A DNA stretch of 64,000 bases from Neoconidiobolus thromboides FSU 785 (taxonomy: Eukaryota; Fungi; Entomophthoromycota). The notes beneath the pieces are model-generated. The model had not been told where the DNA came from. It ran no database searches and was given only the letters and a program-made list of their open reading frames with translations. Both the position numbers and the translations under genes were made by a program. This document shows, piece after piece, positions 1-64,000 of the stretch. The stretch's first letter is position 1. Every line of letters starts with the position of its first letter. The DNA lies in contig MU626374.1 of NCBI GenBank assembly GCA_025603075.1, forward strand, positions 1 through 64,000, in the 5' to 3' direction.

Positions 1-486
1 TAAAACTAAAATTTAAGCTAGATATCATGAAAAGAATAAGAAAGGGCAGTTAAAAGTGATAAACATAACGATCTAATATGCTAAACTATAATAATTTAAG
101 ACAATTTTGTCTTAAATTATTATAAAACGATAACATGGTAACTATAATATTTATTTGTATAAAAGAACATTTGAATTTGATCTTCGGTTTATAAATGCTA
201 GAGTAACTTACTGTGTTGATTTGCTAAAACTCGAAAACAACAAATAACATTAAAGGCCCGAAGTTTTTACCAAAAGCATTAAATAAAATTTGGGCTTTTT
301 CATGATTGATAAGCCTTATTTTACGAGTATTATTTTATAATAAAATAAAAATTTGTTATAATTAAAGTTACTTTTGAAGCTATGTATAGTGTAGTGAACA
401 ATACCAGAAATCAAAAAGGTATATAAACAAGAAAATAATGAACAAAAAAATCATCAAAAAATATATTCAAAACAAACAAATAAACA

Positions 487-1005
487 ATGAAATTCGCTTC
501 TGTCTTCCTTTTATCTTTAGTAGCTTTAGGTTACGCTAATGGTGCAGCTCAATCAACTCCTAGTATTCCACCAGCAGGTGAAATTATAACACCAACTTTG
601 GATACTACTCAAAAGAGTAATGTTCAAGGAAGAACTTTTGGTTTAATTGCTCATGTCTTAAAGACAACATTTAACTTATTATTTGGTAATTACAATGGAG
701 GTCATTATGGAAATGGAGGATATTACAATGGTTATCCATATTATAGCGGTATTACAGGATGGAATGGAGCTAATCAATTTTATGGAGCTGTTGATAATTA
801 CTATACTATCTATTCTCCAAGTATTAACTATATTAATAATGGTGATGGCACTTATACTCTTACTATTTATGGTATTAACGGAGTACAAAATGCATCTACT
901 CTCAGACTTATTTGTCCTGCCAATACTTTTAGAATTAGTAGATCTGGTAGTGGTTATCTCTGTCAGCTTCAACAAGATGCTTCTTGTAATGTCAACTATA
1001 TTTAA
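487..1005 (+). CDS. Secreted small protein, Gly/Tyr/Asn-rich, function unknown
   Basis: Single-exon 172 aa ORF; hydrophobic signal peptide MKFASVFLLSLVALGYA; TATA-like ATATAAA at 421; G/Y/N-rich middle and three C-terminal Cys. No family recognised. Confidence 0.75.
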   Translation: MKFASVFLLSLVALGYANGAAQSTPSIPPAGEIITPTLDTTQKSNVQGRTFGLIAHVLKTTFNLLFGNYNGGHYGNGGYYNGYPYYSGITGWNGANQFYGAVDNYYTIYSPSINYINNGDGTYTLTIYGINGVQNASTLRLICPANTFRISRSGSGYLCQLQQDASCNVNYI

Positions 1006-2539
1006 AAAATAAACTATTATTATATATTATATATCTTTAAATTTTATTTGATCCTATAATTAACTTTTCAAATAACTAAAACTAAGATTAAGACAACAGT
1101 TTATAAAGCACTATAACCTTTTTATTTTTCAAATAGATATTTGAACCTGAGCTTATAATTTATGTTTTAGTTTTAATAATAATACGAAATAATTCTAATT
1201 TTATAAATTATAGAATCCAATAAACAAATACCATATCACCCATATGGTGCATTAGTATCGCCATGAGCTTTTAAAACCAAAACAATTTAAAGTTTGTATT
1301 GTCAATTCTAACAATTAATGTTTCTGATGTTTGGTCAATGAGCGATCTAACATGATTTTTACGTTATAGGTATGTTGGTCAAAAATATCACAATAGATTA
1401 GAATTTTGCTCGAGTTTTCAATTTGGATCAATATCTTGAATATCTGTCTCTGATTATAAACGCTTGCACTTTGTCCAATAATAAAGAAATAAGGCTTGTA
1501 TACATACTATAAGTGGGAGATACAAGTCCTCTGTATATATACATAATGTTTTATAAAAAGCTTTAAAGTCTTTGGTTCAGTAATTTTATAAATTTTTATA
1601 GTAGATTTATAACATCGATTAACGATACCACAACTCATATAGTTAAAACCTTTGATTTTAAAATAATACCATTGATATTCAAAGTTTTATTAGCTTTATA
1701 AATAAGAAAGATTCTGTTTGATACGATTTCTTTGATGTCTTTTATTAGAAACTAGAAAATAATAAAGGCCAAGTCATTTGTTATATCAGTTGGTTACAAT
1801 CAATCCCAGTTCTATCTAAGGACTAAGTAATTCAGTAATAACGAATGAAGCAGCTGAAGCTCTTTTTAGTGCAACTGGGCATTTGACTTATTAATATGAA
1901 TGATAGTAGTGTCATTGTTGAAGTTAGCAGATCTATACTGATTTGAGAGTAACTGTAGTAACTAGCAATCGATTGATTTATTTCTATAATTATAATATGT
2001 ATTTGATTAGATTTAATTGAATTATATTGACTTTGACTAATTCAATATTAGCACTATTAATTTCGATCATTATAAACTTATGTTCAGTGACATAAAAGGT
2101 AAGGAATGAAACTTTATCAATACTAACCAAAGTAAGCAATGATTTTATTGGGTTTTGTATTGGTCACATTGAATCCTTTATTAAACAATACAGTTGAATT
2201 TTTGTCCTCATTCCTATCTTCTATTTTATAAGTTATATTATTTGTTAGAATAAGATTGTTCAGTTTAAAAAACCTTTCAAATACATTATCATTTAGTTTG
2301 TGCTATATTTCGAATAATGTTATTTTATTTTCAATATAATAATATTTTAGATCAAGTTTTATTATTATACTCAAGCATCCTTTTTATCATATATAATTAG
2401 TATCTCTTGAGGAATTCCATCGTTTAATTCAGTACAAGTACAATATCACCAAGTACCAATCCTTCATAGGATTTGGATACACCGATACATGATTAACCAT
2501 TATAATTAAGAGTAGTGAAATTCTTATTTCTCTTGTCAA

Positions 2540-2627
2540 TTTTTTTGTTTAAAAATTTTATTAACAATCTTTCTGGTCAAATACCGCTTAAAGGTGGAAA
2601 AGTAATGAAACCAAAAAAAACATCACC
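2540..2627 (-). mobile_element. MITE family A, copy 1 (one end degenerate)
   Basis: Matches the family core (aaataccgcttaaaggtggaaaagtaatgaaaccaaaaaaaacatcacc) and is followed by ATAT at 2628-2631; the left GGGG terminus is not recognisable, so the left boundary is approximate. Confidence 0.75.
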
Positions 2628-2893
2628 ATATAGTTAATACAAGTGCTAACCAAAAAACTTGAAAAATAGTCTGCTACGGTAAAGGTTAAAGTTGAGGAAG
2701 GTTAGAGCAGGGTTTAATTTTATTAGTTAAAACGAGTTAATTAGCTTCTGCTCACATATTACTTACTACTTGAAAACCAACACCTTATCAAAACGAATAG
2801 AAATTTGCAAAAAGACCCTTACTGTTCTTAATTGTGACCCAGTTACCTTTAAAATTATAAATGATTTTAATTTGCATTAATCTTGATTAAGTA

Positions 2894-3350
2894 ATGAGTA
2901 TTTTTGATATTGGAATACGAACTCAAACGAAAGAAGCAAGTTTAGAATTTGCTAAAGGATTAGGGTTATTACAACCACGTACATTAAACGCGTTCATTAT
3001 CAATCTTCAGTTTATTTAAAAACTTAACTTACACATGGAATAAAATCCATATTAAGATGTAATAATCGAAAATGTCAAAAAAAAACTCCATTTTACGTGG
3101 TAGTATTTTTCAAAAATCAAAACTAACAATAAGTAAAACAATAAGTTAATCAGTTGCCATTTACTTAAAATGACTATTGAAGAGGCCTCCTTACATACCC
3201 AGTTTTCAAAAAGTACAGTTATGTAATGGAATAAAAAGTTTAAAAATAGGTCAATTAGACAAATCAATTTTACTATAAAAAAATAGGTAGTAAAAACTTC
3301 ATGATCAAAGCTATCAATTTTATTTATACAAAATAGGAATAGAAAAAGAA
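2894..3350 (+). mobile_element. Decayed Merlin/ISXO2-like (IS1595-family-related) transposase, N-terminal fragment
   Basis: Across stops and frameshifts reads MSIFDIGIRTQTKEASLEFAKGLGLL...LRCNNRKCQKK/NSILRGSIFQKSKLTISK...LISCHLLKMTIEEASLHTQFSKSTVM*WNKKFKN...KKIG. This fits the Zn-ribbon RCxxxxC, SIxxGSIFxxSKL and HTH TVxxW pattern I recall for Merlin transposases. No intact DDE domain or TIRs found; end approximate. Confidence 0.6.
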
Positions 3351-3671
3351 AGCCTAGAAAGTGATGCTTAATAATTTAAATTAAAAAAATAAAGTTTATT
3401 TATGTTCCAGATATAATTCTAATAGTATTGGTTGTTTTCCCCCTAAAGGTTACAATTTTGAAATGTATTGTAAACATATCAGACTTATAAATTGGAGCTT
3501 ATCAATCATTAGCAATTAGCGTTGAAAAATATGAATAGTTGAAATACTAAAAAACACATCAACTTTTTAATGCTTTATTGACTATAATAAGCAAATAAAT
3601 AAATAAGAATACAAGATTCTTATTATAATTAATTCAGTGATAAGAGTTGCACCTTGTCAATTATTTTTAAG

Positions 3672-5509
3672 TTATTTTCTATGCCGTTTAGATTCCTTTT
3701 CTGCCTTAGTTTTGATTTCAGAATCATGTTTGATTATTGCGATTTCTCTTTCCATCATCTTTTTTTTAGATGAATTTAATATTCGATGAATATAAGCATT
3801 GATAGCATAATGCTGGGGAGATTGAACTATTTGATCATATAAAGGTTGAAATTTAATTAACTCCTTTAATTCTAAATCACTCAAACCTCCCTTATCAACT
3901 TTTTTAAGTTTTTTCTTTTCTGCCGCTTCGGCTAAGTATTCCTAAATAGTAATTATTAATTGTTTCCAAAAAAAATTCCATAGTTTGATCCTTATCTTTA
4001 TTTTACTTACCGTGATGCACTCAACACATTTTGTAACTTTATCAGAGTCTTTTTTAGATGTAAAACTAGATAGCCTAACGCTGATTTCAGATATATAAGG
4101 TGTAATCATATCATCAAAGTATAAAAGCCCTAATGCTTTAATTCCGATGATACCACCGTAGACAAATGATAGTGGATTTTTGGGATCCATAATAGCTTTA
4201 GCTAATGTAGTGAGTAATCGTTTTTTTAAATTAGGTAATCTATACTCTATCTTTACAAATATCTTTTTTATAAGTTCACATGCTTGTTTTCGAATATCCC
4301 AATGTAATAGTCCATTAACTTCATTTTTTCCTATCTTTTTTTTGAACAAACAAAGCATACACGTCATTGAAATTGGATCTAACTTTAACATAATTCAATA
4401 TTGATAATATAAATAACCATCATGCTTACGTATGGAGTACAAGTAAAGAAAGGATTAGATATTATTTTATCTAAAGCATTTAGTAAAGAATTCAAAATAG
4501 TTATAGCGCCCATGTGCTTTGAAATCTAAAAACAAATAAGTACTAAAAATAAAAATAACTTTAAATTACCGTTAAATTGATGTATTTTATTATGTAAGGT
4601 AGTAATGGCAACGCCCTTGGGTCCCTGTTTAATGCATTATATGCGGTGTTCAAGCATTCCAAGTTGCCACTAATCAAAACATCTGCAATCTCTTTAAATC
4701 TATCTTTTTGTTCTTGAGTAAGAATATACACTATTTCTGGCCTTTGTTCCAAATCTTTATCTATTATTTTTCGATTGTTTACATCCTTTTCTTTGTCATT
4801 ATTGGTAGCATTTTCATCTGTGTTATTTACAACATCTGAATTTTATTAGTATTTACTTTTTATCTTTAAGATAATCTTACATTGGTTCAAATGATTTTTT
4901 ATTTTAATAGGTACACCTTCAACTGACAGCCAATCCGCTAGTTTAAGTTATTTGAAAAAGTAATAAAGATAATTTGAAATAGAATTACCAGCCAAATAAC
5001 TATCTTCAGGTAGATCCGGAAGCGGAGAAGCTATAAATTTTTCCAAATCAATCGCTTGCTCATTTAAATAAAATATTTCATTTTTGCCATATTTCAGTTT
5101 GCCAAACTCAGCTCTATATTCAGTATTGAATCCATATATTGGCTTGATAAAAATTTTAGTTAGATATTATTAAAACACAGCAGTTTTACCTCTTCATTTT
5201 TTAATCTCAAAGCATGATTGATATCTTCGATAGTAATTGTTGTCCTTCTACCATGTTTCATAAACTTCGTAGCTTCCTTTTTATATTATATAAAGTTTAT
5301 TTTATATCAATGTAAAATTTTACCTGTATTGTTTGTTTGATTCGGAACTCAACATCATTTGCTAATGTAGATATGCTGCTTTCAGATAATGAATTAATAC
5401 CTATTGAACTTGCAGTCTCCTTTTATAATATTTTAAATGGTTTTGAAATTGAATTATTTAAGGTACATACTTCGATTGCTTCTACAGGATAGATTGAATC
5501 AGTGTCCAT
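3672..5509 (-). CDS. TAF6: TFIID/SAGA subunit TAF6 (multi-exon)
   Basis: Spliced N-terminus MDTDSIYPVEAIE|ETASSIGINSLSESSISTLANDVEFRIKQTIQ|EATKFMKHGRRTTITIEDINHAL is the TAF6 histone fold. Downstream LPLLPYII and HWDIRKQAC...RLLTTLAK...YGGIIGIKALG match the HEAT region. Canonical GT-AG introns; stop TAA at 3672-3674. Confidence 0.93.
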
Positions 5510-5733
5510 TTAATAAAAGTTTAGCATTAATCAAACAATATGGCTTAAATAAGTTTAAATTTATTAATCTCAATTTAGTGATAAAATTTTATGAAATTTT
5601 GGACAAACCAAAATGAACAAATCCAATCCTTAGTAGTCATAGAACTAGTTTTAGACCAAGTAAAATTCAAAGTGTATAAATTCATTAGTTAAAATCTTAA
5701 TCTTTCTTTTGAATTTCTTGAAATTTTCAAACT
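5510..5733. promoter_or_regulatory. Putative bidirectional promoter between TAF6 and TFA2
   Basis: 224 bp between two divergent ATGs (5509 minus, 5734 plus); contains a CCAAT motif (aatccaatcc near 5680). Confidence 0.65.
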
Positions 5734-6877
5734 ATGGGAGGACAAGATAAGCTATTAGATGATGCAAAAAAATTCCGACGGGCAATAGCTAGTCAAGAGG
5801 TTTTTAGTAAGCCAGTAATTCGGCCTATGGCTGATAAATATGGCCTTAACAGAGGGAAAGGGAATAAAATTCAGAGTTTAGCTGAAGAAGAAGAAAAGAA
5901 GCAAAAAGCAGAAGAGAGGAAGCGTATGATTAAAGAAAGTAAACATGATTGAAAATTGATCTTCTTTTCTAATATCTTCAACTTAGGCCAATCAAAGGGT
6001 ATTGCCCCAAAAGCTTCTATGAGTTCGGCATATGAAGCTATTGAATTATTAAAAGTAATAACTCCATTGTTTTGAATTGGTTAATATTAAATTGAACTTA
6101 GAGAACACGTGAACCCAAAACAATTAAACAAATAATCAAGGAGCTTAATCTCGATGAATGGGAAGAAGCTGGGTTATATAGTTTTTTAACAGGTACTGAT
6201 AAAGCCACACATAATCTTACGAATGATACATTTGAGTTTAAAGTAAATTTTAACCAAAAAGTCATGGAACTACTAATTATATAAGCCCGATCATGATGTC
6301 AAAAACTGTGAAGATTTATTAAGAATTGTTCACTCACAATATAGAGATAATTTAAATGGGGAAGATGATTCACCAATTGCTTTTGAAATGAAAAAACTCA
6401 TTGAATGTGCACAAGATCCAATTCCTTTTGCTGAAGAACTTTTAGCTAAAAATCAAGTGTACGCTTTTAGAGGAAAAGAACAGGTGATTAAAAATTTGTA
6501 TTATAATACATATACTGCACCATGTGAACTTGCTTCTGGTATAAATCCATCAACCTAAATTTCAATAGCATTGATTGTTTTTTATTTAGAATTTAAAAAT
6601 ATGTGGAAGAAACTTAAGATCCCAGATGAAGCGGATCTTATCTCACAAATGGAGAAAAGTAAGTAAAATGAAATTTAGTCGTTTTCTTTTATTGATCTTA
6701 TTATAGAGGGTCTAAGGACTATGGAGACCTTTGTTAAAAAGGAACTTCCAGAGGTAATTAGAATTAGTTATTTAATGTCATAAACTATAAAAAAATTTGA
6801 AGGATACTAAACCAATTATTAAAAAACCTCGTCAATCGAATCGTAAGCAAAAGGTTACCAATACTCATTTGCTTTAA
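5734..6877 (+). CDS. TFA2: Transcription initiation factor TFIIE beta subunit (multi-exon)
   Basis: Exons joined by GT-AG introns give ...FEFK|PDHDVKNCEDLL...EFKNMWKKLKIPDEADLISQMEK|GLRTME...KKPRQSNRKQKVTNTHLL*, matching the Tfa2 C-terminal pattern (EFxKMW, KITNTH). Most exons are missing from the ORF track; the first donor site is ambiguous. Confidence 0.88.
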
Positions 6878-7551
6878 ATGACAGATTCTATTTAAAAAAG
6901 AGTATACCCTCTTAGCCTTACTGCACTTTAATTTTCAAATGGAGTACCTTAACGCTATACAACCTTACCACTTATAACGAACCGAGTTTTATTCTTATTA
7001 TGAACTATAATAATAAATATATATGCTACATGAAAGCTCTGTACAAAGTAGCTTACTAAATTACATTATTTCTATCTGTTAGTTCTCATAGCTTTAACCT
7101 GAATTCTTTGAATTCTATAAATTATTGAAAATAGATATTTTTAAAAATTAACATTAAGTATACATGTTGTTTAGTCTTACATGCTAGCCACTTAATTTTT
7201 GCATAATATTAGTGTATAATACTCAGTTATAAACGTTTACAATTTTAAGTTAAAGATTTAACTTAAAATAAGGTTCAAATAGATATAAAACAAAACTTAA
7301 ATCCTCCTCTTCAATAGTTAAAAGGAATAAAGTTTAAACTCGTTTTCAATTGAATATTTTTACTTCTTCCACTGTCTAAAAGACTTACAATCTTTTTTTT
7401 CTTTTTGTCATTTTGTTTGCTTTTTAAGAATAAAAGATGGAAAATCATTAGATAATTTTTTGAAAAAAATATCCCCCAAAAAATTGTCAATTGTAAAATA
7501 TAAACTATAAAAATTATAAAGTCCAATTTAAATTGTTAATGTATTTATATC

Positions 7552-7595
7552 ATATATTATATATTGTATATTATATTATATATTATATATTATAT
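7552..7595. repeat. Degenerate (TATAT)n simple repeat
   Basis: atatattatatattgtatattatattatatattatatattatat read directly. Confidence 0.7.
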
Positions 7596-8353
7596 CATCA
7601 TAAAAATGGATACTTTTTTATTATTGATTGTTTGAGCGAGTAGCTCGTGAGTCTTGTGTTTGAGTAAAAGCTGGACATTTTCATGTTTTTATTAAAATAG
7701 CTTCGAAGAAATATATAGAAATTGCTTTTGAAACTTCCTTAAGTGGCGAAGGGGGCTCATTCCACTATAATAAGTTTTTTGTGATATCAAAAAAATTCAC
7801 ACTGTTTTTGATTATTTAGAATCAATCCAAAAATTCCACTATTTTATAAATAATAAAATGGAAAAATTAAAAATTACTATCATAAGAATGATAAAGTTTA
7901 ATATATAATGCCGCATAAGAACATGGAGGGATTAATATGTGTTCTCTTAATAAGTTTACTGTAATGAAAATAAGAATAGATTATGGAACTTTGATGGAGA
8001 AATAATAATTTGGCCATGAATTAAGTTGATAGATAATAGTATAGTATTTTGATAAGTAATATATGTACTATATGCCATTGATTATAATAAATAATAACTA
8101 ATAAAGAACAGGTTAAAAAGGATATCCATTATTGAAAAGGAAGCTTAATTTCAAGATTTTTTGAGCATAGAATTTATTCTTTATTTTTGTTATAATTTAA
8201 GAAGCCAATTTCTAGTTAAATAATATGACGGACAAATTTTAACACGGAGGATTGAATTGAATGGGAAAATTATATAAATCAAACAAAAGCTCTTGAAAGT
8301 CATTGATTTTTATTTTCAACTGAATTATTAAATAAATAAGAAAAAAAGAAAGC

Positions 8354-9097
8354 ATGAGTACTACTGATACTACACCTCAAATATCGGATGAAGCGATGGA
8401 TCAAGGGATGAGTTTATTAGAAGAACTAATGACTAAACTTTCTGGTGTTGCATTTGGTACCTTACTTGCTATGGGTATTATTATGTTTATAATTGGTACT
8501 ATATTACTTGTAAAAAATCGACGAGCTATCAAAATTTTATATTTTTATTCAGGCTTAAAATTTTTTACAATGTTATCTTTTATGATTGGTTTATTTATAT
8601 TATCTAAAAAGGAAGTGGAAACTTCTACTCCATTTTTTATATTAGGCGGTTCAAGTTTAGCAGTGGGTTTAGTTGGTGCTGTTATTTCAGCTTGTTTCGG
8701 TCGATTTGGTATAATTGTGTTGGGTTTACAAGCTGGTTGGTCTATTTGGTCTATATTTTCTGTATTTATAAAAAATCAAATAGTTAATTTATCTGTGGGA
8801 TTAGTTGTTGCTGTTATATTTGCTATTATCTGTGGTGTATTTAAACGACCAATGGAAATTTTGATTGCTTCTTTTACAGGTGCTAATAACTTTTCTTTTG
8901 GTTTATTATATATTATTGTTTCGATCCTTGGTTTTGCTGGTTCCCCCGCATTAGCTTTTGAAAAAGCTTTCCCTTATGGTTCGATTGCTGCTTTAGTTTT
9001 AACTCTAATCCTCTTTATTGTTTCTATGTGGTATCATTATTCTGCTTTTGTAGATGCAAGAAGAGCAGAACATCAACCACTTATGGCTGAAGTTTAA
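8354..9097 (+). CDS. Multi-pass membrane protein, DUF4203/TM7S3-TM198-like, paralog 1 (intronless)
   Basis: 247 aa with about 6-7 Gly-rich hydrophobic segments; TATATAAA at 8271; clear paralog of 51446..52279 (KNRRAIKILYFYSG vs VNRRLIKFLYFVSG; FKRPMEILIASFTG vs FKNPIEVVLAAFTG). Family label is from recall, not a search. Confidence 0.8.
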   Translation: MSTTDTTPQISDEAMDQGMSLLEELMTKLSGVAFGTLLAMGIIMFIIGTILLVKNRRAIKILYFYSGLKFFTMLSFMIGLFILSKKEVETSTPFFILGGSSLAVGLVGAVISACFGRFGIIVLGLQAGWSIWSIFSVFIKNQIVNLSVGLVVAVIFAIICGVFKRPMEILIASFTGANNFSFGLLYIIVSILGFAGSPALAFEKAFPYGSIAALVLTLILFIVSMWYHYSAFVDARRAEHQPLMAEV

Positions 9098-9964
9098 ATA
9101 TTCTTATATTTGTCTATAATTTATATATGAAATTTCAATATAAAAAAATTGTAAATTTATAATTATCTAATTTGTCTTAATTATTATTATTTTAAAAATA
9201 CAGTAAATTGAATTCATATTATTTAATATTGTAAAACTTGATTTTATTGAAATTATAATGAAAAAATGCTATTATTTTTTTAAACATACCAGCTCAATAA
9301 AGACAAGGTAGTGGTTTATTTCAGGAATATCAAAATTAGAAATAGCTCATTCAATGTGTGACCCAATCAATAGGTATTAGGAGGGAGAGAGACAAGGACT
9401 ATGCAACCATTTATAACCTTTTTTAGATCTAGAGGCACCATGAAAATATGTTTACATCTCCTGAAGAATAATGCTATTACTTTTAAAGTTGGCTCTCTTA
9501 GAATTAGGTATTTTATTCCTTTTTATTTCTTTTTCCACAATTTAAGTAAAGCATTGAATGGAAACCTTAGCAACATTTGATAAAGATAAAAAAAATCCAA
9601 AAAGACGACAAACGAAATAAATAAAAAGCCAAGAATATTCTTTGATTTTATAGACAATTTTTTGCAACCTGTAGTAAAAATAATTCTAACAATGGGACTT
9701 GCACCTAGTTCAATAACTAACCTGGGATCTTCTAGAGTAGTTTGGTCATCCTTCTATAAGAAAGACTCAACCATTAAAACACCTGGGGATGTCCGGATTG
9801 GTTTCATTCTTTATTCACTTTTTAAATATCGCCTATATACTTATTATAATTATCTGATGTTTAAGTTTAATTTTATACTTTATTATAAAAAATTAAATAG
9901 CATTTTAAAGCAATCCTGATATAAGGGTAAAACTGATTTTTTTAATTACTTTTAATTATCATAT

Positions 9965-10062
9965 GGGGATGTTTTTTTAGTTTAGTTACTTTTTCCATCT
10001 TTTAAGCACTATTTGAGTGGAAAGACTGTTGGTAAAATTCTTAAATACAAAAATATATCCTC
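9965..10062 (+). mobile_element. MITE family A, copy 2 (98 bp)
   Basis: GGGGATGTTTTTT...AAAAATATATCCTC termini, flanked by ATAT on both sides (9961-9964 and 10063-10066). Confidence 0.9.
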
Positions 10063-10539
10063 ATATTTTATTTATTATAGTTTAATATTTTTGATAAATA
10101 AGCTAAATATATAAAAATGTATTTTTTATTTAAAAATTTTATTGATAGCTTTTTTATTCAAATACATTTAAGAAATAGAAAAAGAACAAAATTAGAAAAG
10201 CATTCTTATATAGTTGATTTAGAAACTAAACTTCTTAATATACCCAGTTATTTTAAATTTAGAAAGTAAATAAACATTAAAAAAAGTTTTTTAGTTGTTT
10301 TTTAAATTAATTAAAGTTAGGCAAGAAACTAATAGCACTTTTATTTTTATTTTTATTTAAAAAAAGCTTTAATTGGTTTTTAGATTTTTAACAGTTTTTT
10401 TGTTTTCTTATTACGCCAGATTCTGCTATAATAAATAATACCTTTTTTTAAACCCAGTTTGATATTTTTTAATTATTTTCCCTGATTTAAGCTAACTGTT
10501 TAATCCCTTGTTTTAATAAAAATGCTTTAAGCTTCAATA

Positions 10540-11167
10540 TGTGGAATCTGATACTCAGTGTTTAGAGTCAAGAACAGCTATTGCTGGGTTGATTACATTA
10601 TAAGTCGAAAGGTCTTAGTTTATGTAACTAAGATAGACTTGACTTATGAAGAATAGCATGTAATAGGCTACAGATTATTTAAAACAAATAGAATAGATGA
10701 TACTGTGAAATATCCCTTTGTCAGTCCCATGGTTAGTTATAGCATAACAATCGCCTAAGCTGTTGTGTTCTCGAGTTCAGAGAAAATCAATCCCACGTTC
10801 TTAGTTTGATTTGCTATGAGAATTTCTAGCTCCATCTCAAAGAACATCATCTTCTCATTTTGATATTTATACTTTTCAGAGTATAAAAGAGTTTACAAAG
10901 TATAGTAATTCGAGGCTTTTTAACTGTATTATTTCCTGATATCTCGTACATTTAATAAAACCACTAAGTTTTCTTAATAGTGTTTTACGTAGATTTTACA
11001 TTAGTGTTGTCTATTCTGTTTGTCTTATATAGCTTGTAACCTATTACGTCCTATTCCTCATAACCCGAGTCTATCTTAGTTACATAAACTAAGACTTTTC
11101 GACTTATAGTGTAATCAACCCATCAATGGCTGTTCTTGACTCTAAACACTGAGTACCAGATTTCACA
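10540..11167. mobile_element. Non-autonomous long-TIR DNA element (TGT..ACA termini, Ginger-like or foldback)
   Basis: 10540-10704 is the reverse complement of 11003-11167 (about 165 bp, about 22 mismatches by manual alignment); termini TGTG..CACA; flanks AATA/AATT; no internal ORF. Confidence 0.85.
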
Positions 11168-11453
11168 AATTATATCATTATATGGTATATATTTTTAATT
11201 AGTACCTAACTTTAGCTTTATTTTTATTTATAAATTTTTATAAGCTGTATAGTTAATCAATAATGATCAATAATATAATAACAGTTTATCGTTATTGAAT
11301 AATCTAAAATTAGATTTAATAAAAAGTATTGACTAAATAAGCAGTATTTTTTTAAATAAAATATTAGTTTTTATTAAACAGATTGCTAACTAAATTTAAT
11401 CAGATATAAGCACTAATTTTAATCCCCCTAACCTAGCTTTATTAAGAATATAT

Positions 11454-11551
11454 GGGGCTGTTTTTTTTAGTTTCATTATTTTTCCATTTTTTAAGCACTA
11501 TTTGAGCAGAAAGTTTGTTAGTAAAATTCTTAAACACAAAAGTATATCCCC
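11454..11551 (+). mobile_element. MITE family A, copy 3 (98 bp)
   Basis: GGGGCTGTTTT...AGTATATCCCC; flanks ATAT/AGAT. Confidence 0.9.
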
Positions 11552-11803
11552 AGATATTACTTGGTTTGATGTCAAAAGCGTATAGCCATTTAAAAAATAA
11601 ATTAAAGGAAGTGAATTTTTTTGATGTCAACCCGTATTATATACTGAAGGGTTTAATACTAAATCGATGTCTTTATATGTATGTGAAATTATAAGAGAAA
11701 TTAATACATATGAAAATAATAATAGCTTAAATGAATAAAAAAAATATCATACTCTTTTAAATTGTATCCAATTCACAAGATCGTCCCTTTAGGAATAAAA
11801 TAT

Positions 11804-11899
11804 GGGGCTGTTTTTTTGGCTTCATTACTTTTTCTCTTTCAAGCGCTATTTGAGCTCAAAATTTGTTAGTAAAAGTCTTAAATATAAAAATACGTCCCC
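11804..11899 (+). mobile_element. MITE family A, copy 4 (96 bp)
   Basis: GGGGCTGTTTT...AATACGTCCCC; flanks ATAT/ATAT. Confidence 0.9.
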
Positions 11900-12279
11900 A
11901 TATTCTAATAATAGTAGGTTTGTTTTTTATCAGTCGTCACGAGTTTGATATATATACTATTTATTATGTCCTGGTTAATATGAAAAATTAAAAAAATAGC
12001 AATCTAATATTATATGTTATCAATTAAAACCATTTAACGATATAACAGAAGGTAATAACTATCCAGAGTTAAAGAAATGAATTTACTCTTATACTCCTAA
12101 TGCATAGATTGTTTTAATTGTTAGTGGTCGTTTTAAATATTTATAGTTTAGATCAAGTTTTGAGAAAAAAATATTCACACGGAATTAAACAAAAAAAACT
12201 ATTATTTATTATAAAATCATAAATTACTATTATTTAGAACATTTTAGGATTAATTAACTTTTACTTTAGTTCATATCTT

Positions 12280-12612
12280 TTAAAGAATAGATGAAATCTT
12301 AATGGTGATCGTTACTAGATATTTATTATTATCCTTTAAGAAGATTCTTAATTTTTTATAAACATAAATCAAAATAAGTTCAATTATTTTATTTATATCA
12401 CTTTTCAGCAGTACTTGATTATTTTTGTAAATGTTTTGATATGATCTATTTTTACGCAAATTGGAATGTATAATTGACGAAAAAATATATAATATTTTCT
12501 GATTAGAGGCATTAATATTATAATTATTTAACAATTATCTTTGCACTATCGCTTTGAACTTTTAGATAGTTATATTTTTCTTAGCCTCATTTCTATCCCC
12601 TATTAGTTCCAT
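12280..12612 (-). pseudogene. Possible decayed gene of unknown family
   Basis: ATG at 12612 is in frame with the 84-codon ORF at 12280..12534 through two TAA stops (MELIGDRNEAKKNITI*KFKAIVQR*LLNN...). No family recognised. Confidence 0.25.
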
Positions 12613-12710
12613 TTAACTATTTCATATATCCCATAATTTTTTTAGACTGATCAAAGCTTAATAAGCGTAATCAGACTAAGTGGCACTTTTTAGCTCACTA
12701 AAGAATACTT

Positions 12711-13551
12711 ATGCTAAGATTAATCACCAAAACTAAAAGAGGAATGCAAAGGCTAGGACATGAGCTATTAAAAGCAAATAGTTATTGCAATAAAATAAAC
12801 TCTTCAGCTATGAATAACAATGAGATTGATACTTTATTAAATCATAATCAAGTATGGAGTAAAGCCCAACAAAAAGAAAAAGATGCTTTGTTTAAAAAAC
12901 TAGCGGTAGGTCAAAGTCCTAAATTTTTATGGCTGGGTTGTAGTGATTCTAGGGTACCTGAAAGCACTATCTTTAACCAAGGTAAATCAAATAAGCTCTC
13001 TTTTTTAAACCAAAAGCTCATTTCATTCAGATCCTGGTACTTTTTTCGTGCATCGAAATGTTGCCAACGTAATAAAAAAAGATGATCCAAGTTTATTAGC
13101 TGCTTTGGATTTTTCTATTAGAGTATTGAAAGTTGAACATATTATTTTATGTGGCCATTCTGATTGTGGTGGTGTCAAAGCTTCATTTACAGGTTCTAAT
13201 ATTCCTAATGTAGACCAATGGCTTTCTCCTGTTATGAAGTTATGCAAAGGTAATTGTTTTATGTACGTTCGATTTATTATTAATATGTTTTTATTTTACT
13301 TTAGAACACCAAAAAGAATTTGATGGTAATATTGTTATATACTTTATGAAATAATTTTTATTTAGTTTTGTTTAGAAAATTTTAATAATCAAGAAGATAA
13401 AGAGGAAGCATTGTGTCATCTTAATATTTTCAATGGTATTAAAACGTTGAAGGAAATTCCAGTAGTCAAAGAAGCTTTAAGTAACCTCTATATACACTCA
13501 TGGATTTATGATGTAGGTACGGGTAAAATAAAAGTTTTAAATAAAGAGTAA
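12711..13551 (+). CDS. NCE103: Beta-class carbonic anhydrase, 4 exons
   Basis: Motifs GQSPKFLWLGCSDSRVPE, PGTFFVHRNVAN, ILCGHSDCGG and HSWIYDVGTG. Introns start at 12982, 13250 and 13326; 21 nt micro-exon 13305-13325; stop TAA 13549-13551. Confidence 0.96.
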
Positions 13552-13588
13552 AAAAACATTATTTCATTATTACCGTTATTAATTTTTA

Positions 13589-15043
13589 TTACATTAAAAT
13601 TTCATTGTGGAAATTTTCCTTTAACTCCTTATTGGGTAATACAAGACAATTACGTATAATTAACTCATCTTTGACTTTAACTTCTTTACCAAGAATAGTC
13701 GTTGATTGGATTTTAATTCCATTCTTAGTAATGGTAGAATGCCCATCACTGAAACTTCCTTGGATACGTACCCATCTTCCAATAGACGATCCCCATCCAA
13801 TAATAGAATGTACGATGCAAGCGTCAGACTATAATAAAATGCAATAAATAAAAATGGCTTATAATGAAAAATGTGTTTACTTTGACTTGGACATTATCTA
13901 ATATAATTGATTCTCTGATACGTACACCATCCTCGAGTACAACATTTGGTCCAATAGAAACATTTGGTCCAAGCTGAATAAAGCTGTTAAATACAAATAT
14001 AATAATAAACAATATTTAATTACTTTGACATTAGCACCGATAGTGGCACTTGGGTGAATGGAAACATTACCAACAATTTCTGCTTTTTCTCCATTTTTAG
14101 CAATTAAACTTGAGTTTGCTTTGGCCATTTCTTCAAGGTATAAAGCATTTGATGGGATGGCAGAACTAAATAGATTAATATATAATAAACCAATAGGATT
14201 TAAAATTACCTTGCAGTACTAAGTTGACGCCATGGTGTATTAATAGAATATACATAAATCTTCTTAGAACCAGCTAACGGTTGAAGTAAATCTTGTTCTA
14301 AACGTAAAACATCACTAGCTACATGTGTATCACTACTCAAGTTATATTAAACTATAAATATATTAATTTTAATATTATTTACCGAGTATCTACTTTCTCT
14401 TTAGCTAATTTGATTTCATCAAAGACTGAAGTATCAAAAAGATAAACACCACATGAAATCAAATCAGAAATAAAGGTTTCTGGCTTTTCAACATAGTGTA
14501 AAACTTCATTGGTATTAGAATCCGCTACTAAACAACCGTAATTTTTGGCTTCTTCACGCGATACCTAATAATTGTTTAGTAATATCCTTTATTATTTTTG
14601 ATCTCAATTACTTTAGTGCCGACAATGGTACAAAGTCTATCAGAGGTATTATGGTCCTCAATGATGCTTTCAAATGGTAAAGATGCACAAACATCAGCAT
14701 GGATAACAAAGATCTGTTTAGGGTTTCCACGACGGAATTCATCTCTGAAGTGATAAATACCACCAGCAGTACCCATAGCTTGATATTCACGAAGGTACTT
14801 AACATTTAAATTTGGGAAATCAGCTTTGACTTTGTTTAAAAACGGAGCAAATACAGAGTCTTCAAAGAAACCAATTAAATATACTTCGTTAAGCTCTTTG
14901 ACTTTGCTTAATTGAACTAAATGATGATAAATTACTGGCTCTCCACCAATTGGAAATAAGGGCTTTGGTAAATCTAAACTTAATGGTCTAAATCTAGTTC
15001 CTCGACTTGGTCCTCCTACTAAAATTGCTGCTTTGACACTCAT
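13589..15043 (-). CDS. GMPPA: Mannose-1-phosphate guanylyltransferase, GMPPA/Mpg2-type subunit (multi-exon)
   Basis: N-terminus ILVGGPSRGTRFRPLSLDLPKPLFP; hexapeptide repeats IHPSATI...IGPNVSIGPNV; C-terminus RNCLVLPNKELKENFHNEILM*; GT-AG introns. Confidence 0.92.
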
Positions 15044-17124
15044 TGTTGTTTTTATAAAGATAAAATAAGATTTAAATTGGATATTTTTAATTACATTGCA
15101 TTTACAATTCCTATTTTAATTGCCCGTATAAACCAATCACATCATACCATATTTTGTCATTAGCCACGCCTCTGTTTTATTGGTTAACTATTTAAATCTA
15201 TTTTAAAAAATGAGCTAAAAATGAGTTGAAGTGATTAAAATTGATTTTTTTTTAGAATTCTGATTTTTGTTGAAATTGTTCAAAAATAAAGTAACCTCAA
15301 CCTCATTTATTTTTTTGTTGGATACTGCTGAGAATTGAACTTTAATTATTAAAATCGAAATACAAAACCTTTAAAACATATTTAAATAGCCTTATGTTTT
15401 TAAATTTTGATGCTAAATTCATATGTCTATATTACTAAGCATACTTAAATTCAATGGTACTAAAAGTTTATGCTTAATTTATACTCATACAACTAGTAAT
15501 ATGATAGAGCCTAGAGTGTTAATATTGACACAAAATAACTAAGCGTGGGAATATATGAAATGTTTATTGAAATTGGCAGTTTTACTATAGAAAAAAACAA
15601 AAATTAGTGTCTAAAAACTCAAATCATCCAGATTCTCAATTTAAGTCAGTAAAGAAAGTTTTTTTGCTCATTAATACCCAGTTAGACGTAAATAATATAG
15701 GAAATAAAGTTATATATAGAAATAGTAGTTTCTTAAAGAAAGCGTATGTTTATACTATATGACCTTGTCTATTTATTCTTTTGAGCTTTACAGTAAGACA
15801 TACGATTATCGGATGTAGCCTATTTCAGCTGAAGTCACAGTTGTTACCCCACAGCTAAAAATAAACCAAAAGATGCTGATATTATAAAGTCTTTAATAAA
15901 TTTATGATATCACTCTTAGTGACTTTGTATATTATTTTAATATATATCGACCTGGGGTATTTATTATTTAATTTGATAAAAATTATGTAAGGTTATTTTT
16001 ATAATACAGTCAATCATTTTAATTATTGCAGAAAAAGTAAAATTGGTCTTGTTTTATTTTGCAAACTTCATTTGGTCTATCATGCAATACTATTTAATTA
16101 CAACTCGAACCAATGAAATCCCTCTTGCAGTTTTAAACTAAATTCAGTATTATTATTTTAATTTTTTACTTTTAGGTTTTTATTTAAATAAATTATTGAT
16201 TTTAGTAATTATTTTTCAATATATTATGAATTTTAGAGGTTATTATTATTAACCTGAAGGTTTCTTTTTTTGAAATAAGAATAAAGCTTATAAAAATGTT
16301 TAATTTTTCTTAGAAAAACTTAAGTGATACCCTCTTATCCTCAACTTTCATAAAGATGGGTATCGCCATTATAGATTTTCTGAAGAGTCTCTTTTAAATA
16401 ACTGCAATGTAATCAAATAAAATACTGCAGCAGAAACAAATCTATAGTGCATGATTTTTGTAAAAATGGAAGTAATTAACACAATTAACTGTAAAGCTTT
16501 TTCTGATTAATACTAATATGATACAAATTATAATAACTACCATTTTTTAAAACAATTTAAAAGAATTATATAATATTAAAAAAATTATAATTAAAGAGGA
16601 GATTCACTGTAAAAATAAGCATTCTGAAGTAACTATAGTAAAACAAAAATAAAGTTATTTAAGCACTTTTAACACAATGCTATTAAACTTTCAATGTTTT
16701 ATAAAAACAAGTTATAACTATCCCCTTTTCAAATCCAGCTAATATACATAACTTATAGATGTTATACTTTATCTCAAACTAGTTAAACTTGGACTCAAGC
16801 CAATATCCCAGCTAATAGTGTTTAACAATTTTAATTTTGTATGGGTTTTGTACCAAGCTTTAGTGATTTTAATTAATTTTTAACCCTCTCAATTTTGTTA
16901 CGACATCAAACTCTAAGCAAACGAAAAGTGATTGGATACTAATATTAAAAAGGGTAAAAGTAGATAAAAAGATGAATTAACTTGGGGGCCTAAAAATTTA
17001 TTAAAAGATGGAGATTAGGATAAATAGATAAGTTTAATAAGGTAAAAAACCATAGGTATGCTTCTATTTAAGAATAAGTTAATAGATAGATACATTAGTA
17101 CCCAGGAAGCATGAGAGTAAAAGC

Positions 17125-17132
17125 TATATAAA
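17125..17132 (+). promoter_or_regulatory. TATA box of CHAP gene 1
   Basis: TATATAAA about 80 bp upstream of the ATG at 17206. Confidence 0.55.
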
Positions 17133-17205
17133 GAGTACAACACTGATATGTACTAAAATTAAGAGTTCGGTTTGATATCAGCTTTAAAAGACATATTTAA
17201 TACTT

Positions 17206-18159
17206 ATGAATTTCCATATTACTTCTATCTTACTATTCGCCTTGACTGGTGTAAGCCAAGCCTATTCCCCGTGGGAAAGCTTTTTTCCACAAAGTGGAAT
17301 GAATAACAATATGGATTTTGGTTCTATGTTTAATCAATTTGGTAATGATAAAAATGGTGGCGATGCTCAAAGCGGTAGTAATTATTTCCCACAGCAAAAT
17401 AACCAAAATTCTCAAAATAACAATATGAATTTCTGGCCCATTCAAGGAGGTAATAATAATAATTATCGTCCTCAACAGCAACAAAATAACAACTATCGTC
17501 CTCAACAGCAACAAAATAACAACTATCGTCCTCAACAGCAACAAAACAATAATATGTTTCGTCCTCAACAACAACAGCAACAGCAGCAGGGTGATGATGA
17601 CATGAGTGGTAATTATCGTCCTCAGCAACAACAGCAACAACAGCAACAACAGCAACAGCAACAAGGTAATGATAACATGAGTAATAATTATCCTCCTCAG
17701 CAACAACAACAGCCACAACAACAACAACAGTCACAGCAACAAAGTAACGGTCAATGTAGCAAGCTTGGTGACATGCCAAACAAGTACCCATTCACTGTAG
17801 AAATGAACAAGAACGCCCCCGGTATACCAAAAGGCCAATGTACTGAATGGGCTGATGGTAGATATTATCAATTAACTGGTCAACACGCTATATTCAATGG
17901 AGATGCCCATCGTTGGAATGAATTAGCTCAAGGTAAGGCTGGTTGGACAGTTTCTAATACACCATCGGTACCTTCAATCGTAGTTATTGAACAATACCAA
18001 GCTGGTTCTGGTGTATATGGCCATGTAGCTGTGGTTGAATCTATGAGTGGAGACACTTTCTGTACATCGAATTGGAATTCGCCAACCTTAGGTGGATTAA
18101 CCTTTAAATCTATGAAAACTGGGCCTGGTATCTCCTTCATTAAATATACTGGAAATTAA
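17206..18159 (+). CDS. Secreted CHAP-domain (cysteine/histidine amidohydrolase-peptidase) protein with N-terminal Q/N-rich low-complexity region
   Basis: Signal peptide MNFHITSILLFALTGVSQA; C-terminal GQCTEWA...GDAHRW...PSVPSIVV...YGHVAVVE...TSNWN matches the CHAP consensus (GQCxWY, GNAxxW, GHVAVVE, SExN). Intronless. Confidence 0.88.
   Translation: MNFHITSILLFALTGVSQAYSPWESFFPQSGMNNNMDFGSMFNQFGNDKNGGDAQSGSNYFPQQNNQNSQNNNMNFWPIQGGNNNNYRPQQQQNNNYRPQQQQNNNYRPQQQQNNNMFRPQQQQQQQQGDDDMSGNYRPQQQQQQQQQQQQQQGNDNMSNNYPPQQQQQPQQQQQSQQQSNGQCSKLGDMPNKYPFTVEMNKNAPGIPKGQCTEWADGRYYQLTGQHAIFNGDAHRWNELAQGKAGWTVSNTPSVPSIVVIEQYQAGSGVYGHVAVVESMSGDTFCTSNWNSPTLGGLTFKSMKTGPGISFIKYTGN
17461..17740 (+). repeat. Coding tandem repeats and polyQ tracts in CHAP gene 1
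   Basis: 30 bp unit aactatcgtcctcaacagcaacaaaataac x3 (17461-17550, NYRPQQQQNN), then two RPQn-G(D/N)DxMSxNY units and CAA/CAG runs. Confidence 0.95.
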
Positions 18160-18261
18160 ATAAAGTTTAGATATTTAAATATAAACCAAAATTTTTACAA
18201 AATATAAATTTTTATTTTTTTTACAATAGTGATTGAATAAAGATTAAGGACTTAAAAAAGC

Positions 18262-20547
18262 TTATAATTTTATAGCTCTATAAAAAGAGGCATACATGTT
18301 CACTCTGTCTAAGGCAATATTGGACCCTTGCTCACGGATACCCATTGGAGAAACTGAAAAGTTAAATTCTTCAAAGAGTTTGTTATACCATGGGAATCTA
18401 GCAGAGGATCTCCAGAATACATAACCTCCCTTTTTAACTTGAACTGACAATTGTTGGATTTCTTCACGAGCATCCTTTTCATTAAACCAATCCATGTGGT
18501 CCATAAGGATCACTTTAGTTAAAGAACTTGGTTCTAAAGATCTTAATACCTCTAAAATGGAAGAAGTATGTAATCTCATGGTATCTAATATATTAGTAGA
18601 CTTTAAACGTTGGAAGTATTTTTGATTGACATAAGATGGGCATGAATCTTGAGTGTATTGTAACTTGAGGCACAAATGATAGAAATATTGATCGTTTGAG
18701 AATAATGAACGGGAAATAATAGGGTCTAAGGTATCGCACATGTATTGGTAAGAAGAACCTTCATTTAACAACATGTTCCATTGATTGATAGGTACACCTA
18801 ATGCTTTCCATAAGAACACTGGGTTGTCTAGCAATTTAATAAACCAAGAATTCAAGATGATGGGACGAATAGATTGATTATAAATGCGCTTTTGCTCTTC
18901 GATTGTTTTAGCCGAACATAAAGCATCTACTTGTTTCTTAATACCTAAACATTTAATTAAAAATTGGACAATGTTAAGAGCATAGCCAGAGCATCCAGTT
19001 TTAAAAAAATTATTTTTAGTAAAGCGATCAGTATTTAGTTTCCAGTATTGATAAGCTGGTGAAGACATATGAGCAGATAACTTTAAATCCAATAAATTTT
19101 CAAAGTTTTCATTAGTACCTTCACCAAACATTTTCCAGAATTCATTATAGCCAAGGGCTTTAATACCAGCAATCTTAAGCTCCAATAAATGATTTTGGTG
19201 AGGATTCATATCAATACAGTGGATTCGTTTAATATCGGCGTGACAAAGGTAATCCAAAGCATTGTCTCCGGCACTAGTAATAACAAACATTTCATCTTCT
19301 GGGTTAAGATCTAACACCTTAATATCTTCTCTTGGGTCTTCCCAAGTAAAGGCGTAAATGTAGGTATCAAATTGAGTGTGACATGGTCTAGTAGGATTAT
19401 ATGGCATACGATTTTTAGTGAAAGATAAAGCAGAAGATTGCTTGCTTTCAGTTTCAATTAATTGAGCTGGCTTAGAAGCTTCAACTTTAGTACTGTTATC
19501 AGCGGATTCTAAAACGGGAATGGGTGTTACACTAGAATCTGAGTAAAAATTAGAGGATTTTGGGGAACCTAACCAAATATAGTATGGGATTTGGACAAGA
19601 TAAGGAACAATGAAATGGTTACGTCCAGAGAAGGATTTGATGGTACTAAATTTATATTCCAAATAATCACGGCGGCATGGATGTAAGTTAATATGATCAA
19701 AATCAAACCAGATTTGCCAGAACCAGCGAGTAAACCAATTACATTGACGATTGACTAAACCACCATCATTTGCAGTAGTTGGTAACACTCTACCAGAGGT
19801 ATAAAAATCACACACACCAATAAAACCATTGGGAGATAGTAATTGATTTACATTATCAATCACAGGGTAGAAAGAATCAATCATCGAAAGGCTATAAGAC
19901 ATAGTAATCAAATCAATCTTTTGTTTAGGGTTATTAAGTTGAGGTAAGATAAAGTTGGAAGCATCAGCACAGACAACATGTACGTTATCCCATCCATTAC
20001 GCTTAAATCTTTCACTTGCTACCTTACATAAAGAGGGGGTTAAATCTACTAAATATACCTTATCAAAATTTTTGATTGGGAAAAAAGAGTTCATTTTTTC
20101 AATATTCCAGCCGGTACCACCACCTAAATCAATCCAAACTAAACCTTCTTGTTTCATTTCACTTAATTTTGAAGCACATAATTTCAACATAGTTGTACGA
20201 CCTCTCAATAATTGACTACGGGTATCATCATAGATGGTAGCTTGGTCTTTATAGAAAGATTCCAACCTTGATTGTTGGTCGCTATTTTTACCTAAAGGTT
20301 TAATGAAACAGGAGTAAATGAATTTGAACTGGGATTGAAATTTAGTGTAAGCTAAAAAGATGGTTAATGATAGAGCAACCAAGAATAAGCCTAAAGCGCC
20401 ATAGCTCTTGTCCATCACTTTATTACTAAGGAATTCTCCTAATAGACTAGGATTAAAGGATAAATAGATCATTCCACCAGCTACAGCGACTAACAGTATG
20501 TTGTAGATGGTAGAGTTGTTTTTTTTTTCTTCTTTTAATGAAGACAT
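18262..20547 (-). CDS. BTA1: Betaine lipid (DGTS) synthase, fused methyltransferase + DUF3419 (BtaB+BtaA)
   Basis: 761 aa single exon; N-terminal TM helices; RLESFYKDQATIYD, WIDLGGGTGWNIE, YLVDLTPSLC (SAM-binding); YIYAFTWEDPREDI, ITSAGDNAL, DMNPHQNHLLELK, LMDHMDWF, DRVNMYASF. Confidence 0.95.
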   Translation of the reverse strand: MSSLKEEKKNNSTIYNILLVAVAGGMIYLSFNPSLLGEFLSNKVMDKSYGALGLFLVALSLTIFLAYTKFQSQFKFIYSCFIKPLGKNSDQQSRLESFYKDQATIYDDTRSQLLRGRTTMLKLCASKLSEMKQEGLVWIDLGGGTGWNIEKMNSFFPIKNFDKVYLVDLTPSLCKVASERFKRNGWDNVHVVCADASNFILPQLNNPKQKIDLITMSYSLSMIDSFYPVIDNVNQLLSPNGFIGVCDFYTSGRVLPTTANDGGLVNRQCNWFTRWFWQIWFDFDHINLHPCRRDYLEYKFSTIKSFSGRNHFIVPYLVQIPYYIWLGSPKSSNFYSDSSVTPIPVLESADNSTKVEASKPAQLIETESKQSSALSFTKNRMPYNPTRPCHTQFDTYIYAFTWEDPREDIKVLDLNPEDEMFVITSAGDNALDYLCHADIKRIHCIDMNPHQNHLLELKIAGIKALGYNEFWKMFGEGTNENFENLLDLKLSAHMSSPAYQYWKLNTDRFTKNNFFKTGCSGYALNIVQFLIKCLGIKKQVDALCSAKTIEEQKRIYNQSIRPIILNSWFIKLLDNPVFLWKALGVPINQWNMLLNEGSSYQYMCDTLDPIISRSLFSNDQYFYHLCLKLQYTQDSCPSYVNQKYFQRLKSTNILDTMRLHTSSILEVLRSLEPSSLTKVILMDHMDWFNEKDAREEIQQLSVQVKKGGYVFWRSSARFPWYNKLFEEFNFSVSPMGIREQGSNIALDRVNMYASFYRAIKL

Positions 20548-20747
20548 ACGATTAATAATAATTACGAATAAAAGGGCTTAATATATTATAAGGATGTTGA
20601 ATCACTAATAACGAAATATTAACCTGTTGAAAGATTTAAAGGTATCTAAAAAGATAAAAAAATAAAGCATTAGTAATTGGTATTTATAGTTTTCAAAACA
20701 ATTAATTGATAAGAATAACTCCAAGTATTATTACTAATAATATATAT

Positions 20748-20852
20748 TGTCAATTGTGTCAAACTTTATAGTGAAGGTGTCAAATTCTAAATTTTGACAT
20801 ATTTCGCCTTCAATTTATTCTTTAATAAATTAATGAGAAAATCAAATTGACA
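20748..20852. promoter_or_regulatory. Cluster of five TGTCAA/TTGACA motifs upstream of BTA1
   Basis: Copies at 20748, 20757, 20778 (TGTCAA) and 20794, 20847 (TTGACA), 200-300 bp upstream of the BTA1 ATG. Confidence 0.5.
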
Positions 20853-23293
20853 AATTGCTAATCTATTCTATAAAATAAAAGGAACTTACAGTATAAACAA
20901 AAGGAATAAAAATAGGTTCAAAAAATCTAGAAATTTTTTTATAGTTTTAATATTGTGAATCGAGATATTGACTCAACTATTTATACTCTAATTTTTTGAG
21001 TTTTAGTAAGTTAAACTACATATACACTAATTTTAATAAAACATTAGAATATCCAAGTGGCCAATAATCTAACCTATCATTTGGACATGCGCAACTCATA
21101 GTTAAATAACTTATTCCCCTAGATACAAATTATTTAATCCAGATGATTAATTTAATTCTTTCACTTCTTATCTATGAAACTTTTAAATAATGATAGATTG
21201 AACAAAGCTCGAGTTTTAATAATACATCAAAAAGGGGAACTATAAAAAGGCATAATAAAGTGTTTAAAAAGGGTGTAATAATTCAAAGATTCTTCCTTAC
21301 CTTATTACACTTTTAATCTAAACTTCGTTTATACCCTCGTTTTTACTCTTCTTTTCTTTCTCTGTTCCTAATTTGTAAGTAAAACCTTAGATTTATTTAT
21401 CCATCTTTTCTCGAGTTAGAAATAGCACTTATTATTGGTGCAAAAATATTTAATATTGTCAACCTTTTTTTTATTAAGGGTGACATCACCTTTCTTTATT
21501 CTTTTTTTGGTTACTTAATAGGCCATGCTTTCTTAATGACTCAAGTTCATTGGTTGAAGCGCCATTTAACTAAAAAGATTATAATTTTTTTAAGTATTTT
21601 AATCAAGGGTAAGAACTTTTAAAAATTAAAACCCGTTTTAGCTATTTGTAAGGTTATATCTCAATAAACTTTAACAAAATGGAAATTGCTAATTGGTCCT
21701 TGACTTATCCCATGTCATCCTCCTTTTTATAGTTTTTGTTATACTATGGTTAAATAAGTGCTATTAAAACTTGCTTGCGTTTAATGCTATAAAAATTTAT
21801 ATTGATAACAAAATGTATGCTAGTCTTTATTTTGTTTTACATTTTAAATACACTTTTGTATTGATTTAAAATTCGAAATGGAGTTTAAGAAACTATACAA
21901 TTTTGGATATTGAGAGTTTTTTAGTATTTATTTTATAAATTATTATATATTGTAATATAGTAACCTGTTTTTAACTAAAACTAAATGATAGTCATTATAT
22001 TTACTTGCATTTATAAAATATCATAAAAGTTAAATTAATTTTATAAATGTACTTTTATAGATATCAAAGAAGTTGTATTTTAATCTAAAATATGAATTCT
22101 TGCCTTTCTATTATAAATATTGATATATAGTTTATTTTTATTTGTAAAAAAATATAATGAAAGTTATTCTATTTAAAAAAATTCAAATAAAGTCAAAGAC
22201 TATATTATACAATATTTTAAACTTTTTAGCCTTACATTACATTCAAATTTAGCAACAATTTACTTTAAAACATTCATTTATTTTTATAAATTATGTGAAA
22301 ATGGTAGTGTTTACTAATAGTTTTAACTAATCTAGCAAACATTTACAAAGTCTTTTAACTACTAGCGTGGGGAACATTAATGATTGAACTATAGATTATA
22401 TAAACAAATGACCTATGTATCACAAAACAAATGTTGAAAGATCAAAATTTATTATCTAATACTACAGGTTAGGAAGGCTGCCTTATGTACTTATTGAGGG
22501 ATCAACTCCCCAACAGGACAGGCCATAACTGAGCACCATAACCATCAGATTAGCCGACCCCAAAAACATGAATTATTGAATGTAAATTTTGGCCTAGTAT
22601 TTCATCAATTTCAAATAATATTTATTTTATATCGTTGTAATAAACATTGTTTTGTTTTATATCATTAAAATGTCAACAAAAGTTTGATTTAATAACATGG
22701 TTTTTAATAATTACTTTTATTGCATAAAAAGTATGTGTAAAAAGGTAAAAAGGTAAACTATTAGAACTATTTTGTAATTAACTTACTATAGCTTTTGAAA
22801 CAAAATTTGTATAATGAAAATAGTTCAGGTTAGACTAAATTATTTGCACAAATAAATCACTGTAGATCTTTATGTTTGTAAGTTTTTTACATCAATATTT
22901 TAAATCGTGCTTTTTGAGGTAGTTAAAAAAGGTGCTTATAATAACGGTTTAAATCCTGGTCATGCATCAGCTAAAAGTTTAATTGACTATCACCTTTGCT
23001 TAATTTATGAAATGTAAAATTAATCCAAGTAAAGCTAATAGGAGTTCGAAGATTGTAAAAATTGGAACTCGAGAATAAGTTGACCAATTAAATAAGCAAA
23101 TAAGGAAATTGATTTGATTTGATGATTTGCATATTTTTTTAATTTATTAAATGGGGAGATGTTTTTTTGATCAGCAAAGAGGAGTACAAAAAACAGCTAA
23201 GTTTAAAGCAATAACTATAAGCCATAAATAATACTATTAATAATAATATAAAAATATTATAAAATAGTGTTGATTATAGTTTTTAAAACTCAA

Positions 23294-24307
23294 ATGTTAT
23301 TTTATTATATTTATTTCTTATTTTACTTTAATTCTTATTATTGTTCATACTATTATAATCCTAACTTCTATTCCAATAGCTATAACTTAATCGCTTATAA
23401 CAATAACGATAATAGTAATGTAAATAATCAAAACAGTGTAAATGATAGCAATGATAATAATAGTGATAATGGCAACATAAACAATAACAGTAATAGCAAT
23501 GAGAGCAACAGTACTAATATAAATAATAATATAAATACCAATAATATTCCTATAAATAATAACAACAATTTAAATGAAAAGAAAGTGAAATTAACGTATT
23601 ATTGGATAGCCATGGAAAAGGATTACCCTTTAAAACCGAACGAAGAAGGAATTAATATTAAAAGTTGTAAAGATAATAAACAAATAATTAAAAAAGTAAG
23701 TAGTCAATACTTTAAGAAGATTCAAATGGAAGGTAGTGGTCTATTGTCAAATAATCAATTTATTAATTGTGGTGATAAGTATTGTAATTGTTTTGATTTT
23801 ACAGAGGGTGCTAAAGGCAATAAAAACAATCTATTGATGCCTTATACATCGATTGCAGCCAATGACTTGACTTTCAACATAAACATATTTAGTAAAGAAA
23901 TCAATGGTACATTATTACCAAATAATCAAGTACATAATGGTTGTTTTAGAGTGGATGATACAAGTTGGTCTTTTAATAATAATCATATTGATTGGTTTGT
24001 TTATGATATCAATAACTATAACTATTTGGACAAAAAATTAAACTATAATGAAGTAACTATACAACTAAACAGCAACTGTAACATCTTGAGCTATAATAGT
24101 ACATCAAATAATAGCAGTAGTAATGTCACAACTACCAACGGTACTACAAATAACAGTAATACAAAATATAATTATAATTTAAACAATATAACTAATACTA
24201 TTCCTATTAGTTATATTAATCCTAAGTATAAACCTAATTTTAAACCTATTTCTACTTCTTTAATATCTAAGTTTAATAATTTTTTTACAAATTATTTTTA
24301 TAATTAA
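23294..24307 (+). CDS. Secreted 3D-domain (MltA-like, three-Asp) protein with Asn-rich linkers
   Basis: First ATG at 23294 (the ORF track starts at a GTG); aromatic/hydrophobic N-terminus; core KLTYYWIA...IQMEGSG...PYTSIAANDL...HNGCFRVDDT...HIDWFV retains the three Asp motifs of the 3D domain. Confidence 0.75.
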   Translation: MLFYYIYFLFYFNSYYCSYYYNPNFYSNSYNLIAYNNNDNSNVNNQNSVNDSNDNNSDNGNINNNSNSNESNSTNINNNINTNNIPINNNNNLNEKKVKLTYYWIAMEKDYPLKPNEEGINIKSCKDNKQIIKKVSSQYFKKIQMEGSGLLSNNQFINCGDKYCNCFDFTEGAKGNKNNLLMPYTSIAANDLTFNINIFSKEINGTLLPNNQVHNGCFRVDDTSWSFNNNHIDWFVYDINNYNYLDKKLNYNEVTIQLNSNCNILSYNSTSNNSSSNVTTTNGTTNNSNTKYNYNLNNITNTIPISYINPKYKPNFKPISTSLISKFNNFFTNYFYN

Positions 24308-24574
24308 TAAACTTTATACACTTACTTTTTATCATTCTCAAATGAATTTAGTTGTCTGAAACTGGATTACATTAGATAACTTTGATTTTTTTAATTTGAT
24401 ATCAAGTCCTTTTATATGAAATTAATGGTTTTAATATTTAATAATTATGAAATTCATATAAAAATTATCACTAACAAATTAAAAAACCAAGAGGCATCTA
24501 AATGCAACTATTAACTTCAAAATCAAATTTGACCATAAAAACAACTTAGCTTTTTTTACTAATTTTATAAAAGA

Positions 24575-25745
24575 ATGGGAAGAAAAAATAGTGAATATAA
24601 TAATGAATATAAAGCAAGCAAAGTAAAAGCTAAATCCAACAGTAAAACTAATAAAAAGAAAGATCAATCAAAATTTGGGCACTCAAAGAAGCATGATGTT
24701 TATTATGATCGATATTTACCTAGCGAGGCTCAAGAATCAGAAGAAAATTCGAACAAATTAAAAATACCGGTTGCTATGTGGGTAGGTATTTTACTTTAAT
24801 ATAAATCATTTAAATTCATAAGTTAGGACTTTGAACATTGTGATCCAAAACGCTGTTCTGGAAAAAAACTACTACGTCAAGGTATGATTGAGCAATTGAA
24901 AGTAGGTCAAGTATTTAAAGGTATTGTATTAAGCCCAAATGGTGAACAAATTGTTTGTCCAGATGATAGAGATCTGGTGGAAAAAGAAGGTATTGCTGTA
25001 GTTGAAGCTTCATGGGCTAGAATTGAAGAAGTACCATTTAAAAAAATGAAAATTAGAAATAATCGATTATGTAAAGACAATAGTTAGGATTATTTAAGTT
25101 CTGTTGATCTTTATTATTATTATAGTGCCTTATCTGGTCGCAACTAATCCAGTTAATTATGGAAAACCTTATAAATTAAATTGTGTTGAAGCTATTGCAG
25201 CTTGCTTCTATATTACCGGTAAATAAATTAGCAATGATATATAAACTAAGTAACACTTTAGTTTAGGATTTAAAAAATTTGGCCATAAAATGATGGAAAA
25301 ATTTTCATGGGGACATGCATTTTATAACTTAAATAGGTAAAAATCGAATTTATTTTTTTATTTAATATAATTTTTATTTTCATTTTATTTAGACCTTTAT
25401 TTCGAATTTATCGACAATGTACTGATACAGAATCTATATTGAATGCACAAGCTGAATATTTAAATCAATTAGAAATGGAAACAATGATAAAGAATACAAA
25501 AAAATTAAGTAAATCTAGTATAAATAAATTGGATCTTTAAACTTACTGTTTTAGCTGTAAATGACGATGATGATGAGTTTATTAATCCTAATCATAACTT
25601 AAATCAAAATGATGAAGATGAGTCTTCAGGTGTGTCAGAAACGGAAGATGAAGACAATGAAGACAATGAAGACAATGAAGACAATGAAGAAGAAGGAGAG
25701 GAAGAGAGCGAAGAAGAAGAAAAAGATGGTAGTGAAAAAAAATAA
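24575..25745 (+). CDS. TSR3: 18S rRNA aminocarboxypropyltransferase TSR3 (multi-exon)
   Basis: Spliced VAMW|[32 protein letters not shown]|[33 protein letters not shown]; acidic C-terminal tail; stop 25743-25745. Confidence 0.96.
25646..25690 (+). repeat. (GAAGACAAT)x4 coding minisatellite in the TSR3 acidic tail
   Basis: gaagacaat repeated four times (EDN units); coordinates approximate to a few bp. Confidence 0.85.
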
Positions 25746-26416
25746 GATAAAACTAAAAGTAAATTTAAACTATAGAAAAGAGATATAAATTAATAAATTT
25801 TTATATTTATTTCAAAGTATTTGAATTATTTTAGAAGTTACCTTTTGTGAATAGTTTTAATAATCGCTTATTATGGATAGCTGTTTGTTTTAAATTGCTG
25901 GAAGGATTAAAAATAGCTTTGATAGGCAATAAAAGATAATATAGCCAATTCACATAAGCCATATTTTAATAAAAGTGACATAAATTGTATATTGAATATG
26001 AATAAATTAAAAGTTAGTTATCATAGTATTAATATATATCTATTTGTAAGAGTATTAGATTAATCAACTCCAGTTAAAAAACCTTTGAAAAGATCAAATA
26101 AACCAATAAGGCATATTTGTAAAATTTTATAGAATAGTTATAATATCAAACTTTTATGAGTTATATAAAACAAATTACTATCATGTATTTGGATGTATAT
26201 TTATGAAATAATGGGTATGGACAAAAACATAATAGCAATAGATGTATACAAAACTGTTTCCTGAATTAACATATAATTTCGTAAGGATATTGAAAAGATT
26301 GTCATTGAAAAGGATAAAATTGAATGTTCTTTATTAAAATCAACTAAAAGTAAGAAAATATTAAATAGTTTATTTAGAATTCCCTTTCTAAATGTTAGTC
26401 ATAAATATAATAATAG

Positions 26417-28006
26417 TTAAACAGTAGCACTATGGCAACTATATGAAGTAATAATATCAGTTAAGGACTTGGGTTCATTGTTTAATAAACTTTTATCATT
26501 TGTATTACTGATATATGAACTTTGCGGCATATCAATACTATCATCATCAATCTCAGAAGATTCATCAAAAAGAATAGAATAATTCGTATTTTTTATAAAG
26601 CTAATATATGGTTTTTCTGGTATAATAATACTACCATCTTTAATTTCACGAAATTTGTTATAAAGGATTGAGTAATTCTTTGCTTTTATAGTACCAAATA
26701 AATCTCTATTATCAATAAGTATAGGCTCACTAATTATATTCCTATTTTGATCTTTTCCAAAATTGTATTTGTATTTGTATTTTATAAAAAGAAAAAATAA
26801 CAGTAATAATAATAGTAGTCCTATTATTCCTCCTATTATACTACCAATTGGCACTTCATTGTTATTCTTACTTATATCTCTTCTTATATCATCATTAGTT
26901 TTATCATTAGTTTTACCATTTTTGTCACTGTTATAGTTAGATATATTATTAGTATTAATTAAAGAAGGTAAATAATTGATTTGAGTCCAGTTGTTTATAT
27001 TGTATATTCCCACCATATTTGAAGATTCAGCATCTAACAAACCATCATTTTTAGAATTAAGGAGTTGGATACCAAACGAATTAATTAAATAATCCTTATA
27101 GATAATAAAACAACCAAAGTTCTTCATTTGAATCACTTTCATTTTCCGAAATGAAAATGGGTTTTGTTGAAATTCATAAATAGTAATATTGTTGATTTTA
27201 GAAGCATTATAGACTATAAAATAAACTGATTGATTGTTTTTAACAATTTTCAACTCATCATATTGTTCAAATTTAATATTGTATACATTTATTTTATTTG
27301 ATATCAAATCTAACTGATGTAATGTATCATAATTTATATTTTTATTTGAGTTATACTTGACTTTCGTTTTAAAATAGTATATCTTATTGTTTAATATGAA
27401 TAATTGTTGAAGGTAAGTATCAGATAGTGCATTTGCTATTGTTTCGAATCTTTTAGTTGTAATATCAAACAGCTTTAATCCAACTGATGAATGGTTATTT
27501 TTACCACGACCTAATATAAACCCAGAAATATAAAACTGTTTTATGTTCTTTTCATTTTGTAAAATAGAGTAGTTGGGCGTTGTTTCTTTTGAACTTGTAT
27601 TGAACCTATCGAACAAGTCTTTAATAATATACTCATTATACCACTCGTTTTTTTCAATATTGAAATATTTTAAAGATATCCCAGCTTTTAGCTTATCCCA
27701 GGAAAAATCGACTATCCTTTTATCACCAATATAAAAAATATTCGAGTCCATTTTTTTATCTGAAATGATTTTGATATTGCTCCTTCTCCATGGCGCTACA
27801 TTGTTGTCTAGTTTGAACCCTTCTTTTAAATCTAATTTGAATACTTCATTATTGCTTTGGTGTATACTTGCTTTCGGTAGTTCGACTTTTCCTCCTAAAT
27901 AATACAATTCATCCCTAATAACAAAGCATTTCCCATTACTTACTGTTGGTAATAGCGTATTTGCTTTATATAACACAACATTAAATAATAAAAATAATAA
28001 AAACAT
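26417..28006 (-). CDS. Type I membrane protein with kelch-like beta-propeller ectodomain, paralog 1
   Basis: 529 aa; signal peptide; kelch-like CFVIRDELYYLGG and GCFIIYKDYLINSFG; TM IGSIIGGIIGLLLLLLLFFLFI followed by KYKYK; cytoplasmic tail. Confidence 0.8.
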   Translation of the reverse strand: MFLLFLLFNVVLYKANTLLPTVSNGKCFVIRDELYYLGGKVELPKASIHQSNNEVFKLDLKEGFKLDNNVAPWRRSNIKIISDKKMDSNIFYIGDKRIVDFSWDKLKAGISLKYFNIEKNEWYNEYIIKDLFDRFNTSSKETTPNYSILQNEKNIKQFYISGFILGRGKNNHSSVGLKLFDITTKRFETIANALSDTYLQQLFILNNKIYYFKTKVKYNSNKNINYDTLHQLDLISNKINVYNIKFEQYDELKIVKNNQSVYFIVYNASKINNITIYEFQQNPFSFRKMKVIQMKNFGCFIIYKDYLINSFGIQLLNSKNDGLLDAESSNMVGIYNINNWTQINYLPSLINTNNISNYNSDKNGKTNDKTNDDIRRDISKNNNEVPIGSIIGGIIGLLLLLLLFFLFIKYKYKYNFGKDQNRNIISEPILIDNRDLFGTIKAKNYSILYNKFREIKDGSIIIPEKPYISFIKNTNYSILFDESSEIDDDSIDMPQSSYISNTNDKSLLNNEPKSLTDIITSYSCHSATV

Positions 28007-29027
28007 TTAAGAATATAGATAAAGGTTTTTTTGTTTTATATATTAATTAGATTACTCTTTATTAATTAATAATAAGAACTGTTTTATTTAAGAACATTAT
28101 TTATTATTTAATTTATCAACACGAACAATTGTTTGAGTCAATTTTTAATCTTTTGATACCGAAAAAACCCTTCCAACTTAATGAAGGACTAGAATAGTTT
28201 TTCTCTTCATACCATATAGTTGACACTTAGTTTTATATATTTTAGAGTTCTGGAAAGTATGCTATTTATTGTGATTCGATATTCTTGTGAAAGATATGCT
28301 TTAAATATTTTGACTATAATAAAGTTAATTTATAATTCAGGAGAAGAACATAAAGTTATACTCAGCAAAAAAGTTACCATCTTTAATATGAATACTTATA
28401 TTCTCTGTATATTTACAATTGTTAGATAACTATATAACATTTAATAATATGAGCTGATATTACAATAGCAGTTGAATAAACTAAATTTCTGCTAAACTCC
28501 GTTCGTAATAGTAAAAAGTATTGCTAGATATTTAGCTTTAGATATTTAATGAAATAACTAAAATGCTTATAGCTATACTGTCAATATGCTACTACAATAA
28601 GAGGAACTATAAGCTAGGTACATACCTTATTTAATAAGGAAAAAAAAAGAATCAAATGGAACTAAAGTATAATAGGCTTTTGACAAAAAAAAACGTATAT
28701 AGTTCTTAATAATATGCAAAATTATTTATTATAATTTATATATGATAGATTTATTCTCATAAAATAATATCAACACTAATAATACTGATAATTGGATAAT
28801 AGCTTAACACAATAAATTTATTGGCTAAAACAGCCCAGAGTTTAACATCGAAATAGTATTGGGTTTGTTGTAATTACTTCCAGTACCCAGACTATACTAT
28901 TGATTGATATAGTAAATTTCAATTGGTTTATATAAAATTCAGTATAATACCAGGAATACAAATGTATATTAAAAGAATATATGAGCAATTATGAGTTTCA
29001 AATAGCATTTGCCTTTCTTTTTTTAAA

Positions 29028-30473
29028 ATGAAAGCTATACTTTTATTTCAATTACTTATTTATCTTACTCTTTCATTCTCACCAAGAGCTAATAATGGTG
29101 GCTGTATCATACTTGAGGATCGATTATATTATTTGGGCGGACTTACTCGATTTATAAATTTAGACCTCTTATTTGATAATAAGGAAGTGTTTGAATTGAA
29201 CTTAAAGAAAGGCGTTAACTTGATTGGTAACGTAGCTGAAGGATGGGAAAGAAGTAATGTAACCAATTCGCCAGATCGTATGTATGATCCAAGGCTATTT
29301 TATATCAATAAATATAATAATGCTAATGGCATAATAATGAGTTCTTATGTTGATGGAGAAACCATGATCCCAATGCTTAATTTTTATAATATTAAAGAAA
29401 AAGCATGGTTTAATAAAAATGTTTTTAACGAAATATTTGACGCATCAAACACAAAGTGCAATGTTTTTAAAAAATGTATTGTAACTTATTATATATTACA
29501 AAAGGAAACTAGATCAAGTCAATTTTATATCTCTGGCTCAGTTTATAATAAAGATTTAAAGAAGCGATATTCACTTGATTTAAAGTTATTTGACGTTCAG
29601 GCTAAAAGTATAATTACTGTTTACCAATTAAAAAATAATTCATATATACGCCAGGTAGATATTAAACATAACAAGCTATATTATTTCAACGAATATTCAA
29701 ATAATGAATATTTAGATGCTGATTTTAGTATACTATATGAGTTAGATTTAGCTACAACTAAAATCAAAGAACATCGTATCAATTTTGAGCGCTATTTTTC
29801 AATGCAATTTATAACATCAAACTCTTCCATTTATTTTGCTGGCACTAATTTTGATAACAGTGAGGAGGGGTTGGTTCATATTTATGAATTGAAAATTAGC
29901 CCATTTTCATTCAAAAGGATCAAATTAAGATTACCTTTTAACAATTTTGGGTGCTTTAATTACTATAACGATTACTTAATTAATACTTTTGGCATTTTAA
30001 ATGTATTTACCAAAGACGGTATTAGTTCTGAAACTACTGATAAATCCCAGTTCATTAATGTAAAAAACTGGGAGCAAGTTGGTGGTTTACCTTCATCTAT
30101 AATTAATAATGAAAATTCAGCTAATCAAGATAGTAACAAAGAAACAAATAAAGTAAAAAACAACAGCAATAATGACTATAATAATGGGTTATTAATAGGT
30201 AGTATTGTCGGTGGAATTATTGGGTTTGTTTTGATAGCATCAATAGTAATATTTATAATGTATAAATACAAACTAAAGAAGCAAAGACCTCCAAGCATGA
30301 TTATGGATCCCATTATTATTAAACCAATCAATCCATTAGATGCAAATAACAACTATTATAATACAGAAGTATTCAGTCATTCCCATGAACTTGAAGATGA
30401 CATAAGTCATATAATACCTGAAAAGTTGCATATTAAAGACGTAAGAGGGATGAATATGCTTTTTGAAGAATAA
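29028..30473 (+). CDS. Type I membrane protein with kelch-like beta-propeller ectodomain, paralog 2
   Basis: 481 aa; signal peptide; GCIILEDRLYYLGG, EVFELNLKKG and GCFNYYNDYLINTFG; TM IGSIVGGIIGFVLIASIVIFIM followed by YKYK; collinear with 26417..28006. Confidence 0.8.
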   Translation: MKAILLFQLLIYLTLSFSPRANNGGCIILEDRLYYLGGLTRFINLDLLFDNKEVFELNLKKGVNLIGNVAEGWERSNVTNSPDRMYDPRLFYINKYNNANGIIMSSYVDGETMIPMLNFYNIKEKAWFNKNVFNEIFDASNTKCNVFKKCIVTYYILQKETRSSQFYISGSVYNKDLKKRYSLDLKLFDVQAKSIITVYQLKNNSYIRQVDIKHNKLYYFNEYSNNEYLDADFSILYELDLATTKIKEHRINFERYFSMQFITSNSSIYFAGTNFDNSEEGLVHIYELKISPFSFKRIKLRLPFNNFGCFNYYNDYLINTFGILNVFTKDGISSETTDKSQFINVKNWEQVGGLPSSIINNENSANQDSNKETNKVKNNSNNDYNNGLLIGSIVGGIIGFVLIASIVIFIMYKYKLKKQRPPSMIMDPIIIKPINPLDANNNYYNTEVFSHSHELEDDISHIIPEKLHIKDVRGMNMLFEE

Positions 30474-31756
30474 AATTAAATGAGCTACTTTAATATTTTT
30501 TTTAAGTCATACATTTGTATTTAAAGTAAATTATTTTATAAGTTGACACTAAAATTGAAATTACTAAATTTTAATTAAAAGCATTGGACTATATGAGTTT
30601 CATGAATTTATTTACAAAGCTCATAGTAAATGAAGGTTGTCAAAATTGGACTTAGAATAAACTAGCTTATATCCATCCTTACAATAAATAAAAACTTAGA
30701 TATCAAACTATTTTGAATTGTATTAAAAGCATGTAATAAACATTAATGCAAAAATGAAGGTCAAATTAAAAACTGTGCTACTTTCAACATCAGTTGAGTT
30801 GTTTTAAAATATCCGATACAATGTACTTAAACCCATTGTATAATTTTAACTAAATTGAAAGTTTATTTTACTTTAGAGTAGGTTAAATGTTTTGACAACC
30901 ACCATTAAAAAACTAATATTAGGTCTTCTAGAATTAATGTCTAATAATTAATTAGATCTATTATAACCTTAAAACTGAGACTAAAATTAAGGTGTTAGCT
31001 TGAAAGTTATGATTGGGTTAGTATTAAAAAATGGAAATCTAGTATCATGTAAAATCAACTGCTTCGTATTAAGGGTTAATTACTATAAACTATATTATAA
31101 ATTATTTGGGCAGTTCCATTGCTTCTTTTAAGGATAGAAAAACAACCTTCTTATTCATAAAGCTAATAATAGGGAAATAAGTGAAAGGCTGTTACAACCA
31201 ATCTAGATTCTTAAGATCGCGAAAACCTTAAGCTGCTTCAATAGTTAATAAGATTAAATCAAATAATGAATAAATGGGGCAGATTACAAAGCAAGCATCT
31301 TTCGCTTGTTTTGGTTAGGAAAGTGAGACACTTGCGACTGACTTTTATCGTGTTGTACTAAATTAAGGACTAAAAATTGATACCAAAATAATAGATTAAG
31401 AATACCATTACTTTTTGGATAATAATTCAACTTCTAACATATTATATAGTTTCAATTGTATTTAATTTTGGACCTTTATATAGTAAATTTAAACACTGTA
31501 ATTGGTTTTTAAGTAAATTACACTTTTCTAGCAATTTCTATTTAACTATCTAAATAGTTCTTGAGATCAAATATTTATTAAACTATGAAAATAAAACACA
31601 GTTGAGCCAATCAAATCTTTCATTAAGGCCCCGTAATTCCCTTTCGTTCTTCCTACTTTTTCTCTTTTTGTTAAGCTCTCATTGATTTCTCTTCATAAAT
31701 GAGCCATACCGTTGTCTTCTAGTCTGTAATAGAAAAAATATGTATTTATAAAGAAT

Positions 31757-31790
31757 TATAATATAATATAATATAATATAATATAATATA
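31757..31790. repeat. (ATATA)n simple repeat
   Basis: Run of ataat/atata units read directly. Confidence 0.7.
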
Positions 31791-32862
31791 GTACGCTCGA
31801 ATTTAGCTAATTCTACAATGGATTTGTTTAAATATTACAAGCGAACACTTTGTTCTATGTCTCAATTCTATTTTTAATATAGAAACATTTAAAACTAAAG
31901 CTTAATCGCTTATAAGTAAAAATAACATAGATACTTATACCATATATACTTATATCATATATAATTTTTTGATATGGACAGTAATTAAAGAAATAGTACT
32001 TTATGCTGGGACTATATAAATGGAACATTGAAGTGATAACACAATCTATTCCAAAATACTTTGATTTTATATCACTTTATCCAAGCAATTTCATAACATT
32101 TTTTAATTTACAAAAACATTATTCTAGAAAAACTAAGTACAGACCGTTTTGAATTGGGGTTATGGAAAGATATTTTTATAGTGGTAACATAGCTTATTCT
32201 ACTATAATGTCACTTTTTTACCACTTAAACTAAGCAATTGCATAGCTTTTTCTAATTAAGACCAATCTGACTATTATATATCCGATAAATTAGTGTGACA
32301 TTTTAAAAACTGCTATATTTTTAATTAAAGTCATCATATCATTGGCTTGATATTTTATTGCTTTTTTCTTTAATATAGAAGTTGCTTATTTCAATTGAAC
32401 ATTTATAGCTAAATATTCAAGTATATTAATCTAACTTTAGTTTTTCTTAAATATTAATATTAAGAATACAAAAAAGAATGTAAATTCACTTAGTCTGGAC
32501 TATCATAACCTAAAACAGGAGATGATGAACCCGGATGTTTTCTTATAATCTACAAGCCTCTTCATCGTACATACACCTTCTCTTTTTACATTTCTAGTCA
32601 CGTTCATTTTTTGTTGCTATTTACTTATATCAACAAAGTACTTGTTAATCATTGGTTCTTTCAAAATAATAAAAAATAGAATACTGATAATCTAGAAAAA
32701 TAATTCTAATTTAAACCAAAAATAAAAATAAAATTGCCAAACATAAGGAAGTCCCAACTAAATTACTAAATATGGTATTCTAAGAAACCAAGGTAACTTA
32801 GAAGCTTATAAATAATAGCACAATTCTAGAAATTATGTTTTTATAAATGAATAAATGAATAA

Positions 32863-34128
32863 ATGAATAAAAGTATAAAATATAAAAACATAAAATGGAG
32901 AGTAAAGGTATTGGATATAGCTACAATCCCTCTAAATAAAACAGATCGACCTAAAGATGACCTACCAACTGATTCCCCGGTTAAAGTTAACTGTGTAAAT
33001 AGAAAATTGACCAAAAATGAAATAATAGAAATGAGAATATTAAGTCTGAGAGACGGCAACTTTATCAACTTTAATTCCGATAATATCCATATATTATTAG
33101 ATCCTGATATTTCTGGCATTTCCTCTGACAACCCATTTCCTGAATATCATCAAAACAATGACTACTTAAAGGAGGATTTTAGAAATAAAGTCAAAGATGA
33201 TAGTGAATCAACTTTTAAAGAATATAGGCTAGTTTCAAAAGACCATAATCAATTTGGTAGCAATGGTTATGGTCACAACGACCGAGGCAATAATTCAATA
33301 AGGAAAAGCAGTTATATTGAAGCTAGTGATGACGATAGCATTAGTTTATGTGATTCTTTTGATCAATTAGCTAAACAAATGCTAAAGCGAGAGACACTAC
33401 TATATCAAAGTTATTTTGAATCAAAAGAAGCAGACTTTAATCAGAATTTAGTTCTAGAGTTAAATATGAGTGATCCATATAGTCAAGATTTAGCTCTAGA
33501 ATCTAGTTTAAATGATTCATGTAACCAAATTATATGTGATGATCATAGATCTTATTCTATCCCTTTGAGTAACTCAATAAGTAATAATATAGCGACCGAC
33601 GGTGGTAACCCCATTTTAGGGAATGAAAATGATAAGCTACAAGTATTGAAGCCTTTATACTACGATGATCAAGGATCTATAGAGGAATCAAAGCATCGGG
33701 GCGAACGATTAGATTTAGATGCTGAATTCTCATTTGAAAATTTAAGCCAAGAGGAAGAACAAAATATCATTCCAACCATTCATTCTAGATACAATGACTT
33801 TTATCAAAATTATCAACTACCAAACAGCGAGCTGATATTTGATTTTTTTTATATAAATCATTTACCACTATCAACAATTATTACTTTAAAGGAAGTAAAC
33901 TATTTATTATGTATTAATGCAGATATAATTCAACGACTATTGTTAAATTGTATGGCTTATGCAACGTTGTATTATTTAAAAAGGGACTTAAATCTTATTA
34001 TATATTATAAACAACAAATCAAAGTTCTTTTAATCTATATAGCGCAAAATTATCTTTATAATATCAACTTAAGGTACTATAACATCTCTGTCAGTATTCT
34101 AACAATGTCCAATTTCTTTAATGAATAA
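32863..34128 (+). CDS. Hypothetical protein (orphan, acidic/Ser-rich)
   Basis: 421-codon open frame in very AT-rich DNA is unlikely by chance; no family recognised; shares an E-x3-Y-x2-YFES motif with 35791..36609. Confidence 0.65.
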   Translation: MNKSIKYKNIKWRVKVLDIATIPLNKTDRPKDDLPTDSPVKVNCVNRKLTKNEIIEMRILSLRDGNFINFNSDNIHILLDPDISGISSDNPFPEYHQNNDYLKEDFRNKVKDDSESTFKEYRLVSKDHNQFGSNGYGHNDRGNNSIRKSSYIEASDDDSISLCDSFDQLAKQMLKRETLLYQSYFESKEADFNQNLVLELNMSDPYSQDLALESSLNDSCNQIICDDHRSYSIPLSNSISNNIATDGGNPILGNENDKLQVLKPLYYDDQGSIEESKHRGERLDLDAEFSFENLSQEEEQNIIPTIHSRYNDFYQNYQLPNSELIFDFFYINHLPLSTIITLKEVNYLLCINADIIQRLLLNCMAYATLYYLKRDLNLIIYYKQQIKVLLIYIAQNYLYNINLRYYNISVSILTMSNFFNE

Positions 34129-35308
34129 ATAACACTCTCTTTATCTTCAATTATTAATATAGTGTATTTCAACTAAGATTTGCTTTTTTCTAATTTTGAG
34201 ACAAGTTACAAGTACCAATTCATTCAATTAAAGTAATATAAATACTTAAGTTACAGTAATATATTGTTTAATAGCCTAAATCTATTATTTATTTATACAA
34301 ATATTCTGCATAAATTAATTTCAAATGAGAGTTAAAATTACATGTTTTTAAACTATTAGAATAACCCTTTTTACATGTTATTATTTAGTAGAGATGTACA
34401 ATAAGCATATTATTTAATTGAAGCACCTTAAATATGTTTGACTCATAAGTAATACTGTTTAAACAGTTGACGTAAATCGAGTCTATAAAAAATGCAATTA
34501 AGAATCAATAATAATAGATGATTATAATCTATAGATAGAGTTAAAAATCGCTTTTATTTACAAAATTAACAGTCCTTTCAAAATCTTGGACCCTCTCGGT
34601 CATACTTTTACTAGTTTAAGCACTATAGTAAATAAAACTAAGCATTTAAGAAAAGATTATGACCATAATATTGATTATGATCTTTGATAATCTTTGTAAA
34701 AAAAAAATTCCAATCGAAAAGACTACAACTAAATTAAAAAAGCAGTTATCATAAACTTTGAAAAGACTAGTGATTACTAACCAGCATCTAAATCAAAATA
34801 TCATAGTACATTGTTTAAAAATGTAATTTATGCATTAATATTAGTATGTTATTAGCATCAATATCGATATTGGACTAGCGTTAATACTATTCTGAGTGTT
34901 AAGTTATCGTTAGTATTGATATTAGTATCAATATTGTATTGAATTAGTGTCTAGTTAGGAGTTTTATCACTAAAGTTTATTTTTTTGCCAAAAATTTTGA
35001 AGGGTAATAAACACCATTCAACTGTGTCTTCCTATTAAAAAAAACCTTACAATAGTGCTAGTGTTAAAGCATTTGATAAATCAAAAGGTTTTCTATCTAA
35101 ATATAACCATCAAAAGTACAGATCAGGAAACAAATCAGCTCCTACTTTTACAATGGTATTAATAAAGTTTAAATCCCTTTTTACTTTCTTTTTTTTGCTT
35201 TCTTTTTTGCTTCAATTACAAATTAAGGCTGACTTTACTAACATTCTATGGCTTAATAAGATTTATCATCTCTTAAAAAGTCACCCTATTTTCATTATTA
35301 TTTTATTT

Positions 35309-35399
35309 GGGGATATATTTTTAAGGATTTTACTAACAATCTTTCCTCTCAAATAGTACTTAAAAGATAGAAAAAGTAATGAAACTAAAAAGTATCCTC
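35309..35399 (-). mobile_element. MITE family A, copy 5 (91 bp, internal deletion)
   Basis: GGGGATATATTTT...AAAAAGTATCCTC in reverse orientation; non-palindromic flanks ATTT/ATTT (35305-35308 and 35400-35403). Confidence 0.9.
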
Positions 35400-35790
35400 A
35401 TTTATCAGTAGATAATCAGTATGTTGAATTAAATCACTAAAAAATAATATGGAAATGTCTTTTTCGGTTTCATTTACTTATTCATAAAAATTGAAAAAAT
35501 ATTAGTAAACACTAAATCAAAAAAGATGTTAATATATGTAACTTTATAAGAAATAACTAAAAGCCACATTATAAGAAAAATACTTGGAAAAACTTAATTA
35601 TTATACAAAGAAGGACTAAATAGTATAGATAAGTCAAGGGGATGTAAAAGTAGGTAGATAGAAAAGGCAGGTAAACAACTAATAATAAGTTATGTTTAAT
35701 GTATTTTGGTATAATTAGCTGAGGAAAGTTCTTAATAATCTCTTAAATAATGCAAATAATTAGTATCGGTTAATTAAAACCTTAATGAAT

Positions 35791-36609
35791 TCATAAATCA
35801 AACTCAGTATCTAAATCCAATAATGGCTGGGATACTTCTGTGTTCATCAATGGGGATAGACTACCATTGTAGTCTCCATCATTTACTTCAACATTTGTAT
35901 AATTCTCATAATTACTCATGCTTGGTAAAATTAACGAATCTGCAAATAATAATTTTTTTTCATATATATTGGCACTAGCTGAATTTTCCTCTTTAATTAA
36001 ATGATTTATACTATCAAATGTACTAACATGTTCATTTTTCATTGATTCAAAGTAATTACGGTACCGCCTATTTTCCATTTCCAATAATTTTTTAAACTCT
36101 AAATTTGAATAATCTAAAATTGAATTGTTATAGCTATCCTCCCTAGTCATCATATCATAGCCTTCATTTGCTGCATGTTTACTGTTTATTATATTTTGAG
36201 TAGCTCCCGCTTTATCAATAGAGTCAAAACAAATATTTTCATTCAAAGTGCCTTGATTTTTATTGTTAATCTTTTGATTACTCATGACATTACTATCCAT
36301 AGCCTCTGTCCTTTCATATTGGCTTGAAGAGTAACATGCATCATTTTCTATGCTATTATTTGTATACGAATAAGCATGGTTGAACTGAACATGGATAAAA
36401 TTCCCACTCCTTGATCTTTCTACATTCTTTTTAGTCTTTGCTTCTAATTTTGATTTCTTTGCTATTTTGTTGAAAGCTTTAGACATTTGAATACATTCCT
36501 TTATACCCTTGTCTTTAATGAAATGAAGTTTACAGGGTCCATTAACTCTTCTCATTTGAATCATATTTATACTACTATTTATTTCAATAATTCTTACTTT
36601 AAACTCCAT
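35791..36609 (-). CDS. Hypothetical protein (orphan); 5' end uncertain
   Basis: About 272-codon ORF from ATG 36609 (the track starts at TTG 36612); contains LLEMENRRYRNYFESMK. I could not build convincing upstream exons. Confidence 0.55.
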   Translation of the reverse strand: MEFKVRIIEINSSINMIQMRRVNGPCKLHFIKDKGIKECIQMSKAFNKIAKKSKLEAKTKKNVERSRSGNFIHVQFNHAYSYTNNSIENDACYSSSQYERTEAMDSNVMSNQKINNKNQGTLNENICFDSIDKAGATQNIINSKHAANEGYDMMTREDSYNNSILDYSNLEFKKLLEMENRRYRNYFESMKNEHVSTFDSINHLIKEENSASANIYEKKLLFADSLILPSMSNYENYTNVEVNDGDYNGSLSPLMNTEVSQPLLDLDTEFDL

Positions 36610-37385
36610 CAATTTATTTCCTTTTTATACAAATTCAAATTTCCTTGCCATAAAACTCATCTTCTCTAATTACCAAAAATAGATTTGAAAATTCATTGAT
36701 CTGAAAGTTCTTTTAGACTTTAAGCACATTTGGCTGCTGAGCTACGGCGAAACTTAGATAGACATATATAGCTATATTTTATTCTCGAGATGAGATTCTT
36801 TGCTTAAGTACTCTAAAGCTATGATCTGCTGGTTTATTACCGCATTGATTGATGCCATAATGTACACGGGACCCCTATACTGTGCTGACCTGTATGTAGT
36901 AGTTTACTTGTATATGCCTGTCTGTTTCTTTATTTAGGAACTAGTTTATTAACCTAATTTATCCACCAAGCTTGGTTAACCTTGGATTAAAATTTAATAT
37001 TAGTAGCATTAACGGGTATTTAATTTAAAATGAGTTAAATTACTTATTTAATAGTACCAATAAAAACAAATTAGCTTTATAATGATGAACAAATTATAAG
37101 GAGTAGCTATTTTATGTAGAGTTGATAAACTTTATTTAAGATGTAAAACTATTTAACTATTAGCAATTAAGTAATAAATTTTATTCATACACAATTGATT
37201 ATTTTTAGTTATTATGCCTAAAAGAGCGCAATTAATCATTGTAGCAACTACACTTTGCTTTATAAACCATAATAAATTATTTTGAAACACCTAAAATGTA
37301 TAACTTTGATTAAATACATGAATTATTCTATAGAGTAAACCTTCAAAGTATAATACTTGTTTATAGTTTTATAATTTTAAAATAT

Positions 37386-37482
37386 GGGGATGTATTTTTG
37401 CGTTCAAGAATTTTACTAATAATTTTTCCACTCAAATAGCGCTTAAAAAGTGGAAAAAGTAATGAAGCCAAAAAACATCCCC
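37386..37482 (-). mobile_element. MITE family A, copy 6 (97 bp)
   Basis: GGGGATGTATTTTTG...CAAAAAACATCCCC, near-perfect TIRs; flanks ATAT/ATAT. Confidence 0.93.
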
Positions 37483-37994
37483 ATATGGCTCGTTCAGAAT
37501 TTACAGTAGTTATTTAAGTTATAACTCTTATTATAAAACTTTCTTTAAATAGAGAAACTGTTCTTCATTCATTTATTAGCTCTTAAAACAACTTAGTATT
37601 ATACTGTTTTAAAAAATATTATTTAATTTATTATACATTTCCTTATATAATTTGATTATAGTAATGAATTACAGAGGTATCTACAAAAATAACCACATAG
37701 TCAATTAAAAAGTTTTTAATATATATATATACATTCTCAATTAAGCTTATTAAAACAAATTTGTTTTAAAAGTGGAAGTTTTACATCAAAAAAATCGTAA
37801 AAAAATAGTTTGAAACAGATTAAATATTTTTTAAAATCAAATAAATTATAGCTTATTTTATAATATTCACTTCTTCAAAATTGCTAAACAAAGTTTATTT
37901 AGTTTTTGTTTATTTGTACCAAATGTCTGTTTAGCTCTTATAAGTTTTTAAATTTACTTTGACTTATACTTAATCATTCCTTTATTACATTTGT

Positions 37995-38045
37995 AAAATT
38001 AAAATTAAGATTAAAATTAAAAATTAAAAATTAAAAATTAAAAAC
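37995..38045. repeat. (TTAAAAA)n-like simple repeat
   Basis: taaaattaaaattaagattaaaattaaaaattaaaaattaaaattaaaaa read directly. Confidence 0.65.
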
Positions 38046-38934
38046 AAATAAGCTAAATACTATTTTCCACTCAAACATAAAATATATATTTTAATAAATG
38101 TATTGATATTATGAAATTTTCAATTGTATTTAAAAAAAGGTATTTATAATCTGCACTTAATTCAACGAAGGTAAATCAATAAACAATTTAATATATCATT
38201 TACATTTTAGTGCATATTTAAGCAATTTATTTATTTGTTTAGCATTATTATTAAATCCTATAGTGTTAGAAAATTAAGGTAAAAAAATTAAAGTTACAAC
38301 TTCTTTATTGTTTTTATACATTATGTAGCTAGTGCAGATAAAGCCTTAACTAAAAGGGTTAAAAAATATGATGTTAAAATGGTGAAACTAAAATAAGACA
38401 GCTCTTTACCTAGTTTTAAAATAGTGTACCATCTATAATATGAACTTCCATACTATGTTTATCTCTTATCTATCTGGGTATATATAACGTTAGTGATTTA
38501 GTTCATCTCTTATAAACTCTTAATAGGAAGTTATTTAAGCAAAAAATAAACCTAGTCTGTTAAGTATCTTATTTTTGACGGTAAAGTTTTAAACCCCTTT
38601 CTAAATAACTTACTTTTATTTGCTCATCTATTATTATAATAATTTATTAAATTAACAGGGCCTAAGAACTTCTTAACGATTACTATTTATAAAGCACTGT
38701 AAGGTTTAATAAACTCTTGTAAAGTGTATTAATTAGCATAAACATTAACAGTCTTGAACTACAAATAAAATATATATATAACATTAAACTCATCTTGTGT
38801 GTTTTCGATAATATAATTAAAAAAATGAAATATTTAATGATAAATTAAATCTAGTAACAATGTATTATATAATCTCATCAAAATAAGGCATAAATCAACA
38901 TGATAAGATAATAATTTAGTACTTTTATAAATAA

Positions 38935-39511
38935 TCAATGAATATTTCTAACTGCCTTCGAGGCCAATAGATTTTCGATGTAATGGTTCAAAACACTTAG
39001 TTCCTTTTCTTTGTTTGTAAAACTCTCTTTAACCTGCCTTAAATCATTTAGCTTCCCTATTTAATTTTAATTTAATTTCTACTGTATTTTACTATTATTA
39101 AATTACTTCTTAATACTTCTTGATTAGCTGTTATCTTCCTACATTATTGTCAACAATTTAATTTAAGCTTATATTATTCTCTTACTTTATAAGTACTTCT
39201 TTTTCCTCAGATAAATTAGGTGGTATTGGAGAACCGTTTAATGGTGAAAAAAAGCTTGAGTTAAAACCATCCATTAATTTGCCTTGCTCCCTACAGGAAT
39301 CACAAATAAACTGTAAATATGTTCACTTTAATTAAATGAAGCTAATTTACCTCCAAAACGGCTGGTATAAACTTGAAGTGCTCTGTAACTCCTCTTGCAT
39401 AAAGTTAAGCTCACTATTAGTACTATTTCTTTTTGAGCTTCTACTTGTAAATACATCTATGTCTTCTGTATCATCGCCAAAATTTATTAATAGTTCTTCT
39501 ATGGGTTCCAT
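38935..39511 (-). CDS. SCOC: Short coiled-coil protein, SCOC/Slo1 (DUF2205)-like; 4 exons, not in ORF track
   Basis: Exons 39511-39351, 39290-39186, 39138-39107 and 39056-38935, joined by three GT-AG introns (60, 47, 50 nt), keep one frame. The C-terminus EEKEVLIKKITANQEVLRRKLNDLRQVKESFTNKEKELSVLNHYIENLLAS resembles the SCOC motif EEKARLINQV...NQVLGQYIENLMS. Confidence 0.8.
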
Positions 39512-40306
39512 GATTCTAATAATAATATAAAGTGGTTTTTGTTTAATTTTAGTCTCTTTTTTAAAAATGAAGATTTTGCATATTTTTCTAATCTGTTGAA
39601 TGTGTTGTGCAAGTTAATTTAATTTTAGTCTTTGTAGATTTAGTTTACAACTTGTCATATAAGATTTCTTCTAATATTGTTTTCAATTTTCTTTTTGAAA
39701 TGGCATTTTAAATTTAAATGTTAAAAGTTATATGATATTAACCTGTATTAGTTTATAACTATTTATTAAAACTACTACCTCCTTTTATCTATAACCTAAC
39801 TATAATAAACCCTTTTTTCTTTTTCTATAACCCCCTAAAGCTTGACTTTTAATATACAAAATTGATATTGTTGTACAGTAGTTTTAATAAATCAATTTGT
39901 TTATTTGGGTCTTAAGGAAATACAAATTCAACTTACTATAATACATGCTTACATATTCATGTTATGTCGCTATTAAACAAAGCTTTATATTAATTGTATA
40001 TTATAATGTTGAAATTACCTACGTCATTTGTGAGATAAGCTTAATTTTGATTTAAGTTATGTATAAAATATACAAATATATAAAGTAGAATAAATTTAAA
40101 TAAAATTTATTAAAATAAAAAATATGGAACAGAATAAGATCATAAAACTCCGATTATAAATCTGTAGTAACTATAGTTTAAAAAACAAGATGATCCATCT
40201 TACTAAACACTCAATTTAACTACTAATTTATATAATAAAGGAAGACAATTTATTAATATTATTTTTAAAAAAGATTTGTTAAATTAGTTCATTTTTGACT
40301 TGTAAA

Positions 40307-41410
40307 TTATTTTGATGGTGGTAATGGCAATGGCTTAACCTTTGGAGATGGTGATAAACCAGATGAGAGGCGAGTAGGTGGTGTTGGTAAATGCCTATGT
40401 GGAATTGGTGAGGCCCTGACATCTCTTGATGCCAATGGTGGTGTACTAAGTTGAGAATGTGTGTTTGAGCTGGATGGCATATCATCTATTTTGATTTCTG
40501 GAGCTTGATTATTTGGTGAACCGCCTAAAGTTACATCATTACTTGAAGGCGACTTAACAGATCCCTTTGGGGTAGTTATTAATTTATGATCTAATTCTAT
40601 TTGCTCTCTTTCTAAATAATAATTTTTATAATGCAAATATCCAACAATAAATAACAGAACAATAGATAATCCAAATAAAGTATACGAAGTTATATTAGCT
40701 GCTCTTGCTTTAACACTTCTTTCAACCTTTAAAAGCGCCAATGTCCCATCTAAAACTGCCATAATACCAATTTGTAATAAATTAAACGCTGTACAAGGTA
40801 TCACAATAATTTGAAAAGACTCGTTAAAAACAAAGCTCATACAGCCAATAATAATTCCTAAAGCAATAGCGCATAACAATAATACTATCTCAGAAGGCAC
40901 TATTTTATAAAATAAATTCATTGCTGAAAACCCACCTGCGAATCCTATCATTACTGGGCTATACTTTTTAAGACTTTTTACTGTTGTTAAAGATATGCCT
41001 GATATCAATGATATTAGTCCAGTGGTTCCTACTATACTCCAAAAAAAACTTGTCGCAAATGGTCCGGTTGATTTAACTAAAATATAGTATCCTTGAGACC
41101 CTATAGCAAACGTTATAGCACCTAAATGGAATTAATTTACTTAGTTTGATTTTAGGTTGGTTGAATTACCAAAGAAATAAGAAGTGGAAACAAACGTAAC
41201 TAAACTCCTTGCTCTTATATTAGTTATTGCAATAGTTAGTCCAAATATAGCTCCTAAACCTCCAAATACTATATAAATGATACATGCCCAAACTAGAGTA
41301 AAAAATGATTAGAAATTGAATTGCGTATAAAGTATATCAAGCTTTTGAACTATCTTTGCTCATTTTTACTTACATCCGATATTGGTATAATAAATATCAA
41401 AGTTTGCCAT
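40307..41410 (-). CDS. Multi-pass membrane protein, DUF4203-like, paralog 2, with Pro/Ser-rich cytoplasmic tail; 3 exons
   Basis: ATG at 41410; exon 2 WACIIYIVFGGLGAIFGLTIAITNIRARSLVTFVSTSYFF| intron |GAITFAIG continues into the 40307..41008 ORF; MIGFAGG aligns with LVGLAGG of paralog 3. Confidence 0.75.
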
Positions 41411-42680
41411 TGCTATTTTTACTTTGAAATAAACGAAAGGGTATAATAAGTATGGAATGAAGTGATAAAAAATTGATGTTGAAATTGTAATTTTAACTTG
41501 TAAAATTGATGCTATTGAATTTTATCTATTATTCCTAATTTTTTCAAATAAACATAAATTAATAGAAAAAATAAAAAGATAAAGGTATGAATGAATTATA
41601 AATTATTAAAAAAATTAAGTATTTTTTTTCTCGTTAAAAATTACCCTCAATTGGCTAATCTTTATTTGCTCAAAATAAACGAAGTTTTTATTTAACTGTT
41701 CGAGAAACCTTGCCAATAAGTTAAATTAATTAAGGTTTTCGAAGTTACGCAAGTACTTTATGCAACCAAATAGAGCTTTTATTAAAAACAAATAGTAATA
41801 CCAACATTAAAACTCTATTAAAGTGTTTTATTATTATCAGTAAATGGGAATATAGTTATTTATTCTAGCCTGCCACCTTTGATTTCTATTTTTAAATCAA
41901 AAATTGTATATAATTCTATTTTTAGATTCAAATGAAGCACAATAAGATAACTTTCTCATTGAAATTGAATATTATTGAAAACTTCCTACTTTTTTGAGAT
42001 GGTTAAAATTACTAAAACATAAAAATGGGTTAGTACTTTGTTATGATATTAAATTTCATTGCCTTTTCTTTCAAAAATGACATAATAAATTCCAAATTAA
42101 TGAGGTATTCGACTTTTATATTAAAATAGCAAAAACATAATTTAAAAAATGAGGATTTAACGTAAAACTTTAAAATATTAAAATAAAGCCACCTTTTGTT
42201 ATATAATAAGTCATTGTTAAAATAATAAAATGAAGTTAATAACCAGTAAATAATATGATTTTTTAAATATCATCAACAAATAATTTATTTTTTTGCTTTA
42301 ATTTTACTTTAACTGTTTTTTAACTGTAACTTGGGATAATTCCAAGTCATTAAATCATATGGGAAGATCTATCCAATGAGAGTGGATCATTAGATTTTAA
42401 AAAGTCATCCTTTTATAGTGTTCGTTTTGGAAGGAATTGAATTATATATTTTTTTTATCATACAGCATTTTCTATAAGCACAACTGTTGCAGCTCTTTTA
42501 TGAACTAGCTAGAGGTAGTTTGTATAATAAAACTGTTTTTTAAAGATTTAATCGATGGCTAATGCGAATATCGATGAATTTTGGTATATATTTTAAAGTA
42601 AAATGAACAGTCGACTATTTACAGAAGAACTGCAATAACCAAAAACAACGCTTATAAAAAATAACATGTGTGTATGATAT

Positions 42681-43033
42681 AAGTTAAGTTTATACCAAAA
42701 GATCTTGTCAAACAAAAATGCATCTTAACAAATAAAAAGATCTGCAGTTAAATATTGAGCAAAGATTCATCTAATCCTATTTTGCAACTGCATTGCGACT
42801 TAATTACTGACTTATTTGAGAGTAAAACTTTTATAAATCACGTTGAATTGTACATTAAACTTTTGGAAACTAAATCGACAAATATTTGACCTTGAAATTA
42901 TTGCAATTTTGATCGCACTTTGTTGCAAAACTGTAATAAAAATGATACCTCTCTTTGATATTTAGCTATAAATCTTTTTATTTACTAAAGATGTATTTTT
43001 ACTTGACAAGGCCTTTTGGCATAAACTTGACTC
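42681..43033. mobile_element. Foldback-type element, near-complete imperfect palindrome (353 bp)
   Basis: Left arm AAGTTAAGTTTATACCAAAAGATCTTGTCAAACAAAAATGCATC... matches the reverse complement of the right arm (GAGTCAAGTTTATGCCAAAAGGCCTTGTCAAGTAAAAATACATC...) for more than 120 bp, fading toward the centre; no TSD recognised. Confidence 0.75.
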
Positions 43034-43718
43034 AAAAATGAAAACAATTTTTTCAGAATTTAAATCAATTAAAAATGATCAAAATATTGGAACAAGAAAG
43101 GTATTTATATTGTAAATATATTTAGTAGTTATTTTTTGTTTAGTTTATAATAACAAAACCAATTCATTTTTAAACATAGGTTATCTTTATATCTTGTTTT
43201 ACTTATATATAAAACTTTGGAGTTTGTATCTTCATATACTAATAATTAAATATAGACATGGTAACTTTATATTGTACTATTAATCTAACTTAAACTTAGA
43301 TTAAAGCTTAGAACTTTGTATTTTCTGTGTATAAAATTAGAAAGGGCTGTCATAATTATATTCAGCTAATTCAAAAATAAAGATACTTAATCCTTATTTA
43401 ACCCCTTGGATACTAGATGTTCATTTTTTATTGTTTGGGTGGACCGTGATGTCAAATTTATTTTATTGGTTATATTAGCATATTTTTGAAATTTAGTACC
43501 TAAAGGGTTAGTTTAATTTGAATCTGTAAGCAATATTTCATCATTTTATTTTGATTTAAAACCATATGCGACCAATGTTCATAATTGAATTTTGAGTAGT
43601 AAAAATTTAACGAGCAATATTCGTCCACGGTACTCAAGTGGTTAAAGGATTTAAATAGAGATACGAAACTGATAGTAATAACTAAAATAGACAATAATAA
43701 AGCTGTAAATATTTTTTA

Positions 43719-45615
43719 TTAATGATAAGAATTTATTAGTTGTTTTGAATCTTTAGCAACTTCTTCCTAAACCTTGTATAGATTGGAAGCAGTTTCTGTA
43801 TTGTAAGTTTTATGATTTTTAGCTGGATTCCAGGCAAATTCTAAAGGACGAAGCTCCCTAAATCTAGAAGAGTAAAATTTTCTAACAGTGAAATGAAGAT
43901 TGCCCCTGGTTGGAAGTGGTTGTAGAGCAGCAGGGTCTTTATTTAATCCGGGATATTCTAAGTTATCTAAAAGACTGTTAAGATAATAAATGGTACCATC
44001 AACAAGGGAACCAATAATAGCATCTTTGTTTTAGAAATCACCAAAAGCATAGCTCTTAACATTGCAGAATCCCTGCATATCGTCATTTAATAAAGTACAG
44101 GTAGAATAGCAGATAGAGTTGGAAAATAAAGTAATGTTTTCTGTTTTAAGTGGTTATTTGTTATTAACTAATAATGGTTTTAGTGGCTTGACGCCACATT
44201 TTTTTTTGGAATTGAGGTGTATTTGACTTTTTCTGTTAGTATCACGATAATAGATCTTAATTTTAGCAAAGGCATTTTGTGAAGCAAATGGTTTTCCGTC
44301 AAGTTGATTATAGTCAATTGGATTTAGAAAAATACATTAGTATCATCTAGGGTAAGCTTAACAAGTAAAGGAGACCAGCGGATGTCAGTATTAAAAAACT
44401 AATAGAAGGATTTGGAAAGAAATAATATAGCACATTATAACACCAAAAAATGGTGCCACCACCATTATTACTTACATCTAGTATTAGTTCTTCGGCTTAT
44501 TGGCTTTTAAGTGCCTTTAAATTATTAATAATTTCATTATACTAATCAGATCCTTGTTCAACTGAAAAGGTAGAAATGTGAACAACATCTACATTATCGG
44601 TCAAAATGTAAGTTTTTACATAAGTACCATAGAGAATTACAATTAAAAGCAGGTCAATCGATCTAGAGTCTTTAAATTCAACTAAAGTTTTAATTGAGAT
44701 TTCCTTAACTTCTGGTACTTTTAATGGTTGAAACTTATTGTTACCTCCTCCAAGATTTATTCCTATGAGATCATCAAGATCAGTTGTTTCACAATTATTG
44801 TCATAAAAAGATTTGAAATTAGCAAAGGTTTTTTTTAATTTGGAGTAGCAATATAAGTTATAACTACTTCTTTCTCATTATTACCAACATGAGTCCTAAA
44901 TTTTAGAGTTTCTTTAACTAGCAGAATAGGAGTGAATTCAAAGCTACCATAGGTAACACCATGTTGATTATTACTTTGAATAGAATGTGGAGGAGTATGT
45001 TTCATATAAGAGTTAACATCTCTTGAACTACCAACATAATGCTTAGTATATTTTTTGGCAAATTCAAGTGGTTATTTGTCATCTGTAAATAATATTTCAG
45101 CAGCTTCCCAAGTATCAAGGAGCGTTTGTTCATATTTTAAATCTCGAGAGATCTTGACTTTCATTTGTGCCAATTTACCCTCTTCTGTGTATAATGTAAA
45201 GAGTTATCTGAAAGTAAAACTAGAGAAACAATCAGAAGTAGATATAATATGATCATCCTTTAAATTGTTAAAGAATTTAATAATAGCAACTTTGAAATCA
45301 TATTTAGCATCGTGTTTTTTATACAATATCTTTTTCAATACAGAATTGATATCAGTATTACTAAGCACTTTGGGATCAGGGGATATTTTAGCTATATTAA
45401 TAGAAGTATATAGGGGAAAGATCTCTTTTAAAATATTTGAAATATAATTACGCACTTTATCAGTTAGTTCAAAGTTACTATAACAGAGAAGGACATCTTT
45501 ATAACCAGTTATTGACTTGTTAACTACTTTGCCACAGTGATTAGCAATTTTAGTATTGCTTTGACCAATTGCTAAAGTAAAGAAGAAAGCTGTCAGTAGG
45601 GTAAAACTAAATCAT
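43719..45615 (-). pseudogene. Secreted S41-family (fungal CPAF-like) peptidase pseudogene
   Basis: Frameshift right after the ATG at 45615, then signal peptide FSFTLLTAFFFTLAIG. Across many stops and frameshifts: FNNLKDDH, CFSSFTFR*, VHISTF, LILDVSNNGGG, ITLFSNSICYSTC, VKSYAFG, LPTRGNLHFTVR, PLEFAWNPA, *EEVAK. Confidence 0.85.
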
Positions 45616-46847
45616 GTAGTATTAGATGAAGGGTTATTTTCTATCTGGATTGGTGACTTTTTGACTGTGTTTTAGCTTCTTTATATACTTATTTTACAAA
45701 AAGTTTGCCTACATCATTAATACATGATGGTTATTTTTATTTTTATTGTTTTCAAAGAAATAACTTTTAGTAATAATTTCTACTATGGCTATATTGATCT
45801 TCGTTCTACTATTCAATTTTTTTAGTATGCTTTTCATAAAGCATATATGTTTATCTTTGGCTCTGCAAAACCTTTACTATAAAACACTATTTGACTATAT
45901 TTTTTTGATTTCACCTCTTTTTCCATTTCTTAAAGGCTGTTTGAGTGGAAGAGTTGTTGATAAAATTCTTAGACACAAAAAATACATTCCCATTTATTAC
46001 AATTTTGTTCATGTATTTGGTGTTTATTTTATATATCATTATGTTGATGTTTGATAATATAATTAGTGATGTAAAGGCATTAGTAAATATTTGGAAAAAA
46101 GGTAATGTACAGTAAATTTCTTGTAATAATATACTAGTGACTAGCAATATTAGATTAAATTTAAAATCATAAAGTTTGTATAATATCTGGGAAAATTATA
46201 TTTATTTTGAGATTGCTATTTCTTTTAATTTAAATTCATTCATTCAAATTTTAGTATGATTGATTTTTAGTTCGCATGAAAAATTAGGTGACTATGCTAC
46301 TTAAATTGATTTATGAACTATTCCTAGGTTAGTATGAATATCCATTTGATATAAATTATTAAAGAAAACAGACAATAGTTTTGTGTTAATGCTAAAAATC
46401 AAGCTTTAAGCAGATTGCTATTTTTTTACTATTGAAATTTATATGAAAGAAATAGTTGAATCCCTGATTATAAATTTTGGAGCAAACATCAATCCTTACT
46501 TTAGTTTTGGTTGATTTAAGAATCAATAAAGGACAGAAAAAGCTATTATGTATTCAAAAGTCAGTCCAATTAAATACTAATAGTACTTATTCAATAAATG
46601 TATCATAATAATATAATATAGTTTTATATTCTTAAAGGATCTAGAGTATAATCCATATTTTTATAATGAAATAGAAACAAGGTTAAATTTTAAATCATTT
46701 TAATATAAAGTTTTTAGTTTCTAGCTTTTAGTTTTTTTAATCAACATTAGTTTTAAAGATTTATAATTTTATTTAATTTAAGTATTAAAATCGACTTAGT
46801 CTCAGAGTATGAAAATATTATATAGGATGGTTTTTATGACATAATAT

Positions 46848-46946
46848 GGAGATGTGTTTTTGTGTTCAAGAATCTTACTAATAATTTTTCCAATCAAATA
46901 GCGCTTAAAAAGTGGAAAAAGTAATGAAGTAAAAAAAAACGCCCCC
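46848..46946 (-). mobile_element. MITE family A, copy 7 (99 bp)
   Basis: GGAGATGTGTTTTTG...AAAAAAACGCCCCC; flanks ATAT/ATAT. Confidence 0.9.
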
Positions 46947-47017
46947 ATATACTAACTAATCTATTACCTTATAATAGTACTATTGGACAATTTTCTTACC
47001 ATATTTATTATAAATTT

Positions 47018-47115
47018 GGGAGTGTTTTTTCGACTTCATTATTTTTTCCATTTTTTAAGCGCTATTTGAGCGGAAAGTTTGTTAATAAAATTCTCAAATA
47101 CAAAGATACATCCCC
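47018..47115 (+). mobile_element. MITE family A, copy 8 (98 bp)
   Basis: GGGAGTGTTTTTT...AAGATACATCCCC; flanks ATTT/ATTT. Confidence 0.92.
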
Positions 47116-47486
47116 ATTTATTAGTTAGTTTTTATAATTAACTTGTTAGGCCACAAATACATATAGATATCTTAAATAAAAAGCTACATTTAATTAGCAG
47201 TATTAAATATTTCCAGCTAATTAAATTATGTTGCTAAAATTCCTAAATTCCACTAATTAAATACTAATAGCTATGATAAATACATTCAGCTTTTTTGTTT
47301 TGATAAGTTGATCACAATCATGCTTTTCAAAAACTAATGTCACTTTAAAAGTTAATTATAATTTTCTTTTTGATATGTGCTGTTGAGTTTTATTATAGAT
47401 TTTTCAAATTTAAATAAATTACTCTTGATTTTTGAACTGTTTTTGGTTTAAATGAGTAATTATATATATTATTAAAAGTATGATAT

Positions 47487-47584
47487 GGGGGTGTTTTTTT
47501 GGTTTCATTACTTTCTCTATCTTTCAAGCACCATTTGAGGGGGGAAATTGTTAATAAGATTTTTAAACACAAAAATACATCCCC
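47487..47584 (+). mobile_element. MITE family A, copy 9 (98 bp)
   Basis: GGGGGTGTTTTTT...AAAAATACATCCCC; flanks ATAT/AAAT. Confidence 0.9.
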
Positions 47585-49389
47585 AAATCTTGAATTTAGA
47601 CAAATAAAATGCAAATATAGATTTTTAATTGTAAACTGTTTAAAAAGGCAAGAAGCGTATTTTGATGTAACCAATATAAAAAAACCGAAACAGTACTAAA
47701 TTTAATGACTATTGTAAAATTACGGATTTTTTGAACTTACATAGATCTGGTATAATAGTAAAAATAAAACTTATAGATGAGTGGATATTACAAATAAACA
47801 TTGGCTAGGTTTACCTAGAGATTGAGATTTTTATATTTATTAATTCATATTACTTTTAAATATCACTTTTATAACTTGAAATATCGGATTTATCTTCTCC
47901 CAACCTTCATTCAAGAAGTTTATATTCAAGTTTTATTATTATTGCAATTTAATACCTGGATTAATGATTAATAGTTCCGTTACTATTTTCAAGTCGACCA
48001 CTCTATAATAAGGAATTTCACTATAGCAAAGATAAATTATTGAAAACGGGTACTGAAGGGTCATGAAATCAAATTGTGCGATATTAATTCGAAAATTGTT
48101 ATAAGCTTATTGATATGTTTAGTGACATTCTTCTTTATTTGTTAATTTCATTGAATAAAATTAGAAATTAACTTTAGATAAACAATTTAGTCTCTAATTA
48201 TTTGACACATAAAACATGCTATAATAGTTATAAATATAACATAAAAAGGAGGCTGGATATATTTTTCTGAAACTGAAAGTATAAAAGTATATTAAAATGC
48301 AAAACCACATGATTTAAGTGAGTCGTCTAATTAATAATTGAGATTCCCTATGATATTAGTATCCAACTAAGCCTAGAACTTAGTTAAATAAGTACTATAT
48401 TTTTATTTTTATAGATTTAGATTAATTTCGTACTTTAATATTTGTGATAACAATTATTCTGAGAATGAGGTAATTTTAGTAGGACATTGTTAATTTTTTA
48501 GAGGGCTTAATACAAAACTTTAGTGATTTGTTAGCCAAAGTAAAAGCTGTTTAAACAAAAACAGTAATAATGTTAATATAGCTTAGAAGATTAAAATAAA
48601 CCACTATAGTCTATATAGTTTAAGAACTGTTTTATTTCTAAGTTGTGTTTTATTATAAGAATTCCACCTATAGCTTACATCAGGACTTTTCTACTTAGCA
48701 ATAACAGAAAATCTACTGTTTTTAGCCTCGCCGCTATCTTAATTTTATTTCTACATTAGTATATTACTAAAATAATGACTGGTATTCCTTTTTTACACTA
48801 TACTATCCGTCTTATAATAAAATAAAGATTTAAAGGAACAATAGGATTTATTATAAGAAAATAATAAAGAGTGATGAATTTAAACTGGGATGCTTTATAC
48901 CAATATAGTAAAATGTATTTTTGAGAATTGATTTCTACTTATAGAGGTAATTATCATTGTATAGAAAAAAGATTGAGTATCCTATTAATCATATCCTTTC
49001 TAGCATATAGTTTTTATTTTAGACAAAATATTTAACATTTCAATACATTACTTTATAATAAGAAGACTAATGGTGCGAATATTAATAAAAACATATTGGC
49101 GTTATCTAAATTGTATTACTGTGTATATTAAATAATATAAAAAAGCTAAATAAATATTACTTATTTTTAAATTTGTTATTGTAAAAATAAACCATGCAAT
49201 TTAAAAAATCTGGTTTAAAATTAGTGAGTTGGATAAAAGTTATTTTGGATTTTCGGAATTCAGTGAATTGAAAAATTCTTGGATTTTTTCTTTAAGAATA
49301 AATTCGCTAATTCTTAGAAATACAGGACTATATATACTTTCAATAAGAAACAACTTATCGTGTTATATTATCAAAAATAATTCAAATTG

Positions 49390-50257
49390 ATGAGTACTTC
49401 AACTAAGCTAAAGTCTAAGAAAAACTGTGTTCAAGCTTGTGATGGATGTAAAGTGAAAAAGAGAAAATGCGTAAAGGGACAGGATGCAATATGTGAAAAC
49501 TGCAAAAGGCTAGGCAGCGTATGCACTTATTTAATAAAAAACAATAAACGGGGAAATTCAGAAAATTATAAAAAGAAGTCAGCTTCTACCCCAATAATAG
49601 AAGGATCTATGGCAAACTATCCAATGAGCTCTGGCGACCGCTTTTCTGCCAATACAAGCCCTGGAACTCAATTTACTTATGCTTCTACTTCTTATACAAA
49701 TGTACCATCATCTTATCGCAATCGAAGCCCATTATGTTTGGAGGTAAATTCACTGGATTCAAACCTATCGAACGGTACTTTCTTTGACTATGATATGGAG
49801 TTAAATGAGTATGTAATTAAAGGATGTGAGCTAGAAGATTTATTCAACTTAAGCGAAAATTTCCATAAAATACCAAATATCAATTTGATTTCAGTGATAT
49901 CTGAGCAGCAAATTAGAGATCTAAGGTTTATACCTTTAACTAATTCGATCTTGTTATTATTGTACTCTTTAGCTTCAATCACACAGTATTACAGTGATCC
50001 TTTAGATATGAAGAAAGTTTCAATTTTGTATAATAAGGGTCTTAAGCTATTGCCAGATTGCTCCAATATTCCTGAAATTGAAACGCCAGTAGTAAACACA
50101 GCTGTCTTCATTTTAAATTGCTTATACTGTAACCTAAATATGTAATTACTTTATTCTTTTGTGCCTTATCTTTTTATTATAAATTAAATAATTTTTTACC
50201 TCTTATAGTTCTTATATTATTTTAGAACATAAAATGACATTGGAATTTATAGTTTAG
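49390..50257 (+). CDS. Zn(II)2Cys6 fungal transcription factor
   Basis: QACDGCKVKKRKCVKGQDAICENCKRLGSVCTY = CX2CX6CX7CX2CX6C. ATG at 49390. A probable terminal intron (gtaatt..atag, ending 50208) extends the ORF from 50145 to TAG at 50257; this 3' end is less certain. Confidence 0.88.
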
Positions 50258-51445
50258 AATTGTTATTCATACTAGTTTAGTATATCATAAAATCCGAGTT
50301 TTATTTAAAATATTATTAATATAAATTTTGACATAAATTCTGCTATTAAAACATAATCTTTTTCATTTCATATGATGAATTTAAAATAAAATAAGACGAT
50401 GATAGTCATTAGTATACAAAAGAAACGTAAATAAAAAATATTGACTAAAATTAAAGACAATCAATTATTTGGACTTAAACTAGAGTTTTATTCTAACAAA
50501 ATATGAATATAAACTTTTATCCTGTTGAAGGCCACTCTCTGATAGTACAGAAAATAATCATGATTATTTTGTAGTTCTTAAATTTGGATTTATGACAACA
50601 ATTTGAAATCCATGCTTTTACGGTAATAGATAACTTATCCTTTTCCCTTTACATAAAAAATGTAAAGACTCATTGTTAACATTCTAGGTTAAAATATAGT
50701 TCGAAAAATAATACAAATGGCCCTGGATAGCATTATGGGCTTATTTAAATGTGCAAAAATCTCTAAAAGGTAAAGCTATTTCCTAAAATTACAATAAGCT
50801 ATGAAAGTATTGAACTCCTTTACTCCTTTTGTTTTATATCGCCCCTTTTGCTATACCTTTCATTTTTTGGTTTAACTGTTTACGTTAATAAAGCGCCAAT
50901 GGACTTATATACATGAGTTTTTTAATTATGCAAAATAGCAGTAGTCCATATTTATAGTAAAATTACAATTTCGAGTTGAATCTTTAATAAACGAGCTGTT
51001 GGTACTTTCTTACACTCAAATAAAGTGTGTCCTAGTTTCAAAGTTATTTCGTGCCGATTTAATTAATTACAATTAATAATACTTAAATAACTTATATTAA
51101 ATAATAAGAATATACAAAGATAAACATGGATATTATAGGTTATTAAGCTAATAAAGTAAATTTTTACAGTAATAACAAATTAATTACAAGTGCAATTTAA
51201 GTAATCACAATAGCAGAAGACAAACCTATAGATCTCATTTAATTGGTGGAAACGTAAAAGTAATATAATGCTTACTAAAATTAGACAATGAGAGCTTGAA
51301 AAAGTTCTTGAAATTATACATTTAATAAATTATATATTAAATTGAAAGTCATTATAGAGAAAATAAGAATTTTTAAAACTTTTACTTTTTTTAACTTTGA
51401 TAGTTCACTATTTAATTTAATAATACAATAATATAATATACTACA

Positions 51446-52279
51446 ATGTTATCTGTGGACCAACTTTTAAATCATGTATCTAGTAATAGTTTTTATAAGA
51501 AGCTTAGTTAATAATCAACTAACTGAAGTTTAGGTTATATAAATTACGTCCTTATAGGATTTGGCATAATCTTAGTAGCCTTTGGTATTGCGTTTTTAGT
51601 AGTCAATCGTCGTCTCATTAAGTTCCTTTACTTTGTATCTGGTGTTCAAATCTTTGGTAATTACTATAAGTTAATACTATAAACATCGAATTAATATCTT
51701 TCATTAACAATAGCAAGTTTGTCCTTTTTAATTGGTTCAACTATAATATACTCCAGCAACATCAAAGACCCCAATAATTATACTCCACTTTATATACTAT
51801 TTGGTACATCTGCAGGTTTAGGATTAGTTGGTGGTATTTTGGGTGCTTACTTTACAAGGTTTGGCTCAGTTTTAGTAGGTTTAGCAGGTGGTTTAAATCT
51901 ATGGCAACTAGTAGCCGGATTTATTAAGAACCCTACGCTTAACTTAGTATTTTCAATTTTATTAGCTATTGTAGGTGGTATCTTATGTGGCTTCTTCAAA
52001 AACCCAATTGAAGTTGTACTTGCTGCATTTACAGGATCTCATTTGTTTACTAAAGGGCTCTTTCTTATCACCCAAGGTGCTATGGTATTATCCGCTTTAC
52101 CTAACCCTAAATTAGTCAAGTATTTGTATTTTGCTATGATCGGAGAGGTTTGCTTAAAAGCTTTGGTATTTATTATCAATGCTGCTATCCATCTTATGAG
52201 ATACTTTAGTGAAAATGGAGAAGCTGTAGATCAAGAAACACCCGAAAGTCAACCAATGTTAGAGCGTGATCAGGAGTGA
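51446..52279 (+). CDS. Multi-pass membrane protein, DUF4203-like, paralog 3; 3 exons
   Basis: ATG at 51446; spliced MLSVDQLLNHVS|SYINYVLIGFGIILVAFGIAFLVVNRRLIKFLYFVSGVQIF|ASLSFLIG joins the 51719..52279 ORF; aligns along its length with 8354..9097. Confidence 0.8.
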
Positions 52280-53211
52280 TTGCACATTTAGTAGCTAGCA
52301 ATTTAACGGGGTTTGTTTTCATTTTTATGTATTTTTGAAAATAAAATATTTTAAACTACCAAAATCAGTAATCTAATGTGACAAAATGCTTTAAAGAAAT
52401 ATTTTGAAATCCACTCTTGTTTCAGTATCTTTTGCATATTCCAAACAGCCTAAGATATAAAAAATATTGGGTTTTCTCGTATATCCTACCACGAAAAACA
52501 AAAGATTGCGTAGAATCTATTCTTGAAGGTACCAATACTACAACAATAAGGTCATTTTTTGCAATGTTGTCACTGTTTCCCAAAAAAAATCCCAATCGAA
52601 AAAGTTACTAATAAGATTGATTTTATACTACAAAAAATTGGGATTAGCTAAAAACTATCTCCTTATCAAAAAGCTTAGAAGTTTGAATTACAGTTTTAGC
52701 CAAAACTACTACTTTTTTAGAGTTAGATTTTTGCAGCAAATATATGGGAAAATCTAATATAGACAAATTCTTAAAACATGAGTATTTGGAATTTAGATTA
52801 TTAAGAAATTGAAATACTCATTTATTTAATATCGACAATGTTGTAAAAGATATATAAAGAAATAAACACTCAACATTAAATTAAAATACCCAACTTTATT
52901 ATCAACTAAAAAGTATTGATTAGATCCTTTAATAAAATTAATACTTTAGCAGTAAAGAGTAGTTAGAAATCATTTGTTTAAAAAACGAGGTAAAAAAGAT
53001 GTAATTTTTTAACCAACTTTAAAAAAATACAAGTATGAAGTCTAATAAAATTGTAATTCTACTTTAAATAGATTAGGTAAAACTCTATGATGAAATAAAA
53101 TAACGTTTCTGTTTTGCCTCATGGGCAACTAATGTAATTGATTGATTATGATATGTAAATATATATATAGTCTGGAAAATAAAACAATACTAAAATCAAA
53201 TTCACTATTTA

Positions 53212-53829
53212 ATGCTTTTCAATTTTATCATCATCTTATTCTTATATAATCATCTATCAATATTATGCCTCAATATTCAAGGTCCACTGTTAAATAGTCA
53301 AAAAGGTAAAGTACATAGTAAATTAAAGTTAAAGCATAATACTAATTAAAGCATAGATATATTATCTTCTAATGCACCAAATAGCTATAGTTTTGATTCA
53401 ACAAATGATAGCTATGATAGTGATCTTGAATGTGAACTAGCACACTTACCTACTAAGTATCCATTTTCCATTGAAATGAACAAATACGCTTCACATATAC
53501 CAAAAGGTCAATGTACCGAATGGGCGGATGGTAGATACTATCAACTTACCGGCAACCATGCTTTGTTTAATGGTGATGCCTATAAGTGGAATGAATTGGC
53601 AAGCAATAATCAAGATTGGAAAGTGAGCAAAATTCCTAAGGTACCATCCATAATGGTAACTGAAAAATATACGAACGGAGCAGGGGAATTCGGCCATGTC
53701 TCTATAGTGGAATCTATTATTGATCAAAATACAGTGTGTACCTCAAACTGGAATTTTCCTCAAAGAGGCAAACTTACGCTTAAAAAAGTTAGGATTATTC
53801 CTTCTACTTCGTTCATTTATCATAGATAG
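53212..53829 (+). CDS. Secreted CHAP-domain protein, paralog 2; 2 exons
   Basis: ATG 53212 with signal peptide MLFNFIIILFLYNHLSILC; 51 nt GT-AG intron 53306-53356 with an ACTAAT branch site; IPKGQCTEWADGRYYQLTG identical to paralog 1; FGHVSIVE and CTSNWN retained. Confidence 0.88.
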
Positions 53830-54322
53830 ATTGTGTTTTATATTAGTTGAATGTTTATTTTTAATTAAAGTTGTTTTAGATAACAAAATGTTAAATCTTG
53901 ATTTTAATTTAATTGTATTAAAAAATGAATATTTCGGTTAGTATTATTAATAAGTATTAGTCTATTCTTAGTTTAAATCTATTACTACTGAATTTATAAA
54001 AGGGTTGGTCTAAAATCTCCCTCCCTATATAATCTTAATTATTTCTGCTTTAATAGCCTACTCTGGTTATATTATTAACTCGGTTAAATAATTATCCTTA
54101 CTAAAATCAAACAGATCATAATTGAACAAATAAAAAAATTGCCACAAAATATATCATCCCCATAGAGTCATACCTCTCTTTGATACTCGAATAAAACTTT
54201 ACGCAGCCTTTAACTGCGTATAACATTGCTTGATTTAGATCAAAATATTAATGGTTTACATAGCTTTAATAGGAATAGATATCAAGTATGCACTTCATGT
54301 AGAAGTGATCAAACTAATAGAA

Positions 54323-54910
54323 TTAGTTTTCTTTTGTTTCAGTAGAAGGCTTAGTAAAGAATGAGTCTAACTCTTGATCAAGCTCTTCTTTGGTTTTTTT
54401 AGGACGAGATTCATTGTTACGGCGACCTTTGGTGCGGCGTTGGTTACCACCCCTTCTATTACCGTTACCTCTCTTATCATTGAATTCACGAGTTGGCCCA
54501 ACACGAGATGAAATTGGAGCCTTTGCATCTGATGGGGTGTATGGGAGAGCCAATTTCATTGAACGGCCATCAAGAGTGACACCATGGTATTTTTTAACAG
54601 CAGTGACGGCGTCAATAGAGCGAACAAATATAACCTCACCGGTACCTTGAGACTTTCCATTGGAGTCAAAGTTGATGTTGGCAGAACGAATACGACCAAT
54701 TTGACCAAATAATTCTTTGATATCTTCTACGGTTACATTGTAATGAAGATTAGATATCAAAATCTTGTGGACATCTTTAAGATCGTTAAGCTCCTTATTT
54801 TGTGGAGCTCTACCCCTTCTGTCATTGCCATTCTTGCGTCTAGCGCCACCATTAAAGGTTTTTGAGCTCTTAATAACATCATCTAATGAAAGATCTAATT
54901 GAGACGTCAT
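54323..54910 (-). CDS. YRA1: mRNA export adaptor YRA1/ALYREF (THOC4)
   Basis: N-terminal REF motif LDLSLDDVIK, central RRM (KILISNLHYNVT, SQGTGEVIF, YHGVTLDGRSM), C-terminal REF motif KTKEELDQELDSFF; intronless. Confidence 0.93.
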   Translation of the reverse strand: MTSQLDLSLDDVIKSSKTFNGGARRKNGNDRRGRAPQNKELNDLKDVHKILISNLHYNVTVEDIKELFGQIGRIRSANINFDSNGKSQGTGEVIFVRSIDAVTAVKKYHGVTLDGRSMKLALPYTPSDAKAPISSRVGPTREFNDKRGNGNRRGGNQRRTKGRRNNESRPKKTKEELDQELDSFFTKPSTETKEN

Positions 54911-55253
54911 GGTAAAGGCTATTAAAGAAAATTAAGAGAGAATTAAAAGTTAATAATGCTTAGTATGGGGTTTTTATCCTCTTTATACTTTCTTAAGTTT
55001 GAAAGAGCCAATCAAAATCGCTTATTTTTAACGATTTTTATGACTGCTTGATCTAATTGGATTGATTTAGCTTTCAGGAATAAAATTAGTCTTAGCATTG
55101 CTTGGTCAATAACAATCTATCCTTATGTTTTATGTGGGATGTTTTTTCAACTTAATAATTTGTTTATTACCTATCCAGCTTTAAATCTGAAAAATTATAT
55201 TAGGATTCTTATGCAAAAAAACATTTTAATTTATTCTAAAATGCCTATTAATT

Positions 55254-55348
55254 GAGGGTATTTTTTTGACTTCATTTTTTCCATCTTTTAAGCACTATTT
55301 GAGTGGAAAGATTGTTAGTAAAATCCTTAAATACAAAAATACATTCCC
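55254..55348 (+). mobile_element. MITE family A, copy 10 (95 bp)
   Basis: GAGGGTATTTTTTTG...CAAAAATACATTCCC; flanks AATT/AATT (55250-55253 and 55349-55352). Confidence 0.9.
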
Positions 55349-56046
55349 AATTTTTAAAGTTTATAAAGCGTTATTTTAAGAACAACATAAAGATAACAAG
55401 AGATTCAACGTAATGTAGAATGAACTTTATAATAGTATACACTGAAAGCATCTATGTCTTTATCCTTTTAAGTACACGCTTTTTTTGACTATTAAGTTGC
55501 TTTTATGAAAGCATTTGATTAATTGAAACTATCCACTCCTTGCAAATGAATTCTATCCAGCAGCAGTATATTTAATTATAGAAGAGCATGAGTAACAATT
55601 TTATACAAATTATATACTTTGTGGTATTTCCAAAATAGCCTCGGATACAAAACACCAAGGACTTAAAAATTTGTAATGATTTCTTTACTAGCTGTCAATT
55701 GTCAAATCCACTGTTAGATTGAACTTAGCTTAAAGATATTTATGTACTGAAAATAAAAAGAGGATGATCAAATGTTAAGATAGCTGATAGAGCTATCATC
55801 TTTAAATTTGAATAGTTCTAATATAAAAGGCTTTTGTTTAATACTTTTTCGCTTCAAGATTAAATGAATTACATTAAGATTAAGTGAATTTACATTATTG
55901 GCTTGACAGATGCAAATATTTAAATTTATCTGTAGAACCTATAGAATCAGCAAATAAGATAACTTCACATAAAAAAAATTGCAAAAAGCTTCAACCTATT
56001 AAATTTAGGTATAACAACGAATCAAATCAAACTAAAAATTCAAAAA

Positions 56047-56176
56047 AAAAACGCGTTTTGGCAATTCAAATTGAAATTTCAATTTTACAAAAAACTAAAA
56101 TTTCCAAATTAGGCAAAAGCTCAAGTTTAGCTTTAAGTTCAAATTCAAATTTTAAATTTTAAAAAAAGTATAAAAG
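56047..56176 (+). promoter_or_regulatory. Histone H3 promoter: MCB-like ACGCGT, repeated (A)TTCAAA motifs and TATA box
   Basis: AAAACGCGTTTT palindrome (core 56051-56056); several TTCAAA/TTGAAA motifs between about 56037 and 56150; TATAAAA at about 56169. Confidence 0.6.
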
Positions 56177-56219
56177 GCTAAAAGATTTAACTTAAATCAA
56201 AAAATTATTAACTATTTAA

Positions 56220-56633
<414 letters not shown>

Positions 56634-57687
56634 ACACTGAGCTATTTATAAGTCCTATAACATGTATCTTAATTTTATTAAATAGGTATTGGTGTATCAC
56701 CAATAAAAATATTAATCCTTTAATTGTCATTTAAATTTGATATGCTCATAAAACGTTTTTGTAAAGTTTAAATAAAACATTTTATAAACTATATCTTAGT
56801 TTAGAGCTCTGATTTTTTTAGTATTTAAGGATTATATGTAATTTTAGAAAATAAGACAAACAAAACAGGCAGTTTACCTCAATATTAAAGTATAAATGTT
56901 AAAATTTTTCATTTTAAGTATTGCTCTTATTTTCCAGGTTTATGCTTTTTTATACACAATAATAACCTCTAAAATACTTGACTGAAAACCTAGTTTCTCC
57001 ATAGTGCAAACTTTATGGCGTTTTTATCATTTGCTATGAATTAATGCAAGGGAATTAGGAATTTGAAAAATCCATCCTATTTATAGTTTAGTATTAGCAC
57101 AGCCCCATTAATTATCTTCAAACTCCCACTGCCTTTAAAGAGCAGTATACCTCTATATCCTTCCTGTTTGTCTTTTTTCTATATTTTACTAAAGTTCCGA
57201 TTGAAGATTACTGCTCTTTAAATAATAAATATTACCAGCACATACAACATGTATCTTAAAGCATAAGTTTGAGAAAATGTTAAACCACTTTTTTATTTCT
57301 TATTTATGATAGCTGATATTGAACTAAACAAAAAAAGTTTTATCCTTTAGCTGATGCTTTACTGTGTCATTTATATTTTGATAAAATTTTATTTTATTTT
57401 ATTTATCTTTGGCAAATTTGAACTAAAATCATTTTAAAAATCACTTTCGCTTTTATTCACTTTCAAACTACATCAACAATATAGTAAATCCTTTGTTGTA
57501 ACTGAATTCAAATGACTTAAAACATAATATAGAAACATAAAACAGAAAGTAGCCTCATCATAAACAATTTTTCAAAAAAAGAAATAATATTTTTAATCAG
57601 CCAAAACAAATAATAATGAAAAAAAGCCATGTTAACATTTCTACTTGCAGTGTGCAAAAATGTCTTCAAGTGTAAAAAAGATGAATT

Positions 57688-60600
57688 TTAACTCGACTTA
57701 GGCACTCCCTTATTGAATGTAACGCAACGCTCCATAAACTCAATGAGTTCTGCCTGATCTTTAATAAATGGTTGTTCTACGAGTGCATACACTGGATCTT
57801 CATAAAGATCTGTAAGTAAGCACCAGATGCCCCATGGTACTGGGTTCTTTAATACTACACGGTCAATTAAGACTCTATAAAATAATAAGCAACTTGCTTA
57901 CAGCATAATAGTTAATGTAATTACCTTATAATCTGTTCCTTAGCAAAGATGTTGGTAGCGGTGGAATATAGACCAAGGATCACCTGAGAAAAGTAACAGG
58001 TATGCAAGTTAGGATATCTTAGTTGACAGATCAAAGCATTCAAAAAGATAAAGCGACCTAAAAATAAACTCAATATCAAATAAGTTTAAAACATCAAACT
58101 TCTAGTATTACCTTGTGGATCAAAGTCAATTAATAATTTCTGATAAATATCCATAGCAGACTGGCGTGGAGTAGAAGCATTTTTATCTGGGTTAGTTTGT
58201 AAGTCAGTAATACCGACAAAGAGAGCAAGGCAATAGATAAGGGATTGATCATACTCTTGCATCTCTTCTGTTTTATATAATTTGGCTTTCAGATCGACTA
58301 AAAACTCAATCTGATCTCTATCCGTTATATGGTTGCGAATGAAATCGGCGATTCCCTTCTTTTCCAAGGGTGTGGTATAATCGGAAAATACAGGTGGTGC
58401 AACCAAATACTCGGGTTTAGGATTACTGCTATAGTATTTAAAGGAAGGTCTGGGATACTCAAAGTTAGCAGGGGTAGCAGCCGAAATCAAGGATGAAATC
58501 TGAGCACAAGAGATGGGAAGTTCAGATACCAATCCAAAATGATGTGAAACCATAAACTGTGGGTAATCATGCATGACAGAAATAGTTAAGCGAATAGCTC
58601 CAAGGTAGAAATCCCATCCAGTTTTTGAATGGGTTGGCACCATGATCGTAGATAAAAATCGGAAAAGATAACTGAATTGCACCTGAGCATGCTCCCAGCC
58701 TCGTTTGTTGTCTAGAGCCATAAGCTTGGGGAAGAATAGCTTGTGTGAGATTAGGCTTACCCAAGCATAAGCAAAGCCAGGCAATATTTCAGGTTGTAAG
58801 GGTGATAATGATTTATTAAATGCTAATATTAAATTAGGTTGGATAGCAATAAGCTTGTCTTCTTGAGAATTGAGATGGTAAAGTATGCTTGAATAAAGTC
58901 TATAAAATGGTTTAGGATTGAAGCTTTTTTCTTTTTTATGATGAGCATGGACTAACATAAGAGCCAACACAGTCAAAGTATTGGTAAACAATCCAGTACG
59001 TGAAGCATGAGTTTCATTGTGTTGATCTTGAGCATAGATAATGATAGTGATAATCATTTTAGCCATCGAATCAATATGGTGGTAAATTGGTTTACTCATA
59101 TCGATTTCATCTTTAGAATTCTCAGCATATAGATCAAATGAAATTTGTACTGAAGTTCTGATAAACATTGCCATCATCTGCTCATCTTGAAGGATACCAT
59201 GTTGAGATAACTTAGAAACAAACTCATAATAATCCTTTTCATTAGGATTTGACAACATATAAACCCTTGTCCACTCATTATAATAAAAGTGGCAAGTGTT
59301 TTGTAATTCTTGTTCTCTCTTTTTACTGTCATATTGATTCTTAATATCATCAAGGATGGCCATGATTTGTTCTGAAGTATGGTTCATTCGAGACAATTTA
59401 AGCAAGCCTTCTCTGGTATGAGCGAAGCTATCCAAGTTGCCAACGCATGGTTCATCTAAAATACATCTACTAATCAATTTAAGACTGTAATCAACGATAT
59501 CCCCTCTTCCTTGTTGTATTAATTTGCCCAAATACTCATCAAGTTCGTCAAATTCAAGCAAGTCATTGATGATTAAAGACTTAGTAATCACAGGATTATA
59601 TTTGTAAACATCTTCTGAGTAGATAAAGAAATGATTAACTCTTCTGGTAACAATGTTTGAAAGAGGACATAAACGGGTTAAAAGATGGATATACACTTGT
59701 TGGGCTCCATTTGACTTGGCAGAATAAATACGCGTAATATATTTCTTAGCGATTTCATAAAGAAGCACATCCCTTCTGGCAATATGATTTAAAATCTCAT
59801 CAATCGCATTGAATATCTTAAACATCATCGTTTGGTCAAGTGCATCTTTATCTTCTTGTAAGATATCTAATCGACGATCTAAACCATTGATAATATTTAA
59901 TAAATTATCTAAGGCTCTTTCATCTGAAGCTTGTAGTCTAAGTTGGTCCTCACCATTACGTATGTATTCCAAAGTTTCAGGTTGCAAATGATTGATAAAT
60001 TCCTCTTTACTGACTTCATCAGGTATTTCAAACTTTAAGAGATTAAATCGTTGATATAACCTTAATTGAGCAGGTGTAACGCCAGTTGGTTTTAACTTCA
60101 AAATTTCTGGTGCCATTGGTGGTAATTGGTTACTAGCGTTGTAGTTGCCTACATCATAATATGACTGTCCTCTGGCTTCTCTCGTTTTCTTACGGTTACC
60201 GATGGCATCTTGTAAGTATTGGTCAATAAAACGTGGAGCATCTTTAAGAGCCATTGTTTGGATGGCATACAAACCAACTCTTACATTATTCGTAACAACA
60301 TCTTCAAGCTCTTTTGGAGCTTGAATTAATGGAAAGAGATTATTCTTTACTAATTGTTCTCTTAAGGCATCCATAAAACATTTGATAAATGACTCTTTAT
60401 AATTGGCATGGATATATGCAACCACAGTGGAGCCACTCATTTGATGAGCAGCTTGACGAAGTTTTTCTTCATCAGGCTCCATGGCGAAGTCTTTGGTAAT
60501 AAGCACTTTAGTAAATTGAAATACAATGGGCAAGGCATGTTCTTTGACTTCAAGGTAGGTTTTTGTGATGGCGACTTCAAGTGCAATAAATGCAGCCATG

Positions 60601-63360
60601 GTAAGGTTTTTATCCTGAGCGAACGAAGAATTGGGATCGATATAAACATGTTTATTTAAGTTTTTGATATCGAATAGTTCGCCATTGATCTTCATACCAA
60701 CCGTTCTTGAAATTTCTTGATCTGCATAAAGCTCGATATTCATGAGGAGATTGGAGGGTTCAATGTCATTAGTCTTTAAATTAAATTTATTAAATAACAT
60801 CTCAATCTCAAAATTTAAATTATTTTTGCTGCCTGGTATTTTTGACAATTCAAGTAAAAACTTTAAAATACCCATCAACCAAGGATTTGGTGGTAAGAAT
60901 ACATCTCCTTTGATTCCCTGTGCTAATACTTTACATGTAAATGGAATAGCAACAATTAATCTCTTATCTAAATAGCCTTCAATTAAGGTGCCCTAAATAT
61001 TATTAGTAACTGTATTAAAATGACACTATAATTTAACTTACCTTTAAATAAAGTTTATCGTGCAAAATAGGCTTATTTTTAGCTAAAGTGATGGCACCTA
61101 ACCAACTACCCAATGTTTTTAACAAGGCTCTTTCATCTGCAGAATTGGCTGTGCCCTCAGATTTTAAAAGAATGTGAATGTTCTTATAGGTATCATCCAA
61201 AATCATGTTACTCAATTCCTGCTCAGCCACCATATCCAAAAATTGGAGGTAAACAGGATGATTATTGATCTCAGTACTGATTCTTCTTACAACGATATAA
61301 TCACTGAAAAAGGAATAAGCAGAATTATTGATGATCGATTTGAATTCTTTGACCTTGTCTGCGATATTTGTACTCGATAAATTATTAATTAAGAATACCA
61401 ATTTCTCTTGCAGTTCTTTGTTCAATTCAATATCTCCTTGCTTTTGTTTGGAACTTAGTAAAGTATCAACCGAAGCGGCACTAAAGGAAGGTGCGCCCTT
61501 TTCTTGTGGACTATTGAAGCTGTTTTGGTTAAAAGTCAAATCGTTTAAGTGTTCATTATCTTCAGAATCATCATAATTTTGTGGTGGATTTACTCTACTT
61601 ACATCTTCGGCTTGTGAACCAATGTTCTCCTGATAAAACGTAGGAATAGTCTCAAGGAGATGAGGCTGCTTCTTGAAGAATTCATCTAATAAAGGTATCT
61701 TGTTAATACACCCTTTGATTTGTGACATAGCAATCAACGAAAAGTTATTTAACTTTGATTTTTTAGGCTTGTTAAGACCATTAGCAATACACAACACAAG
61801 CATCTTATTATAACTATAAATTATAGCTTTTTGGGCTACTAATTGTCCTAATAAAAGTGCAGTAAGCCCAAGTTCCATATCAGGGTAAGCTGTTAATTGA
61901 TAGTACTCTTCAATTAAAAGAGCAATTGAAGAGGCATAAAGAGCTAACTTTCTGGGCTCAGTAGAACTGCGATAATTAATCAAAATTTCTGCCAAATCAG
62001 AAGGACGAAATTGGCTTCTGTATAAGCGCTCATATAAGCTATTGACTTCTTTTTCAACATCACTAGGAAACTTAAGAAAGATATTATCTTGCTGAATAAA
62101 ATCCAATAATAGTTGTTGGAAAGGGGAGTAATGATCAGTTAAAACCTTAAGGCAGGCTTTGATATGGACCTCTTGTGTACGGGTGATCTTATTTTTTAAA
62201 AAAATCTGAAAAAAGACTGCGATTGTTTCATATGTTAAATTATCTAAGTCGCCTAATTCTGCTTCAGGCACGAGTTTCTTGTGCACACGACGAATAAAAT
62301 CCAATACTTTAACTAAAAAGACGTCATCAAACGCATCAAATTTATCCTCAATCCAGTGCTGGAAATTAATGTATCGCTTTTGATAAGCCAAAGCAATCAG
62401 AGGAAGTGTAAAATCGAAATCATTAGAGAAGTAAAGTGCACTTATTAAATCCAATTCTTTAAATATTCGTATGGTAGGAACAAGGTACTTATCATCTGAA
62501 ATAGTACAATGATACATACCTTCAAAAAGAGCTGTACTATCTAAGATCCAATTCATGTACAAAGAAAAGGAACCATCAAGCGTGCCATCCAAAAACTGAG
62601 CATATAATTTGCTAAGAGTGTTTCTATGCCAAATATTTTTAAATGGTAAAAAGATAATCAAGCCTAAAAAAATCAAATCAGGATCGGTTTTTAAACCTTC
62701 TTCAAAGAGAACAAAGGCAGGTGACTTATCAGACTTATTAATGTTCATCAAACAAGTTTCAATGAGATGGACATTGATCCATGGACTAGAACTGAGTTGA
62801 TTGGCCCTCTCCCTAATTCTTGGATCACTTAAGGAGGCTGGGTTAGGCAAAACACTATGTACAGACAAGGTAGCAATATTAATTAACTCTGTAGGTGCAG
62901 CTATGGCTTGAGACAAAAAGGAAAACTGAACTTCTTTGCACTTCCAAATCTCCCAAAACACCGTAATAGGATGAAACTCATTGGAGCGAGTAATATATTT
63001 ATACGACATGATAGCTACTGTGATGGAATCAAGCGTTTCAAATACGATACCAGGCTTATCTAAGCTAAAAAAAGCTTTACGCCAGTCTAAAGGTTTAGCT
63101 AAGCGTGCAAAAAAGGTAGATAAGCTTTCAATGAACATGGGGATCATGGTTTTGGATATAAAGAATCCAGAATCTTGATCATTTTTACTATTGGTCCAGT
63201 TCACCAGAACTGAAAGAATCGCACCATACACTTCTTCAAGCGCCGTTTGCTCACTAAGCTGGATTTCATCTAAAAGACTTTGGATAGCACCAACAGATTC
63301 TAAGCAAGGTGGTCCTTTTTGAATAATGGCTTTTCGGATAACGTCAAAAGTGGTTGGCAT
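57688..63360 (-). CDS. NOT1: CCR4-NOT scaffold subunit NOT1 (multi-exon)
   Basis: KLVFLINNLS, FFSDYIVVRRISTEINNHPVYL, LLKTLGSWLG, PGFAYAWVSLISHKLF, FLNALICQLRYPNLHT, VPWGIW. Four exons joined by GT-AG introns; stop TAA 57688-57690. The 5' end may extend further upstream. Confidence 0.95.
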
Positions 63361-63477
63361 GATAAAAATAGATTGCTGTTAGTTTTTCAGGGTTAAAGTG
63401 TTAGGTCTAGAAATAGATTGGAACTTTTTTGTTTTAGAAATATTAAATTAAATAGCACTTCTTTTAAAAAAGATATC

Positions 63478-63843
63478 TTAGTTTATACACAACGTCAGTA
63501 ATAAATCTACAAACTTTTTTAGTAACGACGATTGAAAAAGTGAGTTTATCTAAAATTTAAGTGTTAGTTAGTAGTTAATGTTGGCACATTATATTGTGAT
63601 AATTCAATTTATAAAAATATAATTTGAATAATGAATAAACTCACCTGATTTTGTATTTCAAAAGAAAAAAATAATAAAATAGAACAATCCCAAAGTAATT
63701 TATACAATTTTAAGCCTTCTAGAATTAATCTATTAGTTTAACATTCCTTAATTGAATTCTCTTACTTACGGATAGTGGCTAACAAGGTGGGATAATAATT
63801 TTAGATACAAAAGCTGGAGTTGAAAATCTTGGTACTTCAACAT
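63478..63843 (-). other. Candidate small spliced ORF (76 aa), extra NOT1 5' exons, or 3' remnant of an upstream gene
   Basis: Two introns with strong signals (63730-63769 GTAAGT..CTAATAG; 63550-63644 GTGAGT..CTAAC..TTTAG). The only open frame of the middle exon is continuous from ATG 63843 to TAA 63478. Confidence 0.3.
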
Positions 63844-64000
63844 AAGTTAAAATTGTGCAATGAATTGTAGCCAATTAAAATAGGCGAACTCAAAGCTCAT
63901 GCAAAATAGCAAAAATAAAGTCCAACTTTAAGTTTTGATTACGTGGGGAGGGGATAGTGCCATAAAGCTGGCTTTTAACATTGTTCGAATGTAAATAGTG

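Follow-up and report, generated by a model that had tools for sequence, protein, structure and literature searches.

CHAP-domain genes of probable bacterial ancestry in the fungus Neoconidiobolus thromboides, predicted to encode secreted peptidoglycan hydrolases

The domestication of bacterial wall hydrolases by eukaryotes is an established concept, which limits the surprise that a further case can hold. GH25 lysozymes, too, have been transferred to eukaryotes. In Ixodes ticks, Dae2 is a domesticated amidase effector whose activity has been shown (bioRxiv 10.1101/2020.04.10.036376), and the oomycete Saprolegnia parasitica has a secreted CHAP family of 7 genes for which horizontal gene transfer (HGT) has been proposed (PMC3681718). 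Here we describe two CHAP genes, CHAP-1 and CHAP-2, in a window of 64,000 nucleotides (the whole stretch of DNA analysed) from the early-diverging fungus Neoconidiobolus thromboides. We consider it probable that they are resident, functional fungal genes for secreted papain-like CHAP cysteine amidases or peptidases, anciently derived from bacteria and acting on bacterial peptidoglycan. Full-text searches of the literature on CHAP/fungi/HGT, Entomophthora, Conidiobolus and Entomophthoromycotina peptidoglycan, including the Entomophthora muscae genome and Basidiobolus HGT papers, turned up no description of this family.

Both open reading frames were found at 17206..18159 (CHAP-1) and 53212-53829 (CHAP-2), where a sequence-only reading of this DNA had placed them; all of their features given below lie on the + strand. 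CHAP-1 is a single exon of 317 residues, comprising a predicted signal peptide, a Q/N-rich linker and a C-terminal CHAP domain. The putative signal peptide (17206..17262), read by eye as the 19 residues MNFHITSILLFALTGVSQA and followed by a tyrosine, combines a hydrophobic core with S-Q-A in the -3 to -1 positions, a form that appears canonical. The low-complexity linker (17263..17727) was defined by composition and TRF, with Q and N making up 52% of residues 20-190; it carries a tandem repeat of a 30-nt unit (17455-17546, 3.1 copies, 96% identity), and TRF found a further repeat of a 75-nt unit at 17566-17747 (2.4 copies). These repeats are young. The folded module (17728..18156, residues 175-317), placed by an AlphaFold2 model and Foldseek, contains an N-terminal extension with C184, the residues C212 and H273, an invariant E278, C286, the Glu-equivalent N289 and, lastly, N291.

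CHAP-2 encodes 188 residues and, as the sequence-only reading had it, is interrupted by one spliceosomal-type intron. Exon 1 (53212..53305) holds 31 codons and one base and encodes a hydrophobic leader. The predicted intron (53306..53356) is 51 nt long, in phase 1, with GT..AG ends and a TACTAAT branch-like site near its 3' end; taking it out results in a stop-free frame of 567 nt and brings back homology upstream of the domain, an E-C-x-L...P-x-K-Y-P-F pattern in the alignment. Exon 2 (53357..53829) encodes a short linker and the CHAP module; searches with CHAP-2 used this exon only (53359-53826), and the spliced join served for length and stop count. Eukaryotic signal peptides had been assigned to both proteins, which suits CHAP-1 well; the leader of CHAP-2 is hydrophobic but has no charged n-region and, by eye, is a less canonical candidate.

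By profile search, both proteins match the CHAP family PF05257, peptidase C51 of MEROPS, at 50.2 bits (E 3.6e-13), well above the cut-off of 26, and the match covers residues 206-289 of CHAP-1. When all 24.6 Mb of the assembly were scanned in six frames, these two were the only CHAP loci (53.9 and 50.2 bits), with the CHAP-1 match spanning 17821-18072. The catalytic cysteine, within GQC, is C212 of CHAP-1 (17839-17841) and lies at 53512-53514 in CHAP-2; the catalytic histidine, within GHV, is H273 (18022-18024) and lies at 53695-53697. These residues are intact and fall in the same alignment columns as the Cys and His of CHAPs with solved structures, bearing out the pair of catalytic paralogs that had been read from the sequence. 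Both are kept in 22-24 of 24 Entomophthorales-clade members, and Cys, His and a downstream Asn are kept family-wide. In the AlphaFold2 model of the CHAP-1 module (pLDDT 90.9, pTM 0.88), helix 39-50 directly follows Cys38 and His99 is found inside strand 98-107 (module numbering), a predicted papain-like α+β CHAP fold. Each of the 22 Foldseek matches with E ≤ 1e-3 is a domain of CHAP type, in nearly every case a peptidoglycan hydrolase, and the S. aureus amidase 5t1q, phi812 CHAP, Ly7917, LysGH15, LysK and PcsB rank above Gsp amidase and trypanothione synthetase. Among CHAP peptidoglycan hydrolases of solved structure, the fungal-domain profile likewise matches 5t1q at 5e-12 and, at 1e-7, the phi812 hub CHAP. 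Pfam found CHAP only, and none of SH3b, LysM, CW_binding or PGRP, in the window's proteins and their fungal and bacterial kin. With no wall-binding domain and a fungal chromosome as their context, the two proteins fall outside the class of phage endolysins and modular Gram-positive autolysins.

Where solved staphylococcal and phage CHAP domains have SESN, SEHN or SEMN, the aligned fungal motif is TSNWN, with Asn replacing Glu; the resulting Asn pair lies at 53746-53748 and 53752-53754 in CHAP-2. Of 229 relatives that are bacterial or unnamed (metagenome), 170 have Asn at the Glu-equivalent position and only 4 have Glu; within the subfamily, this position takes N, D, S, A, T or H. The second Asn is retained by 220 of these 229 relatives, by 21 of the 24 rows of the Entomophthorales clade and by all 12 Basidiobolus rows. 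A 19-residue block, IPKGQCTEWADGRYYQLTG, shows no difference between CHAP-1 and CHAP-2, and a GQCT-WA--RY-QLTG block is common to the bacterial and unnamed relatives too. The Asn, the invariant block and two extra cysteines had been put forward as features not typical of bacterial CHAPs; because bacterial subfamily relatives carry them, the Asn and the block appear mostly inherited, and the alignments mark nothing as specific to the Entomophthorales clade beyond the Cys pair and the precise wording of the block (KGQCTEW, DGRYYQLT). In a search for this wording in bacteria, across 185,579 species genomes, KGQCTEW and [AT]DGR[YF][YF]QLT matched 28 stretches, none of them in a relative. The Cys pair comprises C184 and C286 in CHAP-1 and, in CHAP-2, the upstream Cys at 53431-53433 and a second at 53737-53739. 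The Cys before TSNWN occurs in 24 of 24 Entomophthorales-clade rows and the upstream Cys in 22 of 22 listed rows; both are missing from Basidiobolus, and the former is not among the commonest bacterial residues. The two cysteines probably form a disulfide, a proposal whose sole basis is their co-occurrence, which counts as one evolutionary event rather than independent covariation.

A profile search of 1.84 billion representatives returned 1241 matches. All named proteins among the best 17 belong to Entomophthora muscae, Massospora or Conidiobolus coronatus; Basidiobolus ranks after these Entomophthorales, then Dictyobacter and Ktedonobacteraceae, and hundreds of Ktedonobacteria (Chloroflexota) proteins follow at about 40% identity. 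Named eukaryotic matches among these representatives are limited to Entomophthoromycotina, with at least 9 distinct proteins in Entomophthora muscae and at least 12 in Basidiobolus. The family is fungal, as had been proposed, but not private to this genome, being present in Entomophthora, Massospora, Conidiobolus and the related Basidiobolus clade. Species-level bacterial genomes held 331 relatives, the best 80 nearly all from Ktedonobacteria, whose genomes carry 4-14 CHAP copies each. CHAP-1 shares 40-43% identity with the bacterial domains, equal to its identity with many fungal paralogs. We define here a Ktedonobacteria-type CHAP subfamily by GQCT-WA--RY-QLTG, GHVAVVE and T-S-(N/D/S)-x-N, with Asn rather than Glu, its members being mutually closer than to other CHAPs. 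A profile search matches the bacterial members at E 1e-17 to 1e-29, and the subfamily profile scores members at 112-174 bits, against 15-41 bits for distant CHAPs of the same Ktedonobacteria genomes; by motif and profile, CHAP-1 and CHAP-2 are assigned to it. The sequence-only reading had noted CHAP domains as typical of Gram-positive autolysins and phage endolysins; the nearest bacterial kin found here are chromosomal Ktedonobacteria genes, and neither Firmicutes autolysins nor phage endolysins.

Both CHAP genes lie on a 66-kb contig between intron-bearing eukaryotic genes. Their neighbours encode a betaine lipid synthase, whose best named matches are fungal (47-58% identity), a Not1 protein, in a gene divided by an intron, and an RRM/FoP protein; GC3 is 0.28-0.30 in the CHAP genes and 0.30-0.33 in the neighbours. 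A single contig of a public run covers CHAP-2 and the RRM gene without one difference. An open reading frame at 23267-24304 in the same window matched no Pfam family at E ≤ 0.05. Because of the intron-bearing eukaryotic neighbours and the common GC3, we conclude that CHAP-1 and CHAP-2 are resident fungal genes and not contamination, as the sequence-only reading had judged likely. Fifteen public runs were found, just one of which is on record as RNA, with 5% of words. Over 52500-55500, the four best runs retain the intron, cover intergenic DNA and look like DNA, and they show no splice joint at 53306/53356. Public runs under a second organism label contain a diverged CHAP-2 allele: its listed variants in the CHAP domain comprise six synonymous changes and one K>R, and upstream, in the leader and linker, 6 of 10 alter a residue. 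The CHAP domain is under purifying selection.

A bacterial origin is supported as the best reading of the taxonomic distribution, and an ancient transfer from bacteria to fungi is well supported, in line with the horizontal origin that had been surmised. In the phylogeny, Basidiobolus nests among bacterial rows. That the genes are instead bacterial or phage contamination, or a mis-assembly, is a notion with next to no chance of being correct. The CHAP domain is overwhelmingly bacterial and phage and CHAP-1 is intronless, but both genes sit amid intron-bearing eukaryotic genes of equal GC3, CHAP-2 can be read only by way of its GT-AG intron, the public-run contig joins it to the RRM gene with zero differences, the closest homologues sit in four other entomophthoromycotine genera, and the KGQCTEW/DGRYYQLT wording occurs in no relative from the bacterial genomes searched; we rejected it. 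Hardly more credible is an ancient vertical eukaryotic gene, or a family passed from fungi to Ktedonobacteria. With a distant Ktedonobacteria CHAP outgroup, the Entomophthorales clade does fall outside all sampled bacteria of the subfamily, and composition is entirely host-like; yet that outgroup (L089, L090, L100) joins via 2.2 changes per column beside the long Entomophthorales stem, an attachment between long branches that makes the root unreliable. The confinement of named eukaryotic matches to Entomophthoromycotina, the 4-14 diverse paralogs per Ktedonobacteria genome with relatives across species, the bacterial and phage character of CHAP overall and the Basidiobolus rows inside bacterial ones all speak against it. 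CHAP-1 and CHAP-2 themselves are sisters in the tree (99/81), a lineage-specific duplication. How often the family entered fungi is a nearly balanced question, the chance of two transfers, a recent one into Basidiobolus from a Ktedonobacteria-like donor and an older one into the Entomophthorales stem, falling a little short of even, as against one into a common ancestor. The Basidiobolus clade (100/99) nests among Ktedonobacteria-type rows beside a Ktedonobacteraceae MAG protein and a soil-metagenome bacterial protein (94/86), apart from the Entomophthorales clade; its proteins have neither the Cys pair nor the N-terminal extension, and HGT candidates are reported to make up 2-5% of Basidiobolus genes (PMC7466969). 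Against this, forcing all fungal rows together costs just 1.17 log-likelihood units (p-AU 0.478), FastTree with 186 rows puts the fungi on one side of a branch (support 92), and an alignment of about 125 columns is too short to settle deep forks.

The reading that we prefer, of bacterial genes turned into secreted fungal hydrolases, would run as follows. Long ago, the family would have entered fungi from a bacterial donor whose CHAP subfamily is today found almost solely in soil Ktedonobacteria. After transfer it would have gained eukaryotic signal peptides, low-complexity linkers and one or more introns, to which the Entomophthorales clade would have added the Cys pair with its probable disulfide; duplications would have followed, two in this fungus and many in Entomophthora muscae as well as in Basidiobolus. 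In the secreted enzyme, His273 would activate Cys212, with the Asn289/Asn291 pair orienting His273, and the bond cut would be an amide of bacterial peptidoglycan, in its stem peptide or cross-bridge. Bacteria on soil litter, dung and insect cadavers, whether competitors for that substrate or food on it, may thereby be lysed or digested; CHAP-1 and CHAP-2 probably attack or digest bacteria. With 30-34% identity to the fungal proteins, the staphylococcal and phage CHAPs from which the peptidoglycan substrate is extrapolated are distant, CHAP domains include non-peptidoglycan amidases such as Gsp amidase, and the catalytic domain has no wall-binding partner; these points count against this role. 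We regard it as unlikely that the secreted enzymes act elsewhere, on other amide or peptide bonds (gamma-glutamyl bonds, polyamine conjugates as for Gsp amidase, or host or fungal surface proteins), or that they serve not to kill bacteria but to dampen immune sensing in insects, by acting on fragments of peptidoglycan. The Gsp and trypanothione amidases do have the CHAP fold (fold-search E 4e-3 to 5e-2), the catalytic domain has no SH3b, LysM or PGRP wall-binding partner by Pfam, the varied Glu-equivalent position hints at an unusual active site, and many family members come from insect pathogens. However, the top sequence and fold matches are all peptidoglycan hydrolases, and the family is also present in Conidiobolus and expanded in saprotrophic or gut-dwelling Basidiobolus, which does not tie it to insect infection. 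Fungi are not known to have an extracellular glutathionylspermidine substrate. Our most far-reaching proposal is a speculative one, whose odds we put as rather long: one ancient transfer event that brought a CHAP autolysin of the Ktedonobacteria type into the Entomophthoromycotina ancestor may have given rise to fungus-specific secreted peptidoglycan hydrolases, with a new disulfide in Entomophthorales, expansion in Entomophthora and Basidiobolus, a Cys-His-Asn/Asn site new to CHAP studies and use as an antibacterial weapon that keeps bacterial competitors off insect cadavers, guts or litter, as a fungal counterpart of tick Dae2.

Should they lyse bacteria, CHAP-1 and CHAP-2 would be the first CHAP-type antibacterial effectors described in fungi and, if the proposed origin is true, a clear case of a soil Chloroflexota wall-remodelling gene made into a secreted fungal tool. 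Two matters are touched by this: how entomophthoralean fungi defend insect cadavers from bacteria, and how Basidiobolus lives in guts rich in bacteria. Hundreds of Ktedonobacteria proteins belong to the subfamily, whose active site has Asn, and in some cases Asp, Ser or His, in place of the Glu of studied CHAPs. The subfamily's biochemistry would inform the bacterial and fungal branches alike, and new lysins, small at about 140 residues and free of binding domains, could come from it.

Among known systems, the closest are the Ktedonobacteria CHAP proteins of the same subfamily (Dictyobacter vulcani WP_151755742 and paralogs in Ktedonobacter, Thermogemmatispora and Thermosporothrix; domain identity 40-43%), presumably autolysins. 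Like the fungal proteins, they carry GQCT-WA--RY-QLTG, GHVAVVE and T-S-N-x-N, with Asn at the Glu position, and have a C-terminal catalytic domain after a region of about 200 residues free of Pfam domains. Unlike the Entomophthorales proteins, they have neither the N-terminal extension with its upstream Cys nor the Cys before TSNWN, and they differ from the fungal proteins in having no eukaryotic signal peptide, Q/N-rich linker or intron and in numbering 4-14 per genome. The staphylococcal and phage CHAPs (the SAOUHSC_02979 amidase 5t1q, the phi812 hub CHAP 9eum, LysK CHAPK 4csh, LysGH15 4olk and PcsB 4cgk) share the fold (Foldseek E 5e-8 to 3e-4, TM 0.54-0.71 by query) and the Cys, His and downstream Asn. 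Their identity to the fungal proteins is 18-34%, they have Glu in S-E-x-N where the fungal residue is Asn, and they are modular (SH3b, amidase and others) or parts of virions, whereas the fungal proteins have CHAP only. The CHAPs of Saprolegnia parasitica resemble the fungal ones in being secreted (in the fungus, as predicted), duplicated, housed in a eukaryote and flagged as a bacterial acquisition. They belong to a different eukaryotic lineage, were absent from the named members of the best 150 of the 1241 matches and were probably acquired separately. With Dae2, the fungal CHAPs would have a concept in common, that of a eukaryote taking a bacterial peptidoglycan-cleaving enzyme, adding a signal peptide and using it against bacteria, a use that is suggested for the fungal enzymes. 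The Dae proteins derive from Tae effectors of type VI secretion, the fungal genes probably from autolysin-like CHAP genes of PF05257, and here the recipient is a fungus.

The sequence-only reading had described two paralogous genes for secreted CHAP proteins, one of them with an intron, and its observations proved correct on the evidence of both gene structures and Pfam matches. CHAP-1 is an uninterrupted plus-strand ORF of 317 aa (17206-18159), in which a canonical-looking leader of 19 aa is followed by a linker of ~170 aa, 52% of it Gln and Asn, and then by the C-terminal module. Young tandem repeats lie within the linker, one with a 30-nt unit (3.1 copies, 96% identity) and one with a 75-nt unit (2.4 copies). 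CHAP-2, also on the plus strand, requires one intron to be read: exon 1 (53212-53305) and exon 2 (53357-53829) flank a 51-nt, phase 1 GT..AG intron (53306-53356) with TACTAAT close to its 3' end, and the joined exons span 567 nt, with 188 codons and zero stops. Once the intron is taken out, the residues gained ahead of the domain align with CHAP-1; searches with CHAP-2 used exon 2 as the query, not the spliced protein. In the HMM search proposed by the earlier reading, each protein scored 50.2 bits (cut-off 26) with Pfam CHAP (PF05257), and a Pfam scan found no further domain beside CHAP in either. The two are the only CHAP loci in the whole assembly (24.6 Mb, 799 contigs).

Genomic context indicates that both genes belong to the fungus, in line with the earlier judgement that contamination was unlikely. 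Directly downstream of CHAP-1, on the opposite strand, lies an intronless betaine lipid synthase gene (18262-20547, minus; DUF3419 plus methyltransferase, 761 aa), whose best named relatives are all fungal, with 47-58% identity, and come from Glomeromycotina, Mucoromycotina, Mortierellomycotina, Kickxellomycotina and Basidiomycota. CHAP-2 is followed by a gene for an RRM/FoP protein and by a Not1 gene interrupted by an intron, and a single contig of a public sequencing run spans CHAP-2 and the RRM gene with zero differences. A diverged CHAP-2 allele occurs in public runs labelled as a second organism; in small tallies covering the listed variants, the CHAP domain has six synonymous changes and one Lys>Arg, and six of ten in the leader and linker change a residue, the pattern of a constrained catalytic domain behind a freely evolving linker. 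The window is AT-rich (GC 0.23-0.35), and the GC3 of the CHAP genes (0.28-0.30) is the same as that of their neighbours (0.30-0.33).

Elsewhere in the window, four long ORFs (247-529 aa; 26417-28006, minus; 29028-30473, 32863-34128 and 8354-9097, plus) match no Pfam family at E <= 1e-3 and are lineage-specific or fast-evolving genes, and an ORF of 346 aa (23267-24307, plus) stays without a Pfam match when the threshold is relaxed to E <= 0.05. The top named relatives of the betaine lipid synthase are from Glomeromycotina and Mucoromycota (52-58% identity), and an entomophthoralean protein is absent among the 120 listed matches. A short dispersed repeat of ~80 bp (55261-55349) reaches 10-100x the depth of its flanks in all four public runs compared and occurs in dozens of contigs whose sequence to either side of it is unrelated; it could represent a MITE-like element or another type of high-copy repeat in this genome.

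A profile built from five fungal domains matched solved CHAP peptidoglycan hydrolases, namely the SAOUHSC_02979 amidase of S. aureus (5t1q, 5e-12), the hub CHAP of phage phi812, the S. saprophyticus CHAP and PcsB. Structure prediction, also proposed earlier, gave a CHAP fold: the AlphaFold2 model of CHAP-1 residues 175-317, made from a 58-row alignment, has a pLDDT of 90.9 and a pTM of 0.88, with the N-terminal extension confident too. Foldseek at E <= 1e-3 returned CHAP-type domains exclusively, namely 5t1q, phi812, Ly7917, phage Andhra tail tip, LysGH15, PlyGRCS, LysK, PcsB and LysIME-EF1, and likewise the NMR structures 2lrj and 2k3a; the non-peptidoglycan CHAPs, Gsp amidase and trypanothione synthetase-amidase, rank lower. 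The catalytic pair of solved CHAPs aligns with Cys212 and His273 of CHAP-1. The fungal T-S-N-W-N lies opposite S-E-(S/H/M)-N, so that Asn289 stands in place of the staphylococcal Glu and Asn291 is the conserved Asn.

A word-based search matched only Entomophthora muscae and Massospora cicadina; an exhaustive profile search yielded 1241 matches at E <= 1e-3, with 300 at <= 1e-10 and 15 at <= 1e-30. By cluster look-ups, the top-ranked group comprises E. muscae (at least nine distinct proteins), Conidiobolus coronatus (KXN70074, KXN74260) and Massospora; the second, Basidiobolus ranarum and B. meristosporus (at least 12 representatives); and the third, Dictyobacter vulcani, Dictyobacter sp., Ktedonobacteraceae MAGs and unnamed metagenome proteins. 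Some family members carry the automatic label 'Peptidase C51 domain-containing protein'. When one genome per bacterial species was scanned using a profile built from the bacterial group, 331 relatives were found, of which the best 80 are nearly all from Ktedonobacteria (Dictyobacter, Ktedonobacter, Ktedonospora, Thermogemmatispora, Thermosporothrix and Tengunoibacter), with five from Bifidobacteriaceae. Three Ktedonobacteria genomes hold 11, 14 and 4 CHAP loci, the majority of this subfamily. CHAP-1 is 40-43% identical to the bacterial domains, which is no lower than the values it shows with many fungal paralogs (34-56%). The five Bifidobacteriaceae proteins form a long branch within the Ktedonobacteria-type subfamily, possibly a trace of gene transfer from one bacterial phylum to another. 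Across the Ktedonobacteria subfamily the triad-Glu position varies (N, D, S, A, T, Q) and the next-but-one Asn is fixed.

The sequence-only reading had listed an invariant block, the Asn in place of Glu and two extra cysteines as not typical of bacterial CHAPs; the Cys pair and the exact wording of the block stand, whereas the Asn and the block shape both occur in bacterial relatives. Among 229 relatives that are bacterial or unnamed, the column equivalent to Glu holds Asn in 170, Asp in 21, Ser in 18 and Glu in 4, with the second Asn conserved in 220, and the block of bacterial members reads GQCT(Y/W)WA--RY-QLTG; neither the Asn nor the block itself is a fungal invention. The exact wording KGQCTEW / DGRYYQLT was not found in bacterial relatives. 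A Cys immediately precedes TSNWN in 24 of 24 rows of the Entomophthorales clade and in none of 12 Basidiobolus rows, and in bacteria it falls outside the eight commonest residues at that position. Upstream, every listed Entomophthorales-clade member also has an extension whose Cys (often E-C-x-L) lies ~25 residues ahead of the catalytic one. The pair and the extension are specific to this clade, and since both cysteines occur together, a co-occurrence that counts as a single evolutionary event, they suggest a disulfide linking the extension to the last strands. Linkers of relatives differ in composition, being N/S/G-rich in Basidiobolus and P/K/T-rich in E. muscae, versus Q/N-rich in CHAP-1.

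In a FastTree phylogeny of 186 domains, the Entomophthorales and Basidiobolus clades had supports of 90 and 94, and a branch with support 92 split both from all bacterial rows. IQ-TREE (95 rows, 125 columns, LG+C20 PMSF) placed CHAP-1 and CHAP-2 as sisters (99/81), and so as a duplication within this lineage, and recovered the Entomophthorales clade at 76/65 and Basidiobolus at 100/99. Here Basidiobolus adjoins (94/86) a Ktedonobacteraceae MAG protein and the soil-metagenome bacterial protein P0096, whose contig carries a tightly packed E1 dehydrogenase operon; distant outgroups join beside the Entomophthorales stem, but long branches meet there. Forcing all fungi into a single clade cost 1.17 log-likelihood units (p-AU 0.478), so the data accommodate a single transfer into a common ancestor as well as two separate transfers. 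A direction from bacteria to fungi follows from the distribution, because the subfamily has many and diverse members in Ktedonobacteria, CHAP domains overall are bacterial and phage-borne, and the named eukaryotic matches are from Entomophthoromycotina only.

By fold and nearest characterised relatives, CHAP-1 and CHAP-2 would be Cys-His amidases or endopeptidases that target the stem peptides of peptidoglycan. Since fungi lack this polymer and both proteins have predicted secretion leaders, the target would most simply be extracellular bacteria, as competitors or food, a reading to which we give somewhat better than even chances. The lack of a wall-binding domain fits small free CHAP lysins, yet makes the comparison with endolysins weaker. 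To our knowledge, no member of the Ktedonobacteria-type subfamily has been studied. A different substrate or a role in immune evasion seems rather unlikely. The remaining probability falls to genes that are inactive or unexpressed. In six Entomophthorales-clade rows, some E. muscae paralogs among them, His stands at the position of Asn289. Two rows of this clade (P0011 and one more) have Ser for the catalytic Cys and may be inactive, and the expanded fungal family may include pseudoenzymes or altered specificities.

No paper turned up by full-text searching describes CHAP genes from Entomophthoromycotina, and the Chloroflexota link and uncharacterised Asn-type active site are possibly worth specialist attention. 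Ticks provide an established case of bacterial amidases that have been domesticated (10.1101/2020.04.10.036376). For the oomycete Saprolegnia, a CHAP family has been reported that is secreted and of proposed bacterial origin (PMC3681718).
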